Assembly (NCBI RefSeq): GCF_050920415.1 | Contig: NZ_CP169309.1 | From: Escherichia coli | GTDB lineage: Bacteria > Pseudomonadota > Gammaproteobacteria > Enterobacterales > Enterobacteriaceae | DNA: 64,000 bases | Reading direction: 5' to 3' (one strand) | Shown here: in pieces, positions 1 through 64,000 of the stretch | Numbering within the stretch: the stretch's first letter is position 1 | Layout of the letters: each line of letters begins with the position of its first letter | Notes under the pieces: generated by a model | Database searches by the model: none | What the model was told of the DNA's origin: nothing | Seen by the model: only the letters and a program-made list of their open reading frames with translations | Made by a program: the position numbers and the translations under genes

Positions 1-698
1 ATTGCGCAGACTGACGCGGCGCTGTGGGTTTCTACGATCATGCGTCGTTTAACCTGATTCTCAGTAAACAATTGATCCAGTAACTGGCGATAGCTGTCAG
101 TACGGGAAAGGCTGATGTAGTTCTCACCCTGAAAATCATCCGGCGTTAATACCTTTTTTACCGCCAGCGGATGACCCAGAGGTAACACACACACTTCATC
201 TAAAGAGAGTAATTCGGTACGTTCTGTTCCCGCAGGCGTATGGAGCGTTTCAGTGAGTCCTAAATCATGACGCTGGGCCGAGAGCCACTCTTCAAGTAGC
301 GGTGACTCCTGCGGCACGATATTTAAGCTGACATCGGGATAACGTGCCAGAAAGGGTTGCAGGAGCTGCGGTAAAAAAGATTGCGAAAAGACCGGCAGGC
401 AGGCAATAGACAGTTCTCCCTGGCGAAACTCGCGCAGACTTTCTGCGGCACTGACAATGCGATCCAGTCCGTACCAGGATCGTTGCACTTCTTCAAACAG
501 ACGCAGTCCTTGCACGGTAGGATGTAATCGTCCACGTATGCGCTCAAACAATTTCAGCCCGATCACCTTCTCAAAGCGCGCCAGTTCGCGGCTGACGGTT
601 GGCTGTGAGGTGTGTAGCAGGTGTGCCGCCTCAGTCAGGCTTCCGGCGGTCATTACCGCATGAAAAATTTCAATATGACGTAAGTTAACGGCGGCCAT
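1..698 (-). CDS. lysR: LysR transcriptional activator of lysA, 3' end runs off window start
   Basis: Manual minus-strand translation from ATG at 698-696 gives MAAVNLRHIEIFHAVMTAGSLTEAAHLLHTSQPTVSRELARFEK... (LysR-type HTH); divergent from lysA. Not in ORF track because no stop lies in the window. Confidence 0.85.
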   Translation of the reverse strand, partial: MAAVNLRHIEIFHAVMTAGSLTEAAHLLHTSQPTVSRELARFEKVIGLKLFERIRGRLHPTVQGLRLFEEVQRSWYGLDRIVSAAESLREFRQGELSIACLPVFSQSFLPQLLQPFLARYPDVSLNIVPQESPLLEEWLSAQRHDLGLTETLHTPAGTERTELLSLDEVCVLPLGHPLAVKKVLTPDDFQGENYISLSRTDSYRQLLDQLFTENQVKRRMIVETHSAASVCA

Positions 699-819
699 TA
701 GCGCTCTCTCGCAATCCGGTAATCCATATCATTTTTGCATAGACTCGACATAAATCGATATTTTTTATTCTTTTTATGATGTGGCGTAATCATAAAAAAG
801 CACTTATCTGGAGTTTGTT

Positions 820-2082
820 ATGCCACATTCACTGTTCAGCACCGATACCGACCTCACCGCCGAAAATCTGCTGCGTTTGCCCGCAGAATTTGGCTGCCCG
901 GTGTGGGTCTACGATGCGCAAATTATTCGTCGGCAGATTGCAGCGCTGAAACAGTTTGATGTGGTGCGCTTTGCACAGAAAGCCTGTTCCAATATTCATA
1001 TTTTGCGCCTAATGCGTGAGCAGGGCGTAAAAGTGGATTCCGTCTCGTTAGGCGAAATAGAGCGTGCACTGGTGGCGGGTTACAATCCGCAAACGCACCC
1101 CGATGATATTGTTTTTACGGCAGATGTTATCGATCAGGCGACGCTTGAACGCGTCAGTGAATTGCAAATTCCGGTGAATGCGGGTTCTGTTGATATGCTC
1201 GACCAACTGGGTCAGGTTTCGCCAGGGCATCGGGTATGGCTGCGTGTTAACCCGGGGTTTGGTCACGGGCATAGCCAAAAAACCAATACCGGTGGCGAAA
1301 ACAGCAAGCACGGCATCTGGTATACCGACCTGCCAGCCGCACTGGAATTGATACAACGTCATCATCTGCAGCTGGTCGGTGTTCACATGCATATTGGTTC
1401 CGGCGTTGATTACGCACATCTGGAGCAGGTGTGTGGTGCTATGGTGCGTCAGGTCATCGAATTTGGTCAGGATTTACAGGCTATTTCTGCGGGCGGTGGG
1501 CTTTCTATTCCTTATCAACAGGGTGAAGAGGCGGTTGATACCGAACATTATTATGGTCTGTGGAATGCTGCGCGTGAGCAAATCGCCCGCCATTTGGGCC
1601 ATCCTGTGAAACTGGAAATTGAACCGGGTCGCTTTCTGGTAGCGCAGGCTGGCGTATTAATTACTCAAGTGCGGAGCGTCAAACAAATGGGTAGCCGCCA
1701 CTTTGTGCTGGTTGATGCCGGGTTCAACGATCTGATGCGCCCGGCAATGTACGGTAGTTACCACCATATCAGTGCCCTGGCATCTGATGGTCGTTCTCTG
1801 GAACATGCACCAACGGTGGAAACCGTCGTCGCCGGACCGTTATGTGAATCGGGCGATGTCTTTACCCAGCAGGAAGGGGGAAATGTCGAAACCCGCGCCT
1901 TGCCGGAAGTGAAGGCAGGTGATTATCTGGTACTGCATGATACAGGGGCATATGGCGCATCAATGTCATCCAACTACAATAGCCGTCCGCTGTTACCAGA
2001 AGTTCTGTTTGATAATGGTCAGGCGCGGTTGATTCGCCGACGCCAGACCATTGAAGAATTACTGGCGCTGGAATTGCTTTAA
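820..2082 (+). CDS. lysA: Diaminopimelate decarboxylase
   Basis: 420 aa ORF; sequence recognised as LysA; divergent from lysR as in E. coli. Confidence 0.95.
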   Translation: MPHSLFSTDTDLTAENLLRLPAEFGCPVWVYDAQIIRRQIAALKQFDVVRFAQKACSNIHILRLMREQGVKVDSVSLGEIERALVAGYNPQTHPDDIVFTADVIDQATLERVSELQIPVNAGSVDMLDQLGQVSPGHRVWLRVNPGFGHGHSQKTNTGGENSKHGIWYTDLPAALELIQRHHLQLVGVHMHIGSGVDYAHLEQVCGAMVRQVIEFGQDLQAISAGGGLSIPYQQGEEAVDTEHYYGLWNAAREQIARHLGHPVKLEIEPGRFLVAQAGVLITQVRSVKQMGSRHFVLVDAGFNDLMRPAMYGSYHHISALASDGRSLEHAPTVETVVAGPLCESGDVFTQQEGGNVETRALPEVKAGDYLVLHDTGAYGASMSSNYNSRPLLPEVLFDNGQARLIRRRQTIEELLALELL

Positions 2083-2088
2083 CTGCGG

Positions 2089-3120
2089 TTAGTCGCTGGT
2101 TGCATGATGACTTGCCTCCAGCGACGGAGTTGACACTGAATGGCGACGTACCAGCGTCGGACTAAAGACATTAGTGATTTCCGGGAGAGGGCGATTATCA
2201 GCCAGCGCCAAAGCCAGTTCGGCAGCCTGGGTCGCCATCGTCACGATTGGGTAACGCACGGTGGTCAGACGCGGGCGCACATAGCGTGACACCAGCACAT
2301 CATCAAAGCCAATTAACGAAATCTCACCCGGTACTTCAATACCATTATCATTGAGAACGCCCATCGCACCCGCCGCCATTGAATCGTTATAACAGGCTAC
2401 CGCAGTGAAATTCCTTCCGCGTCCCAAAAGCTCGGTCATTGCCTGTTCGCCGCCGCTTTCGTCTGGTTCGCCAAATGTCACCAGCCGATCATTGGCCGGA
2501 ATACCACTTTCAGCGAGGGCATCGTAATAACCCTGCAGACGATCTTCGGCGTCAGAAATAGAGTGGTTAGAGCACAGATAACCAATGCGGGTATGACCTT
2601 GTTGAATTAGATGACGCGTTGCCAGCCAGGCACCGTAACGGTCGTCCAGAGCAATACAACGGTTTTCAAAGCCAGGCAGGATGCGGTTGATCAGCACCAT
2701 ACCGGGCATTTGTTTCATTAATGAGGCTAAGTCGGCATCCGGGATCATTTTGGCATGGACGACCAGCGCAGCGCAGCGATGGCGGATCAGTTGCTCAATG
2801 GCCTGACGCTCTTTTTGCTCGTTGTGGTAACCGTTGCCAATCAATAAAAAATTACCAGTGTGATAAGCCACCTGTTCGACCGCTTTCACCATTGCACCGA
2901 AAAACGGATCGGAAACATCACCAACGACCAGACCGATCGTTTCAGTGGTCTGCTGCGCCAGCGCACGGGCGTTGGCGTTCGGGTGATAGCTAAGAGACTC
3001 CATTGCACTATGCACAGCCAGTCGGGAAGCTTCGCTGGCTTTGGGTGAATTATTAATGACGCGGGAAACGGTGGCGACTGAAACGCCTGCCAGTCGGGCT
3101 ACATCCTTTATGGTCGCCAT
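2089..3120 (-). CDS. galR: Galactose operon repressor (LacI family)
   Basis: 343 aa ORF starting MATIKDVARLAGVSVATVSRV (HTH); recognised as GalR. Confidence 0.95.
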   Translation of the reverse strand: MATIKDVARLAGVSVATVSRVINNSPKASEASRLAVHSAMESLSYHPNANARALAQQTTETIGLVVGDVSDPFFGAMVKAVEQVAYHTGNFLLIGNGYHNEQKERQAIEQLIRHRCAALVVHAKMIPDADLASLMKQMPGMVLINRILPGFENRCIALDDRYGAWLATRHLIQQGHTRIGYLCSNHSISDAEDRLQGYYDALAESGIPANDRLVTFGEPDESGGEQAMTELLGRGRNFTAVACYNDSMAAGAMGVLNDNGIEVPGEISLIGFDDVLVSRYVRPRLTTVRYPIVTMATQAAELALALADNRPLPEITNVFSPTLVRRHSVSTPSLEASHHATSD

Positions 3121-3333
3121 GAAAATACCTTAGTGGGTAAACGCTTACGTTCTGTCAGTGTTACGGAAAATACCTGTTGGTTCAAGTGGCGACGTGTTTT
3201 CATCGTGGGAATGTGAGCCAAACGCAAATAAATAAGACAAAAAAAGAGATTGCAAACCTTTGGTTACACTTTGCGAAACGCTGTTGCGATTGACCGCTGG
3301 TTGCGTTTGGCTTCAGGTTGCTAAAGTGGTGGT

Positions 3334-3416
3334 CCCAGAGGTATTGATAGGTGAAGTCAACTTCGGGTTGAGCACATGAATTACACCAGCCTGCGCAGAT
3401 GCGCAGGTTTTTTTTT
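3334..3416 (+). ncRNA. omrB: OmrB small regulatory RNA
   Basis: Starts CCCAGAGGTATTGATAGGTGA, ends with hairpin CCTGCGCAGATGCGCAGG plus T9; shares 5' and 3' ends with the adjacent copy; lies between galR and aas, where I recall the OmrA/OmrB pair. Confidence 0.85.
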
Positions 3417-3530
3417 GCCGGCCATCAATCTGTAACAGTAACCGACAATTTACACACCTCGTTGCATTTCCCTTCATTCCTTTGCGTTTTCTCGCTGGCG
3501 AAGAGTCGTTGTGCAGACCACAATCAAGAT

Positions 3531-3618
3531 CCCAGAGGTATTGATTGGTGAGATTATTCGGTACGCTCTTCGTACCCTGTCTCTTGCACCAACCTGCGCG
3601 GATGCGCAGGTTTTTTTT
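3531..3618 (+). ncRNA. omrA: OmrA small regulatory RNA
   Basis: Starts CCCAGAGGTATTGATTGGTGA, ends with hairpin CCTGCGCGGATGCGCAGG plus T8; paralogous to the upstream copy. Confidence 0.85.
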
Positions 3619-3684
3619 CGCACCTAATTTACTGTCGCTCGCGTTCTTTATCTCGTGTAATCTCCCTCCATTCGCTTTTACTGA

Positions 3685-7051
<3,367 letters not shown>

Positions 7052-7054
7052 TCT

Positions 7055-7080
7055 TTAACGCCGGTTTTAACCGGCGTTAA
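7055..7080. terminator. Bidirectional hairpin between convergent lplT and tas
   Basis: Palindrome TTAACGCCGG ttttaa CCGGCGTTAA immediately after both stop codons. Confidence 0.6.
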
Positions 7081-7082
7081 TC

Positions 7083-8123
7083 TTATGGTGCCGGATAAGT
7101 ATAAACCTGATGCACCGCTTCAATTTCAGCTAATACGTCTTCGCTTAACTCCAGATGCAAACTTTCGACGTTAGTTTTCAGCTGCTCCATCGTGGTTGCG
7201 CCCAGCAGAGTGCTGGCAACAAACGGTTGACGGCGTACAAAAGCGAGCGCCATCTGAGCAGGATCCAGGCCATGACGTCTGGCGATATCAACATACGCCG
7301 CGACGGCTTTTTGCGTTTGCTCACCGCTATAGCGAGTGAAGCGGCTAAAGAGCGTATTACGTGCGCCAGCAGGTTTTGCACCGTTGAGGTATTTCCCGGT
7401 CAGCGTGCCGAAACCCAGACACGAATAGGCCAGCAGCTCAACCCCTTCATACTGGCTGACTTCTGCCAGACCCACTTCAAAACTGCGGTTTAACAGACTG
7501 TAGGGGTTCTGAATGGTGACAATACGCGGCAGATCGTGTTTGTCCGCCAGATGCAGGTAACGCATTACGCCAAATGCAGTTTCATTCGATACGCCGATAT
7601 AACGAATTTTCCCCGCGCGTTGGTACTCTGCCAGTGCGTCCAGCGTATCCAGCAGCGAAACCGCAGGGGCAGAATCTGTCCAGCTATAACCGAGTTTGCC
7701 GAAGCAGTTGGTTGGGCGCTGCGGCCAGTGCACCTGATAAAGATCGAGGTAATCAGTCTGCAGGCGCTTGAGGCTGTCATGCAGAGCTTCGCGGATATTC
7801 TTCCGATCCAGCGCCTGATCCGGGCGGATGCCCTTGTCATTATTGCGCGACGGTCCGCTCACTTTGGAAGCGATAATTAACTTTTCGCGGCTGCCATGTT
7901 TTGCCAGCCAGTTACCGACGTAGGTTTCGGTTAACCCTTGCGTTTCGGGGCGCGGCGGCACTGGGTACATTTCGGCAACGTCGATAAGGTTAATGCCCTG
8001 AGCGACGGCATAGTCGAGTTGTGCGTGGGCGTCGGCTTCGCTGTTCTGTTCACCAAACGTCATCGTGCCAAGCCCCAGCGTGCTGACTTCCAGCGAACTG
8101 TGGGGTATACGGTGATATTGCAT
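7083..8123 (-). CDS. tas: Aldo-keto reductase Tas
   Basis: 346 aa ORF; AKR family; recognised as Tas. Confidence 0.9.
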   Translation of the reverse strand: MQYHRIPHSSLEVSTLGLGTMTFGEQNSEADAHAQLDYAVAQGINLIDVAEMYPVPPRPETQGLTETYVGNWLAKHGSREKLIIASKVSGPSRNNDKGIRPDQALDRKNIREALHDSLKRLQTDYLDLYQVHWPQRPTNCFGKLGYSWTDSAPAVSLLDTLDALAEYQRAGKIRYIGVSNETAFGVMRYLHLADKHDLPRIVTIQNPYSLLNRSFEVGLAEVSQYEGVELLAYSCLGFGTLTGKYLNGAKPAGARNTLFSRFTRYSGEQTQKAVAAYVDIARRHGLDPAQMALAFVRRQPFVASTLLGATTMEQLKTNVESLHLELSEDVLAEIEAVHQVYTYPAP

Positions 8124-8230
8124 AGCCGTTTCCTTTTTATAATCACGACATAAGGAATATAAAAATGGCAGAGGGAAGGGAAAAGGGAAAGCGAAAAATC
8201 TTAAGGCCAGCCGGATGCTGACCTTATTTT

Positions 8231-8449
8231 TTAACGTTCAATAATTTGCGAAACATCATCACGGTTAATTTGCATCGCGTTACCTTGCTGATCGTGATAA
8301 CTCACCAGCCCGGTATCATCATCAATTTCAGGTTTTCCATCGGTCAAAATCATACGGCCATCTTTGGTCGCCATGACGTAATCACTGGAACACCCGGAAA
8401 CAGCAAACGCCAGTCCGACTGCAGAAATTATTACTGCCCATTTTTTCAT
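8231..8449 (-). CDS. ygdR: Small lipoprotein (DUF903 family)
   Basis: 72 aa; signal peptide with lipobox AVSGC; paralogous to the ORF at 42189. Confidence 0.85.
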
Positions 8450-8586
8450 CCGGTTATCCTCATTTGGCCCACCTATGATAATAGTCTTTTTATAAACCGA
8501 CGTTATATATCTTGAAAGCAGGAAAATCTTAAACTGTGAGGGTAACAGGAGTGAGTACGCTCTCCTGCAGGAGAGCGTACGGAGTA

Positions 8587-9300
8587 TCAGAGCGGATTCT
8601 TTTTGTTGCGAATCAGGTTGAGGCTTTCAACCGCAATAGAGAAGAACATCGCGAAGTAGATGTAACCTTTCGGTACGTGGATGTCGAAACTTTCCAGAAT
8701 CAGGGTAAAGCCCACCAGAATCAGGAAAGAGAGCGCCAGCATTTTTACCGAAGGATGGCGTTCGACAAAATCACCAATCGAGCGCGCGGCAAACATCATC
8801 ACGCCTACGGCAATCACCACGGCTGCCATCATAATAAACAGGTGATCTGACAGACCCACAGCGGTAATCACCGAGTCGAGGCTGAAGATAATATCCAGCA
8901 GCATAATCTGCACGATAGCGCCGAGGAATGATGAAACGCGTGTTTTCAGCCCTTCTTCTTCACCTTCGATGGATTCGTGGATTTCCTTGCTGGCTTTCCA
9001 GATAAGGAACAGACCTCCCAGCAGCAGAATCAAATCACGGGCGGAAATTTCCTGACTGAATATTGTAAAAAGTGGATTCGTCAGGCGCGTTACCCAGGCT
9101 ATTGACGCCAGCAGCGCCAGACGCATAACCATGGCTCCCGCCAACCCCAGACGGCGCGCATGTGCACGTTGTGCCGTGGGGAGCTTTGCCACCACCAGAG
9201 AAAGGAAAATAATATTGTCGATCCCAAGAACGATCTCCAGCAGCGTCAGCGTACCGAGCGCAAGCCAGGCGTTAGGATCGGTTATCCATGCAAATAACAT
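8587..9300 (-). CDS. ygdQ: TerC-family inner membrane protein
   Basis: 237 aa polytopic membrane ORF; recognised as YgdQ. Confidence 0.85.
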
Positions 9301-9368
9301 CTAAAAAGCCCTGCCAAAAAAATGAAGCGGTAATTATATGCCCGGAAAGCGGCAGGTCAAAGCGATGG

Positions 9369-10058
9369 CTACTGGATCAGAAAATGACGGGCCAGTAGCG
9401 CACTGGTGAAATTCTTCTTCAAATAAAAGCCACGCGGCAGCGTCAGAATCCGTTCGCCCCGGGCACCAATGGCTTCGGTAAGCGCTTTCGCATTCGCTGC
9501 TTTCGGGCGTATCTGTAAATACTCCCCGTGACGAGCGGTGATCCGCTCAACCTGACCGAGAACAATCATATCCATTAATTCTTCCCAGTCTTCGCGCAGT
9601 TGCCGGTCTTCCTCTTCATTCGGGCTCCATAGCAATGGTGATCCTACGCGACGCTGCGCCAGCGGGATGCTGCGCTCGCCTTCAACCGGTATCCACAGCA
9701 CGCGTTTGAGCTTGTGGCGCACGTGGCTGGTTTCCCAGGTCACCCCGCTATTACCCGTTAACGGGGCAACACAAACGAATGTTGTTTCCAGCGGACGACC
9801 AAGACTATCCACAGGGATAGTTTTAAGTTCCACGCCCAGAGCAGCAAAATCTTGCTCAGGTTTACTCCCTGCGCTGGCACCTAGCCAGATCTCCAGTAAC
9901 ACGCCAATCCAGCCCTTATCGCGTTTTAAATTCTCCGGCGTCACCAGCCCAGCAAGTGCCGCCAGTTCTCCCAATGTATAACCAGAAAGTTGTTGTGCTT
10001 GCGCTAACAATTGTTCTTCAGTTTCGGGAGGAGAGAGCAGTGGGCGAGGTTGGGACAT
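9369..10058 (-). CDS. mutH: Methyl-directed mismatch repair endonuclease MutH
   Basis: 229 aa; recognised as MutH. Confidence 0.95.
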
Positions 10059-10246
10059 GTCATGATACCTTGGTTAAAAAACAAACAGCACTTCTGTGCC
10101 GAATATTCGCAGTGTAACTTTTTCCACATGCGTTGTTCAATTCTCTGATTTATATTGCTTTTTAGGTGTCGGATAATCCAGTTGCGCAACACTGCAACGG
10201 GTTTTCCAAATCTGGTCACTGAAAATAAACAGGATCTTACACCATG

Positions 10247-10600
10247 TTATCCACAGAAAGCTGGGATAACTGTGAAAAACCTCCACTACTGTTTCCATTT
10301 ACAGCCTTGACGTGCGACGAAACTCCAGTTTTTAGTGGTTCAGTGCTTAACTTAGTGGCACATTCTGTGGATAAATACGGCGTTGGTTGATCTTTCGCCA
10401 ACCTGTAAATGAGAGGTGTGACCTGGGTCACGAATTACTCCTTTTTATTACTTAAATTACATGTAATGCATTGACTAATAATGATTATTTTAAAATGTCG
10501 ATATCAGGCTTATTCAGAATGCTCCGGGTTTTCCCGTAGTAATTCCGTAGTTCTTCACAACTCTATCCACAGAAAAGGTGAATAAAAACGGCTATCCACC
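10247..10600. promoter_or_regulatory. DnaA-box cluster in the mutH-rppH intergenic region (DARS2-like)
   Basis: Perfect TTATCCACA at 10247-10255, its reverse complement TGTGGATAA at 10366-10374, and near-consensus CTATCCACA at 10563-10571 and CTATCCACC at 10592-10600, in a 685 bp non-coding gap; I recall DARS2 at this locus. Confidence 0.6.
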
Positions 10601-10742
10601 CCTTCCTCTGTTTATAACTCTGCACATAACTGTGAGTTATTCAATTGTTATTAGTGTGTAATGCCCTGCAGAGAGTGGTTTACCGTCTTCATGGAGTATG
10701 AAACAATCATTCGTATATAAAGCTTTATTTTGAGGTAGTCCG

Positions 10743-11273
10743 GTGATTGATGACGATGGCTACCGCCCAAACGTAGGTATCGTGATTTGTAATCGCCAGG
10801 GGCAGGTAATGTGGGCCCGGCGATTTGGTCAGCACTCCTGGCAATTTCCGCAAGGCGGAATCAACCCCGGAGAATCCGCAGAGCAGGCGATGTACCGTGA
10901 ATTGTTTGAAGAAGTAGGATTAAGCCGCAAAGACGTTCGAATCCTTGCTTCAACGCGTAACTGGTTGCGCTACAAATTACCGAAACGTTTGGTGCGTTGG
11001 GACACGAAGCCGGTTTGTATCGGCCAAAAACAAAAATGGTTTCTCTTGCAGCTGGTGAGCGGCGATGCAGAAATCAATATGCAAACCAGCAGTACACCAG
11101 AGTTTGATGGCTGGAGATGGGTAAGTTACTGGTATCCGGTCAGACAGGTGGTGTCATTTAAACGTGATGTCTACCGTAGGGTAATGAAAGAGTTCGCGAG
11201 TGTTGTGATGGCGCTGCAGGATAATACGCCAAAACCACAAAACGCATCTGCTTATCGACGTAAAAGAGGTTAA
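10743..11273 (+). CDS. rppH: RNA pyrophosphohydrolase (Nudix)
   Basis: 176 aa with Nudix box ([22 protein letters not shown]); recognised as RppH/NudH. Confidence 0.95.
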
Positions 11274-11285
11274 GTCACGCCAATT

Positions 11286-13532
11286 ATGCTCACTCGCCTG
11301 CGCGAAATAGTCGAAAAGGTAGCCAGCGCACCACGCCTGAATGAGGCGTTAAATATTCTGGTTACCGACATCTGTCTTGCGATGGATACCGAGGTCTGTT
11401 CGGTCTACCTGGCCGATCATGACCGACGTTGTTACTACCTGATGGCGACCCGGGGGCTGAAAAAACCACGTGGTCGCACTGTAACGCTTGCGTTTGATGA
11501 AGGGATCGTCGGCCTGGTTGGCAGGCTGGCGGAACCGATAAACCTTGCAGATGCGCAAAAGCACCCCAGCTTCAAATACATCCCCTCCGTAAAAGAAGAA
11601 CGTTTCCGCGCGTTTTTAGGCGTACCAATTATTCAACGTCGCCAGTTGCTTGGTGTACTGGTGGTACAGCAACGAGAGTTGCGCCAGTATGACGAAAGTG
11701 AAGAATCCTTCCTGGTGACGCTTGCCACCCAGATGGCAGCGATTCTTTCTCAGTCGCAGTTGACTGCCTTGTTTGGGCAATATCGCCAGACGCGAATCCG
11801 TGCATTACCGGCAGCGCCCGGTGTAGCAATTGCCGAAGGCTGGCAGGATGCCACGTTACCTTTAATGGAACAGGTGTATCAGGCATCAACGCTGGATCCG
11901 GCTCTGGAACGCGAACGACTGACCGGGGCGCTGGAAGAAGCGGCAAACGAGTTTCGCCGCTACAGCAAACGCTTTGCCGCCGGTGCACAAAAAGAAACGG
12001 CGGCTATTTTCGATCTTTACTCGCACCTGCTTTCGGACACCCGGCTGCGTCGCGAATTGTTTGCCGAGGTTGATAAAGGCTCGGTGGCAGAGTGGGCGGT
12101 AAAAACGGTCATTGAAAAATTTGCCGAACAGTTTGCCGCGCTAAGCGATAACTATCTCAAAGAGCGGGCTGGCGATTTACGTGCGCTGGGTCAGCGATTG
12201 CTGTTTCATCTTGATGACGCTAATCAAGGGCCGAACGCCTGGCCGGAACGTTTCATTCTGGTGGCAGATGAACTGTCAGCGACAACGCTTGCTGAGCTGC
12301 CCCAGGATCGCTTAGTCGGTGTTGTCGTGCGAGATGGCGCAGCCAACTCCCATGCTGCGATCATGGTACGTGCGCTGGGGATCCCTACCGTAATGGGCGC
12401 GGATATTCAGCCTTCGGTGCTGCATCGTCGGACGTTGATCGTCGATGGTTATCGCGGTGAATTGCTGGTCGATCCGGAGCCGGTACTGCTGCAAGAATAT
12501 CAGCGGCTAATTAGTGAAGAGATTGAGCTTAGCCGTCTGGCGGAAGATGACGTCAATTTACCCGCCCAGTTAAAAAGCGGCGAGCGCATTAAAGTCATGC
12601 TCAATGCCGGTTTAAGCCCGGAACATGAACAAAAACTGGGCAGCCGTATTGATGGCATAGGACTTTATCGCACTGAAATCCCATTCATGCTGCAAAGTGG
12701 TTTTCCGTCGGAAGAAGAACAGGTGGCGCAGTATCAGGGGATGCTGCAAATGTTCAATGATAAACCCGTCACCTTGCGTACGCTGGATGTCGGAGCAGAT
12801 AAGCAGCTGCCTTACATGCCGATCAGCGAAGAGAATCCATGCCTGGGTTGGCGTGGGATTCGCATTACGCTCGATCAGCCGGAGATCTTCTTGATTCAGG
12901 TGCGGGCGATGCTGCGTGCTAATGCCGCTACGGGCAACCTGAATATTCTGTTGCCGATGGTCACCAGCCTCGATGAAGTTGACGAAGCACGCCGCCTGAT
13001 TGAACGTGCCGGACGTGAAGTCGAGGAGATGATCGGTTACGAAATTCCCAAACCACGTATCGGCATCATGCTTGAAGTGCCGTCAATGGTATTTATGCTG
13101 CCGCATCTGGCAAAGCGGGTCGATTTTATCTCTGTTGGCACCAACGATCTGACTCAATACATCCTGGCCGTTGATCGCAACAATACCCGGGTGGCGAACA
13201 TTTATGACAGTCTTCATCCTGCAATGTTACGAGCTCTGGCGATGATCGCTCGGGAAGCGGAAATACATGGTATCGATCTCCGTTTGTGCGGTGAAATGGC
13301 GGGCGATCCCATGTGCGTGGCAATCCTCATTGGGCTTGGGTATCGCCATCTGTCTATGAACGGACGTTCTGTAGCGCGCGTAAAATACCTGCTGCGGCGC
13401 ATTGATTATGCCGAAGCAGAAAACCTTGCGCAGCGTAGTCTGGAAGCGCAACTGGCGACCGAAGTTCGCCATCAGGTTGCAGCCTTTATGGAGCGTCGCG
13501 GCATGGGCGGGTTGATTCGCGGAGGGTTATAG
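11286..13532 (+). CDS. ptsP: PTS-Ntr enzyme I (GAF domain plus EI)
   Basis: 748 aa; recognised as PtsP; immediately downstream of rppH. Confidence 0.95.
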   Translation: MLTRLREIVEKVASAPRLNEALNILVTDICLAMDTEVCSVYLADHDRRCYYLMATRGLKKPRGRTVTLAFDEGIVGLVGRLAEPINLADAQKHPSFKYIPSVKEERFRAFLGVPIIQRRQLLGVLVVQQRELRQYDESEESFLVTLATQMAAILSQSQLTALFGQYRQTRIRALPAAPGVAIAEGWQDATLPLMEQVYQASTLDPALERERLTGALEEAANEFRRYSKRFAAGAQKETAAIFDLYSHLLSDTRLRRELFAEVDKGSVAEWAVKTVIEKFAEQFAALSDNYLKERAGDLRALGQRLLFHLDDANQGPNAWPERFILVADELSATTLAELPQDRLVGVVVRDGAANSHAAIMVRALGIPTVMGADIQPSVLHRRTLIVDGYRGELLVDPEPVLLQEYQRLISEEIELSRLAEDDVNLPAQLKSGERIKVMLNAGLSPEHEQKLGSRIDGIGLYRTEIPFMLQSGFPSEEEQVAQYQGMLQMFNDKPVTLRTLDVGADKQLPYMPISEENPCLGWRGIRITLDQPEIFLIQVRAMLRANAATGNLNILLPMVTSLDEVDEARRLIERAGREVEEMIGYEIPKPRIGIMLEVPSMVFMLPHLAKRVDFISVGTNDLTQYILAVDRNNTRVANIYDSLHPAMLRALAMIAREAEIHGIDLRLCGEMAGDPMCVAILIGLGYRHLSMNGRSVARVKYLLRRIDYAEAENLAQRSLEAQLATEVRHQVAAFMERRGMGGLIRGGL

Positions 13533-13682
13533 CGCGGATCATATACATATCTTTTAACGGTATCCGGCAACCAGCCAGGTCCCCTTGTGCTATTATTCGC
13601 ACCTTTGGAGCGCCTGAAACCTGCGGCGCGCATTTCAATCGCTGTTCTCTTTCAGCGAAATAACAAGAACTTGTGGTGACAG

Positions 13683-14558
13683 ATGACCAGTAGCTATCTG
13701 CATTTTCCGGAGTTTGATCCGGTCATTTTCTCAATAGGACCCGTAGCGCTTCACTGGTACGGCCTGATGTATCTGGTGGGTTTCATTTTTGCAATGTGGC
13801 TGGCAACACGTCGGGCGAATCGTCCGGGCAGCGGCTGGACCAAAAATGAAGTTGAAAACTTACTCTATGCGGGCTTCCTCGGCGTCTTCCTCGGTGGACG
13901 TATTGGTTATGTTCTGTTCTACAACTTCCCGCAGTTTATGGCCGATCCGCTGTATCTTTTCCGTGTCTGGGACGGCGGCATGTCCTTCCACGGCGGCCTG
14001 ATTGGCGTTATCGTGGTGATGATTATCTTCGCCCGCCGTACTAAACGTTCCTTCTTCCAGGTTTCTGATTTTATCGCACCACTCATTCCGTTTGGTCTTG
14101 GTGCCGGGCGTCTGGGCAACTTTATTAACGGTGAATTGTGGGGCCGCGTTGACCCGAACTTCCCGTTTGCCATGCTGTTCCCCGGCTCCCGTACAGAAGA
14201 TATTTTGCTGCTGCAAACCAACCCGCAGTGGCAATCCATTTTCGACACTTACGGTGTGCTGCCGCGCCACCCATCACAGCTTTACGAGCTGCTGCTGGAA
14301 GGTGTGGTGCTGTTTATTATCCTCAACCTGTATATTCGTAAACCGCGCCCAATGGGAGCTGTCTCAGGTTTGTTCCTGATTGGCTACGGCGCGTTTCGCA
14401 TCATTGTTGAGTTTTTCCGCCAGCCCGACGCGCAGTTTACCGGTGCCTGGGTGCAGTACATCAGCATGGGGCAAATTCTTTCCATCCCGATGATTGTCGC
14501 GGGTGTGATCATGATGGTCTGGGCATATCGTCGCAGCCCACAGCAACACGTTTCCTGA
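13683..14558 (+). CDS. lgt: Prolipoprotein diacylglyceryl transferase
   Basis: 291 aa membrane protein; recognised as Lgt. Confidence 0.95.
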
Positions 14559-14564
14559 GGAACC

Positions 14565-15359
14565 ATGAAACAGTATTTAGAACTGATGCAAAAAGTGCTC
14601 GACGAAGGCACACAGAAAAACGACCGTACCGGAACCGGAACGCTTTCCATTTTTGGTCATCAGATGCGTTTTAACCTGCAGGATGGATTCCCGCTGGTGA
14701 CAACCAAACGTTGCCACCTGCGTTCCATCATCCACGAACTGCTGTGGTTCTTGCAGGGCGACACTAACATTGCTTATCTACACGAAAACAATGTCACCAT
14801 CTGGGACGAATGGGCCGATGAAAATGGCGACCTCGGTCCGGTGTATGGTAAACAGTGGCGTGCCTGGCCAACGCCAGATGGTCGTCATATTGACCAGATC
14901 ACTACGGTACTGAACCAGCTGAAAAACGACCCGGATTCCCGCCGCATTATTGTTTCAGCGTGGAACGTTGGTGAACTGGATAAAATGGCGCTGGCACCGT
15001 GCCATGCATTCTTCCAGTTCTATGTGGCAGACGGCAAACTCTCTTGCCAGCTTTATCAGCGCTCCTGTGACGTCTTCCTCGGCCTGCCATTTAACATTGC
15101 CAGCTATGCGTTACTGGTACATATGATGGCGCAGCAGTGCGATCTGGAAGTGGGTGATTTTGTCTGGACCGGTGGCGACACGCACCTGTACAGCAATCAT
15201 ATGGATCAAACCCATTTGCAATTAAGCCGTGAACCGCGCCCGCTGCCGAAGCTGATTATCAAACGTAAACCTGAATCCATCTTCGACTACCGTTTCGAAG
15301 ACTTTGAGATTGAAGGCTACGATCCGCATCCGGGCATTAAAGCGCCGGTGGCTATCTAA
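14565..15359 (+). CDS. thyA: Thymidylate synthase
   Basis: 264 aa starting [26 protein letters not shown]; recognised as ThyA. Confidence 0.97.
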
Positions 15360-15380
15360 TTACGAAACATCCTGCCAGAG

Positions 15381-15408
15381 CCGACGCCAGTGTGCGTCGG
15401 TTTTTTTT
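15381..15408 (+). terminator. Rho-independent terminator after thyA
   Basis: Hairpin CCGACGC cagtgt GCGTCGG followed by T8. Confidence 0.8.
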
Positions 15409-15543
15409 ACCCTCCGTTAAATTCTTCGCGACGCCTTCCCGAAATTTTGCAACCTCCTGCAACGGCGTAAATAGTCCGGAAGATGCGCCGAAGAAATAGA
15501 AACTGGCCCTCGTCTTTTTTTCTCCTCGCTCCATACTGCCGGC

Positions 15544-16014
15544 ATGAAAACACAACGTGGTTATACGCTGATTGAAACGCTGGTCGCGATGCTGATTCTG
15601 GTCATGCTAAGCGCAAGTGGACTCTATGGCTGGCAATACTGGCAGCAGTCGCAACGGCTATGGCAAACCGCCAGCCAGGCGCGGGACTATTTGCTCTATT
15701 TACGTGAAGATGCCAACTGGCATAACCGCGACCACAGTATCAGCGTTATCAGGGAGGGGGCGTTATGGTGCCTTGTGAGTTCCGCGGCTGGGGCCAATAC
15801 CTGTCATGGCAGTTCACCATTGGTCTTTGTGCCTCGCTGGCCCGAAGTCGAAATGAGCGACCTGACACCTTCGCTCACTTTCTTTGGCCTGCGCAATACC
15901 GCTTGGGCCGGACATATTCGCTTCAAAAACTCAACGGGAGAGTGGTGGCTGGTGGTTTCGCCGTGGGGAAGACTCCGGCTTTGTCAGCAAGGAGAAACAG
16001 AAGGATGCCTGTAA
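15544..16014 (+). CDS. ppdA: Prepilin-type (type IV pilin-like) protein
   Basis: 156 aa; N-terminal [11 protein letters not shown] prepilin motif. Confidence 0.88.
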
Positions 16015-16568
16015 AAGAGCAAGGTTTTTCTTTGCTGGAAGTGTTGATTGCTATGGCGATCAGTAGCGTATTGTTGCTGGGGGCAGCACGCTTTCTGCCT
16101 GCGTTACAGCGTGAAAGTTTAACGAGCACCCGTAAGCTGGCGCTGGAAGATGAAATCTGGCTGCGGGTATTTACCGTCGCGAAGCATCTCCAGAGGGCGG
16201 GTTATTGTCATGGCAGCTGTACCGGCGAAGGGCTGGAAATTGTCGGACAGGGGGACTGTATCATTGTGCAGTGGGATGCGAACAGTAACGGTATCTGGGA
16301 TCGCGAACCGGTAAAAGAGTCCGACCAAATTGGATTTCGTGTGAAGGAGCATGTGCTGGAAACGCTACGCGGTGCGACATCCTGTGAAGGTAAGGGCTGG
16401 GATAAAGTCACTAATCCGGATGCCATCATTATCGACACTTTTCAGGTTACCCGACAGGATGTCAGCGGTTTCTCGCCGGTGTTGACGGTTAATATGCATG
16501 CTGCCAGCAAGGCTGATCCACAAACTGTGGTGGATGCCAGCTATAGCGTGACAGGATTCAACCTGTGA
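16005..16568 (+). CDS. ppdB: Prepilin-type protein
   Basis: Start chosen at ATG 16005 ([25 protein letters not shown]); the 15765 track ORF is an in-frame upstream extension. Confidence 0.85.
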
Positions 16569-16972
16569 ACCGCGAAAAGGGTGTTTCGTCACTGGCTCTG
16601 GTCCTTATGCTGCTGGTTTTGGGTAGCTTGCTATTGCAAGGAATGAGTCAGCAGGATCGCAGTTTTGCCTCTCGCGTGAGCATGGAAAGTCAGTCATTGC
16701 GCCGCCAGGCCATCGTTCAGTCGACGCTGGAGTGGGGAAAAATGCACGCCTGGCAGACGCAGCCCGCAGTTCAGTGCTTACTGTACGCTGCCACCGGTGC
16801 CCGGGTTTGTCTGCGTTTATTGGCAGATAATGAAGCCTTATTGATTGCCGGTTATGAAGGCGTTTCGTTGTGGCGAACAGGCGAAGTCATCGATGGAAAC
16901 ATTGTTTTTTCGCCACGCGGCTGGAGCGATTTTTGTCCGCTGAAAGAGAGGGCGTTATGTCAGCTTCCCTGA
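16565..16972 (+). CDS. ygdB: Uncharacterised protein in ppd cluster
   Basis: 135 aa; overlaps ppdB stop; conserved position. Confidence 0.8.
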
Positions 16973-17280
16973 AGAATCAACAAGGCTTTAGCCTGCCGGA
17001 GGTGATGTTGGCGATGGTGCTGATGGTGATGATTGTCACTGCGTTATCGGGTTTCCAGCGAACATTAATGAACAGTCTTGCCAGTAGAAACCAGTACCAA
17101 CAGCTCTGGCGGCATGGCTGGCAGCAAACGCAACTGCGCGCGAATTCGCCACCTGCCCACTGGCAGGTCAACCGAATGCAGACATCGCAGGCGGGATGTG
17201 TCAGCATCAGCGTTACGCTAGTTTCACCCGGGGGCAGAGAAGGCGAGATGACCCGCCTGCATTGCCCGAATCGTCAGTAG
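16957..17280 (+). CDS. ppdC: Prepilin-type protein
   Basis: Start at ATG 16957 ([20 protein letters not shown]); the 16870 track ORF is an upstream extension. Confidence 0.85.
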
Positions 17281-17292
17281 TCAGGAGCCGCT

Positions 17293-20200
17293 ATGTTAAG
17301 GGTCTACCATTCCAATCGTCTGGACGTGCTGGAAGCGTTGATGGAGTTTATTGTCGAACGCGAACGGCTGGACGATCCTTTCGAACCAGAGATGATTCTG
17401 GTGCAAAGTACCGGTATGGCGCAGTGGCTGCAAATGACCCTGTCGCAAAAGTTTGGTATTGCGGCAAACATTGATTTTCCGCTGCCAGCGAGCTTTATCT
17501 GGGATATGTTCGTCCGGGTGTTACCGGAGATCCCCAAAGAGAGCGCCTTTAACAAACAGAGCATGAGCTGGAAACTGATGACTCTGCTGCCGCAACTGTT
17601 GGAGCGCGAAGACTTTACCCTGTTGCGGCATTATCTGACTGACGATAGTGACAAGCGAAAACTGTTCCAGCTTTCTTCAAAAGCGGCGGACCTGTTTGAC
17701 CAGTATCTGGTCTATCGTCCGGACTGGCTGGCACAGTGGGAAATAGGACATTTGGTTGAAGGGCTGGGAGAAGCACAGGCCTGGCAAGCGCCGTTGTGGA
17801 AGGCGCTGGTGGAATATACCCATCAACTCGGGCAACCGCGCTGGCACCGAGCCAATCTCTATCAGCGCTTTATCGAAACGCTGGAGTCCGCGACGACCTG
17901 CCCGCCGGGGCTACCTTCGCGCGTCTTTATATGCGGTATTTCCGCGTTACCGCCTGTTTATCTCCAGGCGCTACAGGCGCTGGGTAAACATATTGAAATC
18001 CATCTCCTGTTTACCAACCCTTGCCGTTATTACTGGGGCGACATTAAAGATCCTGCTTATCTGGCGAAACTACTGACTCGTCAGCGCCGACACAGTTTTG
18101 AAGATCGCGAATTACCGCTATTTCGCGATAGCGAAAATGCCGGACAGCTCTTTAACAGCGATGGTGAACAGGATGTCGGCAACCCGCTGTTGGCCTCATG
18201 GGGCAAGTTGGGGCGCGACTACATTTATCTCCTTTCTGATCTGGAGAGCAGCCAGGAGCTGGACGCTTTTGTCGATGTGACGCCAGATAACCTGCTGCAT
18301 AACATTCAGTCTGACATTCTGGAACTGGAGAACCGCGCCGTTGCGGGTGTGAACATCGAAGAGTTTTCCCGTAGCGATAACAAACGCCCTCTTGATCCAC
18401 TGGATAGCAGTATCACCTTCCACGTTTGCCATAGCCCGCAGCGTGAAGTTGAAGTTTTACACGATCGCTTGCTGGCGATGCTGGAGGAAGACCCGACACT
18501 GACTCCGCGCGACATCATCGTGATGGTGGCTGATATCGACAGCTACAGTCCGTTTATTCAGGCAGTGTTTGGTAGCGCACCTGCGGATCGTTACCTGCCA
18601 TACGCCATTTCCGATCGTCGGGCGCGGCAGTCACATCCGGTACTGGAAGCGTTTATCAGCCTGTTATCACTGCCTGACAGCCGATTTGTGTCGGAAGACG
18701 TGCTGGCATTACTGGATGTGCCGGTGCTGGCGGCGCGGTTTGACATCACCGAAGAAGGGCTGCGTTATTTACGTCAGTGGGTCAACGAGTCCGGAATTCG
18801 TTGGGGGATAGATGACGATAACGTTCGCGAGTTGGAACTCCCCGCCACCGGTCAACACACCTGGCGGTTTGGCCTGACGCGCATGTTGCTGGGCTACGCG
18901 ATGGAGAGCGCGCAGGGCGAGTGGCAATCGGTTCTGCCTTATGATGAATCGAGTGGCTTAATTGCAGAACTGGTGGGGCACCTGGCTTCACTGCTAATGC
19001 AGCTAAACATCTGGCGTCGCGGGCTGGCGCAGGAGCGTCCGCTGGAAGAGTGGTTACCGGTTTGTCGCGATATGCTCAACGCCTTCTTCCTGCCGGATGC
19101 GGAAACCGAAGCGGCGATGACGCTGATCGAACAACAATGGCAGGCGATTATCGCCGAAGGTTTAGGTGCGCAGTATGGCGACGCGGTGCCGTTGTCACTA
19201 TTGCGTGATGAACTGGCACAACGTCTGGATCAGGAACGTATCAGCCAGCGTTTTCTCGCCGGGCCGGTTAACATTTGTACTCTGATGCCAATGCGTTCCA
19301 TCCCATTCAGAGTGGTGTGCCTGCTGGGAATGAACGACGGCGTTTACCCACGCCAGCTTGCGCCATTGGGCTTTGACCTGATGAGTCAGAAACCGAAGCG
19401 TGGCGACCGTAGCCGTCGCGATGACGACCGCTATCTGTTCCTGGAAGCGTTAATTTCCGCGCAGCAAAAACTCTATATCAGCTATATCGGGCGTTCCATT
19501 CAGGATAACAGTGAACGTTTCCCGTCGGTACTGGTGCAGGAACTGATCGACTACATCGGGCAAAGCCATTATCTACCGGGCGATGAAGCGCTCAACTGTG
19601 ATGAAAGCGAGGCAAGGGTAAAAGCGCATCTTACTTGCCTCCATACCCGAATGCCGTTTGATCCGCAAAACTACCAGCCAGGCGAACGACAAAGTTATGC
19701 TCGTGAATGGCTACCTGCGGCCAGCCAGGCTGGTAAAGCACATTCTGAATTTGTTCAGCCGCTGCCGTTTACCTTACCGGAAACCGTGCCGCTGGAAACG
19801 CTACAACGATTCTGGGCACATCCGGTGCGGGCATTTTTCCAGATGCGTTTGCAGGTGAACTTCCGTACCGAAGACAGCGAAATCCCCGACACCGAGCCAT
19901 TTATTCTGGAAGGGCTTAGCCGTTATCAAATCAATCAGCAGTTATTGAATGCACTGGTTGAGCAGGATGATGCCGAACGCTTGTTCCGTCGCTTCCGGGC
20001 GGCAGGGGATTTACCGTATGGCGCTTTTGGTGAAATTTTCTGGGAAACACAGTGCCAGGAGATGCAGCAGCTTGCCGACAGAGTCATTGCCTGTCGCCAA
20101 CCGGGGCAAAGTATGGAAATTGATCTCGCCTGCAACGGTGTGCAAATAACGGGTTGGTTGCCGCAGGTGCAGCCGGATGGCCTGTTACGCTGGCGTCCCT

Positions 20201-20661
20201 CTTTATTAAGTGTGGCGCAGGGAATGCAACTTTGGCTGGAACACCTTGTCTACTGTGCCAGCGGTGGTAATGGTGAAAGTCGCCTTTTTCTACGCAAAGA
20301 CGGCGAGTGGCGTTTTCCGCCGCTTGCAGCCGAACAGGCTTTACATTACCTCTCAGAACTGATTGAGGGGTATCGTGAAGGGATGTCCACGCCGCTGCTG
20401 GTGTTACCTGAAAGTGGCGGCGCGTGGCTAAAAACCTGTTATGACGCGCAAAACGATGCCATGCTGGATGACGATTCCACGTTGCAGAAAGCCCGTACGA
20501 AATTCCTTCAGGCTTACGAAGGCAACATGATGGTGCGTGGAGAAGGTGATGATATCTGGTATCAACGGCTCTGGCGGCAATTAACACCAGAGACAATGGA
20601 AGCCATCGTTGAACAGTCGCAACGTTTCCTGTTACCGCTGTTTCGCTTTAATCAGTCATGA
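17293..20661 (+). CDS. recC: Exodeoxyribonuclease V gamma subunit
   Basis: 1122 aa; recognised as RecC. Confidence 0.96.
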   Translation: MLRVYHSNRLDVLEALMEFIVERERLDDPFEPEMILVQSTGMAQWLQMTLSQKFGIAANIDFPLPASFIWDMFVRVLPEIPKESAFNKQSMSWKLMTLLPQLLEREDFTLLRHYLTDDSDKRKLFQLSSKAADLFDQYLVYRPDWLAQWEIGHLVEGLGEAQAWQAPLWKALVEYTHQLGQPRWHRANLYQRFIETLESATTCPPGLPSRVFICGISALPPVYLQALQALGKHIEIHLLFTNPCRYYWGDIKDPAYLAKLLTRQRRHSFEDRELPLFRDSENAGQLFNSDGEQDVGNPLLASWGKLGRDYIYLLSDLESSQELDAFVDVTPDNLLHNIQSDILELENRAVAGVNIEEFSRSDNKRPLDPLDSSITFHVCHSPQREVEVLHDRLLAMLEEDPTLTPRDIIVMVADIDSYSPFIQAVFGSAPADRYLPYAISDRRARQSHPVLEAFISLLSLPDSRFVSEDVLALLDVPVLAARFDITEEGLRYLRQWVNESGIRWGIDDDNVRELELPATGQHTWRFGLTRMLLGYAMESAQGEWQSVLPYDESSGLIAELVGHLASLLMQLNIWRRGLAQERPLEEWLPVCRDMLNAFFLPDAETEAAMTLIEQQWQAIIAEGLGAQYGDAVPLSLLRDELAQRLDQERISQRFLAGPVNICTLMPMRSIPFRVVCLLGMNDGVYPRQLAPLGFDLMSQKPKRGDRSRRDDDRYLFLEALISAQQKLYISYIGRSIQDNSERFPSVLVQELIDYIGQSHYLPGDEALNCDESEARVKAHLTCLHTRMPFDPQNYQPGERQSYAREWLPAASQAGKAHSEFVQPLPFTLPETVPLETLQRFWAHPVRAFFQMRLQVNFRTEDSEIPDTEPFILEGLSRYQINQQLLNALVEQDDAERLFRRFRAAGDLPYGAFGEIFWETQCQEMQQLADRVIACRQPGQSMEIDLACNGVQITGWLPQVQPDGLLRWRPSLLSVAQGMQLWLEHLVYCASGGNGESRLFLRKDGEWRFPPLAAEQALHYLSELIEGYREGMSTPLLVLPESGGAWLKTCYDAQNDAMLDDDSTLQKARTKFLQAYEGNMMVRGEGDDIWYQRLWRQLTPETMEAIVEQSQRFLLPLFRFNQS

Positions 20662-20836
20662 GTGCTGTATAAAAATTGCGCAATTCATCTGCTTACTTTA
20701 TGATGCGCACCAGTCACGGACTGATGGTTATATAGACATAGGCTGACTCGTGCAGCACAAGATTAAATTCTGCCGGATAATTTTCGTTAACGTATTGAAT
20801 CTGGTTAGAAAATAAAGTTGATAATGAGGTCCGTGA

Positions 20837-23725
20837 ATGCCCCGCAGCACCTGGTTCAAAGCATTATTGTTGTTTGTTGCCCTTTGGGCACCCTTAAGTC
20901 AGGCAGAAACGGGATGGCAGCCGATTCAGGAAACCATCCGTAAAAGTGATAAAGATAACCGTCAGTATCAGGCTATACGTCTGGATAACGGTATGGTGGT
21001 TTTGCTGGTTTCTGACCCGCAGGCGGTTAAATCGCTCTCGGCGCTGGTGGTGCCCGTTGGGTCGCTGGAAGATCCCGAGGCGTACCAGGGGCTGGCACAT
21101 TACCTTGAACATATGAGTCTGATGGGTTCGAAAAAGTACCCGCAGGCTGACAGTCTGGCTGAATACCTCAAAATGCACGGCGGCAGCCACAATGCCAGCA
21201 CGGCACCGTATCGCACGGCTTTCTATCTGGAAGTTGAGAACGACGCCTTACCCGGTGCGGTAGACCGCCTGGCCGATGCTATTGCTGAACCCTTGCTCGA
21301 CAAGAAATACGCCGAACGTGAGCGTAATGCGGTGAACGCTGAATTAACCATGGCGCGTACGCGTGATGGGATGCGCATGGCACAGGTCAGCGCAGAAACC
21401 ATTAACCCGGCACACCCAGGTTCAAAGTTTTCTGGTGGTAACCTCGAAACTTTAAGCGATAAACCCGGCAATCCGGTACAGCAGGCGCTGAAAGATTTCC
21501 ACGAGAAATATTACTCTGCCAATCTGATGAAGGCGGTTATTTACAGCAATAAACCGTTGTCGGAGTTGGCAAAAATGGCGGCGGACACTTTTGGTCGCGT
21601 GCCGAACAAAGAGAGCAAAAAACCGGAAATCACCGTGCCGGTAGTCACCGACGCGCAAAAGGGCATTATCATTCATTACGTCCCGGCGCTGCCGCGTAAA
21701 GTTCTGCGCGTTGAGTTTCGCATCGATAACAATTCAGCGAAGTTCCGTAGTAAAACGGATGAATTGATTACCTATCTGATTGGTAATCGCAGCCCAGGTA
21801 CACTTTCTGACTGGCTGCAAAAGCAGGGATTAGTTGAGGGCATTAGCGCCAACTCCGATCCTATTGTCAACGGCAACAGCGGCGTATTAGCCATCTCTGC
21901 GTCTTTAACCGATAAAGGTCTGGCTAATCGCGATCAGGTTGTGGCGGCAATATTCAGCTATCTCAATCTGTTGCGTGAAAAAGGTATTGATAAACAATAT
22001 TTTGATGAACTGGCCAATGTACTGGATATCGACTTTCGTTATCCGTCAATCACCCGTGATATGGATTACGTCGAATGGCTGGCAGATACCATGATTCGCG
22101 TTCCTGTTGAGCATACGCTGGATGCAGTCAATATTGCCGATCGGTACGATGCTAAAGCAGTAAAAGAACGCCTGGCGATGATGACGCCGCAGAATGCGCG
22201 TATCTGGTATATCAGCCCGAAAGAGCCGCACAACAAAACGGCTTACTTTGTCGATGCGCCGTATCAGGTAGATAAAATCAGCCCACAAACTTTCGCTGAC
22301 TGGCAGAAAAAAGCCGCCAATATTGCGCTCTCCTTACCGGAGCTTAACCCTTATATTCCTGACGATTTCTCGCTGATTAAGTCAGAGAAGAAATACGACC
22401 ATCCAGAGCTGATTGTTGATGAGTCGAATCTGCGCGTGGTGTATGCGCCAAGCCGATATTTTGCCAGCGAACCAAAAGCTGATGTTAGCCTGATTTTGCG
22501 TAACCCGAAAGCCATGGACAGCGCCCGCAATCAGGTGATGTTTGCGCTCAATGATTATCTTGCCGGACTGGCGCTTGATCAGTTAAGCAACCAGGCGTCG
22601 GTTGGTGGCATAAGTTTTTCCACCAATGCTAACAACGGCCTTATGGTTAATGCCAATGGTTACACCCAGCGCCTGCCGCAGCTGTTCCAGGCTCTGCTGG
22701 AGGGCTACTTTAGCTATACCGCTACGGAAGATCAGCTTGAGCAGGCGAAGTCCTGGTATAACCAGATGATGGATTCCGCAGAAAAGGGCAAAGCGTTCGA
22801 GCAGGCGATTATGCCCGCGCAGATGCTCTCGCAAGTGCCGTACTTCTCGCGAGATGAACGGCGCAAAATTTTGTCTTCAATCACTTTGAAAGAGGTGCTG
22901 GCCTATCGCGACGCCTTAAAATCAGGGGCTCGACCAGAGTTTATGGTTATTGGCAACATGACCGAAGCCCAGGCAACAACGCTGGCACGCGATGTGCAAA
23001 AACAGTTGGGCGCTGATGGTTCGGAGTGGTGTCGTAACAAAGATGTCGTGGTCGATAAAAAACAATCCGTCATCTTTGAAAAAGCCGGTAACAGCACCGA
23101 CTCCGCACTGGCAGCGGTATTTGTACCGACTGGCTACGATGAATACACCAGCTCAGCCTATAGCTCTCTGCTGGGGCAGATCGTACAGCCGTGGTTCTAC
23201 AATCAGTTGCGTACCGAAGAACAGTTGGGCTATGCCGTGTTTGCGTTTCCAATGAGCGTGGGACGTCAGTGGGGCATGGGCTTCCTGTTGCAAAGCAATG
23301 ATAAACAGCCTTCATTCTTGTGGGAGCGTTACAAGGCGTTTTTCCCAACCGCAGAGGCAAAATTGCGGACGATGAAGCCAGAAGAGTTTGCGCAAATCCA
23401 GCAGGCGGTAATAACCCAGATGCTGCAGGCACCGCAAACGCTCGGCGAAGAAGCATCGAAGTTAAGTAAAGATTTCGATCGCGGCAATATGCGCTTCGAT
23501 TCGCGTGATAAAATCGTGGCCCAGATAAAACTGCTGACGCCGCAAAAACTTGCTGATTTCTTCCATCAGGCGGTGGTCGAGCCGCAAGGCATGGCTATTC
23601 TGTCGCAGATTTCCGGCAGCCAGAACGGGAAAGCCGAATATGTGCATCCTGAAGGTTGGAAAGTGTGGGAGAACGTCAGCGCGTTGCAGCAAACAATGCC
23701 CCTGATGAGTGAAAAGAATGAGTGA
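20837..23725 (+). CDS. ptrA: Protease III (pitrilysin), periplasmic M16 zinc metalloprotease
   Basis: 962 aa with signal peptide and HxxEH motif (HYLEHM); recognised as PtrA. Confidence 0.95.
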   Translation: MPRSTWFKALLLFVALWAPLSQAETGWQPIQETIRKSDKDNRQYQAIRLDNGMVVLLVSDPQAVKSLSALVVPVGSLEDPEAYQGLAHYLEHMSLMGSKKYPQADSLAEYLKMHGGSHNASTAPYRTAFYLEVENDALPGAVDRLADAIAEPLLDKKYAERERNAVNAELTMARTRDGMRMAQVSAETINPAHPGSKFSGGNLETLSDKPGNPVQQALKDFHEKYYSANLMKAVIYSNKPLSELAKMAADTFGRVPNKESKKPEITVPVVTDAQKGIIIHYVPALPRKVLRVEFRIDNNSAKFRSKTDELITYLIGNRSPGTLSDWLQKQGLVEGISANSDPIVNGNSGVLAISASLTDKGLANRDQVVAAIFSYLNLLREKGIDKQYFDELANVLDIDFRYPSITRDMDYVEWLADTMIRVPVEHTLDAVNIADRYDAKAVKERLAMMTPQNARIWYISPKEPHNKTAYFVDAPYQVDKISPQTFADWQKKAANIALSLPELNPYIPDDFSLIKSEKKYDHPELIVDESNLRVVYAPSRYFASEPKADVSLILRNPKAMDSARNQVMFALNDYLAGLALDQLSNQASVGGISFSTNANNGLMVNANGYTQRLPQLFQALLEGYFSYTATEDQLEQAKSWYNQMMDSAEKGKAFEQAIMPAQMLSQVPYFSRDERRKILSSITLKEVLAYRDALKSGARPEFMVIGNMTEAQATTLARDVQKQLGADGSEWCRNKDVVVDKKQSVIFEKAGNSTDSALAAVFVPTGYDEYTSSAYSSLLGQIVQPWFYNQLRTEEQLGYAVFAFPMSVGRQWGMGFLLQSNDKQPSFLWERYKAFFPTAEAKLRTMKPEEFAQIQQAVITQMLQAPQTLGEEASKLSKDFDRGNMRFDSRDKIVAQIKLLTPQKLADFFHQAVVEPQGMAILSQISGSQNGKAEYVHPEGWKVWENVSALQQTMPLMSEKNE

Positions 23726-26700
23726 TGTCGCCGAGACACTAGATCCTTTGCGCTTGCCCTTACAGGGCGAGCGCCTGATTGAAGCCTCTGCCGGCACAGG
23801 CAAAACCTTTACGATTGCGGCGCTCTATTTGCGCCTGTTACTTGGACTAGGCGGTTCTGCCGCCTTTCCCCGCCCGCTGACCGTTGAAGAACTGCTGGTG
23901 GTGACCTTTACCGAGGCTGCCACGGCAGAATTGCGCGGTCGTATCCGTAGCAATATCCACGAGTTGCGCATCGCCTGTCTGCGTGAAACCACCGACAATC
24001 CACTGTACGAACGCCTGCTGGAAGAGATCGACGATAAAGCGCAAGCCGCGCAGTGGTTGTTGTTAGCCGAACGGCAGATGGATGAAGCGGCAGTCTTTAC
24101 TATTCACGGTTTTTGCCAGCGCATGCTCAACTTGAATGCCTTTGAATCCGGCATGCTGTTTGAGCAGCAGCTGATTGAAGATGAGTCTCTGCTACGCTAC
24201 CAGGCCTGCGCCGATTTCTGGCGTCGCCACTGCTACCCGCTGCCGCGTGAAATTGCCCAGGTGGTCTTTGAAACCTGGAAAGGACCGCAGGCGTTGCTGC
24301 GCGATATTAATCGTTATCTGCAAGGCGAAGCACCGGTTATCAAAGCACCGCCGCCCGATGATGAAACGCTGGCTTCCCGCCACGCGCAAATTGTGGCGCG
24401 TATTGATACGGTAAAACAGCAGTGGCGCGACGCAGTGGGTGAACTGGATGCGCTGATCGAATCTTCTGGTATTGATCGACGCAAGTTTAACCGTAGCAAT
24501 CAGGCTAAATGGATCGAGAAGATCAGTGCCTGGGCAGAAGAAGAGACCAACAGTTATCAGTTACCGGAGTCGCTGGAAAAATTCTCTCAGCGTTTCTTAG
24601 AAGATCGCACGAAAGCCGGGGGGGAAACCCCGCGACATCCACTGTTTGAGGCGATCGATCAACTGCTTGCAGAACCATTGTCGATCCGTGATCTGGTGAT
24701 CACCCGCGCATTGGCTGAGATCCGCGAAACAGTAGCGCGTGAAAAACGCCGCCGTGGCGAATTGGGTTTTGATGACATGTTAAGTCGGCTCGATTCCGCG
24801 CTGCGTAGCGAAAGCGGCGAGGTGTTGGCAGCGGCGATCCGTACGCGATTCCCGGTGGCAATGATTGATGAATTTCAGGATACCGACCCCCAGCAGTACC
24901 GAATTTTTCGCCGTATCTGGCACCATCAACCGGAAACTGCATTGTTGCTGATTGGCGACCCGAAACAGGCTATATATGCATTCCGTGGAGCGGATATCTT
25001 CACTTATATGAAGGCGCGTAATGAAGTTCACGCGCACTACACCTTAGACACCAACTGGCGCTCAGCACCTGGAATGGTGAACAGCGTGAATAAGCTTTTC
25101 AGTCAGACTGATGACGCGTTCATGTTTCGCGAAATACCGTTTATTCCAGTGAAATCAGCCGGGAAAAATCAGGCGTTACGTTTTGTGTTTAAAGGTGAAA
25201 CGCAGCCTGCGATGAAAATGTGGCTGATGGAAGGCGAAAGCTGCGGCGTTGGCGACTATCAAAGTACCATGGCGCAGGTATGTGCTGCGCAAATCCGCGA
25301 CTGGCTACAAGCCGGACAGCGGGGCGAAGCGTTGCTGATGAACGGCGACGACGCGCGTCCGGTGCGTGCTTCGGACATCAGTGTGCTGGTGCGCAGCCGC
25401 CAGGAGGCCGCTCAGGTGCGCGATGCCTTAACGCTGCTGGAAATCCCTTCCGTTTACCTTTCGAACCGCGACAGTGTTTTTGAAACTCTGGAAGCGCAGG
25501 AGATGCTTTGGCTGTTGCAGGCGGTGATGACACCAGAACGTGAGAACACTCTGCGCAGTGCGCTGGCAACGTCAATGATGGGGCTGAATGCGCTGGATAT
25601 TGAAACGCTGAATAATGACGAACATGCGTGGGATGCGGTAGTCGAAGAGTTCGATGGTTATCGGCAAATCTGGCGCAAACGTGGCGTTATGCCGATGCTG
25701 CGGGCGCTGATGTCGGCGCGTAACATTGCAGAAAACTTGCTGGCAACAGCAGGCGGTGAGCGACGGCTTACAGACATTTTGCATATCAGCGAACTGCTAC
25801 AAGAAGCCGGAACGCAGCTGGAAAGTGAACATGCGCTGGTACGCTGGTTATCGCAACATATCCTCGAGCCAGACAGTAATGCCTCCAGCCAACAAATGCG
25901 TCTCGAAAGTGATAAACATCTGGTGCAGATTGTCACGATCCACAAATCGAAAGGGCTGGAATATCCATTGGTCTGGCTGCCGTTTATCACCAATTTCCGC
26001 GTCCAGGATCAGGCGTTTTATCACGATCGCCACTCGTTTGAGGCTGTTCTGGATCTTAATGCTGCGCCAGAAAGCGTCGACCTCGCGGAGGCCGAACGTC
26101 TGGCGGAAGATCTGCGTTTGCTTTACGTTGCGCTGACGCGTTCGGTTTGGCATTGCAGTCTCGGCGTTGCACCGCTGGTGCGCCGTCGTGGCGATAAAAA
26201 AGGTGACACCGACGTCCACCAAAGTGCGCTCGGGCGTTTGCTGCAAAAAGGGGAACCGCAAGATGCGGCAGGGCTTCGCACCTGTATTGAAGCGTTGTGC
26301 GATGAGGATATTGCCTGGCAAACGGCACAAACGGGTGATAACCAGCCCTGGCAGTTTAATGATGTTTTTACAGCAGAACTGAATGCGAAGATGCTACAAC
26401 GATTGCCTGGCGATAACTGGCGCGTCACCAGCTATTCAGGTTTGCAGCAGCGTGGTCACGGTATCGCTCAGGATCTGATGCCACGGCTGGATGTTGATGC
26501 CGCAGGCGTGGTCAGCGTCGTTGAAGAACCGACGTTAACACCGCATCAGTTCCCGCGCGGTGCGTCACCAGGGACATTCTTGCACAGTTTGTTTGAAGAC
26601 CTCGATTTTACCCAGCCGGTTGACCCGAACTGGGTACAGGAAAAACTGGAACTCGGCGGCTTTGAATCGCAGTGGGAACCAGTATTGACCGAGTGGATCA

Positions 26701-27260
26701 CGGCTGTCCTCCAGGCACCTCTCAATGAAACGGGTGTTAGCCTGAATCAGCTTTCCGACCGCGATAAACAGGTGGAGATGGAGTTTTACCTGCCGATTAG
26801 TGAACCGCTCATCGCCAGCCAGCTTGATGCACTAATTCGCCAGTTTGATCCGCTATCCGCTGGCTGCCCGCCGCTGGAGTTCATGCAGGTACGCGGCATG
26901 TTAAAAGGCTTTATCGACCTGGTATTCCGCCACGAAGGGCGTTATTACCTGCTCGACTATAAATCCAACTGGCTGGGTGAAGACAGTTCGGCTTATACCC
27001 AACAGGCTATGGCAGCGGCGATGCAGGCACACCGCTATGATCTGCAATATCAGCTTTATACCCTGGCGCTGCATCGTTATCTGCGCCATCGCATTGCTGA
27101 TTACGACTATGATCGTCACTTTGGCGGCGTTATCTATCTGTTCCTGCGTGGCGTTGATAAAGAACATCCGCAACAAGGGATTTACACAACCCGACCCAAC
27201 GCTGGGTTGATTGACCTGATGGATGAGATGTTTGCCGGTATGACCCTGGAGGAGGCGTAA
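23718..27260 (+). CDS. recB: Exodeoxyribonuclease V beta subunit (helicase/nuclease)
   Basis: Start at ATG 23718 ([13 protein letters not shown]); Walker A GTGKT; overlaps ptrA stop. Confidence 0.96.
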
Positions 27261-29086
27261 TGAAATTGCAAAAGCAATTACTGGAAGCTGTGGAGCACAA
27301 ACAGCTACGCCCGCTGGATGTGCAATTTGCCCTGACCGTGGCGGGAGATGAACATCCTGCCGTCACCCTCGCGGCAGCCCTGTTAAGCCACGACGCCGGG
27401 GAAGGGCATGTCTGTTTACCGCTCTCACGACTGGAAAATAACGAGGAGTCACATCCGCTGTTAGCAACCTTCGTCAGCGAAATCGGTGAGTTACAAAATT
27501 GGGAAGAATGCTTGCTGGCTTCACAAGCGGTCAGCCGGGGAGATGAACCAACGCCGATGATCCTCTGTGGTGATCGTCTTTATTTGAATCGCATGTGGTG
27601 TAACGAGCGCACAGTGGCACGCTTTTTCAACGAAGTGAATCATGCCATTGAGGTTGATGAAGCTCTACTGGCGCAAACCCTGGACAAACTTTTTCCAGTA
27701 AGCGATGAAATTAACTGGCAAAAAGTGGCGGCGGCAGTGGCGCTGACGCGGCGGATCTCGGTGATTTCCGGCGGCCCTGGCACCGGTAAAACGACCACCG
27801 TAGCGAAGTTGTTGGCAGCGTTAATTCAAATGGCAGACGGCGAACGCTGCCGTATCCGCCTGGCTGCGCCAACGGGGAAAGCTGCCGCGCGCTTAACCGA
27901 ATCGCTTGGCAAAGCTTTGCGCCAGTTACCGCTGACCGATGAACAAAAGAAACGCATACCGGAAGACGCCAGCACCTTGCACCGTCTCCTGGGCGCGCAG
28001 CCAGGTAGCCAGCGTTTACGCCATCATGCCGGTAACCCGCTGCATCTTGATGTGCTGGTGGTGGATGAAGCGTCAATGATCGATCTCCCCATGATGTCGC
28101 GCCTGATCGATGCGTTGCCCGATCATGCCAGAGTGATCTTCCTCGGTGATCGCGATCAACTGGCCTCGGTTGAGGCTGGAGCTGTGCTGGGCGATATCTG
28201 CGCTTATGCCAACGCAGGCTTTACCGCCGAGCGTGCCGGGCAATTAAGTCGTCTGACGGGAAGTCATGTTCCGTCAGGAACTGGCACAGAAGCGGCATCT
28301 TTGCGCAACAGTCTCTGCCTGCTGCAAAAAAGCTATCGTTTCGGCAGCGATTCTGGCATTGGTCAGTTAGCTGCGGCGATCAACCGTGGTGATAAAACGG
28401 CAGTGAAAACCGTTTTTCAGCAGGATTTTACTGATATCGAAAAACGGCTTTTACAGAGCGGCGAAGACTATATTGCGATGCTTGAGGAGGCTCTTGCGGG
28501 TTACGGGCGTTATCTGGATCTGCTGCAAGCGCGTGCCGAGCCGGATTTAATCATTCAGGCGTTCAATGAGTACCAGCTTTTGTGCGCCCTGCGGGAAGGG
28601 CCGTTTGGCGTGGCTGGACTGAATGAGCGAATTGAGCAGTTTATGCAACAGAAGCGCAAAATTCATCGTCATCCGCACTCTCGTTGGTACGAAGGCCGAC
28701 CAGTGATGATTGCCCGTAATGACAGCGCGCTTGGGTTGTTTAATGGCGATATCGGTATTGCGCTGGATCGCGGGCAGGGGACGCGCGTCTGGTTTGCGAT
28801 GCCGGATGGCAATATTAAGTCTGTGCAACCGAGCCGCCTGCCAGAACACGAAACCACGTGGGCGATGACGGTACATAAATCGCAGGGATCGGAGTTTGAC
28901 CATGCGGCGTTGATTTTACCGAACCAACGCACGCCAGTTGTAACGCGAGAGCTGGTTTACACTGCGGTGACCCGCGCGCGTCGCCGTCTGTCGTTGTATG
29001 CCGATGAGCGCATATTAAGTGCGGCAATCGCCACTCGTACTGAGCGGCGCAGTGGTCTGGCGGCGTTGTTTAGTTCGCGGGAATAA
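27260..29086 (+). CDS. recD: Exodeoxyribonuclease V alpha subunit
   Basis: 608 aa; Walker [11 protein letters not shown]; start overlaps recB stop. Confidence 0.96.
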
Positions 29087-29089
29087 ACG

Positions 29090-29290
<201 letters not shown>

Positions 29291-29323
29291 ATTGCGCATG
29301 TCGCATCTGGCGATTTCCACCAC

Positions 29324-30655
29324 TTACCCCAAATCCGCCATCAACACTTTGGATTTACGCTGGTAGTTGTACAACTGCTTTTTGCTCTCGGGCAGTAAAT
29401 CAATATCCACCGGGGTAAATCCACGTTCCTGGAACCAGTGAATACTGCGCGTGGTCAGTACAAACAATTTGCTTAATCCGCTTTGCTTCGCCTGAGCGGC
29501 AATGCGCTCCAGCAAAACCTCGCCCCTTGATGAGCTGCGGTAATCCGGGTGAACGGCCACACAGGCCATTTCCCCAATCTTCTCTTCCGGGAACGGATAG
29601 AGTGCTGCGCAGGCAATAGTCGTGTTATCGCGCTGAATAATGGTGAATTTGTCGATTTCCATCTCCAGTTGCTCGCGAGAACGGCGTACCAGAATACCTT
29701 GCTGCTCCAGTGGGCGAATCAACTCCAGAATGCCGCCAATATCGTTGATTGTTGCGCGACGAATTTGCTCGGCGCTTTCCATCACAATCTGCGTACCGAT
29801 ACCGTCACGTGAGAACAACTCTTGCAACAGCGCGCCATCTTCCTGGTAACTAATTAAATGACAGCGACGTACGCCGCTGCGGCAGGCTTTCACCGCACCA
29901 CGCAAAAAGCGCACCGTACCGGAGTTGTAATCGCCTTTCTCTTCCTGAGCTTCTACCCGCGCTTGTGCTTCGTTAGGGAAAAGCTCGGAGACAATATCGC
30001 CGTCGTCATTAGTGACGCCCTGTGAAGAGCAAAAACCAATCATCTTTTCAGCTTTCAGTTTGATGGCCAGTTGAGTGGCGATCTCTTCCGAGGTCAGATT
30101 AAAGCTCTCGCCAGTGACTGAAACCGCGACCGGCCCCAGCAGCACTATCGCACCGCTGTCCAGTTGACGATGAATCGCATCTTCGTCAATCCGCCGGATA
30201 CGCCCGCTATGGCAGTAATCCACACCGTCATCCACGCCCAGCGGCTGGGCAATAATAAAATTGCCACTGACGACGTTGATATGCGCGCCCTGCAGCGGCG
30301 TGTTATTGAGACTCATCGACAGGCGAGCAGTAATGTCCAGTTGCAATGTTCCCGCAGCCTGCTTCACCAGTTCTAGTGTTTTGGCGTCGGTCACGCGTAT
30401 ATTTTTGTGATATAGCGGTTCGTGGTGATGCGCTGCCAGATTCGCATCGATCTGCGGGCGCGCTCCATAGACCACGACCAGACGGATGCCGAGGCTGTGC
30501 AGCAACCCGATATCATTAACGATACTGGAGAAATTCTCATGCTCAATGGCTTCACCGCCGAGCATGATGACAAACGTTTTTCCCCGGTGGGTATTGATAT
30601 AAGGAACCGAATGGCGGAATCCCTCGACCAACTCGGTTTTACGTTCCTTCACCAC
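29324..30655 (-). CDS. argA: N-acetylglutamate synthase
   Basis: 443 aa from GTG at 30655 ([12 protein letters not shown]); the track ORF extends in-frame upstream. Confidence 0.93.
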
Positions 30656-30670
30656 GGCACACCTCTTTGC

Positions 30671-30704
30671 ATGATTATTCGTAATTATTGTATTTTTATT
30701 CTGT
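30671..30704. promoter_or_regulatory. Candidate ArgR operator (ARG boxes) upstream of argA
   Basis: AT-rich dyad-like sequence TGATTATTCGTAATTATTGTATTTTTATTC just upstream of the argA start; resembles the ARG-box consensus from memory. Confidence 0.35.
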
Positions 30705-30885
30705 TTTTTCACTGGGTGCAAGTGCAAATTTTACGCATGAGCAACTTTTTTATCAGTAATGCCGTGAATATAAAAAGAATGTTTACCGTTTATTAGATGA
30801 CAGATTATGCGTCTTTCGCTAAAGTTTCCGGTCAAATTAGTCGTTTATTTGTTACACAGCTTAGATTTTTTTGCTCGGGAGATGC

Positions 30886-32139
30886 ATGTCGGGATCCAAC
30901 ACAGCAATCAGCCGTCGTCGTTTACTGCAAGGCGCGGGTGCCATGTGGCTATTGAGCGTAAGTCAGGTCAGTCTGGCTGCGGTCAGCCAGGTCGTGGCGG
31001 TGCGCGTCTGGCCTGCGTCCAGCTACACCCGTGTGACGGTAGAATCTAATCGTCAGCTGAAATATAAGCAGTTCGCGTTGAGTAACCCTGAACGCGTGGT
31101 GGTGGATATCGAAGATGTAAACCTGAACTCAGTGCTCAAGGGGATGGCGGCACAAATTCGTGCTGATGACCCGTTCATTAAGTCGGCGCGCGTCGGGCAG
31201 TTTGACCCGCAAACCGTGCGGATGGTTTTTGAGTTAAAGCAAAACGTAAAACCGCAGCTGTTTGCCCTTGCTCCGGTCGCCGGGTTTAAAGAGCGTCTGG
31301 TGATGGATCTCTATCCTGCCAATGCTCAGGACATGCAGGACCCGCTGCTGGCGCTGCTGGAGGATTACAATAAAGGCGATCTCGAAAAGCAGGTGCCGCC
31401 TGCGCAGAGTGGCCCGCAGCCAGGCAAAGCAGGGCGCGATCGTCCGATTGTCATTATGCTTGACCCTGGCCATGGCGGCGAAGACTCCGGTGCGGTGGGG
31501 AAATACAAAACGCGTGAAAAAGACGTGGTATTGCAAATTGCCCGCCGTTTGCGCTCTCTGATTGAGAAAGAGGGCAATATGAAAGTTTACATGACCCGTA
31601 ATGAAGACATCTTCATTCCGTTGCAAGTGCGCGTAGCAAAAGCACAGAAACAGCGTGCTGACTTGTTTGTCTCTATTCATGCCGATGCCTTTACCAGTCG
31701 CCAGCCGAGCGGTTCCTCTGTGTTTGCGCTCTCTACCAAAGGTGCAACCAGTACCGCGGCAAAATATCTGGCGCAAACTCAGAACGCCTCGGACTTGATT
31801 GGTGGCGTGAGTAAGAGCGGCGACCGTTATGTCGACCATACTATGTTCGATATGGTGCAGTCGCTGACCATTGCCGACAGTCTGAAGTTTGGTAAAGCTG
31901 TGTTGAATAAGCTCGGTAAAATCAACAAGCTGCATAAAAATCAGGTTGAACAAGCCGGGTTTGCCGTGCTGAAAGCGCCTGATATACCCTCTATTTTGGT
32001 CGAAACGGCGTTTATCAGTAACGTTGAGGAAGAACGTAAACTGAAAACGGCAACCTTCCAGCAGGAAGTTGCGGAATCAATCCTCGCAGGGATAAAAGCG
32101 TATTTTGCCGATGGGGCGACGCTGGCGAGAAGGGGATAA
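30886..32139 (+). CDS. amiC: N-acetylmuramoyl-L-alanine amidase AmiC (Tat-exported)
   Basis: Start at ATG 30886 ([19 protein letters not shown] twin-arginine signal); amidase_3 domain. Confidence 0.93.
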
Positions 32140-32310
32140 TGTTTTTATTTATTCAATGAATTTATATTTCGTTGAATAGATAATATTTACCTGAATATTA
32201 GACGTTGGTTTTGTGACTGATGTCGAATATTTGAATGTCGGCTTGAAAAATAAGCCGACCATCTCTTTAATTAAGCACAATTCCGTGTAATGTATATGCA
32301 TTAGTTAATC

Positions 32311-32340
32311 ATCTTGTAACTGTTAAATCAGGCAAGGCAA
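32311..32340 (+). promoter_or_regulatory. RAT (ribonucleic antiterminator) element of a BglG/SacY-type antitermination leader
   Basis: ATCTTGTAACTGTTAAATCAGGCAAGGCAA resembles the RAT consensus GGATTGTTACTG-N6-CAGGCAAAACC and overlaps the 5' arm of the following terminator. Confidence 0.65.
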
Positions 32341-32385
32341 TGTTTGAAGTAATTATTACTTCTGACGTGCCTTGCCTTTTTTTTT
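32329..32385 (+). terminator. Leader terminator partnered with the RAT
   Basis: 10 bp stem AGGCAAGGCA / TGCCTTGCCT with ~28 nt loop, followed by T9 (32377-32385), directly upstream of the antiterminator RBS GGAG. Confidence 0.7.
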
Positions 32386-32396
32386 GGAGCTATGGA

Positions 32397-33220
32397 ATGA
32401 TCATCGAAAAAGTCATGAACAATAATTGTGTACAGGCATCGATGAATGGACAGGAGGTTATCATTTCTGGGCCTGGCGTCGGTTACAAAAAAAATATGGA
32501 ATGTCGGTCCCTGAGCATCCGGCTAACCGGATTTTTTATGTCAGAAATGAACAAAAAAATAAACTCTACAAATTGATTGAGCATGTGGATATTGAGTATA
32601 TTTTTGTTGCCGAATAAATAGTGCAATATGCGGAGAACAATCTCGAAAAAAATCTCAATCCATCGCTACTATTGATTCTTGCTGATCATATTTCGAATGC
32701 AATATCCCGAGTCGCTTCAGGCATACAAATTAATAATGTTTTCCTTGATGAAATCAAAGCGTTGTACAAAGCAGAGTATGCGATAAGTCGCGATGCATTA
32801 ACTATCATTAATGAGCAATTCAGCGTTCAACTTCCTGATGATGAGATTGGTTTTATAGCATTGCATATTTTAAATAATTATGAGAATTCAGTTGATTATG
32901 AATCAGTACGGATTATTGAGTTGTCGCAAATAATCACGGGGCTTATTGAAGTTGTTTATAACAGAAAGGTGGACAGAAGTTCATTTAATTATTCCAGGTT
33001 CATGATACACCTTAAATATTTTTCAAGTCGCGTATTATGCAATGAAAAAATAAAACAGAAAGATATTGGTGATCTCTATGAACAGTTTCTTGAGAAAGAC
33101 ATTCTGTTACAGCGCGCAATTCATGAAATTGAAAGGTATTTGTACGCCACTTTTAAATATGAATTGATTTTGGAAGAAAAACTATATCTCTCTATTCGCA
33201 CCAAAGTATTAATGGACTGA
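32397..33220 (+). pseudogene. BglG/LicT-family transcription antiterminator (CAT-PRD1-PRD2), disrupted
   Basis: CAT domain MIIEKVMNNNCVQASMNGQEVIISGPGVGYKK in one frame; continuation ...RIFYVRNEQKNKLYKLIEHVDIEYIFVAE in the -1 frame after an A8 run (32486-32493); in-frame TAA at 32615-32617; PRD region continues to 33220 (FIALHIL, FMIHLKYF conserved His). Confidence 0.8.
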
Positions 33221-33251
33221 TTATATATAACATTTATATGAGATAACCCGC

Positions 33252-34832
33252 ATGAAACAAAAGAAAGCCTGGAGTTTTTTTCAGAGCCTGGGAAAGGCAT
33301 TTATGTATCCCATCGCTCTGCTAAGTGTATGTGGCATGATGTTAGGGCTAGGAAGTGGTTTAGCCAGCGATGATATGGCAAAATTAATTCCACTACTGGC
33401 TATTCCCGTAATTAAAACCATTCTTGATTTTATTGTTAGCCTTGGTTTGTTTGCCTTTGTCAATTTACCTGTATTGTTTGCGATAGCTATACCTCTGGGG
33501 TTATTAAAAGAGAAAGAGGATAAAGCCTATGGCGCTTTTTCTGGCTTAATTGGTTTCATGGCGATGCATCTGGGAACGAACTTTTATCTTAAACAACATG
33601 ACTTATTGGTCGCTGCTGATCAAATGTCGACACATGGGCAAACCATTATTCTGGGAATCCAGTCCTACAATACCAGTGTGTTGGGTGGGATTATAGCAGG
33701 ATTATTAGTCGCCAGTATGTATAAAAAGATCGTTAACTTACGTATTCCTGAATCATTAGGATTTTATAGTGGCCCACGCCTGGTGCCTATTATTACACTG
33801 ATTGTGATGAGTGGATTTGGTCTGATCATCCCTTTTATCTGGCCGCCATTTTTCAATCTTTTCATGCTCATTGGCCACTGGATTTCAACTTCCGGTCCTG
33901 TTGGCTATTTTTTCTATGCAGTCGCCGAACGCGTGACGATACCTTTTGGTTTAAATCACCTGGTGACGTCAGTTTTCCGCTTTACCCCCATCGGCGGATC
34001 GGCAGTGATCGGCGGAGAAGAGTATTATGGCACCCTGAACATGTTTATGGCGTACGTCAAAGAGAATGCGGTCATTCCGCTGGAGTTGGCGGGGAAAATG
34101 GAACAGGGCAAACTGATGATTCAGTATGGTCTGGCTGGTGCCGCGCTGGCGATGTATCGCACTGCTCATGCTCAAAACAGAAAAGCTATCAAAGCATTGC
34201 TTATTTCCGGGGTGCTTACAGTCATTATTGGCGGCGTCAGCGAACCGATTGAGTTTCTGTTCTTATTTGTCAGTCCACTGCTATTTGTCTTCCATGCTTT
34301 TATGAATGGATTCGCCAACATGGTCTTGCCATATATGGGCGTGAAGATGGGATTTACTGGCGATCTGATTCAATTTATTAGCTTTGGCGTATTGCGTGGC
34401 ACAAGAACAGGTTGGCCAATAGCGGTGTGTGTCGAAGTGGCCTATTTCTTTATTTATTACTTTGTGTTCCGTTGGACTATTCTCAAATTTAACCTGATGA
34501 CGGTAGGCCGTGAAGAGTCCAGTCCTGTCACGCTGAACGCTCATGAGGATACGGCTATAGCGGATATCCCAACGCTTGATAAATCAGAGCTGCAAGCAGC
34601 GGAGCAGATGGTTAAGGCACTTGGTGGTAAAGAGAATATTAAATCCCTGGATAATTGCGTAACTCGTTTACGTTTAACAATCGCAGATATGGGATTGATT
34701 GACGAGGCAGCAATAAAAAGAGCTGGCGGAATTGCGGTTGTTAAACTTGATCAAAATACCCTACAAGTCATTATCGGTACTAAAGTCATCGCCTTGCGTC
34801 GGGATATGGATAACTACATGGGGATATGCTGA
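33252..34832 (+). CDS. PTS sugar transporter EIICB, glucose/maltose family, no EIIA domain
   Basis: 526 aa; polytopic EIIC with SEPIEF motif; C-terminal EIIB with phospho-Cys motif NCVTRLR. Confidence 0.9.
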   Translation: MKQKKAWSFFQSLGKAFMYPIALLSVCGMMLGLGSGLASDDMAKLIPLLAIPVIKTILDFIVSLGLFAFVNLPVLFAIAIPLGLLKEKEDKAYGAFSGLIGFMAMHLGTNFYLKQHDLLVAADQMSTHGQTIILGIQSYNTSVLGGIIAGLLVASMYKKIVNLRIPESLGFYSGPRLVPIITLIVMSGFGLIIPFIWPPFFNLFMLIGHWISTSGPVGYFFYAVAERVTIPFGLNHLVTSVFRFTPIGGSAVIGGEEYYGTLNMFMAYVKENAVIPLELAGKMEQGKLMIQYGLAGAALAMYRTAHAQNRKAIKALLISGVLTVIIGGVSEPIEFLFLFVSPLLFVFHAFMNGFANMVLPYMGVKMGFTGDLIQFISFGVLRGTRTGWPIAVCVEVAYFFIYYFVFRWTILKFNLMTVGREESSPVTLNAHEDTAIADIPTLDKSELQAAEQMVKALGGKENIKSLDNCVTRLRLTIADMGLIDEAAIKRAGGIAVVKLDQNTLQVIIGTKVIALRRDMDNYMGIC

Positions 34833-36007
34833 TGGATGTTTTTAATACTCCTATTTCCCGCAAAGGAACATATTGTACCCAATGGGACTTTTGCGAGGAC
34901 AGATTTGGTGTAAAAGATGTATTACCATTCTCTATTTCAGATATGGATCTTCCGATACCGGAAGCTATCATCAGGGCATTAAGAAAACGTCTGGAACACC
35001 CGATTTTAGGGTACAGCCGTTGGCAGCATGATGACTATCTGAATGCGATAGTCAATTGGTATCATCAACAATATAAAACTGAAATCAAACCAGAATGGAT
35101 CACCTATAGCCCAAGCGTGATGTACTCCATTGCTAAAGCAATAGAGTTATTGACATCGCATGGTGATAATATTCTCGTTTTTACACCTGTCTATAATGCA
35201 TTTTTTGATATAATTAAACATAGCGAGAGAAATATTCTGACAGCCTCTTTGATTATAAAAAATGAGGGGGGCTACGCTATCAATTGGCAAGATTTTGATC
35301 TTAAGATTCAAAGCGCAAAGATGGTGTTATTATGTAATCCTCATAACCCGACAGGAACCGTCTGGTCGGAAGAAGAGCTGCATAAAATCGCTGCAAGCTG
35401 TGCAAGACATAATGTCTGGTTATGTTCAGATGAAATTCACAGTGATTTTGTTTTTAATCGTAGCTTTACATCTGCGCTTAAAATAAAAAAAGAAAAAGTA
35501 GTGGTGTTTAATTCGATATCGAAGACATTTAATGTTCCTGCGCTAACAGGATCGTATATGATTTCAACTGACGATAATTTTAATCATAAGTTCAGGACGA
35601 TATCAAGATATCGCGATTTTGTAAACTCCCCATCCGTACTGAATATAATTGCAACTATTATTGCCTATAACGAATGTGAGGGATGGTTAAAGTCATTAAA
35701 GGCACATATTGCCTCTAACATTCAATTCACCCAGCAGTATCTGAACGAAAATACTCCAGAATTGATTGTAAGGCCTGCTGATGGTTGCTATTTTTCGTGG
35801 ATAGATTGCTCTGCTATTGGTTATCCCTTTGATGAATTCTACAGTCGATTAATTCATGAAGGCAAAGTGGGCATTATGGCGGGGAATGTCTATGGAACGG
35901 AGGGGGAGGGCTACCTTCGTCTGAACCTGGCCTGCGGTCGAGAAAAATTATATATGGGGCTTACGCGTCTTGCGAGTGTAATTAAAAATATTAATCAAGG
36001 AAAATAA
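34832..36007 (+). CDS. MalY/PatB-like PLP-dependent C-S lyase (aminotransferase class I/II fold)
   Basis: N-terminus MDVFNTPISRKGTYCTQWD aligns with E. coli MalY MFDFSKVVDRHGTWCTQWD; SxSKTFN PLP-lysine region; alternative ATG at 34826 overlaps the PTS stop. Confidence 0.88.
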   Translation: MDVFNTPISRKGTYCTQWDFCEDRFGVKDVLPFSISDMDLPIPEAIIRALRKRLEHPILGYSRWQHDDYLNAIVNWYHQQYKTEIKPEWITYSPSVMYSIAKAIELLTSHGDNILVFTPVYNAFFDIIKHSERNILTASLIIKNEGGYAINWQDFDLKIQSAKMVLLCNPHNPTGTVWSEEELHKIAASCARHNVWLCSDEIHSDFVFNRSFTSALKIKKEKVVVFNSISKTFNVPALTGSYMISTDDNFNHKFRTISRYRDFVNSPSVLNIIATIIAYNECEGWLKSLKAHIASNIQFTQQYLNENTPELIVRPADGCYFSWIDCSAIGYPFDEFYSRLIHEGKVGIMAGNVYGTEGEGYLRLNLACGREKLYMGLTRLASVIKNINQGK

Positions 36008-36009
36008 AA

Positions 36010-36606
36010 ATGAACAGCACGGATCTTATCCATCTCATTAAACATTTTATGCGTAACGAACATAAAGCAGTTGAAGAAGTTATTGATTCCCCCCTTTCGG
36101 AGGTCGCAAATTTAATTAAAGTATTACAGTCTTGTCAGGGGAAAGTTGTTTTTATTGGTGTCGGTAAGTCCGGTATTATTGCCCGAAAACTCGCCGCAAC
36201 ATTTGCCAGCACTGGAACTCCCTCGTTTTTTGTTCACGGTACTGAAGCCGTACACGGCGATCTTGGGATGGTGGCGAAAGATGATGTTGTTATTCTTATT
36301 TCAAACAGTGGTGAGACGACAGAAATCCTGGCAACACTACCTAGTCTGAAAAAAATGGGTAATTATTTGATCTCCTTTACCCGCAGTCATCGCTCATCGC
36401 TTGCGATAAGTTGTGATTTATCCGTTGAAATTCCCGTAAAAAGTGAGGCGGATAATTTAGGTTTAGCGCCGTCATGCTCATCAACAGTCGTTCTGGTTGT
36501 TGGTGATGCGGTGGCGCTTGCGCTCTCCGAATTGAAAAAGTTTACTTGTGCTGATTTCGGCTTATATCATCCAGGAGGTGCGCTCGGTATTAAAGCAAAC
36601 TCATAA
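36010..36606 (+). CDS. SIS-domain-only sugar-phosphate isomerase, KdsD/GutQ-like without CBS domains
   Basis: 198 aa; GVGKSGIIARKLAATFASTGTPSFFVHGTEAVHGDLGMV and SNSGET closely resemble the KdsD SIS domain; ORF ends where CBS domains would begin. Confidence 0.88.
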   Translation: MNSTDLIHLIKHFMRNEHKAVEEVIDSPLSEVANLIKVLQSCQGKVVFIGVGKSGIIARKLAATFASTGTPSFFVHGTEAVHGDLGMVAKDDVVILISNSGETTEILATLPSLKKMGNYLISFTRSHRSSLAISCDLSVEIPVKSEADNLGLAPSCSSTVVLVVGDAVALALSELKKFTCADFGLYHPGGALGIKANS

Positions 36607-36676
36607 TTTTAGAATATAAAACAGTAACCGGTCACGCCATCTTTTGGGGTGGCGTTCATTGATGTGAGTGTCAGCT

Positions 36677-37624
36677 ATGAAAAACGTTCTGGTCACCGTT
36701 CCCAGCTTTTCAGCGCGTTGTGTTTCTGCCAGCAAGCTGCTAAGAGAAAATCATTTTAACCTTATTATCAAGAATAATGTGGAGCATCTGGTTAAATCAG
36801 AATCCACAGTATTACGAGAATCTATTTGCGCAGTCATTGCCGGAAAAGATTGTTATCAAGCGGATACGTTATCGCGACTACCAGGAGTGAAAATAATATC
36901 GAGATTCGGGACAGGGATTGATAATATTGATCTTCATACGGCTCGACAATCAGGTATTGTGGTCAATAATGCTGTTGGGATTAATTCAAATGCAGTCGCG
37001 GAATTTATCATTGGTCTTATTTTTGCGAGCATGAGAAATATCCCCGGTAGCTATCATGCGATGCAAAATGGTTATTGGGGCGAGTCGCATGGCTGCGAGT
37101 TACAAGGTAAACGTATTGGCCTGCTTGGCTACGGCAATATTGGCAAAACACTGGCGAAAAGGTTATCTGGTTTTGATGTTGAGCTTTTAGCTTTTGACAA
37201 ACAACCCGATTTCCAGGCCGCAGGCAAAGATGGAGTTCAGTTCGTATCAATTGAAGATATCTTTATGCAGTCTCATGTCATCATCGTTCTTTTGCCATTT
37301 TCTCCGGAGCTGGAGAACTTCATTAGTCATAAATATTTGTCGATGATGCGCAATGGTGCTCTTATCATCAACGCCGCAAGGGGAAAGTTGCTGGATGAGA
37401 GTGCTTTACTTCAGGTAATTGAAGAACGAAATGTTTTTGCAGCACTGGATGTGTTTAGCTCTGAACCGCTAGCGCAATTTAGCCCATTGCTACATGCCAG
37501 GAATATCATTACAACGCCGCATATTGCGGCCGCCACCGTTGAGTCATACCAGCAAACCGGGATATACGTTGCCAGGTCGATAATAGATTTCTTTGCAGGA
37601 AGGGAGATAAAAAACGTGCTGTGA
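36677..37624 (+). CDS. NAD-dependent D-isomer-specific 2-hydroxyacid dehydrogenase
   Basis: About 315 aa; NAD-binding GLLGYGNIGKT and catalytic-region TPHIAAAT; start could alternatively be GTG at 36668. Confidence 0.85.
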   Translation: MKNVLVTVPSFSARCVSASKLLRENHFNLIIKNNVEHLVKSESTVLRESICAVIAGKDCYQADTLSRLPGVKIISRFGTGIDNIDLHTARQSGIVVNNAVGINSNAVAEFIIGLIFASMRNIPGSYHAMQNGYWGESHGCELQGKRIGLLGYGNIGKTLAKRLSGFDVELLAFDKQPDFQAAGKDGVQFVSIEDIFMQSHVIIVLLPFSPELENFISHKYLSMMRNGALIINAARGKLLDESALLQVIEERNVFAALDVFSSEPLAQFSPLLHARNIITTPHIAAATVESYQQTGIYVARSIIDFFAGREIKNVL

Positions 37625-37650
37625 GTTCAGCTAAGGAAGATTTCAGGTAC

Positions 37651-37683
37651 AAAAAAACCGCAATCTGTGAAACATATTGCGGT
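37651..37683 (-). terminator. Rho-independent terminator of the tRNA-fMet operon
   Basis: On the minus strand, stem ACCGCAAT / ATTGCGGT followed by T7, immediately 3' of the last tRNA copy. Confidence 0.75.
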
Positions 37684-37702
37684 TTATCAGCATCATAAGT
37701 GT

Positions 37703-37779
<77 letters not shown>

Positions 37780-37812
37780 TCACCGTACTGCTTTACTTCA
37801 TCAAATTTTGAT

Positions 37813-37889
<77 letters not shown>

Positions 37890-37922
37890 TCACCGTACTG
37901 CTTTACTTCATCAAATTTTAAT

Positions 37923-37999
<77 letters not shown>

Positions 38000-38032
38000 T
38001 CACCGTACTGCTTTACTTCATCAAATTTTAAT

Positions 38033-38109
<77 letters not shown>

Positions 38110-38317
38110 TCCGTGGATGCGCACTATACTCCGCTCGCGTTTTCATGCAACCTTTTTTTTACCCAGATCACGGATTTGGTATGATTTTGAGCAAAAACAA
38201 ATCACTAAAGCCTGTTTTTTGTGCAAAATTTGCGTCAGGGAGAGGCTGCTCATTTCATTAAACGCGGCGGTTTGTTATCTTCATTGCGCCTTATTTTTTA
38301 AACTGAAGAAGAGAACA

Positions 38318-39415
38318 ATGAAAGGACGTTGGGTAAAGTACCTTCTTATGGGCACGGTTGTGGCAATGCTTGCCGCCTGCTCTTCCAAACCAACCGATCG
38401 CGGACAGCAATATAAAGACGGGAAATTTACCCAGCCTTTCTCTCTGGTAAACCAGCCAGATGCCGTTGGCGCGCCAATTAACGCCGGTGATTTTGCCGAG
38501 CAAATTAACCATATCCGTACTTCGTCACCGCGTCTGTATGGCAACCAGAGTAATGTTTATAATGCGGTGCAGGAGTGGCTACGCGCAGGCGGTGATACCC
38601 GCAATATGCGTCAGTTCGGCATTGACGCCTGGCAGATGGAAGGTGCCGACAACTATGGCAACGTGCAGTTTACGGGCTATTACACGCCTGTCATTCAGGC
38701 GCGCCATACCCGTCAGGGCGAGTTCCAGTATCCTATTTACCGTATGCCGCCAAAACGTGGTCGTCTGCCGTCTCGTGCTGAGATCTACGCGGGAGCATTG
38801 AGCGATAAATACATCCTCGCTTACAGCAACTCTCTGATGGATAACTTCATTATGGATGTGCAGGGTAGCGGGTATATCGATTTTGGTGATGGCAGTCCGC
38901 TTAACTTCTTCAGCTATGCCGGAAAGAATGGTCATGCCTATCGCAGTATTGGTAAGGTGCTGATTGACCGTGGCGAAGTGAAAAAAGAAGATATGTCGAT
39001 GCAGGCGATTCGTCACTGGGGTGAAACACACAGTGAAGCCGAGGTTCGCGAGCTGCTGGAACAGAACCCGTCTTTCGTCTTCTTTAAACCGCAATCTTTT
39101 GCTCCGGTGAAAGGGGCAAGTGCGGTGCCGCTGGTTGGTCGCGCTTCAGTTGCGTCCGATCGTTCCATTATCCCGCCTGGTACAACTTTACTGGCAGAAG
39201 TGCCGCTGCTGGATAATAACGGCAAATTTAACGGTCAGTACGAACTGCGGCTGATGGTGGCGCTGGATGTCGGTGGTGCAATCAAAGGCCAACACTTCGA
39301 TATTTATCAAGGTATCGGGCCGGAAGCCGGACACCGCGCAGGTTGGTACAACCACTATGGACGTGTTTGGGTGCTGAAAACCGCCCCGGGCGCAGGTAAC
39401 GTCTTTAGCGGCTGA
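38318..39415 (+). CDS. mltA: Membrane-bound lytic murein transglycosylase A (lipoprotein)
   Basis: Start at ATG 38318 (MKGRWVKYLLMGTVVAMLAACSS lipobox); the 38036 track ORF is an extension through the tRNA genes. Confidence 0.93.
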   Translation: MKGRWVKYLLMGTVVAMLAACSSKPTDRGQQYKDGKFTQPFSLVNQPDAVGAPINAGDFAEQINHIRTSSPRLYGNQSNVYNAVQEWLRAGGDTRNMRQFGIDAWQMEGADNYGNVQFTGYYTPVIQARHTRQGEFQYPIYRMPPKRGRLPSRAEIYAGALSDKYILAYSNSLMDNFIMDVQGSGYIDFGDGSPLNFFSYAGKNGHAYRSIGKVLIDRGEVKKEDMSMQAIRHWGETHSEAEVRELLEQNPSFVFFKPQSFAPVKGASAVPLVGRASVASDRSIIPPGTTLLAEVPLLDNNGKFNGQYELRLMVALDVGGAIKGQHFDIYQGIGPEAGHRAGWYNHYGRVWVLKTAPGAGNVFSG

Positions 39416-39491
39416 TGTGTTATTCTGTATACCGTTTTGACGGATACGACAGGGTGAGGGATAACCTCGCCCTTTTTAATTCTGAGGTGCT

Positions 39492-40298
39492 ATGTCTGTG
39501 GTAATTAGTGATGCATGGCGTCAGCGTTTTGGTGGCACTGCGCGTCTGTATGGTGAAAAAGCGTTGCAACTGTTTGCTGATGCGCATATTTGTGTGGTCG
39601 GTATCGGTGGCGTCGGTTCCTGGGCGGCGGAAGCGCTGGCGCGTACGGGGATTGGCGCAATCACACTTATCGATATGGATGATGTGTGCGTCACTAATAC
39701 CAATCGGCAAATTCACGCGCTGCGAGATAACGTCGGGCTGGCCAAAGCGGAAGTAATGGCGGAGCGTATTCGCCAGATTAACCCGGAGTGCCGTGTAACG
39801 GTGGTAGATGACTTCGTGACGCCGGATAACGTAGCGCAATATATGAGTGCCGGTTATTCGTACGTGATTGATGCCATTGATAGTGTGCGACCCAAAGCGG
39901 CGCTGATTGCTTATTGTCGGCGCAATAAAATCCCTCTGGTCACGACTGGTGGTGCTGGTGGGCAGATTGATCCGACGCAGATTCAGGTTACCGATCTGGC
40001 GAAAACGATTCAGGACCCTCTGGCGGCGAAGTTGCGCGAGCGCCTGAAAAGCGATTTTGGCGTAGTGAAAAACAGCAAAGGTAAGCTCGGCGTGGATTGC
40101 GTGTTCTCTACCGAAGCGCTGGTGTACCCGCAGTCAGACGGTACGGTGTGCGCGATGAAAGCCACGGCAGAAGGGCCGAAGCGGATGGATTGTGCATCTG
40201 GATTTGGCGCGGCGACGATGGTGACCGCCACCTTTGGTTTTGTTGCGGTTTCTCATGCGTTGAGGAAGATGATGGTGAAAGCGGCGCGTCAGGGGTAA
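39492..40298 (+). CDS. tcdA: tRNA threonylcarbamoyladenosine dehydratase (ThiF/MoeB-like E1)
   Basis: 268 aa; Rossmann motif VVGIGGVGSWAAEALARTG. Confidence 0.9.
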   Translation: MSVVISDAWRQRFGGTARLYGEKALQLFADAHICVVGIGGVGSWAAEALARTGIGAITLIDMDDVCVTNTNRQIHALRDNVGLAKAEVMAERIRQINPECRVTVVDDFVTPDNVAQYMSAGYSYVIDAIDSVRPKAALIAYCRRNKIPLVTTGGAGGQIDPTQIQVTDLAKTIQDPLAAKLRERLKSDFGVVKNSKGKLGVDCVFSTEALVYPQSDGTVCAMKATAEGPKRMDCASGFGAATMVTATFGFVAVSHALRKMMVKAARQG

Positions 40299-40348
40299 AC
40301 AATCAGGTCGGATGCGACGTGAACGTCTTATCCGACCTGGTTTTGCGC

Positions 40349-40792
40349 TTAACCCTGCTTCGCCGCCGCGATAATCGCCTCGCTTAACGCATTCAACCCC
40401 TGACTGCGAGAGGCGCTAAGTTGCCCACGCAATCCCAGCTCATCAAACAATGCCAGCGGCGACTGTGCCTGCAATTCGGCGGCGGTTTTCCCCTCAACGG
40501 CAGTCAACAACACCGCCAGCAGGCCGCGCACAATGCGTCCTTCGCTGTCGCCAAAGAAATGCATCGTGCCGTTTTCAGCCACGGTATATCCCAGCCAGAC
40601 GCGGTTTTCGCATCCGGCGATCTCTTTAGCCTGCGCTTTTAACTCGTCTGGCAAAGCTGGAAGCTGTTTCCCCAACATAATTAGCTGACGATATTTGTCT
40701 TCCCATTGAGTCAACGGCGCGAAAGTTTCGTGTAACGTCTTTACGGTAACGGTTGTGCCGAACGGATGTCCGGCGAATTGCGGGTTCGTCAT
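40349..40792 (-). CDS. csdE: Sulfur acceptor protein (SufE-like)
   Basis: 147 aa; recognised as CsdE; adjacent to csdA. Confidence 0.9.
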
Positions 40793-41997
40793 TAATCCAC
40801 CAATAATTCCAGCGCACGGTCAACGGCATTCACCAGCGCATCCACATCACTCTTTGTATTATATGGCGCAAAAGAGGCGCGCAGTGTGCCGGTTACGCCT
40901 AATTCTGCCAGTAGCGGCTGAGCGCAATGCTGCCCGGCCCGCAGGGCAATGCCGTACTCCGCCAGCAGCGTCACCATATCGCTGTGATGAACGCCAGCAA
41001 AATCAAAGGCTAGCAGGCTGGAATCCTGGCTGCGGAATGAACGAAAGCCTGGACGTTTTGCCAGCGCCTCTTCTGCAATCGTCGCCAGGCTGCGACTCCA
41101 GCTTTCTGCCTGGTTGATATCGTAATCTGCCAGCCATTCCAGCGCCGCGCTTAACCCAATTACGCCAGCGACATTTGGCGTTCCTGCTTCCAGTTTCCAC
41201 GGCGCAGATTGAGTGATGAAGCCGTCAAAACTCACTTCGTGAACCATTTTGCCGCCGCCCAGCCAGGGCGACATTGCTTCCAGCAGTTCTGGTTTGCCGT
41301 AAAGTACGCCTATCCCTGTCGGGCCATACAGTTTGTGACCAGAGAAAGCGTAAAAATCAATATCCAGTTGCTGAACATCCGCGGGGAAATGCACCGCCCC
41401 CTGAGCACCATCAACCATCACCACCATCCCGGCTGAATGAGCAAAGGTAATCGCTCGTGCCAGATCCGGGCAACCGCCAGTGACGTTAGACATCTGGCCC
41501 AACGCCAGAATCCGACTATGGGGAGTAATCAGTTCAGGCAACAAATCGATATCTGGCAACCGCTGCGCATTAAGCGGCAATTTCACCACTTTGGCTCCGG
41601 TTTGTTGGGCGACCATCAGCCAGGGGACGAGGTTGGCGTGATGCTCTGCCACACTGACAATAATTTCATCGCCCGGTTGCAGACGCGGACGGGCATAGCA
41701 TTGCGCCACCATGTTGATGGATTCAGTGGTGCCACGCGTCCAGACGATAGTTTTGTCATCTGGTGCATTCAGTAATTGCGCCACTTTTTCCCGTGCAGCT
41801 TCGTAACGCGCGGTCAGGCGTTGGGCCTCGGCAAACTGACTACGATGGACGTTTCCGGCGCTCAGGCTGTAAAACTGTCGGGTTGCTTCAACCACGACTT
41901 CAGGTTTAAGCGCGGTCGCGGCACTGTCGAGATAGACGCCCGCATCCTGTAGCGCGGGAAACTGGGCGCGAAATTGCGCGGGATTAAAAACGTTCAT
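40792..41997 (-). CDS. csdA: Cysteine desulfurase / sulfinate desulfinase
   Basis: 401 aa from ATG at 41997 ([13 protein letters not shown]); PLP class V aminotransferase; track ORF has an upstream extension. Confidence 0.92.
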
Positions 41998-42188
41998 GGT
42001 ACTCCTCGGCTTGATGCACCGATCGTGACGCAAAATTCACTTTGATACAAGGAGAGTGCTAACCATCAGAATTATCTGGATATCCTGACGAAGCCGCGTA
42101 AGTAACATATGCTAAATAGTGTTAGGCGTTAATTTTAGCCTGTTAATCAATACTATTAAGATTTATTAATCGCTTTAAGGAGAAGATG

Positions 42189-42416
42189 ATGAAAAAGACT
42201 GCCGCAATTATTTCTGCCTGTATGCTGACTTTTGCCCTGAGCGCCTGTTCCGGTTCGAACTATGTGATGCACACCAATGACGGACGTACCATCGTCTCTG
42301 ACGGCAAACCACAGACTGATAACGATACCGGTATGATTTCGTATAAAGACGCTAATGGCAACAAACAGCAGATCAACCGTACCGACGTGAAAGAGATGGT
42401 CGAACTGGATCAGTAA
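42189..42416 (+). CDS. ygdI: Small lipoprotein (DUF903 family), paralog of YgdR
   Basis: 75 aa with lipobox LSAC; similar to the ORF at 8231-8449. Confidence 0.85.
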
Positions 42417-42432
42417 TTCGCGATCGCAAGGT

Positions 42433-42638
42433 AAAAAAAAGCACCGCAATTAGGCGGTGCTACATTAATCACTATGGACAGACAGGGTAAATGTACAGGA
42501 AGTGAAAAAAGGTAGCTTTGCTACCATGGTCTGAATCGCAGACCAATTGCAAACACAACAACACAACATCACAACCGTAAGCCAAAAGTTCACCAGAACA
42601 CGCATTCCGATAAAACTTTTCGTTCCGGCTCAGGAAGT
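42433..42638 (-). ncRNA. gcvB: GcvB small RNA
   Basis: Minus-strand sequence begins ACTTCCTGAGCCGGAACGAAAAG, contains the GT-rich region GTTGTGATGTTGTGTTGTTGTGTTTGCAATTGG, ends with terminator GCACCGCCTAATTGCGGTGC plus T8; divergent from gcvA. Confidence 0.88.
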
Positions 42639-42766
42639 GCCGCCACTATAGGTATTTGCTGGTAGAAGCTCAACGGACAATTTATAATGGCTCAGATTAA
42701 AAAAACTAATAGGTTACACAGTGTGATCTAATTGTTAAATTCATTTAACATCAAAGTTTAAAAGCC

Positions 42767-43684
42767 ATGTCTAAACGATTACCACCGCTAAATGCCTTAC
42801 GAGTTTTTGATGCCGCAGCACGCCATTTAAGTTTCACTCGCGCAGCAGAAGAGCTTTTTGTGACTCAGGCCGCAGTAAGTCATCAAATCAAGTCTCTTGA
42901 GGATTTTCTGGGGCTAAAACTGTTCCGCCGCCGTAATCGTTCACTCCTGCTGACCGAGGAAGGGCAAAGCTATTTCCTCGATATCAAAGAGATATTTTCG
43001 CAATTAACCGAAGCGACACGTAAACTCCAGGCCCGTAGCGCCAAGGGGGCGTTGACGGTCAGTTTACTCCCCAGTTTCGCCATTCATTGGTTGGTTCCAC
43101 GACTTTCCAGCTTTAATTCAGCTTATCCGGGAATTGACGTTCGCATCCAGGCGGTTGATCGTCAGGAAGATAAGCTGGCGGATGATGTTGACGTGGCGAT
43201 ATTCTATGGTCGGGGCAACTGGCCGGGGCTACGGGTGGAAAAACTTTACGCCGAATATTTATTGCCGGTGTGTTCGCCGCTACTGCTGACAGGCGATAAA
43301 CCCTTGAAGACCCCGGAAGACTTGGCTAAACATACGTTATTACATGATGCGTCTCGCCGTGACTGGCAGACATATACTCGCCAATTGGGGTTAAATCATA
43401 TCAACGTTCAGCAAGGACCAATATTTAGTCATAGCGCCATGGTGCTGCAAGCGGCTATCCACGGGCAGGGAGTGGCGCTGGCGAATAACGTGATGGCGCA
43501 ATCTGAAATTGAAGCCGGACGTCTTGTTTGCCCGTTTAATGATGTTCTGGTCAGTAAAAACGCTTTTTATCTGGTTTGTCATGACAGCCAGGCAGAACTG
43601 GGTAAAATAGCCGCCTTTCGCCAATGGATCCTGGCGAAAGCCGCTGCTGAACAAGAAAAATTCCGCTTTCGTTATGAACAATAA
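42767..43684 (+). CDS. gcvA: Glycine cleavage system transcriptional regulator (LysR family)
   Basis: 305 aa; N-terminal LysR-type HTH; recognised as GcvA. Confidence 0.95.
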   Translation: MSKRLPPLNALRVFDAAARHLSFTRAAEELFVTQAAVSHQIKSLEDFLGLKLFRRRNRSLLLTEEGQSYFLDIKEIFSQLTEATRKLQARSAKGALTVSLLPSFAIHWLVPRLSSFNSAYPGIDVRIQAVDRQEDKLADDVDVAIFYGRGNWPGLRVEKLYAEYLLPVCSPLLLTGDKPLKTPEDLAKHTLLHDASRRDWQTYTRQLGLNHINVQQGPIFSHSAMVLQAAIHGQGVALANNVMAQSEIEAGRLVCPFNDVLVSKNAFYLVCHDSQAELGKIAAFRQWILAKAAAEQEKFRFRYEQ

Positions 43685-43702
43685 TTTACGTAGGGTACGA
43701 CC

Positions 43703-44098
43703 ATGACCAGCCGTTTTATGCTGATTTTCGCCGCCATTAGCGGCTTCATTTTTGTGGCGCTGGGCGCTTTTGGCGCGCATGTGTTAAGTAAAACCATGGG
43801 GGCCGTTGAGATGGGCTGGATCCAGACCGGTCTCGAATACCAGGCGTTCCATACGCTGGCGATCTTAGGTCTGGCGGTGGCAATGCAGCGTCGCATCAGT
43901 ATCTGGTTTTACTGGAGTAGCGTTTTCCTTGCGTTAGGCACGGTGCTGTTCAGCGGCAGCCTTTATTGCCTGGCGCTGTCCCATCTGCGTTTGTGGGCAT
44001 TTGTCACACCGGTTGGCGGCGTGAGCTTCCTCGCGGGCTGGGCGTTAATGTTAGTTGGTGCTATCCGTTTAAAGCGCAAGGGCGTAAGTCATGAATAA
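43703..44098 (+). CDS. ygdD: DUF423 inner membrane protein
   Basis: 131 aa hydrophobic; conserved position before rlmM. Confidence 0.85.
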
Positions 44099-45191
44099 GG
44101 TTGTATTGCTGTGCCGTCCGGGCTTTGAAAAAGAGTGCGCCGCAGAAATTACCGATAAAGCCGGCCAGCGGGAAATTTTCGGTTTTGCCCGCGTGAAAGA
44201 GAATGCGGGTTATGTCATTTATGAATGTTATCAACCTGATGATGGCGATAAGTTAATCCGTGAGCTGCCGTTCAGTTCATTAATTTTTGCCCGCCAGTGG
44301 TTTGTGGTCGGGGAACTCCTGCAGCATTTGCCGCCAGAAGATCGTATTACCCCCATTGTCGGCATGTTACAGGGCGTAGTAGAGAAGGGCGGTGAACTGC
44401 GTGTTGAAGTTGCCGATACCAACGAAAGCAAAGAGTTGCTGAAATTCTGCCGTAAATTCACCGTGCCGCTACGCGCTGCCTTGCGCGATGCCGGGGTGCT
44501 GGCGAACTATGAAACGCCGAAGCGTCCGGTTGTGCATGTATTCTTTATTGCACCAGGTTGCTGCTATACCGGTTACTCATACAGCAACAATAATTCGCCG
44601 TTCTATATGGGCATTCCGCGCCTGAAATTTCCGGCAGATGCGCCGAGTCGTTCCACGCTCAAACTGGAAGAGGCATTTCATGTGTTTATTCCGGCGGATG
44701 AGTGGGATGAACGTCTGGCGAACGGGATGTGGGCGGTGGATTTAGGTGCTTGCCCAGGCGGCTGGACCTACCAACTGGTGAAGCGCAACATGTGGGTATA
44801 TTCCGTTGATAACGGCCCGATGGCACAAAGCCTGATGGATACCGGGCAGGTGACGTGGCTGCGGGAAGACGGTTTCAAATTCCGTCCGACACGCAGCAAT
44901 ATCTCCTGGATGGTATGCGATATGGTTGAAAAGCCGGCGAAAGTTGCGGCATTGATGGCGCAGTGGCTGGTTAATGGCTGGTGCCGTGAAACCATTTTCA
45001 ACCTCAAACTGCCGATGAAAAAACGCTACGAAGAAGTGTCACATAATCTGGCGTATATTCAGGCACAGCTTGATGAACATGGCATAAATGCTCAGATTCA
45101 GGCGCGACAGTTGTATCACGATCGTGAAGAAGTGACGGTGCATGTCCGCCGCATCTGGGCTGCGGTGGGAGGCCGTCGCGACGAGCGATAA
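44091..45191 (+). CDS. rlmM: 23S rRNA 2'-O-ribose C2498 methyltransferase
   Basis: 366 aa; recognised as RlmM (YgdE). Confidence 0.9.
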
Positions 45192-45234
45192 CTAACAAGG
45201 CCGGGGCGTCGTCTCCGGCCTGCTACCCTTTCCG

Positions 45235-45966
45235 TCAGGCTGTTACCAAAGAAGCCGCAACCTGGCGCTCATCAGAAATAATGTGCGTGACCTCATCCAG
45301 ATGCCCGATGCGGGCTTCCCCTGAACGATTAAATTTACTTTTATCAATCAATAACAACGATTGCGCGGCACGTTTTAATAGCATCGATTTGTAATCAGCG
45401 TTGATGGCATTGGAGTCCCACAGTGCACCGCTGCTATCGATCCCTTCACAAGAAAAAATAAACAGATCGATTTCCAGCGATTTAAGTTGGGAAATCAGCG
45501 AGGGATTGACGTAACAGCCATATTTGCGCTCAAGTGTGCCGCCGGAACTGATCAGTTGAATGCGTTCACGTTTACCGAGTTCATGGCAAATCGGATGGCT
45601 ATTGGTGAAGACCTGGATGTTGATGTCAGGCAACTGGCGTGCCAGATACCAGCAGGTTGAACTGGCGTCTAAGGCTATCACCATCCCTTCTTCAATCCAC
45701 GCGAGCGCCTCGCGCGCGATATCTGCTTTATGCGCATAATGGCTTTTCAGCCGGATGTGAAAGGGATCGCCACTGTCTTGATTTTGACGGTGGATATATT
45801 TAGCGCGCCCATGATTGCGCAGAATTTTACCCTGCGTCTGTAATTCATTGAGATCGCGACGAATGGTTTCTTTACTGACCTTTAGCTGTTCAGAGAGAGC
45901 TTCCGTGGTCAGGCTGGTATGGTTCAGCAGCAGGTCGACTATCGCTTGCTGGCGTGCCGCTTTCAT
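45235..45966 (-). CDS. fucR: L-fucose operon activator (DeoR family)
   Basis: 243 aa from ATG at 45966 (MKAARQQAIVDLL); DeoR HTH. Confidence 0.92.
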   Translation of the reverse strand: MKAARQQAIVDLLLNHTSLTTEALSEQLKVSKETIRRDLNELQTQGKILRNHGRAKYIHRQNQDSGDPFHIRLKSHYAHKADIAREALAWIEEGMVIALDASSTCWYLARQLPDINIQVFTNSHPICHELGKRERIQLISSGGTLERKYGCYVNPSLISQLKSLEIDLFIFSCEGIDSSGALWDSNAINADYKSMLLKRAAQSLLLIDKSKFNRSGEARIGHLDEVTHIISDERQVAASLVTA

Positions 45967-46023
45967 ATTTTTCACCCCATCATTCGATAACCGCCCGCGT
46001 CATGCGGGCGTACCGGTATGAGA

Positions 46024-46446
46024 TTACGGTGTTACCCCTTTTTTTAAAAGAATATTCCCATACTTCGCTCGTTCGCCTGTGATAACGATCGCAAAGGCTT
46101 TTTGCGCCCGCTCATAAAACGCAAAACGATTGATGCGGATGATGTCAGGACAGGGGGCTTGTAGTGAAAGCGCATTACGATAACGTCGTTCTACTTCAGG
46201 ATCGAGAGTGTCACCTTCTACCGCCGCCATCATCACCAGCGGCGGTGCATAACTGTCCAGTTCAAATAACGGGATTATCGCCTGGAGCAAGTCGCTCACC
46301 AACAGGCCATCAGCGCGGATCACCTGCGGTCCCATCGAATGGGCGGGAAAGTGAGCATCGGAAAAAATAATTTCATCTCCATGTCCCATCTCTGCCAGCA
46401 CTTTCAATAGTTCGGGGGAAATTAACGGCGAAATTGTTTTCAGCAT
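46024..46446 (-). CDS. fucU: L-fucose mutarotase
   Basis: 140 aa; recognised as FucU. Confidence 0.93.
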
Positions 46447-46447
46447 T

Positions 46448-47896
46448 TCACACTTCCTCTATAAATTCAGGTTCAGTTTGTGGGTAGAAATAACGGTACT
46501 GATAATGAATCTGCGCGCGAGCTTCTTCCGGGCTGTTAAATTCCCCTACGCCATACCAACCGAACAGCGCAGCTCCTGCGACGGTCGTTTCGGCGTCGTC
46601 GAGAACTTTTACCGGAATATCAAGCATATTGGCTTTAATCTGATTCCACAATGTGTTGCGACTTCCTCCACCTACTAACAATAATTCAGAGGCTTTAAAG
46701 TGCCCGATTTTTTCCAGCATCTGTAGATTGCGCTGTAATTGCGCGGTTAACCCTTCCAGCGCCGCGCGATAGAAATGTCCGCGCGTGGTATTGAGCGTCA
46801 CTCCTTGCCAGCCAGCGTTCTGACACGACAATAAATCACACTGCATTTTCACACCATCCGTACCCGGGGGGATCAGACGAGCTTCATCAATCAACATTTG
46901 CCAGGGCGTTTCAGTAGTCCAGAACAGTTTTCTCACCCATTCCAGCACGCCGGATGCCAGCCATTGCATACCGGGGTTATACAATCCTGCCTGGCTATCC
47001 AGTTCGCAGGTCGAACCGGCGTACTGACTTAGCAGTGAAGTATCAACCTGCGTACTGCGGACCATTAAAATTTCCCAGGTACCGGAAGAGAGCACGGGTT
47101 CATTTTGTTCGGCACCAGCGCCAAAAAGGGCGAACTGGGTATCGTGACCTGCGGAAATCACCGGTATGCCAACGGGTAAGCCGAGCATTGCTGCGGCGCT
47201 GTTCTGTAGCGTACCTATCTGTTCACCCGCTTCCACCAGACGAGGGAAGAGACGGCGTGGAATACCGGTGGCTTGTAAAATTTGCGGACTGAAATCGCGT
47301 TGCTGGATATCCAGCATCTGGCTGGTTCCGGCCATCGTGATATCAGTAGTCAATTCGCCGGTTAAACGGTGGTTAATCAGCGACGAAATAAAGAGCCAGG
47401 CGTGCGCGCGTTCCAGCAGTTGTGGATGATTTTCTTTCAACCACACCAATTTATATAACGTATTGAAACTAAAGGCTCCGACGCCAGAAATAGCCTGCAA
47501 CTGCTGTGCGGAGATCAACCGTTCAATATTGTCCATTACCGCTGCTGTTCGCGGACATTTCCAGCTAATGATCGGATAGAGCAGATTGCCTTGCTTATCT
47601 ACCAGAGCGCCATCCACACCAAAGGTGGTGACGGCGATACCGCGGATGTGGCATTCAGTCAGTTCACTATTGATTTGCCGACAGCAATCAGCAAAGCGTT
47701 GCAAAATGGCGTCTAAAGACCACTGGTGCCAGGTGTTGTTTTCCATCGCGATATCGCTGGCATTAGGCGTTGAGGCGCGGGCAACAATTTTTCCCTGCCG
47801 ATTAACCGCGATGGCCCTGACATTGGTTGCGCCACAGTCGAGTACCAGGATAACTTCTTGTTTCATAATCGCTCCTGCAATATAGCCGGATAACAT
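46448..47896 (-). CDS. fucK: L-fuculokinase
   Basis: 482 aa FGGY kinase; an alternative start MKQEV at 47866 is possible. Confidence 0.92.
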
Positions 47897-47974
47897 TGTT
47901 TATCCGGCTAACCACTCTTGCTTGTTCAGGCCCGGTAGCCGGAGCGACCGGGCATCACATCAGGGAGTAATGTA

Positions 47975-49750
47975 TTAACGCTTGTACAACGGACCGTAGT
48001 TCTGGCAAGCGCGGTAATCCTGGCCTTCAATATCCATGCCGTGCGCAGCCCAGGCAGAAGGACGATACACTTTGGTCTCTTCAACGTTGTGCATACATAC
48101 CGGGATACGCAGCATGGAGGCGAGAGTGATAAAGTCTGCGCCAACGTGGCCGATGGTCAGAACCCCATGGTTAGCGCCCCAGTTCGCCATTACCGAGTAC
48201 ACATCCGTAAACGGCCCTTTACCGGTGAGGCGCGGTGCAAACCAGGTGGTTGGCCAGGTTGAGTTGGTGCGTTTGTTGAGGATGTCATGCACATCCTTCG
48301 GTAACTCAACGCTCCAGCCTTCCGCGATTTGCAGTACCGGTCCCAGGCCTTTGATGATGTTGACACGGGTCATGGTGAACGGGACACCGCCTTCAGTAAG
48401 GAAGCGGGAAGAGTAACCACCGCCACGGAAATATTCGTGGATAGCCGGGCACCATTCGGTCGCGGCGAGGCAAGCGTCAGCCTCTTGCTGAGAGATTTCC
48501 CAGTGCGGCTTCATCGTCGGTTTACCTTCGCTGTCGCGTTGTTTACAGGATCCGTCCAGCGCAGCAGAACCGGAGTTGATCAAGTGGATGATGCCGTGTT
48601 CTGCCAGTCCGTCCAGTTTATGCCCCGTTACTCGCTCAATTGCTTCTGGTGACCAGTAGGTACGCACATCGGCAAATACCTGAGCGGTGCCGGTGAGTTG
48701 GTGACCCATTAGCATTGCCACGCCGTTAAGACTGTCGTTTTCGGTCGCCACGACAAAGGGTTCACGCACGCCATTCCAGTCAAATGAACTGTTAAGGATC
48801 GCTTCGGCGGTGTCGCCATTGGGATATTGATCGGTCCAGTGACGTTGTCCCTGGAAGCCCGCAGCGATGGCGTTGTAGCCAAGTGATTCTTCCACGCGAC
48901 CAATATCGGCCAGTTTGCTGTTGCCTTGCATCATGTCGCGGATACACATCGCCATCAGTAAACTTTCGCGCAGAACTGCGCGGCTTTGCTCGGCATTGCG
49001 TTGATACTGTTTGTTATTTTCATCTTCGCCATAGCGGAAGTTTTTATCAGCCCAGGCCAGCGCCATTTCCAGTTCTGCTTCGTCGTAAATCTTCTGATCA
49101 ATACGGCGACGCAGTTCGGTCATATCCACCGCCTGGACTTTCATTCCCAGCCAGGATTCAAAGAAGTTGTGGTCAACGATGGAACCGGCGATCCCCATCG
49201 AAACGCCGCCCAGCGACAGATAGCTTTTACCTTTCATACTGGCGACTGCCAAACCGGCGCGGGCAAAGCGCAGCAGTTTTTCTTCAACGTCGGCAGGAAT
49301 CGATGTGTCATCGGCATCCTGAACGTCATGACCGTAAATGGAGAATGCCGGGATACCTTTCTGACTGTGAGCTGCCAGAGCTGCGGCGAGGTAAACAGCG
49401 CCTGGGCGTTCAGTGCCGTTAAAGCCCCAAATGGCTTTCGGGCGGGTAGGGTCCATGTCAATGGTTTCACTGCCATAGCACCAGCAAGGCGTTACCGTAA
49501 TGGTGAGGCCTACATTCTGGCTGCTGAATTTTTCTTCGCAAGCAGCAGCTTCAGCCATACCCGCGATACAGGTATCGGAAATGACACACTCGACGGCAGC
49601 TCCGCAGGCATGGCGCAGTTTCTCGGTCAGCAGTGCGGCCGTAGCTTTCGCCATATTCATTGTTTGTTCTTCAAGCGACTCACGAACACCCATGCGACGA
49701 CCGTCAATAACCGGGCGGATACCAATTTTCGGTAAGCTGATTTTTTTCAT
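47975..49750 (-). CDS. fucI: L-fucose isomerase
   Basis: 591 aa; recognised as FucI. Confidence 0.95.
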
Positions 49751-49782
49751 TACAGATTCCTCACTTTATTCGGAAAATATGT

Positions 49783-51099
49783 TCAGTTAGTTGCCGTTTG
49801 AGAACGGAAACGGGCAAAGATAAAGATGACCGCGAAGCAGAGTGCGGGGATCAGTTCGGCTGTGGGGATGTTGCCCGCCGCGTCACTGACAAAACCCATG
49901 ACCGGAGTGACAATACCGCCGCCAATAATGGTCATAACGATGAAGGACGAGCCGTATTTGGTGTCCTGGCCGAGATTCTTTATGCCCAGCGAGAAGATTG
50001 TTGGGTACTGAATCGACATAAAGGCGCTGCATAAAGTCAGGGCTATTAAACCCACATGACCGCCAGCGAAGGCTGAGATCAGGCACAGTGCCATAGCGAT
50101 TAATGCGTAGGCTGCCAGGACTTTGTGTGGTGCGAAGCGACTGATGAGCCAGGTGCCGGTGAAACGACCAATAAAGAAGCACACCATGGTTCCGGTTAAA
50201 TAGTTAGCGGCAAAGCCTGCGGTCATACCTGGAATTTCTTCTACAGCGTAGCGAATTAAATAGCTCCAGCAGGCCGTTTGTGCGCCAACGTAGCAGAATT
50301 GCGCTAATACTGCCCAGCGCCAGTGGCGAATACGCGCCAGGCGAGAAAGCGATGCGGAGAACGATCCTTGTTTGGCGTCACTGTGATTATCACTCTGCAA
50401 TGCCGGGAATTTCGTCAGCATGATCAGCAGGGCGACCAGTAACACGATAGCCACGATGATCATATAAGGTGTCTGTACCGATAATACCAAGCTGTGTTTA
50501 TACGCACTCAATTGCTCTGGTGACATTTTATCGAGAACGTCTTGCGATTGATGTGGCACGTTAGACAAAATAAGACTTTGCCCAAAGACAACCGCAATAA
50601 TTGCGCCAAATGAGTTAAATGTTTGCGCAAGATTTAAGCGAAAGTGACCGCTGCTTTCTGGTCCTAATACCGTAACGAAAGGGTTTGCGGCAGTTTCCAG
50701 ACAACCTAATCCGGCTGCAATAATAAATAGGCCAATTAAAAATAAGGTGTAGTTCATTATTTCTGCGGCGGGCCAGAATAATGCAGCGCCGAAGGCATAT
50801 AAAAACAATCCGGTAATAATCCCTGCTTTATAACTGAGTTTTTTCATCAATATCCCGGCAGGGATTGGGATAATGAAATAACCAAAGTAAAAGGCCGATT
50901 GGATCAGACCTGCCTGAAAGTTTGTCAGCGTAAAAGCCTGCTGAAATTGAGGCAATAAAATGTCGTTAAGGTTATTGGCTACCGCCCAAAGAAAAAACAG
51001 TGAGCACAGCAGCGCGAATGGAATAATGTAACTTCTGCTTTGCCCTGCATCTTTATCTACCGCACGGTAACTCTGCGTTTGTATTGATGTGTTTCCCAT
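49783..51099 (-). CDS. fucP: L-fucose:H+ symporter (MFS)
   Basis: 438 aa; 12-TM profile; recognised as FucP. Confidence 0.95.
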   Translation of the reverse strand: MGNTSIQTQSYRAVDKDAGQSRSYIIPFALLCSLFFLWAVANNLNDILLPQFQQAFTLTNFQAGLIQSAFYFGYFIIPIPAGILMKKLSYKAGIITGLFLYAFGAALFWPAAEIMNYTLFLIGLFIIAAGLGCLETAANPFVTVLGPESSGHFRLNLAQTFNSFGAIIAVVFGQSLILSNVPHQSQDVLDKMSPEQLSAYKHSLVLSVQTPYMIIVAIVLLVALLIMLTKFPALQSDNHSDAKQGSFSASLSRLARIRHWRWAVLAQFCYVGAQTACWSYLIRYAVEEIPGMTAGFAANYLTGTMVCFFIGRFTGTWLISRFAPHKVLAAYALIAMALCLISAFAGGHVGLIALTLCSAFMSIQYPTIFSLGIKNLGQDTKYGSSFIVMTIIGGGIVTPVMGFVSDAAGNIPTAELIPALCFAVIFIFARFRSQTATN

Positions 51100-51645
51100 A
51101 GCATCCTCTTAGGTTCAGAAGCTTAAGCACGTAATCGGTTATGTTTTCAAAAGTGCAAAACCAGCGAGTTCGGGCTTCATATCAGTGAATATTTGCCTGT
51201 CTGAAATGAACTCATGGATTCATTTTCAAATAAAAAACGCTCTGTAATATGACGGCGGTCACACTTATTAGCTGGAAGGTGACTTTATGTGACTACCATC
51301 ACTTTAATAATCGAAATTTCATGCCCGTTTCAGAAAATAAATCATAAAAAACACAAACCCGATGACCGTATTAATTGTTTGTGCCGAAAACGGGCATTTC
51401 TGGCGAGGGGGAATGGAAAAATGACCGTTTTGATAAATATTTTTAAGAGCGGTCATTTTTAATAGGGTTATAAAAAGACAACTTGCAGTTATTTACTGTG
51501 ATTAGTTGAACCAGGTCACAAAATCTAAGCTTGTGAATTTCTTTCTGGTTAATCAGGAAGAAGATGGTGGGTAATTAAACGGCTAATTCAATAGTGTGAA
51601 AGGAACAACATTATTGCCCTGTTTTGAATCAGAGAGAGGTAGCTA
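51100..51645. promoter_or_regulatory. Divergent fucPIKUR / fucAO control region
   Basis: 546 bp AT-rich gap between divergent fucP and fucA; individual FucR/CRP sites not resolved by eye. Confidence 0.55.
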
Positions 51646-52293
51646 ATGGAACGAAATAAACTTGCTCGTCAGATTATTGACACTTGCCTGGAAATGACCC
51701 GCTTGGGACTGAACCAGGGAACAGCGGGTAACGTCAGTGTACGTTATCAGGATGGGATGCTGATTACGCCTACAGGCATTCCGTATGAAAAACTGACGGA
51801 GTCGCATATTGTCTTTATTGATGGCAACGGTAAACATGAGGAAGGAAAGCTTCCCTCAAGCGAATGGCGTTTCCATATGGCGGCCTATCAAAGCAGACCG
51901 GATGCCAACGCGATTGTTCACAATCATGCCGTTCATTGCACGGCAGTTTCCATTCTTAACCGACCGATCCCTGCTATTCACTACATGATTGCGGCGGCTG
52001 GTGGTAATTCTATTCCTTGCGCGCCTTATGCGACCTTTGGAACTCGCGAACTTTCTGAACATGTTGCGCTGGCTCTCAAAAACCGTAAGGCAACTTTGTT
52101 ACAACATCATGGGCTTATCGCTTGTGAGGTGAATCTGGAGAAAGCGTTATGGCTGGCGCATGAGGTTGAAGTGCTGGCGCAACTTTACCTGACGACCCTG
52201 GCGATTACGGACCCGGTGCCAGTGCTGAGCGATGAAGAGATTGCCGTAGTGCTGGAGAAATTCAAAACCTACGGGTTACGGATTGAAGAGTAA
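51646..52293 (+). CDS. fucA: L-fuculose-1-phosphate aldolase
   Basis: 215 aa class II aldolase; recognised as FucA. Confidence 0.95.
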   Translation: MERNKLARQIIDTCLEMTRLGLNQGTAGNVSVRYQDGMLITPTGIPYEKLTESHIVFIDGNGKHEEGKLPSSEWRFHMAAYQSRPDANAIVHNHAVHCTAVSILNRPIPAIHYMIAAAGGNSIPCAPYATFGTRELSEHVALALKNRKATLLQHHGLIACEVNLEKALWLAHEVEVLAQLYLTTLAITDPVPVLSDEEIAVVLEKFKTYGLRIEE

Positions 52294-52320
52294 TTTCGTA
52301 AAGCAAAAAGGAGCAGGATG

Positions 52321-53469
52321 ATGGCTAACAGAATGATTCTGAACGAAACGGCATGGTTTGGTCGGGGAGCTGTTGGGGCCTTAACTGATGAGGTGAAACG
52401 CCGTGGTTATCAGAAGGCACTGATCGTCACCGATAAAACGCTGGTGCAATGCGGCGTGGTGGCGAAAGTGACCGATAAGATGGATGCTGCAGGGCTGGCA
52501 TGGGCGATTTACGATGGTGTAGTGCCCAACCCGACAATTACTGTCGTCAAAGAAGGGCTTGGTGTATTCCAGAGTAGCGGTGCGGATTACCTGATCGCTA
52601 TTGGTGGTGGTTCTCCACAGGACACGTGTAAAGCGATTGGCATCATCAGCAACAACCCGGAATTCGCCGATGTGCGCAGTCTGGAAGGGCTTTCCCCGAC
52701 CAATAAACCCAGTGTACCGATTCTGGCAATCCCCACCACAGCAGGCACTGCGGCAGAAGTGACCATTAACTATGTGATCACTGACGAAGAAAAACGACGC
52801 AAGTTCGTTTGTGTTGATCCGCATGATATCCCGCAGGTGGCATTTATTGACGCTGACATGATGGATGGTATGCCGCCTGCGCTGAAAGCCGCGACGGGTG
52901 TCGATGCACTCACTCATGCTATTGAGGGGTATATTACTCGTGGTGCGTGGGCGCTAACCGATGCGCTGCACATTAAAGCGATTGAAATTATTGCTGGGGC
53001 GCTACGAGGATCGGTTGCTGGTGATAAGGATGCCGGAGAAGAAATGGCGCTCGGGCAGTATGTTGCGGGTATGGGCTTCTCGAATGTTGGGTTAGGGCTG
53101 GTGCATGGTATGGCGCATCCGCTGGGCGCGTTTTACAACACTCCACACGGTGTTGCGAACGCCATCTTGTTACCGCATGTCATGCGTTATAACGCCGAAT
53201 TTACTGGCGAGAAGTACCGCGATATCGCGCGCGTTATGGGCGTGAAAGTGGAAGGTTTGAGCCTGGAAGACGCGCGTAATGCCGCTGTTGAAGCGGTATT
53301 TGCTCTCAACCGTGATGTCGGTATTCCGCCACATTTGCGTGATGTTGGTGTACGCAAGGAAGACATTCCGGCACTGGCGCAGGCGGCTCTGGACGATGTT
53401 TGTACCGGTGGCAACCCGCGTGAAGCAACGCTTGAGGATATTGTAGCGCTTTACCATACCGCCTGGTAA
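52321..53469 (+). CDS. fucO: L-1,2-propanediol oxidoreductase (lactaldehyde reductase)
   Basis: Iron-containing alcohol dehydrogenase; start MANRMILNE (second ATG). Confidence 0.93.
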   Translation: MANRMILNETAWFGRGAVGALTDEVKRRGYQKALIVTDKTLVQCGVVAKVTDKMDAAGLAWAIYDGVVPNPTITVVKEGLGVFQSSGADYLIAIGGGSPQDTCKAIGIISNNPEFADVRSLEGLSPTNKPSVPILAIPTTAGTAAEVTINYVITDEEKRRKFVCVDPHDIPQVAFIDADMMDGMPPALKAATGVDALTHAIEGYITRGAWALTDALHIKAIEIIAGALRGSVAGDKDAGEEMALGQYVAGMGFSNVGLGLVHGMAHPLGAFYNTPHGVANAILLPHVMRYNAEFTGEKYRDIARVMGVKVEGLSLEDARNAAVEAVFALNRDVGIPPHLRDVGVRKEDIPALAQAALDDVCTGGNPREATLEDIVALYHTAW

Positions 53470-53523
53470 TTGCGCTGATGTGACGATGCCGGATGCGACG
53501 TTTGCACCGTATCCGGCACGCCG

Positions 53524-54390
<867 letters not shown>

Positions 54391-55758
54391 TTAATCGCAG
54401 GCAACGATCTTCATCGCCAGGCCACCACGAGAGGTTTCGCGGTACTTGGCATTCATATCTTTACCTGTTTCGTACATGGTTTCGATAACTTTATCGAGGC
54501 AGACACGTGGTTCGCTGGTACGGCGTAGCGCCATACGTGCAGCGTTCACCGCTTTTACTGCCGCAATGGCGTTACGCTCAATGCACGGTACCTGAACTTG
54601 TCCAGCAACCGGGTCACAAGTCAGACCGAGGTTGTGTTCCATGGCGATTTCCGCCGCGATGCACACCTGCGCCGGGCTTGCGCCTAACAGTTCTGCCAGA
54701 CCAGCTGCCGCCATAGAGCACGCCACGCCAACTTCACCCTGGCAACCCACTTCGGCACCAGAAATCGAGGCGTTCATCTTATAAAGAGAACCAATCGCGC
54801 TTGCTACCAGCAGGTAACGAGCCAGTGAGTTAGCGTTCACTTCGCGGATAAACTTGTCGTAGTACGCCAGCACTGCCGGGATAATCCCGCACGCACCGTT
54901 AGTCGGCGCAGTCACCACGCGACCGCCCGCAGCGTTCTCTTCGTTCACTGCCAGCGCAAACATGTTGATCCAGTCAACAACTGCCATCGGATCAGTGGTG
55001 GTTTTATCCTGGCTAACCAGCATCCGGCGCAGTGCCGCAGCGCGGCGTGGAACGCGCAGTTTGCCTGGCAACACGCCTTCGGTGGCAATACCGCGCTCAA
55101 TACCGCCACGCATTACTTCCCAGACGTTCGCCAGGTGCTGTTCCAGCTCTTCTTTGCTGTGCAGCGCCAGCTCGTTTTTCATCATCAGACCAGAGAGTGA
55201 CAGCCCGGTCTCCTGACAATGTTTTTGAAGATCGGCAGCGGAACTGTACGGATAAGGAACTTCAACCGGTGCGCTATCCTGCTGACCAAAATGTTCTTCA
55301 TCAACGATAAAGCCACCGCCGATAGAGTAGTAAGTCTGACTGTAAACGACTTTATCGCCCGCCAGCGCGGTAATGCGCATGCCGTTTTCATGCAGAGAAA
55401 GGTTATCGGCATGGAAGTTCATGCACTGATCAACCGGGAACTCCACTTCGTGCTGACCGTTTGCCAACATCAGGCGACCATGAGTATTCACATCCTGAAT
55501 AAAACCAGGGATGGAATCGATATCCACGGTATCCGGCAGGTTACCCGCCAGGCCCATAATAATGGCGATATCAGTGTGGTGGCCTTTACCAGTCAGAGAG
55601 AGCGAGCCGTACACGTCAACCACCACGCGGGTCACGTCTTTAAGCAGGTTACGGGCAATCAGATCGTCGGTAAATTGTTTACCCGCTTTCATTGGTCCAA
55701 CGGTATGAGAACTGGAAGGGCCAATGCCGATTTTGAAAATATCGAATACGCTAATCAT
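54391..55758 (-). CDS. sdaB: L-serine dehydratase 2
   Basis: 455 aa; recognised as SdaB. Confidence 0.94.
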   Translation of the reverse strand: MISVFDIFKIGIGPSSSHTVGPMKAGKQFTDDLIARNLLKDVTRVVVDVYGSLSLTGKGHHTDIAIIMGLAGNLPDTVDIDSIPGFIQDVNTHGRLMLANGQHEVEFPVDQCMNFHADNLSLHENGMRITALAGDKVVYSQTYYSIGGGFIVDEEHFGQQDSAPVEVPYPYSSAADLQKHCQETGLSLSGLMMKNELALHSKEELEQHLANVWEVMRGGIERGIATEGVLPGKLRVPRRAAALRRMLVSQDKTTTDPMAVVDWINMFALAVNEENAAGGRVVTAPTNGACGIIPAVLAYYDKFIREVNANSLARYLLVASAIGSLYKMNASISGAEVGCQGEVGVACSMAAAGLAELLGASPAQVCIAAEIAMEHNLGLTCDPVAGQVQVPCIERNAIAAVKAVNAARMALRRTSEPRVCLDKVIETMYETGKDMNAKYRETSRGGLAMKIVACD

Positions 55759-55815
55759 AGGAAATACATCGCGTTAAAACGGAGGAAGCGCCGCCCGAAA
55801 GCGGCGCGAAAGGAC

Positions 55816-57105
55816 TTAGCTGAACAGAGAGTAGAAGATTGCGGAGATTGCAATCAGACCCATCACGACAACGAATACGTTGCTGATGTGACCGCTGTAC
55901 TTACGCATTGCCGGTACTTTCTGGATTGCGTACATCGGCATCAGGAACAGGATCATCGCGATGATTGGGCCACCCAGGGTTTCAATCATACCCAGGATGC
56001 TCGGGTTCAGGGTGGCAACAATCCAGGTCGTTACCAGCATGAACAGCGCAGTGATACGGTTCAGCTTGTTGATTTCGATAGACTTACCTTTACCACGCAG
56101 AGATTTAATCACCATACCGTTGAAGCCTTCACGTGCACCCAGGTAGTGGCCGAGGAAGGATTTGGTGATAGCGATAATCGCGATAATCGGAGCCATCCAC
56201 GCGATAACCGGTGCGTTAAAGTGGTTAGCCAGGTAAGACAGAATCGAGATGTTCTGCTCTTTAGCCGCAGCCAGGTCTGCCGGAGTCAGGCTCAGTACGC
56301 AGCTGAAGACGAAGAACATTACGGTCAGCACCATCATGATGTGTGCGAATGCCAGGATCTTCGAGCATTTCTGTTCTGCCATATCGCCGTACTCTTCACG
56401 CTTCGCAACGGCGAAAGAAGAGATGATCGGAGAGTGGTTGAACGAGAACACCATGACCGGAATCGCCAGCCACAGGGTCATCCACAGACCGTTGCCGGTT
56501 GCCGATGCAGTGTCCAGAGACAGCGTTTCCAGTGCTGCGCCGTTCCACTGCGGGATCAGGTACAGAGCCAGCAGCATCAGTACACCAACAAACGGGAATA
56601 CCAGAATACTCATCGCCTTCACGATCATCTGCTCACCGAAGCGAACAATGGTCATCATACCCACAATCAGGATCAGAGACAGAATCGCACGCGGCGGCGG
56701 CGTCATACCCAGCTGGTGAGACATGAAGCTTTCAACCGTGTTGGTGATTGCCACACTGTAAACCAGCAGGATCGGGTAGATAGCAAAGAAGTAGAGCAGG
56801 GTAATCAGTTTACCTGCACCAATACCAAAGTGTTCTTCTACAACCTCGGTGATGTCTTCGCCTGGGTTTTTACCAGACAGTACGAAGCGAGTCAGGCCGC
56901 GGTGAGCAAAAAACGTCATCGGGAACGCAAGGATAGCCATGATGATCAGCGGGATCATACCGCCAACACCGGCGTTGATTGGCAGGAACAGCACGCCCGC
57001 GCCGATTGCCGTGCCGTAAAGGCCCAGCATCCACATGGTGTCTGTCTTGCGCCATGCACTACGTGAGTCTTTCGACACAATCGTGCTGGTTTGAGTCGTT
57101 TCCAT
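55816..57105 (-). CDS. sdaC: Serine:H+ symporter
   Basis: 429 aa from second ATG (METTQTSTI); HAAAP transporter. Confidence 0.94.
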
Positions 57106-57661
57106 CAATTTCTCCTGGAGGAATGCAAATAATTCAGCTTTTAGCCAGTTCAGCCCGGGAAGGTGCCTGACCGTAAAAATGAAATCTGTCTATCGGCGAT
57201 GGCTTAATCATTTTCCGCCGTAATAATTTGAGGGCGGAAAGATACACACAAGTTATGTATCTATCAGTGATCTTGATCTCAAATACAATAATCTACTTGG
57301 AAGATAGATAATCTCAACGCTTTACTCTGTAAATCAAAAGTAAAAAAGAATTTAAGGGCAATATTTGCCCATTAAACGACATCTGACCTCTTCCGGGGCG
57401 CGCAATATATGTAGGTTGAGCTGAAAAAATCAATACTTTTAGTGAATAATGGGGATAATTTATTTTTCATAGCGATAAAATGTGGTTTGTGAAAACAGGG
57501 AAACGTTTGCGTTGCAATATAAATTGTATGACATATTAACTGTGATGATGTTTATCGCGTGAGGACGGTAAGAAACATTTATATAACAAATGAAATGAAT
57601 TGATGGGTAAGTAACCAAAAACGAGAAAACCCGGCAACTAATGTCACCGGGGAAGGGGAGA

Positions 57662-59026
57662 TTACGTGCAGATTTCGTAGCAAGGGATGTACGCTGAGCC
57701 TGGCAACTTCATACGATGCTGGGCAACAAAACCCTGTAGCAGGTCGTCCATACGACGCATAATCTCTTTATCGCCGTTGATTTTGTAAGGACCAAACTCT
57801 TCAATGGCGCGAATACCGACTTCTTTTACGTTACCCGCCACAATACCGGAGAAGGCACGACGCAGATCAGCGGCCAAAACTTCTACTGGCTGATCCGGGT
57901 ACAGTTTCAGATTAGCCATGTTCTCGTGAGACGGCTCAAACGGCATTTGCAGATCGGGCGCAATGCGCATTGACCAGTTAAAGCTGTAGGCATCGCCCGT
58001 ATCGCGACGGTTTTCTTTCACCAGCGGCATCGATTTTTTCATCTGACGAGCGACTTCAGCGGCGTCATCAATGATGATGCGATAATGGCGTCGTGCGTTT
58101 TCTCCCAGCGTATGCACGACAAACTCGTCCAGTACGCGGAAATAGTCGGCGCTCTCTTTTGGCCCGGTGAGGATCAATGGTAAAACCTGATCTTTGTTGG
58201 CCGGATTCATTAAAATTCCCAGCAAATACAGCAACTCTTCTGCCGTACCCACACCGCCAGGGAAGATAATGATGCCGTGAGCGATACGAACAAAAGCTTC
58301 CAGACGTTTTTCGATATCCGGCATGATGATCAATTCGTTGACCAGCGGGTTAGGCGGTTCAGCGGCGATAATCGACGGCTCAGTCATGCCAATAAAACGA
58401 CTGTCTTTGTAACGCTGCTGTGCGTGTCCGACCGCAGCACCTTTCATCGGCGCTTCCATCGCTCCCGGACCACAGCCGGTGCAGATATTCAGCTCACGCA
58501 GGCCCAGCTGATTCCCGACGCGACGGGCATACAAATACTCGTTTTCGTTAATTGAGTGCCCGCCCCAGCAGACCACCATATTTGGCGCTTCACCGACATG
58601 CAGTGCGCGAGCGTTACGCAAGATGGAAAAGACCAGGTTAGTGATGTGGACGGAGTTGTCGAGATTCAGGTTGGGAAAACGAACGGTGTTATGGATTTGC
58701 CCGTAAACGAAGAGAATGTCACGCAGAACCGCGAACAAGTTGGCCTGCAAAGCGCGGATAATACGCCCATCGACAAAAGCTTCTTCCGGGGGATTAATCA
58801 GTTCCAGCTTTACGCCGCGTTCACGGCGCAGGACGTTAATATCGAAATTTTCAAAACGAGACAGCAATTCTTTGCTGTTATCGGTCAAACTACCGGAGTT
58901 CAGTACGGCAAGTGAACAGTTGCGAAACAGTTGATAGAGGTCGCTGCTGGCGGTGCGTTTAAGCATATCCACTTCCAGCTGCGACAACATATCCATGGAG
59001 CCAAGCGGGCTAATATGTGTAATCAA
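57662..59026 (-). CDS. ppnN: Nucleotide 5'-monophosphate nucleosidase (LOG family)
   Basis: 454 aa; recognised as YgdH/PpnN. Confidence 0.9.
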
Positions 59027-59137
59027 GAAAAACTCCTTATGGGACGAATATCGTCATTCCCTTTGATTACAATAGCCCTGCCTGATGACCTTTCACAACC
59101 TTCTGCGTGAATCCAGCACGCAAAATTGAGAAAAAAT

Positions 59138-59986
59138 TTATTGCCGAACCAGTCTTGTGGTCGATGGGACAAAATCGCTATTACTGCGCCACGGGTTAAT
59201 GTCCAGACCGCCACGACGGGTATAACGTGCGTAAACGCTCAATTTCTCTGGCTGGCAGAAGCGTAACAGGTCATTAAAGATGCGTTCCACGCACTGTTCG
59301 TGGAACTCGTTGTGATGACGGAAAGAGACCAGGTAACGCAGCAGTTTTTCTCTGTCAATTTGGCGTCCACGATACTGAATTTGGATCGAACCCCAATCTG
59401 GTTGATGGGTGATCAGGCAGTTTGATTTCAGCAGGTGGCTGACGAGCGTCTCTTCTACTACTTTTTCACCACTGGTGGCATTCTCAAGATAGTCAGTAGT
59501 GAATTCATAGTTATCGATAGTGATATCCTGGTCATCAATGCAGGTGCCATTGAAATGACCTATCGGCTGGCCTTCCAGTTCATCAAGACGATATAACGCC
59601 ACGCTAACCTTACCCTGAGCGCAAGTGCTTAAGTCGCGCTCCAGCGTCTGGCGCACCTCATCCCAGTTATTAAAACGCGTCTGGTTAAAACTGTTGAGAT
59701 AAAGCTTAAAACTCTTCGACTCAATCAGATTTACGCTGGTGTAATCAAGTTCAACATGACCGACAGCGACCTGCGGCAAACCTTTCGCATTCAGCCAGGA
59801 GAGTTCATACAGCGTCCAGATATCAGCGCCATGAAAAGGCAGGTTATCTGCTTTCAGGCCCAACGGGTCGCGATTCAGGCTGCGTGGAACGCCTTGCAGT
59901 AGGCTGGCGTCATAGGTATCCCGGTAATCGGTTGATTTTCCAAGAGTCAGGCCCGCAAGTGCCTGATGGTTTGCATAAGAAGACAT
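59138..59986 (-). CDS. queF: NADPH-dependent 7-cyano-7-deazaguanine reductase
   Basis: 282 aa; recognised as QueF (YqcD). Confidence 0.92.
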
Positions 59987-60053
59987 GTTTCACCGTCATA
60001 AACCAGATAAACTAAACGACAAGTGTATCTGGTTTAAGTGAAGAGAGAAATTA

Positions 60054-60599
60054 GTGGACGATTTGACCGCACAAGCCTTGAAAGATTTTACTGCACGCTA
60101 CTGCGATGCGTGGCATGAAGAGCATAAAAGCTGGCCGTTAAGTGAGGAACTGTACGGCGTTCCTTCACCGTGCATTATTTCAACCACCGAAGACGCTGTA
60201 TACTGGCAACCCCAGCCGTTTACCGGTGAACAAAATGTAAACGCGGTTGAACGTGCTTTTGATATTGTGATACAACCCACGGTTCATACTTTTTACACGA
60301 CCCAGTTTGCCGGGGATATGCACGCGCAGTTTGGCGATATCAAACTGACATTGCTGCAAACCTGGAGTGAAGACGACTTCCGTCGGGTGCAGGAAAATCT
60401 GATTGGTCATCTGGTGACTCAGAAAAGGCTAAAACTGCCGCCCACGCTATTTATCGCGACGCTGGAAGAAGAGTTAGAGGTCATCTCGTTGTGTAATCTC
60501 TCCGGTGAAGTGTGCAAAGAGACGCTGGGAACACGCAAACGGACGCATTTAGCCTCAAATCTTGCGGAATTCCTTAATCAACTTAAGCCTCTTCTGTAA
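60054..60599 (+). CDS. syd: SecY-interacting protein Syd
   Basis: 181 aa; recognised as Syd. Confidence 0.92.
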
Positions 60600-60809
60600 T
60601 CCAAATACCCCATCTTGTTGTGAGAGATCTCTTACAGACTCTGTAGGAGATCGCCAGGAAATAAGCGAATACTTAAAAAGATAAGAATCGTTATTTTCAT
60701 TTAAAATCAATATATTGCTTGTTAATTCTTAACTTTCATATGAAATTTTCCTTAAGGCATTGTCTGTAAGCGCCTTGTAAGACTTCGCGAAAAAGACGAT
60801 TCTATCTTC

Positions 60810-61177
60810 GTCGACAGGGAGTCAGACAACGAAGTGAACATCAGGATGATGACACTTCTGAAGGACACACCAGGAGGGTGTTTCAGGGAAAGGCTTCTGG
60901 ATGAAGCGAAGAGGATGACGCAGGACGCGTTAAAGGACACCTCCAGGATGGAGAATGAGAACCGGTCAGGATGATTCGGTGGGTCAGGAAGGCCAGGGAC
61001 ACTTCAGGATGAAGTATCACATCGGGGTGGTGTGAGCAGGAAGCAATAGTTCAGGATGAACGATTGGCCGCAAGGCCAGAGGAAAAGTTGTCAAGGATGA
61101 GCAGGGAGCAACAAAAGTAGCTGGAATGCTGCGAAACGAACCGGGAGCACTGTGAATACAGTGCTCCCTTTTTTTAT
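60810..61177 (+). ncRNA. csrB: CsrB sRNA (CsrA-sequestering)
   Basis: Begins GTCGACAGGGAGTCAGACAACGAAGTGAACATCAGGATGATGACAC; at least eight CAGGATG/AGGATGA-type motifs counted by eye; ends with hairpin GGGAGCACTGTGAATACAGTGCTCCC plus T7; between syd and yqcC. Confidence 0.9.
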
Positions 61178-61220
61178 TCCTGCTATCCTTCGCGGCAGTT
61201 TTTCTTATTGAGGTTGCTTT

Positions 61221-61550
61221 ATGACCACTCATGACCGCGTTCGTCTCCAGTTGCAGGCGCTTGAAGCGTTACTGCGTGAACATCAGCACTGGCGAAACGA
61301 TGAACCCCAGCCGCATCAATTTAACAGTACCCAACCGTTCTTTATGGACACCATGGAACCACTGGAGTGGTTGCAGTGGGTGCTGATCCCGCGAATGCAC
61401 GATTTGTTAGATAACAACCAGCCGTTACCGGGCGCTTTTGCCGTTGCACCCTATTATGAAATGGCGCTGGCGACGGACCACCCGCAACGCGCGCTTATTC
61501 TGGCTGAGCTGGAAAAACTGGATGCTCTTTTTGCGGATGATGCGAGCTGA
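61221..61550 (+). CDS. yqcC: DUF446 protein
   Basis: 109 aa; conserved position upstream of truC. Confidence 0.85.
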   Translation: MTTHDRVRLQLQALEALLREHQHWRNDEPQPHQFNSTQPFFMDTMEPLEWLQWVLIPRMHDLLDNNQPLPGAFAVAPYYEMALATDHPQRALILAELEKLDALFADDAS

Positions 61551-62332
61551 TGCTGGAAATAATCTACCAGGATGAATGGCTGGTTGCGGTAAATAAACCC
61601 TCCGGCTGGCTGGTTCACCGCAGCTGGCTGGATCGCGACGAGAAAGTGGTGGTTATGCAAACCGTGCGTGACCAGATTGGTCAGCATGTATTTACCGCGC
61701 ATCGGCTGGATCGACCGACGTCCGGCGTATTGCTGATGGGACTATCCAGCGAGGCCGGACGGCTGCTGGCACAACAGTTTGAACAGCACCAAATCCAGAA
61801 ACGTTACCATGCGATTGTGCGCGGCTGGCTGATGGAAGAGGCTGTGCTGGATTATCCGCTGGTGGAAGAACTGGACAAAATCGCTGATAAATTCGCCCGC
61901 GAAGATAAAGGTCCACAGCCAGCGGTGACACATTATCGCGGTCTGGCGACCGTAGAAATGCCTGTAGCGACCGGACGTTACCCGACTACGCGCTACGGTC
62001 TGGTGGAACTGGAGCCGAAAACAGGACGCAAGCATCAGCTCCGTCGCCATCTTGCCCACTTGCGCCATCCGATTATTGGCGACAGCAAACATGGTGATTT
62101 ACGTCAGAATCGTAGCGGTGCTGAACATTTTGGCCTTCAGCGGTTAATGCTGCATGCCAGTCAGTTGTCATTGACACATCCATTTACTGGCGAGCCGCTG
62201 ACTATTCACGCGGGCCTGGACGACACCTGGATGCAGGCGTTATCACAATTTGGCTGGCGTGGTCTGCTTCCTGAAAATGAAAGGGTTGAGTTCAGCGCGC
62301 CATCGGGTCAGGATGGAGAGATAAGTTCCTAA
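61550..62332 (+). CDS. truC: tRNA pseudouridine(65) synthase
   Basis: 260 aa; RluA-family motif [12 protein letters not shown]. Confidence 0.92.
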
Positions 62333-62349
62333 TCCAGGGAGAAAACGGT

Positions 62350-62799
62350 ATGGCGGAAATTGGTATTTTTGTGGGCACCATGTACGGAAATTCACTGTTA
62401 GTGGCGGAAGAAGCGGAAGCAATTCTGACCGCGCAGGGCCACAAAGCAACGGTATTTGAAGATCCTGAATTAAGTGACTGGCTGCCCTATCAGGATAAGT
62501 TCGTTCTGGTGGTTACGTCCACGACCGGGCAGGGCGACCTTCCTGATAGCATTGTGCCACTTTTTCAGGGAATCAAAGATAGCCTGGGCTTCCAGCCGAA
62601 TCTGCGTTATGGCGTGATTGCGCTCGGCGACAGTAGTTATGTGAATTTCTGCAATGGCGGCAAACAGTTCGATGCCTTGTTGCAGGAACAGAGTGCGCAG
62701 CGGATAGGGGAAATGCTGTTGATTGACGCCAGTGAGAACCCGGAACCGGAAACGGAATCAAATCCGTGGGTCGAACATTGGGGCACGCTGTTGTCCTGA
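62350..62799 (+). CDS. yqcA: Flavodoxin-like protein
   Basis: 149 aa; flavodoxin fold signature (VGTMYGNS... TTGQGDLP). Confidence 0.88.
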
Positions 62800-63233
62800 T
62801 ACGTTCAGCGAGCGGTAAATGCCGTTTTAGCGGTGCTGAATCGAATCTTTTCAGGCAAATGCCAGTAAAAACTGCTTCATAGCGCGGATTTTTACTGGCG
62901 TTTGCCTGGAGTCAAGCGATCCATTTCATACTCTTCTTTATTTCTTCGTTTTAACCCTTCCTTTCTTATTCTTGTTTTCATTTCCGTGAAGTGGATTCCA
63001 CCGTCCAGGGCTAATGCCAAAATCGGGCCTCATTGAACGCATTAATGTTGTGTTGTTGCACGGTGAGCCGCTATGGCGCGCTTTTTATACTGTTATTGCC
63101 AGATATAAACACGCGCCGTATTCGGCGAACGACCTATAAAAACGGCAAAAAATACCCTACGTCACCTCTGATTTCCTGGCGATGTCGCAGTCCAGAGTGA
63201 GCGTGGCTAACGCGAATTTTCAGGAGTGCAACA

Positions 63234-64000
63234 ATGAGTTCTTTAAGTCAGGCTGCGAGCAGTGTGGAAAAACGCACGAATGCTCGTTACTGGATAGTGG
63301 TGATGTTGTTTATCGTCACATCCTTCAACTACGGCGACCGCGCTACGCTCTCTATCGCCGGTTCGGAAATGGCCAAAGATATCGGCCTTGATCCTGTGGG
63401 AATGGGCTATGTGTTCTCTGCTTTCTCATGGGCTTATGTTATCGGGCAGATCCCTGGTGGCTGGTTGCTGGACCGTTTTGGTTCAAAACGCGTCTACTTC
63501 TGGTCGATCTTTATCTGGTCGATGTTTACCTTGCTGCAAGGCTTCGTCGATATCTTTAGTGGATTCGGCATTATCGTTGCCCTGTTTACGCTGCGCTTCC
63601 TGGTCGGGCTTGCTGAAGCGCCATCTTTCCCTGGCAACAGCCGCATTGTTGCGGCCTGGTTTCCGGCGCAGGAAAGGGGAACGGCGGTGTCGATTTTTAA
63701 CTCCGCCCAATACTTCGCAACGGTTATCTTCGCGCCGATTATGGGCTGGCTGACTCATGAAGTGGGCTGGTCACACGTCTTCTTCTTTATGGGCGGTCTG
63801 GGCATTGTCATCAGCTTTATCTGGTTGAAAGTCATCCACGAGCCAAATCAACATCCGGGCGTAAATCAGAAAGAGCTGGAGTACATCGCCGCGGGTGGTG
63901 CGCTGATCAATATGGATCAGCAAAATACCAAAGTTAAAGTGTCGTTCAGCGTGAAGTGGGGGCAGATCAAACAGCTGCTCGGGTCACGGATGATGATCGG
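63234..64000 (+). CDS. gudP: Glucarate/galactarate MFS transporter, 5' part only
   Basis: Manual translation from ATG 63234: MSSLSQAASSVEKRTNARYWIVVMLFIVTSFNYGDRATLSIAG...; open to the window end, so absent from the ORF track. Confidence 0.85.
   Translation, partial: MSSLSQAASSVEKRTNARYWIVVMLFIVTSFNYGDRATLSIAGSEMAKDIGLDPVGMGYVFSAFSWAYVIGQIPGGWLLDRFGSKRVYFWSIFIWSMFTLLQGFVDIFSGFGIIVALFTLRFLVGLAEAPSFPGNSRIVAAWFPAQERGTAVSIFNSAQYFATVIFAPIMGWLTHEVGWSHVFFFMGGLGIVISFIWLKVIHEPNQHPGVNQKELEYIAAGGALINMDQQNTKVKVSFSVKWGQIKQLLGSRMMI

Follow-up and report, generated by a model that had tools for sequence, protein, structure and literature searches.

Duplicated sRNAs with a common seed, a common terminator, and diverged promoters are represented by Qrr1-4/5 of Vibrio, GlmY/GlmZ, and the RyhB paralogues of Salmonella, which thereby integrate different signals onto overlapping targets. 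OmrA and OmrB follow the same design, while Qrr, GlmY/GlmZ, and RyhB belong to other families with other regulators and targets. Unlike those pairs, OmrA and OmrB are encoded adjacently in tandem and have one common activator, OmpR, which they also repress. MicF and MicC resemble OmrA/OmrB in being EnvZ-OmpR-regulated and Hfq-dependent and in repressing outer-membrane protein mRNAs by pairing with their translation initiation region. To our knowledge, MicF and MicC have no sequence or structural homology to OmrA/OmrB, are single-copy, and exert no feedback on ompR.

OmrA and OmrB have a central role in regulating the composition of the outer membrane, iron uptake, motility, curli, biofilm, and EnvZ-OmpR itself. 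In the curated record of K-12 MG1655, omrB (b4445, 82 nt) adjoins galR and omrA (b4444, 88 nt) adjoins aas; the two RNAs were formerly named RygA/RygB or SraE and are filed under Rfam RF00079. Both promoters are directly activated by OmpR-P in vitro, and at PomrA the interval from -114 to -60 is needed for OmpR activation, with truncation to -60 abolishing OmpR control (PMC5175337). RstA in multicopy activates omrB specifically, and the substitutions T-75C and A-68G in PomrB abolish RstA activation and lower OmpR activation from 81-fold to 3.3-fold (PMC13425233). The same study found the B1 box to be highly conserved in PomrB and reported four conserved regions specific to omrA (PMC13425233). 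Dependence on sigmaS is conferred on omrA by -12C, while omrB carries -12T and is not sigmaS-dependent (PMC12692685). Both RNAs bind Hfq, and the repression of cirA and ompT needs Hfq as well as RNase E (PMC2588501). Compensatory mutations established that nt 2-10 of OmrA and OmrB pair with cirA, ompT, and the ompR 5' UTR, and the pairing with ompR gives negative feedback on EnvZ-OmpR (PMC2588501).

The window, which is the whole stretch of 64 kb that was analyzed, contains two repeated elements that are the omrB and omrA genes of E. coli, an already known and ordinary pair. On the + strand, both matched the OmrA-B model RF00079 across all of its 87 positions (1-87), with 96.6 bits for omrA and 86.1 bits for omrB at a curated gathering score of 40 bits. 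When the spacer was aligned to K-12, the mature RNAs of omrB and omrA were identical to b4445 and b4444, respectively. The first-pass annotation had read the elements as the OmrA/OmrB pair and had proposed a search with the Rfam model; the search was run, both copies scored far above the gathering score, and the full-length matches and the K-12 sequence identity bear the reading out. The order given there, OmrB followed by OmrA, is also correct, because 3334-3415 equals K-12 b4445 and 3531-3618 equals b4444. All features used for the assignment are present, namely a length of 82 nt, a galR-proximal position, and -12T for OmrB, and a length of 88 nt, an aas-proximal position, and -12C for OmrA. 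A permissive Rfam rescan of the spacer yielded nothing credible beyond OmrA-B. Sub-threshold matches in the spacer to Leu_leader (23-27 bits, gathering score 50) and to TeloSII_ncR49 (23 bits, gathering score 55) were rejected as terminator-driven noise.

The pair had further been placed between galR and aas, and both flanks score above their curated NCBIfam cutoffs (Table 1); farther out follow lysA on the galR side and lplT on the aas side. Two units of ~85 nt, ~200 bp apart, with a common 5' end and different middles had been described, in good agreement with the 82 and 88 nt found here at a start-to-start distance of 197 nt, with 115 nt between the units. Their starts have the exact 15-mer CCCAGAGGTATTGAT in common, the identity amounts to 20/21 nt at the 5' end and 32/35 nt at the 3' end, and the middles, of 26 and 32 nt, are unrelated. 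This 15-mer has two exact copies in the window, where 0.06 would be expected with up to two mismatches allowed, and none of 100 shuffles reached the observed count. In the 5' region of galR, at 3130-3150, GTGGGTAAACGCTTACGT resembles a half-palindrome of the Gal repressor operator (TAAACG/CGTTTA type), which we take to be operator-like and which would presumably fit an autoregulation of galR.

The significance of the locus is one of annotation only. The omr genes are missed by ORF callers, and PGAP leaves them unannotated in the majority of E. coli genomes in RefSeq; they are rightly called invisible to an ORF-based view because PGAP-annotated RefSeq genomes list no feature there. An open reading frame overlapping omrA and the start of aas (3545-3781, 78 aa, TTG start) was set aside as an artefact of ORF listing. 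Of the 585 bp of the galR-aas spacer, ~400 bp (3220-3618) consist of the two promoter-plus-gene units, and the unusual length of the spacer is thus largely explained, as had been suggested. The correct label accounts for this spacer and prevents its being taken as unexplained.

Table 1. Features of the omrB-omrA locus and its flanks, in window coordinates.
Feature	Position	Strand	Basis and remarks
galR flank	2089..3120	-	Divergent from omr genes; NF008002, 734.7 bits, cutoff 557; layout as in K-12
PomrB upstream activator box (published B2) AACCTTTGGTTACACTTTGC	3255..3274	+	T-75 at 3259, A-68 at 3266
PomrB conserved block GCTGTTGCGATTGACCGCT (-54 to -36)	3280..3298	+	Invariant TGTT, C, A, T, T at 3282-3298
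PomrB -10 hexamer TAAAGT	3322..3327	+	-12T, sigma-70 type; position computed from TSS
omrB (82-nt Hfq-dependent sRNA OmrB)	3334..3415	+	Rfam RF00079; = K-12 b4445
OmrB 5' target-pairing (seed) region	3334..3354	+	20/21 nt = OmrA; unpaired in Rfam consensus
omrB intrinsic terminator	3388..3416	+	Terminator scan; hairpin 3388-3409 + run of 9 T (K-12: 8 T)
PomrA-specific conserved box TGTAACAG (-100 to -93)	3431..3438	+	Kept in Enterobacteriaceae rows, absent upstream of omrB
PomrA upstream activator region	3449..3466	+	TTTACA (-82) and GTTGCA (-70)
PomrA -10 hexamer CACAAT	3519..3524	+	-12C and -13C; sigmaS determinant
omrA (88-nt Hfq-dependent sRNA OmrA)	3531..3618	+	Rfam RF00079; = K-12 b4444
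OmrA 5' target-pairing (seed) region	3531..3551	+	20/21 nt = OmrB; unpaired in Rfam consensus
omrA intrinsic terminator	3591..3618	+	Terminator scan; hairpin 3591-3612 + run of 8 T
aas flank	3706..5865	+	Downstream of omrA, co-oriented; NF005959, 1527.9 bits, cutoff 886; layout as in K-12

Both copies begin with the conserved 5' end CCCAGAGGUAUUGAU.GGUGA. The minimum free energy (MFE) folds consisted of a central hairpin and a terminator hairpin in both RNAs, with z-scores of -2.9 and -2.7; the 5' end was fully open in OmrA and largely open, partly paired, in OmrB. The terminator hairpins, CCTGCGC-AGAT-GCGCAGG and CCTGCGC-GGAT-GCGCAGG, had been called near-identical and are one loop base apart. 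They form stems of nine pairs with six GC pairs, followed by at least eight T, and the terminator scan found intrinsic terminators in the spacer on the + strand only. A GC-rich palindrome followed by a T-run in both elements would also be seen if these were non-coding repeats that yield no RNA themselves, for example REP/BIME-like palindromes or duplicated terminators for the flanking genes, and the empty PGAP annotation of the spacer in most strains agrees with that reading. Yet neither gene needs a terminator in the spacer, because galR runs divergently and has its 3' end away from the spacer, and aas begins only downstream of it. The repeat is confined to the omr locus and not dispersed, both elements have full-length Rfam matches, and each is preceded at a constant distance by an invariant -10 element. 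Furthermore, the best-conserved part is the single-stranded 5' 21-mer and not the palindrome, though the search pattern had prescribed 19 of the leading 20 bases, and discrete transcripts of 82 and 88 nt have been published for the identical K-12 sequence, with the RNAs shown by Northern blots and in vitro transcription (PMC5175337, PMC2588501). The probability left for non-coding repeats is negligible, and the two elements are treated as sRNA genes in the following.

Orthologues were collected by a search for the 5' motif in a single genome of each species, which yielded 120 loci with 170 copies across Enterobacterales, including Citrobacter, Enterobacter, Kluyvera, Pantoea, Erwinia, Serratia, Pectobacterium, Dickeya, Edwardsiella, Hafnia, and Rahnella. 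Fifty of these loci had two copies, mostly 188-307 nt apart, and the galR/aas synteny was found in 57 loci, i.e., those in which both flanks were visible. When 21 diverse copies were aligned with MAFFT, blind to structure, no gaps fell in the 5' or the 3' module. The first 15 nt and GGTG were invariant in all 21, although for the seed this invariance is in part built in, since the scan pattern demanded it (19 of the first 20 bases fixed). The terminator helix was 100% paired across the 21 orthologues, with compensatory double changes at three of eight pairs (U-A to C-G, A-U to G-C, and C-G to U-A), while in slid-partner controls the pairing fell to 18-50% and all double changes were gone. The GGUG/CACC helix never varies and is therefore uninformative on covariation. 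As MAFFT could not place the variable central hairpin, its covariation was left uncounted and each sequence was folded by itself with shuffles, which is weaker than column-wise covariation; by this measure the hairpin was kept in all 141 unique sequences though 136 of them differ in the central sequence (median z -1.95).

In Pantoea and Erwinia (seven loci), the two omr copies lie ~2.03-2.10 kb apart, compared with ~200 nt elsewhere. In Pantoea stewartii (locus L011, 2747-4879), the gap holds a gene for a 579-aa FtsI-like penicillin-binding protein (NF011685, 687 bits, slightly short of the 737-bit cutoff), which is presumably an inserted paralogue of PBP3.

Since omrA is co-oriented with aas, ends 87 nt before the aas start codon, and keeps this orientation across genera, it could be read as a cis-acting leader or attenuator of the aas-lplT operon, instead of or in addition to a trans-acting sRNA. 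The sub-threshold Leu_leader similarity (23-27 bits, gathering score 50) points in the same direction, but it is far under the threshold and overlaps the generic terminator. That terminator is strong (nine pairs, eight U), no alternative anti-terminator was evident in the folds, and both RNAs persist in Pantoea and Erwinia although ~2 kb, in P. stewartii a whole gene, lies between the copies. As published work has omrA and omrB transcribed as separate units and has proven their trans targets through compensatory mutations (PMC13425233, PMC2588501), a leader function of 3531-3618 is very improbable, and OmrA is regarded here as a trans-acting sRNA.

The similarity of the two units reaches beyond the RNA ends, upstream into the promoters, which refines the first-pass annotation. 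PomrB and PomrA resemble each other in GTT[A/G]CA at about -70 and in TTGCG.TT...GCTGG at about -50 to -33; therefore, the ancestral duplication appears to have covered promoter and gene, about 200 bp. The first-pass annotation had named missing promoter elements upstream of either copy as evidence against the pair. The published -10 hexamers are present at both, while a sigma-70 consensus promoter scan of 3050-3780 was blank, with 0 sites against 0.7 expected. The blank scan was not counted against the promoters because their -10 hexamers are weak matches (four of six positions), because they depend on activators and have poor -35 elements, and because -11A and -7T are invariant. The promoter calls for omrB and omrA accordingly rest on published mapping and on conservation.

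Conservation was assessed in alignments of 16-17 promoters that are mutually <80% identical. The bases -11A and -7T were invariant in 16 PomrB and 17 PomrA orthologues. In PomrB, GTTACA at 3263-3268 is intact with A-68 inside, and TTACA (3264-3268) and TTT (3270-3272) are invariant across genera. In PomrA, GTT.CA at about -70 is invariant across the 17 orthologues, and both TTTACA (-82) and GTTGCA (-70) fall within the interval from -114 to -60. The omr promoters further have a conserved TGTTGCGATT / TTGCGTTTT...CTGG block at about -54 to -33, and the block GCTGTTGCGATTGACCGCT of PomrB is probably the published box B1. Among the two-copy loci, -12T was found in 39 of 41 first copies and -12C in 26 of 43 second copies, 23 of the 43 having CACAAT as the -10 hexamer. 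KTTRCA occurred in second copies at -69 to -71 (36 of 43) and at -80 to -82 (17 of 43). We infer the OmpR sites of omrB and omrA from the published mutational and deletion data.

Target pairing was predicted with RNAduplex between the 21-nt 5' ends and K-12 target regions, and the sites were ranked, out of 44, against gene starts of the window. On ompR, the predicted duplex places sRNA nt 1-9 on ACCUUUGGGA, at -19 to -10 and abutting the Shine-Dalgarno sequence; on ompT, it places nt 1-9 on +13 to +21, a coding-region site in agreement with the published one. For OmrB, both duplexes ranked first of 44, and for OmrA they ranked seventh (ompR) and third (ompT) of 44. The published cirA site was unrecovered by duplex energy, as 16-17 of 44 background sites were as good and RNAduplex preferred another upstream site. 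Because the published pairings are short, as remarked in PMC2588501, energy alone is not diagnostic, and the miss of cirA fits this remark. With the ompR site of OmrA at rank seven of 44 and cirA at background, in-silico pairing alone would not establish targets.

The locus almost certainly consists of two tandem, independently transcribed paralogous genes for Hfq-dependent sRNAs, which would have arisen by ancient duplication of the ~200-bp promoter-plus-gene unit. Phosphorylated OmpR, from the EnvZ-OmpR envelope-sensing two-component system, would bind ~60-115 bp upstream of each start and activate transcription; omrA would additionally depend on sigmaS via -12C, and omrB, with its sigma-70-type -10 element, may also be activated by RstA. 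Each transcript is predicted from sequence to end at its own hairpin and U-tract, which would double as the 3' module for the published Hfq binding. Through short complementary stretches, the single-stranded, near-identical 5' 21 nt would pair with target mRNAs (ompT, cirA, fecA, fepA, csgD, flhDC, btuB, dgcM, and others) at their translation start or close to it, and this pairing would block translation and trigger RNase E-dependent decay. As ompR itself is a target, OmrA and OmrB would form a negative feedback loop on their own activator. Identity, anatomy, conservation, structure covariation, promoter determinants, and the recovery of the ompR and ompT sites come from the present analysis, and the control by OmpR, sigmaS, and RstA, the requirement for Hfq and RNase E, and the repression of targets come from published work on the identical K-12 sequences.

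Of 5,426 complete E. coli genomes, 5,423 have the spacer, and the copy described here is 100% identical to that of strain MFDS1022581. An identity of 99% or more was reached by OmrB in 5,332 of its 5,413 matching genomes and by OmrA in 4,913 of its 5,416. The K-12 locus has the same mature RNAs, gene order, orientation, -10 hexamers, activator boxes, and terminators as the locus described here. The spacers differ in 14 alignment columns (13 substitutions and one extra T), all of them outside the annotated mature RNAs. These comprise the extra T after the U-tract of omrB, two substitutions in PomrB (G-to-T at -32, A-to-G at -2), two further changes between the omr genes, and nine on the galR side.

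The -32T allele of PomrB (window position 3302), the sole oddity of the locus, is rare, occurring in 5 of 5,334 complete E. coli genomes as counted by exact match to the 47-nt stretch around this position. With this change, PomrB gains a TTG motif that lies downstream of its conserved CTGG block and ahead of the -10 hexamer. It is conceivable, but unlikely, that -32T alters the basal or activator-dependent expression of omrB and hence the OmrA:OmrB balance in this lineage, and any such effect on expression is speculative. The -32T base also completes a perfect 12-nt inverted repeat (3216-3227 / 3301-3312; 11 of 12 in K-12) that brackets the OmpR/RstA-responsive region of omrB. Neither arm was conserved outside Escherichia in the alignment of PomrB orthologues, and the exact repeat pair was found among the fetched loci only in a near-identical strain. 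As a regulator site or looping element the repeat was therefore rejected, since it is unconserved, completed by the rare -32T, and probably fortuitous.

Two further sRNA genes are present in the window with full-length Rfam matches, namely CsrB at 60819-61178 (+, 380.9 bits) and GcvB at 42433-42638 (-, 199 bits). Besides the omr pair, the only other local 15-mer repeats in the 64 kb are a short one near 29.15 kb, with copies ~30 nt apart, and a tRNA array. Close to the former (29147-29178), the sequence GTAGGTCGGATAAGGCGTTCACGCCGCATCCGAC at 29200-29240 looks like a REP/BIME extragenic palindrome. The array at 37703-38109 (-) consists of four tandem identical initiator-type tRNA-Met(CAT) genes with a spacing of 110 nt, while the corresponding K-12 locus has three genes (metZ, metW, metV), and the strain studied here thus seems to be one repeat unit richer. 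The distance from omrA to this tRNA-fMet array is ~34 kb (window roughly 3.6-37.7 kb) compared with ~28.5 kb in K-12, and the interval therefore holds roughly 5-6 kb of extra DNA.

Follow-up and report, generated by a model that had tools for sequence, protein, structure and literature searches.

The paralogous DUF903 lipoproteins YgdR and YgdI of Escherichia coli

Introduction

Escherichia coli carries two very small paralogous lipoproteins, YgdR and YgdI. Both genes lie within one stretch of 64,000 nucleotides of E. coli chromosome (contig NZ_CP169309.1, assembly GCF_050920415.1), referred to here as the window. The literature searched gives expression, localisation and screening data only and reports no biochemical function for either protein, in agreement with the initial annotation of this DNA, which had described their function as unknown.

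The two genes and their neighbours

The features used in the analysis are as follows.

8231..8449, minus strand: ygdR coding sequence, a 72 aa prolipoprotein, stop codon within the range (ORF call)
8390..8449, minus strand: ygdR signal peptide and lipobox, residues 1-20, with the Cys20 codon at 8390..8392 (read from the sequence by a PS51257-type rule)
8202..8226, minus strand: terminator-like hairpin 5 nt past the ygdR stop, a 10-pair stem then a T-rich tail (consensus scan, a pattern match only)
7083..8123, minus strand: tas, adjoining ygdR
42189..42416, plus strand: ygdI coding sequence, a 75 aa prolipoprotein, stop codon within the range (ORF call, RefSeq start)
42189..42248, plus strand: ygdI signal peptide and lipobox, residues 1-20, with the Cys20 codon at 42246..42248 (read by the same rule)
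40792..42033, minus strand: csdA, on one side of ygdI
42433..42638, minus strand: GcvB RNA, on the other side of ygdI (Rfam match, 199 bits)
42440..42461, no strand assigned: GC-rich hairpin in the intergenic gap where ygdI and gcvB converge, a terminator-like site on the minus strand (42461..42440)

The gene names first proposed match the RefSeq annotation, which places "lipoprotein YgdR" on identical DNA (a 701-base query, window positions 8000-8700). The two genes are on opposite strands with a separation of 33.7 kb, against the 34 kb originally given, and the neighbours (tas beside ygdR, csdA and GcvB flanking ygdI) had been correctly named. For ygdI there is an alternative in-frame ATG one codon upstream, at 42186, which would give a product of 76 aa (42186..42416, plus strand); RefSeq uses the second ATG (42189) rather than the first. 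The Shine-Dalgarno sequence AAGGAG precedes the first ATG by 3 nt and the second by 6 nt. The hairpin at 42440..42461 is the intrinsic terminator of gcvB on the minus strand. It is also the sole hairpin 3' of ygdI, and may have a role in ygdI termination as well.

Paralogy and family membership

YgdR and YgdI are identical at 43 of 72 positions (60%, E 1e-31 by BLASTP), or 58% for the mature proteins. This is well above background, and the conserved core motif proposed for the pair is an exact fit to the invariant columns of the alignment. As a tblastn query against the window, each protein recovers its paralog at E ~3e-26, while the next best match has an E of 0.5, and the similarity is therefore far beyond chance. 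Membership of DUF903 is equally clear, with scores well above both cut-offs. Pfam PF06004 (gathering cut-off 27 bits) matches YgdR with 85.9 bits and YgdI with 83.9 bits, covering positions 1-49 of the 49 in the profile; NCBIfam NF033216 (curated cut-off 42 bits) matches them with 105.9 and 113.2 bits, covering 1-71 of 71. That these are YgdR and YgdI, that they are true paralogs, and that they are lipoproteins of this family can be taken as virtually certain. The observation is correct, but it is an ordinary one that adds nothing new: several solved structures of the fold exist, and the paralogy is already known, being written into the curated name of NF033216, "YgdI/YgdR family lipoprotein".

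The DUF903 family comprises 262 clusters at 50% identity, and intact members are mostly about 70-80 aa in length. No domain fusions are found in intact members, the best 150 of the 262 cluster representatives all being single-domain. Longer DUF903 proteins were considered as fusions and rejected: they reflect gene calls that are read-through, frameshifted or chimeric. Similarly, six neighbourhoods of divergent members gave no conserved operon partner. Some of these repeat the E. coli synteny and the others have unrelated surroundings (fix-yaaU/kefFC, ruvA, yncE-like/AraC), the yncE-adjacent type being counted as a third subfamily beside the YgdI and YgdR types. With no constant partner across the six loci, assigning a function from gene neighbourhood was rejected.

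The most conserved positions of the family are G31, P40, G56, D43 and D53, which are Gly, Pro and Asp residues in β-turns, and their conservation looks like maintenance of the fold rather than a binding site. YgdR has a net charge of -6. However, net charge in the family ranges from -10 to +3 and is negative in 64% of members; given that charge is not conserved, an acidic decoy or cation binder was rejected as the family mechanism.

Age of the duplication

At third codon positions, ygdR and ygdI are just 35% identical. Judged from sequence, the duplication is old and the two orthologue lines are separate. In divergent genomes, each copy keeps its own neighbourhood: a YgdI-type protein, 70% identical, adjoins csdA-csdE-tcdA-mltA, and a YgdR-type protein, 65% identical, adjoins mutH and an aldo-keto reductase (csdA-csdE thus marking ygdI, and mutH/tas marking ygdR). 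The identities of these orthologues agree with their assignment by synteny. Both genes are core in E. coli, being present in 5424 and 5425 of 5426 genomes.

Export and placement in the envelope

A signal peptide with lipobox had been proposed for both proteins, and both indeed satisfy the PROSITE PS51257-type rule, with the lipobox VSGC in YgdR and LSAC in YgdI and the Cys at position 20 in each. All of 47 curated family members carry the lipidated Cys (47/47), and 45 of them satisfy the lipobox rule. A gene description given in PMC8767339 has the wording "DUF903 family verified lipoprotein", and a proteome of O157:H7 includes both YgdR and YgdI as lipoproteins (PMC3210124). The Sec-type signal peptide, ended by the lipobox, would direct export of each precursor; Cys20 would then be diacylglycerylated, the signal peptide cut off, and the new N-terminus acylated.

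The residue at +2 is S, A, G, T or R, and never D, among the 47 members, and it is Ser in both YgdR and YgdI. By the E. coli sorting rule, Ser rather than Asp at this position implies sorting to the outer membrane by the Lol pathway. The tether from the Cys to the start of the barrel is 3-4 residues in 45 of the 47 members, which implies that the barrel sits directly on the membrane surface, with peptidoglycan out of reach. On fractionation, tagged YgdI appeared both in the outer membrane and in vesicles (PMC8284480). On the basis of the +2 rule and this fractionation, there is good reason to regard both proteins as outer-membrane lipoproteins with a membrane-apposed barrel, which presumably faces the periplasm.

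The vesicle fraction also raises the idea that the proteins are surface-exposed, or mainly vesicle cargo, and act outside the cell, for example on molecules of a host or competitor. Vesicles formed after oxidative stress are enriched in YgdI (PMC8284480), titles of published work place family members in the vesicle proteomes of several species, and in Serratia a DUF903 cluster and one type VI secretion locus are correlated (PMC12165300). However, PMC8284480 regards YgdI as an untethered lipoprotein of a generic kind, with YfeY behaving alike, the literature searched gave no surface-exposure data, and ygdI and ygdR are core genes at housekeeping loci rather than island genes. A role outside the cell is thus improbable.

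Fold and oligomeric state

The mature part, of 52-55 residues, is a single six-stranded Sm-like small β-barrel of about 50 residues. Structures have been solved for YgdR (2JN0 and 3FIF, whose chains are identical to residues 21-72 of the protein analysed here), and for six relatives (5CAI, 2RA2, 2RD1, 3BDU, 2RB6 and 2K57). Beyond the family, the closest folds are those of Hfq and Lsm, at 6-20% identity.

Given that Hfq and Lsm form rings, DUF903 proteins might likewise assemble into six- to eight-membered Sm-like rings that lie flat against the outer membrane, as a stress-induced scaffold whose function resides in the ring and not in the monomer. The numbers of chains per crystal entry are compatible with this for 5cai (6), 2ra2 (6), 3bdu (7) and 3fif (probably 8, obtained by subtraction from entry and chain totals). 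However, other family crystals have 2 or 3 chains, and NMR gave single chains for YgdR (2jn0) and for a Pseudomonas-type relative (2k57). The DUF903 barrel also lacks the N-terminal helix of Sm and Hfq proteins and has an extra C-terminal strand, and no sequence relation to them is detectable, the proteins belonging neither to the LSM/Hfq Pfam families nor to the Sm1/Sm2 type. As a crude test, AlphaFold2 was run on six linked copies using a 10-sequence family alignment; it returned a pTM of 0.24 with lower per-domain confidence, and so does not support a confident Sm-like ring. Taken together, a functional ring appears very improbable.

Expression and regulation

The published transcriptomics indicate a regulatory split, with ygdI under RpoS and Cpx and ygdR under Rcs. 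ygdI is strongly RpoS-dependent and serves as an RpoS reporter (PMC6153362, PMC5437024, PMC13162491), and it is lowered in a C. rodentium cpxRA mutant. ygdR is listed as Rcs-induced on cell-wall damage (PMC5105897). A LolCDE inhibitor induces both genes, and the published fold inductions are 25-53x for ygdI and 8-12x for ygdR (PMC5105897); both are also up with a cathelicidin-derived peptide (PMC6737244).

These responses bear on whether the two genes are simply redundant duplicates, retained by chance or for their dosage and without any meaningful difference in role. The 60% identity, with every fold-defining residue common to both, would fit redundancy, as would the common responses to the LolCDE inhibitor, to acid and to the peptide. 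Against this, the magnitude of induction and the published regulator both differ, the two lines are each kept in their own neighbourhoods where orthologues are just 65-70% identical, and both genes are in essentially every E. coli genome. Plain redundancy is accordingly judged unlikely.

Conserved promoter elements were not seen upstream of either gene, the alignments with divergent orthologues being too diverged. An RcsB-box-like sequence, TAAGATTTTCCTGC, is found at 8518..8531 (minus strand) upstream of ygdR; it is a poor fit to the consensus, and no claim is made for it.

It is worth adding that the small RNA SroC originates from the gltIJKL transcript, and that an Rfam scan of the whole window gave neither SroC nor any other RNA family near ygdR. 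The statement that SroC derives from the ygdR 3' region (PMC12803456) is therefore taken as a slip.

Possible function

The most likely reading overall, and one that we consider reasonably probable, is that YgdR and YgdI are anciently duplicated, outer-membrane-anchored, non-enzymatic binding modules belonging to separate stress regulons. The barrel would be free of catalytic features and may act as a binding or adaptor module for some component of the envelope on the periplasmic side of the outer membrane. Both genes would have been retained because each answers to a stress circuit of its own, ygdI to RpoS general stress and Cpx and ygdR to Rcs envelope stress, so that a similar activity could be supplied under different conditions. 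This putative binding function with a regulatory division of labour is offered tentatively, at slightly less than an even chance; neither experiment nor computation in this analysis identified a ligand or partner.

A more specific version, in which the barrel is a stress-inducible adaptor that docks on an outer-membrane machine or lipid feature, or forms flat Sm-like rings, and stabilises the outer membrane, with YgdI acting via RpoS and YgdR via Rcs, is speculative and has a low probability. If it were true, an Sm-fold protein would serve a dedicated structural purpose in the envelope of Gram-negative bacteria.

The wider interest is that DUF903 proteins are conserved, abundant, stress-induced E. 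coli envelope lipoproteins whose molecular function is still to be assigned. Useful experiments are narrowed by several constraints, namely the short tether that keeps the barrel on the membrane surface, the lack of operon partners, and the existence of two anciently separated lineages in their own neighbourhoods, attributed by published data to different regulons.

Comparison with known systems

Within the YgdI/YgdR family itself (PF06004, NF033216), of which ygdI and ygdR are the founding members, the lipobox and the 50-residue Sm-like barrel are present as expected and there is no difference to report. With Hfq, Sm and Lsm proteins the resemblance is of fold only: these are cytoplasmic or nuclear with access to RNA, whereas YgdI and YgdR carry an export signal and lipobox, and being exported and lipid-anchored they would make no contact with cytoplasmic RNA.

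A different kind of likeness is seen with OsmB, OsmE, Slp, YbaY, MliC, RcsF and SlyB. Several of these have defined roles, such as inhibition of lysozyme by MliC and sensing of envelope damage by RcsF, but none is assigned to DUF903. They are likewise small, lipobox-bearing and Lol-sorted, and one published table (PMC5105897) shows them induced together with ygdI and ygdR through RpoS, Rcs or inhibition of Lol. Their folds and families are unrelated to DUF903, and the likeness is thus one of regulation and location only.

Paralogy and genomic context of YgdR and YgdI

YgdR and YgdI align by BLASTP with 43 identities in 72 positions (60%) and an E value of 1e-31, which bears out their proposed paralogy; the core motif described in the initial annotation corresponds to the invariant columns of this alignment. 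When tblastn was run against the 64-kb window, each protein recovered the other (E ~3e-26), with no further match better than E 0.5. Both N-termini pass the PROSITE PS51257-type lipoprotein rule, the lipobox cysteine being at residue 20 of the prolipoprotein (AVSGC in YgdR, LSAC in YgdI), and the lipobox noted initially is thus present in both. The window is Escherichia coli chromosome, and the relevant features are as follows.

8231..8449, minus strand: ygdR open reading frame, 72 aa
42186..42416, plus strand: ygdI open reading frame from the first ATG, 76 aa
42189, plus strand: RefSeq start of ygdI at the second ATG, 75 aa, the length first reported
42433..42638, minus strand: GcvB sRNA (Rfam match, 199 bits)

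A 701-base stretch around ygdR matches several complete genomes at 100% identity, with the annotation tas - ygdR - ygdQ; an 801-base stretch around ygdI carries the annotation ygdI - gcvA, and csdA lies on the opposite side. The neighbours had been named correctly: tas lies downstream of ygdR, and ygdI lies between csdA and the GcvB sRNA. The ribosome-binding site AAGGAG of ygdI precedes the first ATG by 3 nt and the second by 6 nt, a spacing that makes the annotated start at 42189 more plausible than 42186. Both are core genes, ygdR being present in 5424 and ygdI in 5425 of 5426 complete E. coli genomes.

Age and retention of the duplication

The DNA of the two genes is 59% identical overall and only 35% identical at third codon positions, indicating that the duplication is old and has seen no recent gene conversion. 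A YgdI-type protein (70% identity to YgdI, 50% to YgdR) still adjoins csdA-csdE-tcdA-mltA, and a YgdR-type protein (65% identity to YgdR, 44% to YgdI) still adjoins mutH and an aldo-keto reductase. It follows from these divergent orthologues that the lineages split before those organisms diverged, and that each locus position was kept. That both lineages have long been retained at fixed loci speaks against simple redundancy of ygdI and ygdR.

Published expression data concern both genes. ygdI belongs to the group of genes with the strongest RpoS dependence, and serves as an RpoS reporter (PMC6153362, PMC5437024, PMC13162491). With a LolCDE inhibitor the ygdI response was 25-53-fold and ygdR induction 8-12-fold, and ygdR is listed as Rcs-induced upon cell-wall damage (PMC5105897). 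ygdI is also lower in a cpxRA mutant of Citrobacter rodentium and responsive to ampicillin and acid, and ygdR goes up after an acid shift along with its neighbour tas. We infer that the duplicates persist mainly because, through them, different stress circuits each control a similar module; the upstream alignments are too diverged to show promoter conservation.

The neighbourhoods of further DUF903 members are unrelated (between an MFS transporter and kefF-kefC, and by ruvA), and there was no conserved operon partner in the neighbourhoods of the family members looked up. A third subfamily (the cluster representatives P0208, P0157 and P0179), with the consensus ...AGCTTNYVMTTK.GQTIVTQGKPQLDKETGMTSY..., shares only ~36% identity with YgdI and with YgdR, and is absent from the window. 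The P0208 gene (781..1002 of its locus, L013) adjoins a YncE-like beta-propeller and an AraC regulator.

Family anatomy and proposed mode of action

An exhaustive profile search gave only 262 clusters at 50% identity. Intact members are single-domain proteins, typically of ~70-80 aa, the longer representatives being read-through, frameshifted or chimeric gene calls. Among the representatives P0121-P0270 many are artefactual (frameshifted tails, chimeras, low-quality translations), with read-through into the gcvB region in, for example, P0129, P0136 and P0269, so that the number of clusters exaggerates the true diversity of the family.

Across 47 aligned intact members, the lipobox cysteine is invariant, and conservation is highest at turn residues: G31 (94%), P40 (98%), G56 (100%), K39 (83%), D43 (83%) and D53 (85%). 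The residue following the cysteine (+2) is S, A, G, T or R, and never Asp. As implied by sequence, the precursor would be exported by Sec, Cys20 lipid-modified and the signal peptide cleaved off, and, by the established +2 rule of E. coli lipoprotein sorting, the Lol system would carry the protein to the outer membrane. Fractionation has placed tagged YgdI in the outer membrane and in vesicles (PMC8284480), and YgdI and YgdR were both detected as lipoproteins in the O157:H7 proteome (PMC3210124). A literature search gave no direct support for an extracellular or vesicle role, and in the vesicle study YgdI figures as a generic, untethered lipoprotein (PMC8284480).

The tether from the cysteine to the first strand is very short (3-4 residues in 45 of the 47 members), which together with the structure model suggests that the barrel would be confined to the membrane surface, unable to span the periplasm to peptidoglycan. 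The Sm-like fold suggests that barrels could assemble into an Sm-like ring, as do certain family crystals with 6-8 chains; against a ring, the family NMR structures are single-chain, chain counts vary between structures, and an AlphaFold run on a linked hexamer, a crude test, gave a pTM of 0.24. An acidic decoy against cationic peptides is rejected at family level, net charge (from -10 to +3 in the 47 members) not being conserved. YgdI and YgdR have neither a catalytic signature nor a fused domain, and are read most economically as small adaptors or binding modules on the inner face of the outer membrane. The literature searched gave no molecular function for either protein, in agreement with the initial annotation.

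Other features of the window

32621..37624, plus strand: accessory block of five open reading frames, between amiC and the tRNA-Met array
37703..38109, minus strand: four tandem tRNA-Met(CAT) genes, 110-nt period
3334..3618, plus strand: OmrA and OmrB sRNAs (86-97 bits)
60819..61178, plus strand: CsrB (381 bits)

In the accessory block, the BglG/LicT-type antiterminator is truncated (199 aa, its match confined to profile positions 79-269) and the KpsF/GutQ-like SIS protein is half-length; the other products are a MalX-like PTS EIIBC, a PatB/MalY C-S lyase and a 2-hydroxyacid dehydrogenase. At least 80% of a 6-kb query spanning the block has a match in 1683 of 5426 complete E. coli genomes. Other strains compared have three or two tRNA-Met copies annotated at the site, so copy number there is variable. 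OmrA, OmrB, CsrB and GcvB make up four regulatory RNAs linked to Hfq or CsrA in these 64 kb, and are expected E. coli genes.

In the stretch 42416..42461, ygdI and gcvB converge, with ends only 17 nt apart, and the one hairpin downstream of ygdI is that of the gcvB terminator (42440..42461). In TraDIS, insertions in ygdI, as in hfq, were advantageous in trimethoprim and sulfamethoxazole (PMC8767339); the adjacent gcvB/gcvA folate-linked regulon, and not YgdI itself, could be what is affected. According to a passing remark in a 2026 paper, the 3' region of ygdR mRNA is the source of the SroC sRNA (PMC12803456). This looks erroneous, given that an Rfam scan of the whole window has neither SroC nor another RNA family near ygdR (3' region 8100..8230).

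Comparison with known families and structures

The assignment of both proteins to DUF903 holds: they match the whole Pfam PF06004 profile, scoring 84-86 bits (cut-off 27 bits). Both also match NCBIfam NF033216 at 106-113 bits (cut-off 42 bits), and as this is named 'YgdI/YgdR family lipoprotein', their paralogy is already in the curated family name. Residues 21-72 of YgdR from the window are identical to PDB 2JN0/3FIF, and there are structures of six more relatives (5CAI, 2RA2, 2RD1, 3BDU, 2RB6 and 2K57). The initial observation and its interpretation are correct and already known, these being annotated core genes of a curated family with solved structures.

What the first reader, a model, noticed from the sequence alone, without database searches (positions are those of the whole stretch)
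32140..37650. AT-rich accessory operon between amiC and the tRNA-fMet cluster: antiterminator, PTS EIICB, MalY-like lyase, SIS isomerase, 2-hydroxyacid dehydrogenase
Five co-directional, tightly packed genes (gaps of 31, -1, 2 and about 70 bp) sit in a visibly AT-rich block flanked by GC-normal core genes, directly next to the 3' side of the tRNA-fMet operon terminator. In K-12, as I recall, amiC lies next to metZWV with no such genes between. The combination (glucose-family EIICB without EIIA, a PLP C-S lyase, a SIS-only KdsD-like isomerase and a D-2-hydroxyacid dehydrogenase under RAT/antiterminator control) does not match any canonical sugar pathway I can name. I believe it corresponds to the tRNA-Met-associated island of uropathogenic E. 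coli CFT073 (locus tags around c3405-c3410, from memory, unverified), where the SIS-only protein was reported to be an arabinose-5-phosphate isomerase. The transported substrate and the roles of the lyase and dehydrogenase are, as far as I know, unresolved. No integrase or direct repeat of the tRNA 3' end is visible.
Basis: partly seen in the sequence, partly recalled or inferred. Interest (0 to 1): 0.8.

Follow-up and report, generated by a model that had tools for sequence, protein, structure and literature searches.

The report
Known ExPEC "malX" sugar operon, regulator broken
This AT-rich five-gene block is the well-known "malX / PAI-metV" sugar-uptake operon of extraintestinal pathogenic E. 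coli (pafR-pafP, c3405-c3410). Here it is present without its type VI secretion neighbour and with its switch gene inactivated by two mutations, so it is a real but mostly already described feature whose sugar is still unknown.

Summary
Five co-directional genes (GC 0.41 against 0.505 for the window) replace the 73-bp K-12 amiC-metV spacer, and the block is accessory (1,688 of 5,426 complete E. coli genomes).

The locus is already known. It is the amiC-proximal module of PAI-CFT073-metV (c3405-c3410). The classic Johnson-Stell "malX/PAI" primers land on it, the regulator and permease are published as pafR/pafP, and the SIS protein is 190/198 identical to crystal structure 5UQI.

- The antiterminator is a pseudogene here (frameshift at codon 31, TAA at codon 74). 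Both lesions are private to one genome. The only RAT-terminator lies upstream of it, so the operon is predicted to be locked off.
- About 1,090 carriers have a roughly 31-kb T6SS module between the operon and metV, bounded by a tRNA-3'-end repeat. The window has the short form, as do 595 genomes.
- The same unit sits at the same site in Atlantibacter hermannii and elsewhere in Citrobacter.
- The four-gene core is syntenic with C. difficile CD630_30270-30310. The EIICB is 68% identical to that copy but only 42% to E. coli MalX.

No substrate is assigned in any paper I could read, the latest from February 2026. Novelty: already known. Interest is low to moderate.

The parts
32140..32396 (+). Operon leader. 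It contains a hairpin just after amiC (32237-32259), a RAT-like antiterminator target (32314-32334) and an overlapping intrinsic terminator (stem 32330-32377, U-tract to 32386).
   Evidence: The RAT pattern TTGTAACTGTTAAATCAGGCA is unique in 64 kb, with 0 expected by chance. The hairpin folds at -32.4 kcal/mol, z = -4.07. The helix is kept across 8 enterobacterial sequences: 92.7% of cells paired against 35-55% when slid, and 5 pairs with changes on both sides. The same motif sits upstream of the regulator in every enterobacterial copy.
32397..33220 (+). pafR pseudogene, a BglG/LicT-family PRD antiterminator. It has a frameshift at codon 31 (1-nt deletion at 32488/9) and a TAA stop at codon 74 (32615-32617).
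   Evidence: Alignment to UTI89 and FCI1. PGAP note 'frameshifted; internal stop'. Intact orthologues have CAT_RBD plus PRD domains and invariant His98, His157 and His205. Each lesion is found in only 1 of 5,426 genomes.
33252..34832 (+). pafP ('malX' PAI marker gene): glucose-family PTS EIICB with no EIIA domain.
   Evidence: Pfam PTS_EIIC 14-353 and PTS_EIIB 452-484. Best NCBIfam match is MalX TIGR02004 at 536 bits, below the 632 cutoff. It is 42% identical to K-12 MalX and 68% identical to the C. difficile EIICB. The NCVTRLRL EIIB Cys motif is present.
34832..36007 (+). PatB/MalY-family PLP-dependent beta C-S lyase.
   Evidence: TIGR04350 at 368.7 bits, above the 340 cutoff. Best PDB match is E. 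coli MalY 1D2F. It is 36% identical to MalY, with the PLP-lysine motif SISKTFN aligned to SGSKSFN.
36010..36606 (+). Single-SIS-domain phosphosugar isomerase, the c3406-type arabinose-5-phosphate isomerase lacking CBS domains.
   Evidence: 190/198 identical to PDB 5UQI/5VHU. It matches only positions 36-201 of the 328-position KdsD model. The GVGKSG, SNSGET and HPGGALG motifs are visible in the sequence.
36677..37624 (+). PGDH-like D-2-hydroxyacid dehydrogenase of the short type, without an ACT domain.
   Evidence: Best NCBIfam match is PGDH at 211 bits, below the 454 cutoff. Best PDB match is 1WWK. The sequence shows GYGNIGK (NAD binding), the Arg of AARG, the Glu of SSEP and the His of TPHI. 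The gene is present in E. coli, A. hermannii and Citrobacter but absent from the Enterobacter and clostridial copies.
37625..37702 (.). 78-bp spacer. It holds a hairpin (37656-37664 paired with 37676-37684) that is followed by T7 on the - strand, which makes it the terminator of the tRNA operon.
   Evidence: Sequence. It is conserved in all short-form alleles. In UTI89 and FCI1 it is followed by a 14-nt tRNA 3'-end remnant and then T6SS DNA.
37703..38109 (-). Four tandem tRNA-fMet (CAT) genes. The equivalent metZWV cluster has three copies in K-12.
   Evidence: ARAGORN, Rfam and PGAP. Three copies are found in K-12, UTI89, MINF_1A, 98228, CFSAN027346 and A. hermannii.

Best explanation
The block is the paf ('malX') operon, the amiC-proximal module of the metV genomic island known from ExPEC (CFT073 c3405-c3410).

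How it works in its intact form (this wiring is inferred from the anatomy and from the bgl/sac paradigm):
- A promoter in the amiC-pafR spacer is followed by a RAT sequence overlapping an intrinsic terminator.
- PafR, a BglG-type antiterminator with a CAT domain, two PRDs and three conserved His residues, binds the RAT when its partner permease PafP is busy with substrate. This allows read-through into pafR, pafP, the lyase, the SIS isomerase and the dehydrogenase.
- PafP is a glucose-family EIICB that most likely takes phosphate from the general EIIA-Glc (Crr). The clostridial orthologous operons encode a Glc-type EIIA next to the core.
- The imported, phosphorylated compound is then processed by a PatB/MalY-type PLP beta-lyase, a single-SIS-domain isomerase and, in Escherichia, Citrobacter and Atlantibacter, a PGDH-like D-2-hydroxyacid dehydrogenase. 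The isomerase was crystallised as 5UQI and, from memory of Mosberg 2011, reported as an arabinose-5-phosphate isomerase.
- The substrate is unknown. My best guess, at low confidence, is a glucoside-like sugar linked to the beta-carbon of an amino acid (Cys or Ser type conjugate). Its sugar-phosphate part would be funnelled to the pentose-phosphate pathway.

In this particular genome pafR is dead, through a frameshift at codon 31 and a stop at codon 74. The only RAT-terminator precedes pafR, so transcription should end in the leader. The four intact downstream genes are therefore predicted to be silent (cryptic). That prediction is an inference.

Origin: the module is old and of low-GC (clostridial-type) ancestry. 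It moves between lineages by homologous recombination rather than by a tRNA-targeting integrase.
For: Identity of the locus:
- The block is present in 1,688 of 5,426 genomes.
- Gene order is the same as in UTI89, with 93-98% protein identity.
- PMC2831201 places c3405-c3410 ('PTS system, maltose/glucose specific') inside PAI-CFT073-metV.
- The Johnson-Stell RPAi primers map to the pafR 3' end and the pafP 5' end in UTI89 and give a 922-bp product.
- pafR/pafP are published as metV-island genes needed in mouse UTI (PMC8882828, citing Baum 2014).
- The SIS protein is 190/198 identical to 5UQI.

Regulation:
- The RAT is unique in the window.
- The terminator folds at -32.4 kcal/mol with z = -4.07 and shows covariation.
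- RAT and terminator are conserved upstream of the regulator in all enterobacterial copies.
- Intact PafR has CAT and PRD domains and invariant His98, His157 and His205.

Pseudogene:
- The lesions are seen in alignments to UTI89 and FCI1 and in the PGAP flag.
- Both are private to one genome.
- pafR is the only pseudogene among 42 CDSs in 50 kb.

Selection and origin:
- dN/dS is 0.03-0.13 for the four enzyme and transport genes.
- The C. difficile operon has the same order plus an EIIA_1 gene and is co-regulated in vivo (PMC4026244).
- Identity to the C. difficile proteins is 68% for PafP, 49% for the lyase and 52% for the SIS protein.
- The same core occurs in Terrisporobacter and two Clostridium lineages.
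- The unit is at the same site in A. hermannii and at a different site in Citrobacter.
- The operon is 99.5% identical to that of FCI1, while amiC is only 95.2% identical.
Against: - No expression data exist for this strain, so the OFF state is inferred only.
- Cross-talk from another BglG-family antiterminator, or an internal promoter, cannot be excluded. A 9/12 sigma-70-like site lies at 32573-32602, though the number of such sites is no more than chance gives.
- The four downstream genes show no decay. That fits either very recent inactivation or continued use.
- The PRD2 match is weak in Pfam (E = 0.037).
- The substrate proposal rests on gene context alone: transketolase next to the core in one genus, natural lyase-SIS fusions, and peptidase-linked PatB homologues elsewhere.
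- The primary papers on PafR (Baum 2014), c3406 (Mosberg 2011) and PAI-metV (Lloyd 2009) were not held. Their content is taken from secondary citations or from memory.
Confidence: 0.8

Rival explanations
1. The operon is still expressed in this strain despite the broken pafR. This could happen through another BglG-family antiterminator acting on the RAT, through terminator read-through, or through a promoter inside the pseudogene. The transport and enzyme genes would then remain functional.
For: All four downstream ORFs are intact, and dN/dS against the closest alleles is still 0.04-0.09. The RAT closely resembles the generic BglG/SacY-type consensus as I recall it. A promoter-like site lies at 32573-32602.
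Against: The terminator is strong (-32.4 kcal/mol plus U9). Promoter-like matches are no more frequent than in shuffled sequence (16 found against 17.3 expected). RAT and antiterminator pairs are usually specific (established knowledge of the bgl and sac systems). From my memory of the Baum 2014 abstract, which I could not read, even intact strains showed no in vitro expression.
Confidence: 0.2
2. The two pafR lesions are assembly or sequencing errors, and the regulator is intact in the living strain.
For: Both lesions occur in only one deposited genome. The indel creates an A8 run, a context prone to long-read errors.
Against: The second lesion is a base substitution (AAA to TAA), which is not a typical homopolymer error. 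pafR is the only pseudogene among 42 CDSs in the surrounding 50 kb. The window and the public record agree exactly.
Confidence: 0.07
3. The block is a recently acquired, UPEC-specific pathogenicity island that integrated at the metV tRNA through a site-specific integrase, as classical tRNA-linked islands do.
For: It abuts the 3' end of a tRNA cluster, is AT-rich, and is enriched in B2/ExPEC strains.
Against: - No integrase and no tRNA-end repeat flank the operon.
- The att-type repeat (25-nt flank plus 14-nt tRNA end) brackets only the T6SS module in UTI89 and FCI1, so that module inserted after the operon was in place.
- The operon sits at the same site in Atlantibacter hermannii.
- Alleles differ by dS up to 0.5 under purifying selection, which points to an old locus.
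- 595 genomes carry the short form, including STEC-sized and animal or environmental isolates.
Confidence: 0.08
4. The system is mainly a sensor, not a catabolic pathway. PafP and PafR would sense a host-derived sugar and PafR would antiterminate other, unlinked virulence or biofilm genes. The lyase would act as a MalY-like regulatory protein.
For: As summarised in PMC8882828, Baum 2014 found that PafR expression changes virulence, biofilm and motility genes and that pafR/pafP mutants are attenuated. E. coli MalY is a known regulator of MalT.
Against: The RAT motif occurs only once in this 64-kb window. The rest of the genome was not searched. The tight synteny of EIICB, lyase and SIS across phyla, the natural lyase-SIS fusions and the strong purifying selection on all the enzymes argue for a metabolic unit. 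Clostridia lack MalT.
Confidence: 0.15

Closest known systems
paf / 'malX' operon of PAI-CFT073-metV (c3405-c3410; pafR, pafP, c3406) in ExPEC such as CFT073 and UTI89
   Same: Same five genes in the same order at the same amiC-metV position. Protein identity to UTI89 is 93-98%. The leader RAT and terminator are the same. The SIS protein is 190/198 identical to 5UQI.
   Different: - pafR is a pseudogene here.
- No T6SS module lies between the operon and the tRNAs (short form).
- There are four tRNA-fMet copies rather than three.
- The DNA is about 6% diverged.
- The classic PCR primers mismatch (2 forward, 5 reverse).
- The B2 allele of pafR lacks 12 bp (270 aa against 274 aa).
Clostridioides difficile operon CD630_30270-30310 (antiterminator, malX-EIIBC, malY, phosphosugar isomerase, EIIA)
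   Same: The order is the same: CAT/PRD antiterminator, EIICB, PatB-type lyase, single-SIS isomerase. Identity is 68% for the EIICB, 49% for the lyase, 52% for the SIS protein and 36% for the regulator. It uses RAT-terminator control and is co-regulated as a unit (PMC4026244).
   Different: - The C. difficile operon encodes its own Glc-type EIIA and has no dehydrogenase.
- It has four tandem RAT-terminator units between the regulator and the EIICB, rather than one upstream of the regulator.
- Its GC content is 0.30.
E. coli K-12 malI-malX-malY
   Same: An adjacent pair of glucose-family EIICB without EIIA and a PLP beta C-S lyase. Identity is 42% and 36% over the full length.
   Different: It is controlled by the LacI-type repressor MalI, not by an antiterminator. 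It has no SIS isomerase or dehydrogenase. It is a core K-12 locus with normal GC. PafP scores below the NCBIfam MalX cutoff.
E. coli bglG-bglF-bglB (and B. subtilis LicT/SacY/GlcT systems)
   Same: The regulatory logic is the same: a CAT-PRD1-PRD2 antiterminator, a RAT overlapping a leader terminator upstream of the regulator gene, and a partner PTS EII. The three His residues equivalent to BglG H101, H160 and H208 are conserved.
   Different: Identity to BglG is only about 25%. Scores are below all NCBIfam equivalog cutoffs. The partner permease is of the Glc/MalX type, not the beta-glucoside type. There is no phospho-glycosidase in the operon.
KdsD / GutQ / KpsF arabinose-5-phosphate isomerases
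   Same: The SIS domain is homologous to the N-terminal half of KdsD (196 bits). The phosphate-binding motifs are conserved.
   Different: It lacks the tandem CBS domains (198 aa against about 328 aa). It scores below the family cutoffs. It sits in a PTS operon, not in an LPS or capsule context.

Membership tests
PAI-CFT073-metV (metV genomic island of ExPEC) | Located between amiC and the metZWV tRNA-fMet cluster | tested here: met
   Window gene order is amiC, operon, tRNAs, mltA. UTI89 has the same flanks. K-12 shows the empty site.
PAI-CFT073-metV (metV genomic island of ExPEC) | Contains the c3405-c3410 PTS operon (the 'malX' marker) | tested here: met
   Five orthologous genes are present. 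PMC2831201 describes the locus. The RPAi primers map to it in UTI89.
PAI-CFT073-metV (metV genomic island of ExPEC) | Contains the roughly 31-kb T6SS cluster (island published as 32 kb; about 36 kb in UTI89) | tested here: not met
   In the window the dehydrogenase stop is 78 bp from the tRNA. UTI89 and FCI1 have the T6SS module there. 595 genomes share the short form.
BglG/SacY/LicT-family PRD antiterminator system | N-terminal CAT RNA-binding domain joined to PRD1 and PRD2 in one polypeptide | tested here: not met
   Intact alleles have CAT 1-55, PRD 73-156 and a weak PRD 176-247. In the window the frame is broken at codon 31 and stopped at codon 74.
BglG/SacY/LicT-family PRD antiterminator system | Conserved regulatory histidines in the PRDs | tested here: met
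   His98, His157 and His205 are invariant in 7 orthologues and BglG. The codons are still present in the window's PRD remnant.
BglG/SacY/LicT-family PRD antiterminator system | RAT sequence overlapping the 5' arm of an intrinsic terminator in the leader | tested here: met
BglG/SacY/LicT-family PRD antiterminator system | Demonstrated antitermination activity | not testable with these tools
   Reported for PafR by Baum 2014, from my memory of the abstract. The paper is not held.
PTS glucose-family EIICB, MalX subfamily | EIIC and EIIB domains with the phosphorylatable Cys, and no EIIA | tested here: met
   Pfam. The NCVTRLRL motif aligns to MalX NCITRLRL.
PTS glucose-family EIICB, MalX subfamily | Scores above the curated MalX family cutoff (orthology to MalX) | tested here: not met
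   TIGR02004 scores 536.4 against a cutoff of 632.2, and PRK10110 scores 525.9 against 665. Identity to MalX is 42%.
PatB/MalY family C-S lyase | Score above the TIGR04350 cutoff and a conserved PLP-binding lysine | tested here: met
   368.7 against 340. The SISKTFN lysine aligns with the MalY SGSKSFN lysine.
PatB/MalY family C-S lyase | Beta C-S lyase activity | not testable with these tools
   Activity has been shown for E. coli MalY and for C. difficile MalY (cysteine desulfhydrase; PMC6143707), not for this protein.
KdsD/GutQ/KpsF arabinose-5-phosphate isomerase | SIS domain followed by tandem CBS domains | tested here: not met
   The protein is 198 aa and matches only positions 36-201 of the 328-position KdsD model. 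It scores below the cutoffs.
KdsD/GutQ/KpsF arabinose-5-phosphate isomerase | A5P/Ru5P isomerase activity | not testable with these tools
   The near-identical protein was crystallised (5UQI/5VHU). The activity report (Mosberg 2011) is recalled from memory, and the paper is not held.
D-isomer-specific 2-hydroxyacid dehydrogenase (PGDH-like) | NAD-binding GxGxxG motif and the Arg/Glu/His catalytic triad | tested here: met
   The sequence shows GYGNIGK, AARG, SSEP and TPHI. Best hits are PGDH and 1WWK. It scores below every equivalog cutoff, so the substrate is undefined.
Integrase-mobilised tRNA-linked genomic island | Integrase gene and direct repeats of the tRNA 3' end at both borders | tested here: not met
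   No repeat occurs in 31900-37702 and no integrase is annotated. The tRNA-end repeat exists only around the T6SS module of long-form strains.

The most novel reading that the evidence does not exclude
The conserved core (antiterminator, MalX-like EIICB, PatB/MalY lyase, single-SIS isomerase) is shared by ExPEC, Citrobacter, Atlantibacter, C. difficile and other clostridia. It could encode a still undescribed PTS-coupled route for a sugar-amino-acid conjugate, for example an S- or O-glycosyl Cys/Ser-type compound of host or dietary origin. In that route a PLP beta-lyase would act on a phosphorylated glycoconjugate and the SIS enzyme would feed the sugar phosphate into the pentose-phosphate pathway. 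This would explain both the ExPEC fitness effect of the 'malX' marker locus and the strong regulation of C. difficile malY. Its loss in this food isolate would then reflect life outside that niche.
Probability: 0.2. Interest if true: 0.7.

Novelty: already known. Interest (0 to 1): 0.3.

Why it matters
The locus is one of the most widely scored ExPEC markers ('malX/PAI'), and published work links it to fitness in mouse urinary-tract infection. Even so, its substrate and the roles of three of its enzymes are unknown.

This analysis adds four things:
1. The operon is an old, recombining module, separate from the T6SS island that later inserted beside it.
2. It is orthologous to a well-expressed C. 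difficile operon, so experiments in either organism inform the other.
3. Non-B2 alleles such as this one are likely to be missed by the classic PCR.
4. This strain carries a natural regulator knock-out.

None of this overturns current knowledge.

Tried and rejected
- Rfam (E-value mode) on 31800-38400 found only the four tRNAs and no known riboswitch or leader family.
- The sigma-70 and terminator consensus scans gave no more sites than shuffled sequence.
- The primary papers were not held: Mosberg 2011, Lloyd 2009 and Baum 2014.
- Searches for the locus tags c3406-c3410 and for pafR/pafP returned mostly noise.
- Neighbourhoods of SIS-only homologues in Lactiplantibacillus and Mammaliicoccus were unrelated sugar loci and gave no clue to the substrate.
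- I considered that the short form must be ancestral. I rejected that as unprovable for this strain. FCI1, the nearest allele, has the T6SS module, and recombination across the 39-nt direct repeat would regenerate the short form exactly.
- I considered transcriptional slippage on the A8 run as a rescue of the frameshift. I rejected it because the downstream TAA at codon 74 would still stop translation.
- I did not run structure prediction or fold search. A near-identical crystal structure exists for the SIS protein, close solved homologues exist for the lyase and the dehydrogenase, and neither method would reveal the substrate.

Full report
**1. The observation**

The region 32140-37650 holds co-directional + strand reading frames. 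The record identical to the window, NZ_CP169399.1 (E. coli MFDS1022581, a food isolate from Korea), is annotated by PGAP as follows:
- 32397-33220: PRD domain protein, flagged as a pseudogene
- 33252-34832: PTS EIIC
- 34832-36007: MalY/PatB family protein
- 36010-36606: KpsF/GutQ-family isomerase
- 36677-37624: phosphoglycerate dehydrogenase

GC is 0.32-0.46 inside the block and 0.52-0.57 outside. The operon as a whole is 0.407 against 0.505 for the window. Four tRNA-Met(CAT) genes lie on the - strand at 37703-38109.

In K-12 the amiC stop codon and the metV 3' end are 73 bp apart. In the window that whole spacer, with both of its terminators, is replaced by 5,563 bp. The divergence starts at the amiC stop codon itself (TGA in K-12, TAA here) and ends at the last base of the tRNA.

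**2.

I aligned the window with UTI89 and with FCI1, its closest relative for the operon. Two lesions appear:
- One base is deleted at 32488/9 (GGTTACAACAAAAAA becomes GGTTACAAAAAAAA, codon N31).
- AAA becomes TAA at 32615-32617 (codon K74).

PGAP flags the gene 'frameshifted; internal stop'. The CAT RNA-binding domain is encoded upstream in another frame.

Short probes across each lesion match at 100% in only one of 5,426 complete genomes, the record identical to the window. 1,272 and 162 other genomes carry the intact versions. pafR is the only pseudogene among 42 CDSs in the surrounding 50 kb. A generally error-prone assembly is therefore unlikely, although resequencing would settle the point.

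**3. Identity of the locus**

The block occurs in 1,688 of 5,426 complete E. coli genomes: 94 at 99% identity or more, 50 at 95-99% and 1,544 at 90-95%. The carriers include UTI89 and ST131.

Several lines tie it to the known island:
- PMC2831201 describes c3405-c3410, 'PTS system, maltose/glucose specific', as a conserved set inside PAI-CFT073-metV. It is present in all the UPEC examined, in E2348/69 and in SMS-3-5.
- The classic ExPEC 'PAI/malX' primers RPAi-f and RPAi-r (Johnson and Stell 2000, as listed in PMC12058657) map in UTI89 to the 3' end of the regulator gene and the 5' part of the EIICB gene, 922 bp apart. This locus is therefore the 'malX pathogenicity-island marker'.
- PMC8882828 cites Baum et al. 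2014 for pafR and pafP as metV-island genes whose loss attenuates CFT073 in mouse UTI.
- The SIS protein is 190/198 identical to PDB 5UQI/5VHU. From memory, this is the CFT073 c3406 arabinose-5-phosphate isomerase of Mosberg et al. 2011. That paper, Lloyd 2009 and Baum 2014 were not held.

**4. Domain and family checks**

*Regulator.* Intact PafR (UTI89) has a CAT_RBD at 1-55, a PRD at 73-156 and a weak second PRD at 176-247. His98, His157 and His205 are invariant across seven orthologues and BglG. The best NCBIfam matches are LicT and GlcT, all below their cutoffs.

*Permease.* PafP has EIIC and EIIB domains and no EIIA. Its best match is MalX, below the cutoff. It is 42% identical to K-12 MalX.

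*Lyase.* It passes the PatB cutoff (368.7 against 340). Its nearest solved relative is E. coli MalY, at 36% identity with the PLP-lysine motif conserved.

*Dehydrogenase.* It is a short PGDH-like D-2-hydroxyacid dehydrogenase. The NAD motif and the Arg/Glu/His triad are visible in the sequence.

**5. Regulation**

The leader holds a RAT-type motif, TTGTAACTGTTAAATCAGGCA (32314-32334). It is unique in the 64 kb, with 0 expected by chance. It overlaps the 5' arm of a long hairpin at 32330-32377 (-32.4 kcal/mol, z = -4.07), which is followed by U9.

The same arrangement precedes the regulator gene in all E. coli alleles and in A. hermannii, Citrobacter and Enterobacter. On an 8-sequence alignment the helix keeps 92.7% of cells paired, against 35-55% when the partners are slid. 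Five pairs change on both sides.

Only 31 bp separate pafR from pafP, so this is the only RAT-terminator. With no functional PafR, transcription should stop in the leader. Predicted silence of the operon in this strain is an inference, not a measurement.

**6. Structure and history of the island**

*The T6SS module.* In UTI89 a module of about 30.7 kb lies between the dehydrogenase gene and three tRNA genes. The operon's 3' spacer in UTI89 and FCI1 is followed by TGGTTGCGGGGGCC, the last 14 nt of tRNA-fMet. In UTI89 the 25-nt flank GCGGTTTGTCAGCATTCTAATAAAT recurs next to the true tRNA.

The T6SS module is therefore a classical insertion at the tRNA 3' end, and it arrived after the operon already abutted metV. 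A junction probe shows 595 genomes with the contiguous short form. In the others the match stops exactly 14 nt into the tRNA, which gives roughly 1,090 long-form genomes.

No tRNA-end repeat flanks the operon itself.

I cannot tell whether the window's short form is primary. It could also be a secondary loss of the T6SS module across the direct repeat, because FCI1 has the window-type allele (99.48% identical) together with the T6SS module.

*Age and mobility of the operon.*
- Alleles differ by dS up to 0.5 in a mosaic pattern, with dN/dS of 0.03-0.13.
- The five-gene unit sits at the same amiC|tRNA|mltA site in Atlantibacter hermannii, where the dehydrogenase is split into two ORFs in that assembly.
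- It sits at a different site in Citrobacter freundii.
- The four-gene core without the dehydrogenase is in an Enterobacter.

*The window strain.* It belongs to a rare, diverged lineage. Its recD-to-csdE flanks are only 92-97% identical to K-12, UTI89 and the others. Only 14 genomes match a fuc core segment at 99% or more. Yet 94 genomes share its operon allele at 99% or more, so the operon is exchanged between lineages.

**7. Origin and function**

C. difficile carries the genes in the same order: antiterminator, EIICB, lyase, SIS and a Glc-type EIIA. These are CD630_30270-30310. They are co-regulated in vivo (PMC4026244), and the MalY of that operon was shown to be a cysteine desulfhydrase (PMC6143707).

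PafP is 68% identical to the C. difficile EIICB, against 42% to E. coli's own MalX. The lyase is 49% identical and the SIS protein 52%. The same core with a nearby EIIA-Glc recurs in Terrisporobacter, where a split transketolase and a phosphohexomutase follow it, and in two Clostridium lineages. This supports three inferences:
- The module has a low-GC origin.
- E. coli PafP probably uses the general EIIA-Glc.
- The core is one metabolic unit.

Further hints come from two observations. Some E. coli and Shigella records encode natural lyase-SIS fusions. More distant PatB-type lyases sit with other PTS families plus M20, M24 or M42 peptidases.

From these I propose, at low confidence, a sugar-amino-acid conjugate as the substrate. 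A February 2026 comparative paper still lists the E. coli genes only by homology (PMC12928451).

**8. Practical note**

In the window allele the forward malX primer has 2 mismatches. The reverse primer has 5, including its 3'-penultimate base. FCI1, MINF_1A and CFSAN027346 have 4 reverse-primer mismatches. PCR surveys probably under-detect such alleles.

**9. Verdict**

The feature is real. The locus is already known and partly characterised, so it does not deserve an interest of 0.8.

The new points are modest:
- a strain-private double knock-out of the regulator;
- the composite nature of the island and the order in which its parts inserted;
- conservation at the same site in Atlantibacter;
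- orthology with the C. difficile operon.

The substrate remains the open question.

Noticed in passing
window 37703-38109: The window has four tandem tRNA-fMet genes. K-12, UTI89, MINF_1A, 98228, CFSAN027346 and A. hermannii have three. The junction probe found 5 tRNA-type places in this genome against a median of 4.
   Followed up: partly
window 28200-41100 (recD, argA, amiC, mltA, tcdA, csdE): The core flanks are only 92-97% identical to K-12, UTI89 and the other E. coli, which are 97-99% identical to each other. amiC has dS of 0.33-0.38 with an identical protein. A fuc segment (50000-53000) matches only 14 of 5,426 genomes at 99% or more. The strain looks like a rare, diverged lineage, possibly a cryptic clade; I did not assign it.
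   Followed up: partly
L002 11476-11570; L004 about 4028-4060 (UTI89); L017 6987-7080 (FCI1): The roughly 31-kb T6SS module of the metV island is bounded by a direct repeat. The repeat is a 25-nt flank plus the last 14 nt of tRNA-fMet (TGGTTGCGGGGGCC). This shows that the module inserted between the paf operon and metV.
   Followed up: yes
proteins P0122-P0129 (E. coli 2534-86, Shigella flexneri CCH060 and others): Natural fusions of the PatB-type lyase and the SIS isomerase occur in some E. coli and Shigella records (550-592 aa, PF00155 plus PF01380). One is on 11 contigs, including a 5.17-Mb chromosome.
   Followed up: no
L013 4999-5400 (C. difficile): Four tandem RAT-terminator units, about 104 bp apart, lie between the antiterminator gene and the EIICB gene of the orthologous operon.
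   Followed up: no
L008 8673-9620 (Atlantibacter hermannii): The dehydrogenase gene of the orthologous operon is split into two ORFs of 132 and 119 aa. This is either a pseudogene or an assembly problem.
   Followed up: no
window 33097-33118 and 33997-34018: The Johnson-Stell malX/PAI primer sites have 2 mismatches (forward) and 5 (reverse, including the 3'-penultimate base) in this allele. Several non-B2 alleles have 4 reverse mismatches. PCR-based prevalence of 'malX' is probably biased toward B2-type alleles.
   Followed up: yes
L015 (Granulicatella), L016 (Clostridium intestinale): More distant PatB-type lyases (43-48% identity) are clustered with fructose- or lactose-family PTS components, PRD/EIIA regulators and M20, M24 or M42 peptidases. 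This is a recurring PTS, peptidase and C-S lyase association with no assigned substrate.
   Followed up: no
window 32637-32648; L002 about 6495: The window and the non-B2 alleles have 12 bp (AACAATCTCGAA, four codons) that the UTI89 pafR allele lacks, giving 274 aa against 270 aa.
   Followed up: partly
L018 8488-11815 (Terrisporobacter mayombei): Split transketolase (N and C subunits) and a phosphohexomutase directly follow the antiterminator, EIICB, lyase, SIS and EIIA cluster. This hints that the pathway feeds the pentose-phosphate pathway.
   Followed up: no

Follow-up and report, generated by a model that had tools for sequence, protein, structure and literature searches.

The window analysed here, a stretch of 64,000 nucleotides of an Escherichia coli chromosome, contains a five-gene block in the order recB-recD, argA, amiC, five-gene block, four tRNA-fMet genes and mltA (Table 1). 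Comparison with K-12 showed that homology ends at the amiC stop codon (32137-32139), and in K-12 amiC and metV are only 73 nt apart; the DNA from 32140 to ca. 37700, including the leader that precedes the block, is thus island DNA. As a consequence of this break, the K-12 amiC terminator is gone in island-bearing strains. In ST131, the same operon is found at the amiC side of an island for type VI secretion; the island in the window lacks this secretion part. The four tRNA-fMet genes are tandem and identical, with a spacing of 110 nt (37706-38109, minus strand), and K-12 has three in that place (metZ, metW and metV). REP-like elements appear between recD and argA (29073-29283; naRNA4, 54.6 bits, both strands, with a gathering score of 59.5). 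These and the tRNAs were the only matches in an Rfam scan of positions 28000-42000 with E values up to 10; there was no match at the leader, which neither supports nor argues against an element there.

Table 1. Coordinates of the leader and of the genes of the island operon in the window.
Feature	Position	Strand	Basis
Island-borne upstream regulatory region, presumed non-consensus promoter	32140-32299	+	Conserved blocks
RAT-like hairpin	32312-32337	+	Fold, invariance, chance expectation, covariance model
Intrinsic terminator (hairpin 32330-32377 plus T9 at 32377-32385)	32330-32385	+	Fold and covariation
Shine-Dalgarno GGAG and ATG of the antiterminator gene	32386-32389; 32397-32399	+	Invariant in orthologs
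BglG/SacY-family antiterminator gene (CAT + PRD; pafR-like), pseudogene	32397-33220	+	Frame analysis, alignment, PGAP
PTS EIICB permease, glucose/maltose MalX-like (pafP-like), 526 aa	33252-34832	+	PTS_EIIC + PTS_EIIB, TIGR02004
PatB/MalY-family C-S lyase	34826-36007	+
SIS-domain KpsF/GutQ-like isomerase, 198 aa	36010-36606	+
D-2-hydroxyacid/phosphoglycerate-dehydrogenase-like protein	36677-37624	+

The permease scores 536 bits against the malX model TIGR02004, under its cut-off of 632, and is a MalX/Glc-family EIICB; the Bgl/Sac-type label proposed in a first-pass annotation, made from the sequence alone, does not suit this partner, which is not of the beta-glucoside or sucrose type. By analogy with related systems, the EIICB is presumed to be the sensor that controls the antiterminator. 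The EIICB and the PatB/MalY-type lyase (33252-36007) mirror the malX-malY pair of E. coli, which is under the MalI repressor, and here they are joined to an SIS isomerase and a dehydrogenase, under an antiterminator. The gap between the antiterminator and PTS reading frames is of 31 nt (33221-33251), so a second RAT/terminator would not fit between them. With the covariance-model scan described below, this bears out the earlier view that there is one element only, with none before the PTS gene, and that the whole operon depends on a single leader.

Directly upstream of the antiterminator gene, the leader contains the sequence TTGTAACTG-TTAAAT-CAGGCAAG (32314-32336), which matches the core of ribonucleic antiterminator (RAT) sites; in it, TTGTAACTG occupies 32314-32322, TTAAAT 32323-32328, and the downstream segment CAGGCAAGGC covers 32329-32338. 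The predicted hairpin has five lower pairs (32312-32337, a G.U pair, 32313-32336, 32314-32335, 32315-32334 and 32316-32333), an internal loop UAA/G, three upper pairs (32320-32331, 32321-32330 and 32322-32329) and a top U[UAAA]U. Searching both strands of the window for TTGTNACTG-N6-CAGGCAA with at most one mismatch, we found a single match, against 0.01 expected; allowing three mismatches, the pattern was found six times against 3.1 expected, and the other five matches are at chance level.

To compare the leader with known sites, we used a covariance model of five canonical RATs, namely K-12 bgl t1 and t2 and three LicT-type sites from Clostridium tertium, with the published two-loop structure, and ran it without filters over the whole window. 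The C. tertium sites flank a licT-like gene of one of the Firmicute relatives with ca. 37% identity, consulted for a possible ancestral origin of the unusual lower half in the window, and are fully canonical (GGAUUGU[U/A]AC...GGCAAAACC). The best match in the window was 32314-32335 (15.7 bits, E of ca. 0.013), a local alignment that spans only model positions 4-26, and no second convincing RAT appeared elsewhere in the 64 kb. The upper part of the structure is thus present, with the stem U4-A25/U5-A24/G6-C23, the loop U7-N8-A9 / G22 and the stem C10-G21/U11-A20/G12-C19; at position 8 there is an A, which two of the C. tertium sites also have. The lower asymmetric loop (A3 / A26 A27) and the closing pairs G1-C29 and G2-C28 are absent, since the window has A1 U2 C3 and G26 G27 C28 A29, and in place of the lower loop the predicted fold continues the stem through C3-G26 and U2.G27. 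The resemblance to the RAT consensus put forward in the first-pass annotation is therefore borne out for positions 4-26, the upper two-thirds, which are the only canonical Bgl/Sac-like portion, and fails for the lower loop and the GG:CC stem. An alternative lower helix, 32308-32341 / 32309-32340, was equalled by 31-33 of 500 shuffles; RNAalifold also pairs 32309-32312 with the ATG region, in columns that hardly vary.

The second fold of the leader is an intrinsic terminator, in which AGGCAAGGCA (32330-32339) pairs with TGCCTTGCCT (32368-32377). These ten pairs, previously described as a 10 bp stem followed by nine T residues, form the bottom of a hairpin that extends to 21 pairs, interrupted twice by a single nucleotide; the nine T are there, although the first of them closes the tenth pair, so that the alternative count is 9 bp plus nine T. 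The T run leads straight into the ribosome-binding site, which confirms that the element is just ahead of that of the antiterminator gene. The terminator hairpin has a predicted energy of -27.6 kcal/mol, versus -6.3 kcal/mol for the RAT hairpin alone, and is thus the stable structure that the first reading had anticipated; the 96-nt leader as a whole folds at -30.3 kcal/mol (z = -5.05), a value reached by 0 of 200 shuffles. Eight nucleotides (32330-32337) are common to the RAT 3' strand and to the terminator 5' arm, so that the two folds exclude each other. Given the large gap in stability in favour of the terminator, termination would be the default state.

We compared the locus with those of E. 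whittamii, E. coli strains E69, ST131, N96, FDAARGOS_1292 and O111, Atlantibacter hermannii, two Citrobacter genomes and two metagenome contigs. All the orthologous loci compared have the five operon genes in the same order and the same leader, and this association is kept in Escherichia, Atlantibacter and Citrobacter, at loci that adjoin amiC and at others that do not. The gene upstream of the leader in Citrobacter is not amiC, which ties the leader to the operon rather than to amiC. Among complete E. coli genomes, the leader was found in 1676 of 5426 (ca. 31%).

In an alignment of 11 sequences, the 23-nt RAT core CTTGT[A/C]ACTGTTAAATCAGGCAAG is invariant except for position 8, the base that is flipped out in the LicT complex (PMC3105407), while its flanks diverge. 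The RAT stems are paired in 98.9% of the cells (-6.3 to -7.2 kcal/mol in the orthologs), with an invariant sequence and no covariation; because these stems do not vary, the case for the RAT fold is made by analogy and invariance. The terminator stem is paired in 93.5% of the cells (-24.7 to -36.2 kcal/mol in the orthologs) and three of its pairs are changed on both sides, with a notable G-C to A-U change at 32337/32370 in Citrobacter; its covariation score was reached by 0 of 500 shuffles, for 11 sequences that are fairly close. The nucleotides common to both folds, the conservation of the arrangement across three genera and the compensatory changes in the terminator all speak for the mutually exclusive antiterminator/terminator arrangement that had been recognized in the first-pass annotation.

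Comparison of individual loci yielded further observations. In FDAARGOS_1292, in the leader just upstream of position 1594 of its locus, the 3' arm shows AAACAT instead of TGACG, which removes both interruptions, and its terminator is a perfect 22-bp stem of -36.2 kcal/mol. In E. coli O111:H8 strain 7-16 37A (2450-3096 of its locus), the antiterminator gene is intact and a frameshift is annotated in the EIICB gene; decay affects different operon parts in different lineages. The metagenome-assembled genome GCA_023442805.1 encodes an antiterminator with 36% identity, preceded (ca. 3330-3440 of its locus) by a leader with a terminator and a non-canonical upstream element, GGGTAGTAATTGCGACTAATGAATGCAAGCTAAACC, which may be another RAT variant; downstream of this antiterminator there are an EIIBCA and an ADP-ribosylglycohydrolase-family gene.

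With the K-12 amiC terminator gone, and with a poor T tail in the only other hairpin 3' of amiC (32237-32259), the leader hairpin and its T9 could be seen as a plain intrinsic terminator, serving to stop transcription from amiC or to insulate the island, with only an incidental likeness to a RAT and no antiterminator acting on it. However, a 22-nt core expected 0.01 times per window overlaps the terminator arm exactly, lies directly upstream of a CAT-PRD gene and remains invariant while adjacent bases vary, and the operon of Citrobacter has this leader as well, with a gene other than amiC upstream. We thus consider this explanation very improbable. Moreover, an insulating role is compatible with the RAT/terminator explanation and does not replace it; the absence of the K-12 amiC terminator from island strains implies that the leader terminator probably also stops readthrough from amiC.

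Another candidate mechanism was a translation-coupled attenuation through a leader peptide, because a frame starting at the ATG at 32340, inside the terminator, runs through it and continues in the same frame as the gene that starts at 32397. This ATG has no ribosome-binding site, the frame is just an upstream extension of that of the antiterminator gene, and the ATG is replaced by ACG or AGG in Citrobacter MGH106, in A. hermannii and in both metagenome orthologs. We rejected the candidate for this lack of conservation, and the probability left to it is negligible.

Upstream of the leader, several blocks are kept in Escherichia, Citrobacter, Atlantibacter and the metagenome orthologs: TGTGA (32212-32216), a hairpin (32237-32259), TCTC (32262-32265) and GTGTAATGT (32285-32293), which includes a -10-like TAATGT (32288-32293). 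A consensus promoter scan of 32140-32310 scored no sigma-70 site; from the conserved TA..GT hexamer at 32288-32293 and the invariant CAT.AGT block, we infer that the promoter is located here, with a putative start near 32300. Within this region, TGTGA-N6-TCGAA (32212-32227) resembles a CRP half-site, and its TGTGA is kept in most orthologs. In the hairpin GTCGGCTT...AAGCCGAC, the sequence changes and the pairing potential persists within Escherichia. The TGTGA motif and the hairpin could reflect the architecture of an activator-dependent promoter.

The repaired translation of the antiterminator gene retrieves intact orthologs of 274 aa with 76-92% identity, which carry PF03123 (CAT_RBD) and PF00874 (PRD); the next relatives are LicT-like proteins from Firmicutes, with ca. 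37% identity. Scores against the NCBIfam models were below the cut-offs for LicT (229.7/300 bits), which was the best, GlcT (180.6/320) and BglG (104.5/322). The antiterminator is therefore a member of the family by its domains, and is not an equivalog of BglG, LicT or GlcT. The RNA-contacting positions read G-P-G-V-G-Y-N/Q in the alignment of PafR-family proteins, with Pro at the position of LicT Arg27 and Tyr at that of Phe31. Of the four PRD histidines, this alignment retains three without variation (H98, H157 and H205). Where LicT-like relatives have the fourth, as 'VH' close to the C-terminus, every enterobacterial member carries Arg instead (within the C-terminal 15 residues), which suggests an altered HPr-dependent control.

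These substitutions, considered jointly with the deviant lower half of the site, led us to consider that the paf-type RAT might be a distinct subclass, with a canonical upper loop and with the lower loop and GG:CC clamp replaced by a continuous 5-bp stem, or with the loop displaced two pairs down (32308-32341 / 32309-32340), read by a CAT with Pro at the LicT Arg27 position and Tyr for Phe31. This proposal is tentative, and we would rather expect it to be wrong than right. If true, a different and possibly one-sided recognition geometry would insulate the island system from BglG, and the paf RAT/CAT pair would be naturally orthogonal to the characterised ones. The deviant lower half is in itself a natural test case for the means by which cross-talk between RAT/CAT pairs is avoided.

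In the strain of the window, the antiterminator gene carries two lesions. The loss of one C between 32488 and 32489 turns TAC-AAC-AAA-AAA into an A8 run (32487-32494) and shifts the reading frame at codon 31, which falls within the CAT domain, with a predicted product of 59 aa; additionally, an AAA to TAA change at 32615-32617 creates a stop at codon 74. Likewise, the PGAP note on a 100% identical record reads 'frameshifted; internal stop'. The two lesions are the only differences in 1201 nt with the nearest strain, N96, where the gene is intact, and each lesion allele has an exact match in one of the 5426 complete E. coli genomes; these counts are of exact matches to 71-nt queries and would miss the same lesion accompanied by another change nearby. 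Selection for loss, or a homopolymer sequence error, could explain why both changes are null and have no neutral one close by. With a pseudogene in place of the cognate antiterminator gene, this strain has lost the self-regulating loop, and two private inactivating lesions probably leave the switch locked off. Following the logic of the antiterminator family, the operon would most likely be switched off for good in this strain.

Together, our results support the reading, to which we give a probability of roughly 0.85, that the element is a cis-acting RAT/terminator attenuator of the five-gene operon of the amiC-metV island, comprising the antiterminator, the MalX-like EIICB, the PatB-like lyase, the SIS isomerase and the dehydrogenase. 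Transcription would start in the island-borne region, near 32300, and the weak RAT hairpin would form first in the nascent leader. With nothing bound, the terminator (32330-32377 plus U9) would capture the common 8 nt, and an RNA of ca. 85 nt would be released just before the ribosome-binding site. With an active cognate CAT-PRD-PRD antiterminator, a CAT dimer would clamp the RAT; by analogy, the protein would become active once the EIICB is occupied with the phosphorylation of its sugar and PRD1 is no longer phosphorylated by it. The 5' arm of the terminator would then be sequestered, and the polymerase would read the whole operon, antiterminator gene included, which amounts to positive autoregulation from one leader. 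With the antiterminator lost, as in this strain, termination would prevail at the leader, and the operon would remain silent except under the action of a foreign antiterminator.

In strain CFT073, the metV island carries genes for an antiterminator, PafR, and a permease, PafP, and full virulence in the mouse urinary tract requires both, according to two reviews (PMC8882828, PMC9981650) that cite Baum et al. 2014, Infect Immun 82:4241; besides, genes c3405-c3410 of that strain appear within PAI-CFT073-metV under the annotation of a maltose/glucose PTS (PMC2831201). Only one pair of antiterminator and PTS permease is present in the amiC-metV island and, from island position and gene content, the locus in the window is very probably the published "Bgl-like" pafR/pafP of uropathogenic E. 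coli. The abstract of the original study reportedly states that PafR could antiterminate, calls its targets unknown and describes the promoter as silent in vitro. Unlike CFT073, the window has an island without the type VI secretion part and a pafR pseudogene. The element is thus an expected regulatory element of a well-known kind, and the regulator of the locus is already published; what we add is a RAT whose lower half departs from the canonical form, a partner permease of the glucose family, the autoregulatory layout with a single leader and the private double knockout of the antiterminator. The relevance of the locus comes from its apparent identity with pafRP, reported to matter for urinary-tract infection, and from the presence of leader and operon in nearly a third of the complete E. 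coli genomes. The cis-element is a concrete candidate target for the PafR antiterminator and, in the proposed model, would explain why the operon would be silent without induction.

Among characterised systems, the closest is the bgl operon of E. coli K-12, with proven sites t1 (GGATTGTTACTGCATTCGCAGGCAAAACC) and t2 (GGATTGTTACCGCACTAAGCGGGCAAAACC). As in t1, the RAT 3' strand is the terminator 5' arm and the element precedes the antiterminator gene itself, allowing autoregulation; as in t2, the T run abuts GGAG. Unlike in bgl, where a second RAT/terminator (t2) is found between bglG and bglF, the operon in the window has only one, and its permease is a MalX-like EIICB instead of a beta-glucoside EIIBCA. 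When aligned with these known RATs, the leader upholds the proposed kinship in its core, UUGU-N-ACUG...CAGGCAA, with 15 of 16 positions (4-12 and 19-25) identical to t1, and departs from both bgl sites at positions 1-3, 26, 27 and 29: they have G1G2A3 ... A26A27C28C29 and the window A U C ... G G C A, without the lower loop and closing stem.

So high an identity raises the question of whether a heterologous antiterminator such as BglG reads the leader in this strain, and perhaps generally, making the operon inducible despite its dead cognate gene; cross-talk among BglG/SacY members is indeed documented in B. subtilis (PMC1635312, PMC3105407). Nevertheless, the positions that differ from bgl include 3 and 26, on which, together with the lower loop, specificity mainly depends in characterised systems (PMC1635312, PMC3105407). 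The bgl operon is furthermore annotated as cryptic in K-12, which implies that BglG is normally scarce. Control of the leader by a foreign protein is, in our opinion, improbable, and the RAT/terminator attenuator with its cognate PafR-like protein remains our preferred reading.

The coupling of a BglG-family antiterminator to a glucose-family EII, and the use of a single RAT/terminator, are shared with the GlcT/ptsG system of B. subtilis. There, the RAT sits between glcT and ptsG, unlike in the window, where it is ahead of the antiterminator gene. In GlcT/ptsG, it is the lower part of the RAT that determines specificity, and in ptsG this part has a distinctive triple-base arrangement (PMC1635312), whereas in the window the lower part looks like a plain Watson-Crick extension.

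At the top of the sacB and sacPA RATs, the tetraloop is UAAA and the pair that flanks it is non-Watson-Crick, either A-G or G-G (PMC1635312); the window shows the same UAAA top, with U-U as the flanking pair. PafR-family proteins, with G-P-G, also share the Pro at the LicT Arg27 position with SacT (PMC3105407). Unlike in the SacY and SacT systems, they have Tyr at the position of Phe31, described as 'strictly conserved' (PMC3105407), and the lower RAT loop, present in sacB and sacPA, is absent from the window; in characterised RATs, this loop and the closing stem are contacted by the second CAT monomer (PMC3105407). The permeases of these systems are sucrose EIIs, unlike the MalX-like EIICB of the island operon.

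Follow-up and report, generated by a model that had tools for sequence, protein, structure and literature searches.

The locus described here raises the question of whether a regulatory gene carrying two lesions has simply decayed, or whether one of those lesions, a homopolymer, serves as a switch for the genes downstream. The initial annotation of the window (the whole 64,000-nucleotide stretch of Escherichia coli DNA that was analysed) reported a BglG/LicT-family antiterminator gene disrupted by both a run of eight adenines (A8) and an in-frame TAA codon. It suggested that the A8 tract could act as a contingency switch, and took the nonsense codon as an argument for true decay. The regulator is an ordinary case of very recent, clone-specific pseudogenisation, and is already annotated as such by RefSeq.

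In the window, ptrA-recB-recD, argA and amiC are followed by an AT-rich islet of five genes, then by initiator tRNA-Met genes in four tandem copies and by mltA, which places the islet between amiC and the metZWV initiator-tRNA genes. The GC content of the islet is 0.35-0.44, compared with 0.50-0.55 in its flanks. The same gene set is found in strain CFT073 as c3405-c3410 of PAI-metV, where it is described as 'PTS system, maltose/glucose specific' and as a set of genes that uropathogenic strains conserve in colinear order (PMC2831201). Of 5426 complete E. coli genomes, 1688 gave a match to a 1.1-kb probe over the regulator and so carry the islet. The regulator is the first gene of the islet and is followed by four structural genes (Table 1), which are intact as the initial annotation had stated, judging from both the PGAP annotation and NCBIfam matches. 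The product of the first of these has PTS_EIIC and PTS_EIIB domains and scores 536 bits against TIGR02004 (PTS-IIBC-malX), which is under the curated cutoff of 632. Its gene starts 31 nt 3' of the regulator, the linkage to a PTS permease that is typical of the BglG family, and the permease (EIICB) is presumed to be both sensor and partner of the antiterminator. The MalY/PatB-family protein scores 368.7 bits against TIGR04350, over the cutoff of 340.

The identity of the regulator was established using the intact orthologue from N96, the nearest complete genome. This protein matches Pfam CAT_RBD at residues 1-55 (E=2.7e-14) and PRD at residues 73-160 (E=1.6e-23). The LicT homology quoted in the initial annotation is reproduced by a search of PDB sequences, in which the orthologue aligns with LicT entries 1tlv and 6twr (E=1e-31 for each) to the end of PRD2 (residue 269), and it also matches the LicT CAT structure 1l1c. 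Thus the gene encodes the CAT RNA-binding domain of the BglG/SacY/LicT family, but no working product in the window carries it. In PRD1 of the orthologue, His98 and His157 are conserved. The Pfam match to PRD2 is weak (E=0.085), but this region aligns with LicT PRD2 and His205 is conserved; the equivalent of LicT His269 is Arg268 in the E. coli/Atlantibacter clade, whereas 43 of 52 homologues have His there. None of the named NCBIfam models reaches its cutoff, with 227.8 bits for LicT (NF046042; cutoff 300), 179.6 for GlcT (cutoff 320) and 104.7 for BglG (cutoff 322); the protein is therefore a member of the BglG/SacY family and not an orthologue of any named one. Full-length relatives form an E. 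coli cluster of 3606 member sequences. Proteins of Atlantibacter are 77-80% identical, and the next relatives, which are the nearest outside the enterobacteria, are clostridial LicT proteins with about 36% identity. A literature search found no inducing sugar for the islet regulator and no publication on its function.

In the established mechanism for this family, a CAT dimer binds the ribonucleic antiterminator (RAT) and blocks formation of the terminator, and the PRDs are under PTS control (PMC12591593, PMC3575810). A leader of this type precedes the islet regulator, in agreement with the initial annotation: on the evidence of sequence and folding, a RAT-like hairpin overlaps an intrinsic terminator, with the 3' arm of the RAT (CAGGCAAGG) shared with the 5' arm of the terminator. 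When the RAT region is folded alone, it forms a bulged hairpin. The islet RAT and both K-12 bgl RATs (RAT1 and RAT2) have the common core TTGT.ACTG...CAGGCAA. The RAT is near-invariant in 15 intact alleles with coding divergence up to about 8%, with only one allele showing a single change in the apical loop. The RNA fold of positions 32290-32400 has an energy of -32.4 kcal/mol (z = -4.0). The T run following the terminator hairpin varies from T7 to T10 among strains, and the leader of the window is identical to that of its intact relative N96. The four tRNAs were the only hits of an Rfam search of the window at E<=1, in which no family matched the RAT hairpin. A simple scan of the leader for a sigma-70 consensus promoter found none; the same scan also missed the leader terminator, presumably due to its long composite stem, although the terminator is evident in the RNA fold.

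Table 1. Features of the islet and its leader in the window.
Feature	Position	Strand	State or effect	Basis
RAT-like antiterminator hairpin	32312..32337	+		folding and comparison with bgl RAT
Leader intrinsic terminator (extended hairpin 32330-32377, then T9 run 32377-32385)	32330..32385	+	intact	
BglG/LicT-family antiterminator gene (CAT-PRD1-PRD2; 274 aa if intact)	32397..33220	+	pseudogene	three-frame translation and PGAP
A8 homopolymer (codons 31-33, inside CAT domain)	32487..32494	+	causes frameshift	
In-frame TAA for Lys74 (start of PRD1)	32615..32617	+	stop	
PTS EIICB permease, MalX-like (maltose/glucose family)	33252..34832	+	intact	PGAP annotation
MalY/PatB-family PLP-dependent C-S lyase	34832..36007	+	intact	NCBIfam and PGAP
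SIS-domain (KpsF/GutQ-like) sugar-phosphate isomerase	36010..36606	+	intact	PGAP and NCBIfam
D-2-hydroxyacid / phosphoglycerate dehydrogenase-like gene (last of islet)	36677..37624	+	intact	

Three-frame translation shows that the native frame opens with the ATG at 32397 and continues through ...GPGVGY (codon 30). The A8 tract follows; the initial annotation was right about the frameshift, but placed the tract at 32486-32493, which is one base low. Homology then resumes in another frame (YGMSVPEH...FVAE) up to the TAA, and beyond this codon it runs on as IVQYAENNLEKNL... undamaged to the stop at 33218-33220. The stop codon was therefore correctly reported as lying within continuous homology, where it replaces Lys74. 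Translation from the ATG terminates at a TGA at 32574-32576, giving a 59-aa product of which the first 30 residues are native and the following 29 are out-of-frame (the first two of these, residues 31-32, are Lys, which the A9 allele discussed below also has). A 199-aa open reading frame has a GTG start directly after the TAA; its product is short of only the first few residues of PRD1, but an RNA-binding domain is missing.

Four strands within 55 residues are required to form the CAT fold (PMC12591593). As the frameshift falls inside this fold, no RNA-binding protein is made. The TAA alone is a weaker sign of true decay than the initial annotation had assumed, since a stop at codon 74 spares the complete CAT domain, and isolated LicT and SacY CAT domains are constitutively active (PMC3575810). 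The conclusion that the gene is a pseudogene stands, with the protein killed by the TAA in combination with the frameshift within the CAT domain.

Comparison across strains, which the initial annotation had proposed, recovered both intact versions of the gene and tracts of three lengths (A8, A9 and A10). All 15 of the intact E. coli alleles that were read are uninterrupted 825-nt open reading frames (274 codons). Their codons 31-33 read AAC AAA AAA, the species-wide allele (one has AAT in place of AAC), and codon 74 is AAA in most and AAG in some. Divergence among these alleles is mostly synonymous (for example, 57 synonymous versus 18 non-synonymous codons), indicating that the regulator is under purifying selection species-wide. 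Over 1121 nt, N96 differs from the window at only two positions: it has a C in the tract, and an A rather than a T at 32615. These alleles, together with the direct reading, the three-frame translation and the PGAP annotation, bear out the double disruption. Both lesions are rare: with a 90-nt query, the A8 context was found in one of the 1677 complete genomes that have this stretch, and the exact 61-nt TAA context is likewise present in a single complete genome. Among the other genomes for which annotation was inspected, the regulator is intact in 16 of 17. The exception is 1517k, in which the regulator is split by an IS3 element and the structural genes are intact; this loss is an independent event. 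Only 2 of the 1688 genomes have a large interruption of the 1.1-kb probe.

The two lesions recur in public data. The complete RefSeq genome MFDS1022581 is 100% identical to the window over 25 kb (it may be the window's own genome), and PGAP gives its regulator pseudogene status with the note 'frameshifted; internal stop'; a literature search found no mention of this strain. In public assemblies, exact copies of the 59-aa frameshift product occur in 66 blocks and of the 199-aa product in 57. Seven loci were examined in NCBI drafts and in metagenome assemblies from ENA. All seven have both A8 and TAA, and several have private SNPs elsewhere, indicating that they are separate isolates of one clone. 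Assemblies with A8 and TAA include GCA_041384325.1, GCA_018706865.1 and GCA_015339945.1. The gene is thus damaged relative to intact, conserved orthologues, and the damage is repeated in independent assemblies: both lesions are genuine and fixed in one many-times-sequenced clone. An error of sequencing or assembly that conceals an intact gene might be considered, given that homopolymers are error-prone and that one older assembly (L023) shows a further -1, of uncertain reliability, in the A7 run nearby (32553-32559). This reading is effectively refuted already: the two lesions are seen together in a complete genome, in independent drafts with private SNPs and in metagenome assemblies, and the TAA, as a substitution, does not depend on calling the length of a homopolymer. 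We consider there to be almost no chance that the true sequence is intact.

The history of the tract can be followed in related alleles. Three loci from NCBI draft genomes (L025, L028 and L029), reached via a 239-aa product (MSVPEH...) that cannot tell an A8-only allele from A10, have A10; they are frameshifted, but codon 74 is AAA and there is no TAA. A fourth locus (L027, on one 8-kb Logan contig, run SRR32868946) has A9, which is in frame and encodes an intact protein with the substitution N31K. The prediction in the initial annotation that A9 would restore the frame is thereby borne out on a near-identical haplotype, and this allele is the likely precursor of A8. The A9 and A10 alleles carry all of the derived markers of the window islet (EIICB G255G and D278E; MalY D182E, R255R and I312I; SIS R180C; PGDH G242S), a haplotype marked by 34085G, 35377G, 36547T and 37400A. 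The A9 contig and the A10 genomes are ancestral at amiC 31179. At both recD sites the A10 genomes are ancestral as well, and their tRNA-fMet genes number three versus four in the window. Among complete genomes, neither A9 nor A10 occurs within the flanking sequence of the window. The A9 allele, being on a single Logan contig, could be a homopolymer miscall. Even if it is discounted, the presence of A8 and A10 on one haplotype indicates that the tract has changed length more than once.

The most likely and most economical history is one in which N31K preceded slippage. Codon 31 would have changed from AAC to AAA on one haplotype, fusing AA and AAAAAA into A9. Single-base slippage of this run would then have shortened it to A8 in the window clone and lengthened it to A10 in a sister lineage. 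Codon 74 of the A8 clone would also have changed from AAA to TAA, either before or after A8 arose; the 73-aa products expected of AAC+TAA and of A9+TAA are not on record. Residue 31 corresponds to Gln31 of SacT and Gln32 of LicT, an RNA-contacting position that helps to set RAT specificity (PMC3105407). Lys is the commonest residue at this position across 52 homologues, suggesting that N31K was probably tolerated. Taken together, the locus is very probably best explained as a young pseudogene formed by N31K, slippage from A9 to A8 and A10 and the TAA change, heading an operon that is probably silent.

A simpler origin of A8 is deletion of the C from AACAAAAAA in one step, with no A9 intermediate and with A10 unrelated; the gene would be a plain pseudogene in this case also. 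The tract of N96 differs by that C alone, so that a single event is enough, no A9 or A10 allele is seen in complete genomes with this flank, and without the A9 contig the two origins are equally parsimonious for the window clone. Against this, the A9 and A10 alleles are on exactly the derived islet haplotype of the window, and A10 lacks the C, such that a C-to-A change (or a +2 expansion of A8) is needed on this haplotype anyway. We therefore regard the one-step origin as unlikely. Our first reading, that A8 was a plain C deletion and that the contingency idea was baseless, was revised after the A10 and A9 alleles were found. With A8 (off), A9 (on) and A10 (off) all on one islet haplotype, the tract shows the length switching expected of a contingency locus, and the initial annotation was correct insofar as the tract is length-unstable and has toggled the frame in the past. 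There is no sign that such switching is ongoing in the TAA clone. For a live switch, A8 would toggle with A9 by replication or transcriptional slippage, and A9 would yield a 73-aa, CAT-only, sugar-independent antiterminator. The three tract lengths among near-identical haplotypes are consistent with this proposal, as are the position of the codon 74 stop after the complete CAT domain (residues 1-55), the constitutive activity of isolated LicT and SacY CAT domains (PMC3575810) and the location of the gene behind its own RAT and terminator, where a little active protein would amplify itself. However, every TAA-clone contig that was read has A8; the products of A9+TAA (73 aa) and of A7 are not on record in the assembly collection; and the uninterrupted tract is missing from all 15 intact alleles, which indicates that selection has not favoured it as a mutable element. 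In addition, a run of eight adenines is short for E. coli RNA polymerase to slip on efficiently. Programmed frameshifting was considered and rejected, as no stimulatory element lies at the canonical distance from the A run (an AGGAGG is 28 nt upstream and a hairpin is 22 nt downstream), and this spacing counts against the live switch as well. Reversible switching of a conserved tract within a clone is not seen among the contigs read, ongoing phase variation in the window clone is not supported, and a live switch is very improbable. An A9 revertant of the TAA clone would not be null, and could be a constitutive antiterminator. Still less probable is that the double lesion is a rewired switch, in which slippage from A8 to A9 would give stochastic, PTS-independent on/off expression of the islet through a self-amplifying, 73-aa, CAT-only protein.

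If the locus is a young pseudogene, its consequences can be predicted from the bgl, sac and lic systems. Transcription from the operon promoter would end at the intact leader terminator (at about 32385), and on read-through, the approximately 675 nt of untranslated message before EIICB would add polarity. By analogy with the family mechanism, the four intact structural genes are probably silent, with the operon held off at the terminator. This silencing could be leaky, through terminator read-through or the action of another antiterminator on the RAT. Expression maintained in this way, whether by cross-talk from another BglG-family protein (such as BglG) or by sufficient read-through, is improbable. 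The islet RAT is identical to bgl RAT1 at 16 of 29 positions, including the conserved core, and cross-talk between CAT/RAT pairs of the bgl and sac types is documented for B. subtilis (PMC3105407). In contrast, the specificity-bearing nucleotides of the basal stem and loop differ from those of bgl, the bgl operon is H-NS-silenced in E. coli (PMC2646131) and annotated as 'cryptic' in K-12, and the long untranslated RNA ahead of EIICB would favour polarity. Rescue by BglG may thus be possible in principle, but appears unlikely in practice. It might also be proposed that the gene has become two functional genes, one for a 59-aa fragment of the CAT domain and the other for a 199-aa protein with PRDs alone, since gene callers call both open reading frames and these match the CAT_RBD and PRD families. 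Given that the former has only about 30 native CAT residues followed by 29 out-of-frame residues, that the latter is without an RNA-binding domain and that the arrangement is only as old as one clone, the chance that the fragments are separately functional is very slight.

The loss of the regulator is very recent, as neither the leader RAT and terminator nor the regulator and four structural genes have acquired any further change or substitution since the split of A8, A9 and A10. This recency accounts for the intactness of the structural genes, which is hence not evidence that selection keeps them. Relaxed selection on these genes was also considered: those of the window haplotype have four derived amino acid changes and three synonymous ones, but all are common to the A9 and A10 alleles and thus predate inactivation.

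The islet is a conserved accessory metabolic module; roughly one in three complete E. coli genomes carries it, and in uropathogenic strains it belongs to a pathogenicity island. Lacking a working regulator, this widely sampled clone is predicted to be unable to induce the pathway, which can inform metabolic inferences and typing, and the lesion pair provides a clean clonal marker. Although the loss of the regulator opens no new biological question, it adds a small new detail: a homopolymer that was most likely born by point mutation and then slipped both ways in sister lineages. It is a compact textbook example of how one substitution (N31K) makes a homopolymer that breaks a gene in two ways.

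The islet can be compared with several known systems. Like the phase-variable contingency loci and homopolymer pseudogenes of enterobacteria, it has a coding poly-A tract whose length toggles the reading frame. Unlike in contingency loci, the tract is not conserved, having most likely originated recently on one haplotype through a point mutation; the clone shows no switching, and a second, non-reversible lesion (TAA) is fixed. PAI-CFT073-metV contains the same islet (c3405-c3410) at the same chromosomal site as the window, with amiC on one side and the metV tRNA cluster on the other. SE15 and 21F61 also have the type VI secretion portion of PAI-metV, but it is missing in both the window and N96, where the islet stands alone beside the tRNA genes. 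The closest parallels in organization are bglGFB/BglG, LicT, SacY and SacT, which have the same layout: a RAT overlapping a terminator, a CAT-PRD1-PRD2 gene in first position and a PTS EII permease. The window differs from the BglG, LicT and SacY systems in that its regulator is dead. The islet permease is MalX-like (glucose/maltose family), whereas that of bgl is a beta-glucoside permease, and the islet has a single RAT/terminator, with none in the 31-nt spacer between regulator and permease, unlike bgl. The bgl locus and the islet are nevertheless alike in being AT-rich, horizontally acquired and decaying in some lineages (PMC2646131).

The regulator, the BglG/LicT-family antiterminator that is a pseudogene in the clone carrying both the A8 tract and the in-frame TAA, has been damaged more than once. 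An independent inactivation is found in E. coli 1517k (NZ_CP054388.1; L014, positions 1386-3546), where an IS3-family insertion separates the CAT and PRD parts of the gene; downstream of this insertion, EIICB and MalY are both undamaged, and the sequence shown extends into the beginning of the SIS gene. An older assembly of the A8+TAA clone (L023, GCA_000194575.2) has one more base missing in the adjacent A7 run, which represents either a sequencing error in the homopolymer or further decay. In the ecoli_genomes collection the regulator probe matches at 1691 places, one of which is on a plasmid rather than a chromosome.

Each of the four structural genes of the islet has one derived amino acid replacement. 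These replacements predate the regulator lesions, because all four are common to the A9 (in-frame) and A10 (frameshifted) alleles of relatives with the same islet haplotype. The flanking metZWV cluster has changed in this clone: three initiator tRNA-Met copies are present in N96 (the nearest complete genome with an intact regulator), in strain 2017-02-2CC and in the A10 relatives, versus four in the window, and therefore one unit has been gained by this clone. When the window is compared with the A10 relatives, recB contains a dense cluster of approximately 32 single nucleotide polymorphisms (SNPs) and the rest of the 20 kb is almost identical; from the distribution of these SNPs, the recB block looks like a recombination tract.

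Positions of the features discussed
Feature	Window position	Strand	Details
recB SNP cluster	24911-26129		
Hairpin GTCGGCTT GAAAAAT AAGCCGAC	32237-32259		~100 nt past amiC stop codon (32137-32139), upstream of islet leader
Leader terminator T run and the C directly 5' of it	32376-32385		T7 to T10
Terminator-like hairpin ATCCGGCTAACCGGAT then TTTTT	32517-32532		Within regulator coding sequence, 22 nt 3' of A-tract
A7 run	32553-32559		
Codon 268 of intact regulator	33197-33199		
Derived structural-gene replacements	34085, 35377, 36547, 37400		EIICB D278E, MalY D182E, SIS R180C, PGDH G242S
Four initiator tRNA-Met genes (metZWV)	37706-38109	-	Tandem, 110-nt period
Additional tRNA-Met unit	37811-37920		110 nt

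The T run behind the leader terminator, together with the preceding C, varies in length between strains. Outside this clone, all length variation in the 1.1-kb regulator probe falls at this site and none in the coding sequence; terminator efficiency could be modulated by this variation. The terminator-like hairpin within the regulator gene is also found in N96 and in both aligned intact alleles (strains 21F61 and SE15). The hairpin downstream of amiC is without a proper T tail and may be either the amiC terminator or a boundary of the islet.

Codon 268 of the intact regulator is the counterpart of LicT His269, the second phosphorylatable histidine of PRD2. This position is a histidine in 43 of 52 homologues overall and an arginine in all eight full-length sequences aligned from the E. 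coli/Atlantibacter clade, in which one HPr-dependent activation site may have been lost.

What the first reader, a model, noticed from the sequence alone, without database searches (positions are those of the whole stretch)
33252..36007. Second malX-malY-like gene pair in the same genome region
A glucose-family EIICB immediately followed by a MalY-type PLP C-S lyase mirrors the E. coli malX-malY operon in architecture; the lyase N-terminus aligns residue by residue with MalY. MalY is known to moonlight as a MalT antagonist in addition to its cystathionase-like activity. A horizontally acquired paralog could supply C-S lyase activity on the imported compound or cross-regulate the maltose regulon. 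The adjacent start/stop overlap (ATGCTGATGG) suggests translational coupling.
Basis: partly seen in the sequence, partly recalled or inferred. Interest (0 to 1): 0.55.

Follow-up and report, generated by a model that had tools for sequence, protein, structure and literature searches.

The report
Known accessory PTS–lyase sugar operon
The transporter and MalY-like enzyme are real, but they belong to an already described five-gene accessory sugar-uptake operon of E. coli (c3405-c3410 of uropathogenic strain CFT073), the enzyme lacks the surface MalY uses to silence the maltose regulator, and this strain has lost the operon's own switch.

Summary
Window 33252-34832 encodes a glucose-family EIICB (42% identical to MalX). 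It overlaps a PatB/MalY-family PLP lyase at 34832-36007 (36% identical to MalY, catalytic residues intact).

The pair is not a stand-alone malXY copy. It is the middle of a 5.56-kb island (32140-37702) between amiC and the tRNA-Met genes. The island reads: RAT/terminator leader, LicT/BglG-type antiterminator, EIICB, lyase, CBS-less KpsF-like isomerase, PGDH-like dehydrogenase.

This is the c3405-c3410 operon of CFT073 PAI-metV (92-98% protein identity). It is present in 1688 of 5426 complete E. coli genomes.

The core (antiterminator, EIICB, lyase, short SIS protein) is also found in Clostridioides difficile (CD3027-CD3031) and other Firmicutes. Those EIICBs are 63-75% identical to this one, so the pair belongs to a sister lineage of malXY.

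None of the eight MalY residues that contact MalT is conserved, so cross-regulation of the maltose regulon is unlikely.

In this strain the antiterminator carries a frameshift and a nonsense codon, so the operon is probably uninducible.

The substrate remains unknown. Verdict: real, ordinary, already known, low-to-moderate interest.

The parts
32140..37702 (.). Accessory island that replaces the 73-bp amiC-metV intergenic region of K-12
   Evidence: K-12 homology stops at 32137 and resumes at 37702. GC is 32-49% inside against about 52-55% in the flanking genes. The segment is present in 1683-1688 of 5426 complete E. coli genomes.
32314..32338 (+). RAT-like antiterminator target (TTGTAACTG-N6-CAGGCAAGGC) overlapping the 5' arm of the leader terminator
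   Evidence: It resembles both K-12 bgl RATs (GGATTGTTACTGCATTCGCAGGCAAAACC). It is nearly invariant across Escherichia, Citrobacter and Atlantibacter.
32331..32385 (+). Leader intrinsic terminator: stem GGCAAGGCA...TGCCTTGCC followed by T9
   Evidence: The fold gives -32.4 kcal/mol, z = -4.07, and no shuffle folds as well. A G:C to A:T change is compensated on both arms in Citrobacter.
32397..33220 (+). LicT/BglG-family antiterminator, a pseudogene in this strain
   Evidence: The C-terminal 199 aa match NCBIfam LicT at 1.5e-46. Against the intact nearest allele there is a 1-nt deletion after 32488 and AAA to TAA at 32615. PGAP marks it 'frameshifted; internal stop'.
33252..34832 (+). Glucose-family PTS EIICB with no IIA domain (c3408 orthologue)
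   Evidence: It is 98.5% identical to the CFT073 protein. The EIIB motif NCVTRLR with its cysteine is present.
34832..36007 (+). PatB/MalY-family PLP C-S lyase (c3407 orthologue)
   Evidence: The residues matching MalY Y61, Y121, N173, D201, H204, S230, S232 and K233 are invariant across 13 family members. It is 95.9% identical to the CFT073 protein.
36010..36606 (+). CBS-less KpsF/GutQ-type sugar-phosphate isomerase (c3406 orthologue)
   Evidence: KdsD model 8e-58, SIS part only. It is 96.5% identical to the CFT073 protein. The solved structures 5UQI/5VHU, 198 aa, match at 1e-119.
36677..37624 (+). D-2-hydroxyacid (PGDH-like) dehydrogenase (c3405 orthologue)
   Evidence: TIGR01327 PGDH at 2.9e-62, below its cut-off. 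The best PDB relatives are phosphoglycerate dehydrogenases and glyoxylate or 2-ketogluconate reductases. The start is as in PGAP.
37703..38109 (-). Four tandem tRNA-Met(CAU) genes whose 3' end abuts the island
   Evidence: ARAGORN and Rfam. K-12 and most strains have three copies.

Best explanation
The two genes are the transporter and the PLP enzyme of a five-gene, substrate-inducible PTS catabolic operon for a sugar derivative that has not been identified. It is the c3405-c3410 operon of UPEC CFT073.

Proposed steps:
1. Transcription starts upstream of a RAT/terminator leader. A LicT/BglG-type antiterminator lets RNA polymerase read through only when the cognate EIICB is busy with substrate. 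This is inferred from the family and the leader anatomy.
2. EIICB has no IIA domain, so it would take phosphate from IIA-Glc (Crr). It imports and phosphorylates a glucose-like compound. This is inferred.
3. The MalY/PatB-type lyase uses PLP on the lysine that matches MalY K233 to cleave or remove an amino-acid-type part of the imported compound, by beta-elimination to pyruvate and ammonia. This is inferred. The C. difficile orthologue is reported to be a cysteine desulfhydrase in vitro.
4. The short KpsF-like isomerase interconverts the resulting aldose and ketose phosphates. The CFT073 protein was published as an arabinose-5-phosphate isomerase.
5. In enterobacteria only, a 2-hydroxyacid dehydrogenase handles a 2-oxo or 2-hydroxy acid product. 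This is inferred.

The lyase acts as a metabolic enzyme, not as a MalT antagonist. In this particular strain the antiterminator is broken by two lesions, so the operon should stop at the leader terminator and be largely silent.
For: - Operon anatomy and tight junctions: TGATG between EIICB and lyase, and 2 nt between lyase and isomerase.
- 92-98% protein identity and the same position as in CFT073. The literature places c3405-c3410 in PAI-metV and labels it a maltose/glucose-type PTS set. The title of Mosberg 2011 names the isomerase.
- The four-gene core (CAT/PRD antiterminator, EIICB, lyase, short SIS protein) recurs in C. difficile, three other loci with Gram-positive-type neighbouring genes, and an Enterobacter-like contig. 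EIICB identity to the window is 63-75%, against 42% to MalX.
- The C. difficile genes change together in expression, and CD3029 is described as an in vitro cysteine desulfhydrase inside a PTS operon.
- A second lineage, whose EIICB is 58-60% identical to MalX, also keeps a lyase next door. The pairing is therefore old and selected.
- Catalytic residues are invariant.
- dN/dS is 0.03-0.13 for all four genes.
- The RAT/terminator leader shows a compensatory change.
- Regulator lesions.
Against: - No substrate is known, and no step of the chemistry was tested here.
- The dehydrogenase is missing from the Firmicute cassettes, so it is not part of the conserved core.
- The published in vitro activity of c3406 (A5P to Ru5P) does not follow obviously from a hexose-type PTS substrate.
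- The Mosberg 2011 text was not available. What I say of its content beyond the title is from memory.
- Silence of the operon in this strain is inferred. Read-through or cross-talk from BglG-type proteins cannot be excluded.
Confidence: 0.6

Rival explanations
1. One reading: the lyase moonlights like MalY, binds MalT and cross-regulates the maltose regulon.
For: It belongs to the same protein family and has the same gene order as malX-malY.
Against: - None of the eight MalY residues that contact MalT is identical. Six changes are non-conservative, including A84E, S218L, N219K and A221K.
- The same positions vary freely among cassette lyases, while catalytic positions are invariant.
- According to the paper, a Vibrio MalY with only D182C and S218V does not repress, and a D182A/E185A/S218A mutant has little effect on MalT oligomerisation.
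- The cassette also occurs in Firmicutes, and I found no evidence of a MalT partner for it there.
Confidence: 0.04
2. The lyase is simply a general sulfur amino-acid enzyme (cystathionine beta-lyase or cysteine desulfhydrase). Its position next to a PTS gene has no substrate-level meaning.
For: - MalY and the C. difficile orthologue show such activities in vitro.
- The PatB family is annotated this way.
Against: - All ten sampled relatives at 41-51% identity sit next to PTS components. In seven the partner is a Glc-family EIICB on the same strand, directly upstream.
- The stop/start overlap with EIICB is conserved in several of them.
- Linkage kept across phyla in two paralogous lineages argues for a shared pathway.
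Confidence: 0.2
3. The operon is anabolic. The isomerase supplies arabinose 5-phosphate for KDO or capsule synthesis, and the other genes are accessory.
For: - The strongest matches of the isomerase are KdsD, KpsF and GutQ.
- A review cites it in the context of LPS precursors.
Against: - Orthologous SIS genes (48-54% identical) sit in the same cassette in C. difficile and the other Gram-positive-type loci. Gram-positive bacteria make no KDO (general knowledge).
- PTS uptake plus substrate-responsive antitermination is a catabolic design.
Confidence: 0.05
4. The gene pair in this strain is a decaying remnant with no current function.
For: The antiterminator has two independent inactivating lesions among only three differences from its nearest intact allele.
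Against: - EIICB, lyase, isomerase and dehydrogenase are full length. Each differs by one amino acid from that allele.
- All four are under strong purifying selection across alleles.
- The loss is recent and strain-specific, because the regulator is intact in the five other lineages checked.
Confidence: 0.1

Closest known systems
c3405-c3410 operon of PAI-metV, E. coli CFT073
   Same: It has the same five genes in the same order, at the same site between amiC and the tRNA-Met genes. Protein identities are EIICB 98.5%, lyase 95.9%, isomerase 96.5%, dehydrogenase 92.4%, and antiterminator fragment 97.5%.
   Different: The adjacent type VI secretion cluster of PAI-metV is absent here, so the cassette directly abuts the tRNA genes. 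The antiterminator is a pseudogene here but intact in CFT073. There are four tRNA-Met copies here against the three seen in K-12 and four other strains.
E. coli malI-malX-malY
   Same: A Glc-family EIICB without IIA is followed on the same strand by a PatB/MalY-family PLP lyase. The catalytic residues are shared.
   Different: - Identity is only 42% and 36%.
- There is no MalI repressor. A LicT-type antiterminator with a RAT/terminator leader takes its place.
- An isomerase and a dehydrogenase follow downstream.
- The junction is a stop/start overlap rather than a 9-nt gap.
- The MalT-contact residues are not conserved.
- malXY is core (5423 of 5426 genomes), while this pair is accessory (1688 of 5426).
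Clostridioides difficile CD630_30270-30310 (antiterminator, malX, malY-CD3029, phosphosugar isomerase, IIA-Glc); structure 4DGT/4DQ6
   Same: The core order is the same: antiterminator, EIICB, lyase, short SIS protein. Identities are EIICB 68%, lyase 49% and SIS 52%. The EIICB and lyase genes overlap in both.
   Different: The C. difficile operon carries its own IIA-Glc gene and no dehydrogenase. The antiterminators are only 36% identical.
bgl/LicT-type PTS antitermination (E. coli bglG-bglF, B. subtilis LicT)
   Same: The regulator is a CAT/PRD protein. The RAT core overlaps a leader terminator upstream of the regulator gene, as at bglG.
   Different: There is no second RAT/terminator between regulator and transporter, because only 31 nt separate them. 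The transporter belongs to the Glc/MalX branch, not the beta-glucoside branch. The regulator is inactivated here.

Membership tests
PatB/MalY family C-S lyase | Fold type I aminotransferase class I/II domain and a score above the curated family cut-off | tested here: met
   PF00155 at 4e-48. TIGR04350 at 368.7 bits against a cut-off of 340. MalY 1D2F at 1e-85 and PatB 6QP3 at 4e-70.
PatB/MalY family C-S lyase | PLP-binding lysine and PLP-site residues (MalY K233, D201, H204, Y121, N173, S230, S232) | tested here: met
   All are identical in the window protein and in 13 of 13 aligned family members.
PatB/MalY family C-S lyase | Beta C-S lyase activity | not testable with these tools
   Only reported for relatives: MalY (annotation) and C. 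difficile CD3029.
MalY as MalT antagonist | MalT-contact patch A84, C181, D182, E185, S218, N219, A221, R222 | tested here: not met
   The window has E, E, E, H, L, K, K, K at these positions, so none is identical.
malI-malXY operon | EIICB is an equivalog of MalX | tested here: not met
   TIGR02004 scores 536 bits against a cut-off of 632, and NF007509 scores 526 against 665. Identity to MalX is 42%.
malI-malXY operon | Divergent LacI-type repressor MalI upstream | tested here: not met
   The upstream gene is a LicT-type antiterminator on the same strand.
c3405-c3410 (PAI-metV) operon | Same gene set, order, chromosomal site and high identity to CFT073 | tested here: met
   The T6SS part of PAI-metV is absent.
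Glucose-family PTS EIICB | EIIC and EIIB domains, and an EIIB cysteine in the NC[IV]TRLR motif | tested here: met
   PF02378 at 5e-74 and PF00367 at 2e-14. The sequence contains LDNCVTRLRL.
LicT/BglG antitermination system | Intact CAT-PRD1-PRD2 regulator | tested here: not met
   The gene is present but carries a frameshift and a stop codon. It is intact in other strains.
LicT/BglG antitermination system | RAT overlapping an intrinsic terminator in the leader | tested here: met
   Binding itself was not tested.

The most novel reading that the evidence does not exclude
A glucose-family EIICB is coupled to a MalY-type PLP lyase in two old sister lineages across Firmicutes and enterobacteria. 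Related lyases also sit beside other PTS types together with M42, M24 or M20 peptidases. In Bacillus salipaludis the MalX-type pair lies between GH85, GH38 and GH125 N-glycan-degrading genes. This pattern could mark an undescribed PTS route for sugar-amino-acid conjugates, such as glycosyl-amino acids from glycoprotein breakdown. In that route, PLP-dependent elimination would free the sugar phosphate. The same route would finally explain what MalX and MalY do in E. coli.
Probability: 0.15. Interest if true: 0.7.

Novelty: already known. Interest (0 to 1): 0.3.

Why it matters
The locus is a known accessory operon. It has a published structure and enzymology for one gene and, from memory of Lloyd 2009 and Mosberg 2011 (neither paper was held), a reported role of the six-gene deletion in mouse kidney colonisation. 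The finding therefore adds no new kind of system.

Two things are useful. First, sequence evidence removes the suggested regulatory link to MalT. Second, the EIICB-lyase pairing proves to be conserved far beyond E. coli. That makes the old question of the natural substrate of MalX/MalY-type modules approachable through a cassette with a clear substrate-responsive switch.

Tried and rejected
- Mosberg 2011 and Lloyd 2009 could not be read. Only titles and secondary mentions were available.
- Two literature searches on c-numbers returned mostly unrelated hits, and a third returned nothing relevant.
- Rfam has no family matching the leader; only the tRNAs matched.
- The simple terminator scan missed the leader terminator because its loop is long. 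Folding and alignment found it.
- I looked for a second malXY-like pair in the window and found none.
- I looked for K-12 sequence inside the island borders. There is none; the island replaces the whole 73-bp intergenic region.
- I first read the high synonymous divergence among island alleles as a sign of special age. I dropped this because the flanking amiC is just as diverged.
- More distant lyase relatives (28-34% identity, loci L008, L009, L012 and L013) showed no match to the window EIICB, so the PTS linkage is not universal in the family.
Full report
**What is in the sequence**

The window is an E. coli chromosome segment. The gene order is recD, argA, amiC, a low-GC block, four tRNA-Met genes, mltA, tcdA, csdE and csdA.

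The two ORFs of the finding are exactly where stated.
- ORF 33252-34832 (526 aa) has PTS_EIIC and PTS_EIIB domains. Its best NCBIfam model is the MalX-type IIBC model, at 536 bits against a cut-off of 632. It is 42% identical to K-12 MalX.
- The second ORF has an aminotransferase class I/II domain. It passes the curated PatB C-S lyase model (368.7 bits against 340). Its best solved relative is E. coli MalY (1e-85). It is 36% identical to MalY, with a better conserved, gap-free N-terminus.

The string ATGCTGATGG is at 34826-34835, and the EIICB stop is at 34830-34832. The second ATG (34832) is the likelier start. It follows GGGGA by 7 nt, it is the start PGAP annotates, and it gives the same N-terminal length as MalY. 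The overlap is therefore TGATG.

There is only one such pair in the 64-kb window. The canonical malXY is a core locus elsewhere on the chromosome, present in 5423 of 5426 genomes. The words 'in the same genome region' in the title are therefore wrong.

**The surroundings change the picture**

The pair is the middle of a 5.56-kb insert (32140-37702). The insert replaces the 73-bp amiC-metV intergenic region of K-12. Its GC is 32-49% in 400-nt windows, against about 52-55% in the flanking genes.

The insert contains, in order:
- a leader with a RAT-like element and a strong terminator
- a LicT/BglG-type antiterminator gene
- the EIICB
- the lyase
- a 198-aa KpsF/GutQ-type isomerase that has the SIS domain but no CBS domains
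- a PGDH-like D-2-hydroxyacid dehydrogenase

The junctions are tight. EIICB and lyase overlap by one base, and 2 nt separate lyase and isomerase.

**It is a known operon**

CFT073 carries the same five genes at the same site, next to a type VI secretion cluster. Protein identities to the window are 92-98%.

A comparative-genomics paper places genes c3405-c3410 in PAI-CFT073-metV and lists them as a maltose/glucose-type PTS set kept in uropathogenic strains. The isomerase is the 'unique arabinose 5-phosphate isomerase' of Mosberg et al. 2011; I could see only the title. A 198-residue solved structure matches it at 1e-119 (5UQI/5VHU).

The pair occurs in 1688 of 5426 complete E. coli genomes. 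The same five genes are present in Escherichia whittamii, two Citrobacter species and Atlantibacter hermannii.

**Relation to malXY**

Outside enterobacteria, the closest lyase relatives (43-51% identical) come from Clostridioides difficile and other loci with Gram-positive-type neighbouring genes. In those genomes the neighbours are again a CAT/PRD antiterminator, an EIICB and a short SIS protein. Their EIICBs are 63-75% identical to the window protein, against 42% for MalX. Their SIS proteins are 48-64% identical.

The C. difficile locus is CD630_30270-30310. Its genes change expression together. Its lyase, CD3029, is described as an in vitro cysteine desulfhydrase encoded within a PTS operon.

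A second lineage keeps the same pairing. Its EIICB is 58-60% identical to MalX, and it is followed by a lyase and an RpiR-type regulator in Neobacillus and Bacillus.

The window pair is therefore a member of a sister lineage of malXY, not a recent copy of it. The linkage of this kind of transporter to this kind of lyase is old.

**The MalT idea**

The cryo-EM study of MalT-MalY names the MalY contact residues: A84, C181, D182, E185, S218, N219, A221 and R222. It reports that a D182A/E185A/S218A mutant has little effect on MalT oligomerisation. It also reports that a Vibrio MalY with D182C and S218V cannot repress.

In the window protein these positions are E, E, E, H, L, K, K and K, so none is identical. 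Across 13 family members the same positions vary freely, while the PLP-site residues are invariant. Moonlighting as a MalT antagonist is therefore not supported. The enzyme itself looks fully functional.

**Selection and state in this strain**

All four structural genes are under strong purifying selection, with dN/dS of 0.03-0.13 against three other E. coli alleles.

The antiterminator is broken here. Against the nearest intact allele (strain 2017-02-2CC) it has three differences:
- a 1-nt deletion after 32488
- a nonsense change AAA to TAA at 32615
- one missense change

PGAP flags the same gene as frameshifted with an internal stop in the identical genome. The regulator is intact in CFT073, SMS-3-5, DA33137, NIID080884 and 2017-02-2CC.

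**The leader**

The leader holds TTGTAACTG-N6-CAGGCAAGGC, which resembles both K-12 bgl RATs. This element overlaps a hairpin followed by nine T residues. The hairpin folds far better than shuffled controls (z = -4.07). It shows a compensated G:C to A:T change in Citrobacter.

By analogy with bgl and LicT systems, transcription should stop there unless the antiterminator is active. The operon is therefore probably uninducible in this strain. This last step is inference.

**Most likely mechanism**

I read the cassette as a substrate-inducible PTS catabolic operon.
1. EIICB, served by IIA-Glc, imports and phosphorylates an unidentified glucose-like derivative.
2. The lyase removes or cleaves an amino-acid-type part by PLP chemistry.
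3. The KpsF-like isomerase converts the sugar phosphate for entry into central metabolism.
4. The dehydrogenase, found only in the enterobacterial version, handles a 2-oxo or 2-hydroxy acid.

Only the family assignments, residue conservation, synteny and leader structure are shown here. The chemistry is inferred. An anabolic role in KDO supply is unlikely, because the same SIS gene sits in the cassette of Gram-positive bacteria, which make no KDO (general knowledge).

**Verdict**

The locus is already described, although its substrate is still unknown. The most novel reading left open is that MalX/MalY-type modules take up sugar-amino-acid conjugates. Gene contexts with peptidases and N-glycan hydrolases hint at this, but nothing here tests it.

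Noticed in passing
window 37703-38109: There are four tandem initiator-type tRNA-Met(CAU) genes. K-12 (metZ, metW, metV) and the four other strains whose tRNA region I inspected have three. Only two genomes in the collection matched the fourth copy in full.
   Followed up: partly
window 30886-32139 (amiC): amiC differs from K-12 at 79 of 1254 bases (6.3%) without a single amino-acid change. It is at least 95% identical to the window in only 92 of 5425 genomes. By contrast ptrA, about 8 kb upstream, is 96-97% identical to nearly all genomes. The flank next to the island looks like an imported divergent allele in an already rare lineage.
   Followed up: partly
window 32397-33220: Two independent inactivating lesions (a 1-nt deletion and a nonsense codon) are among only three differences from the nearest intact allele of the antiterminator. 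Each of the four downstream genes differs by one residue from that allele.
   Followed up: yes
L030 (Bacillus salipaludis) 1-10135: A MalX-type EIICB, a lyase and an RpiR regulator lie between GH125 and GH38 mannosidases on one side and a GH85 endo-beta-N-acetylglucosaminidase on the other. This is an N-glycan breakdown context and a possible clue to the natural MalX/MalY substrate.
   Followed up: no
L025 (Clostridium intestinale) and L026 (Granulicatella): PatB-like lyases 43-48% identical to the window protein sit in operons with lactose-type or fructose-type PTS components and M42, M24 or M20 peptidases. This is reminiscent of the uncharacterised frv and fry (ypdE, ypdF) PTS-peptidase clusters of E. 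coli, a comparison I make from memory.
   Followed up: no
proteins P0002-P0009 (E. coli and Shigella records): Some database proteins of 550-592 aa carry both the aminotransferase and SIS domains. They appear to be fusions of the lyase and the isomerase, or read-through or annotation artefacts, in the allele group where the two genes overlap.
   Followed up: no
window 37651-37682: The hairpin CCGCAAT...ATTGCGG is preceded by A7 on the + strand. On the - strand it reads as an intrinsic terminator just after the last tRNA-Met. It may also end the dehydrogenase transcript.
   Followed up: no
window 38036-39415: The 459-aa ORF listed here starts inside a tRNA gene and is an artefact of ORF calling. 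The annotated mltA is the 3' 1098 bases.
   Followed up: yes
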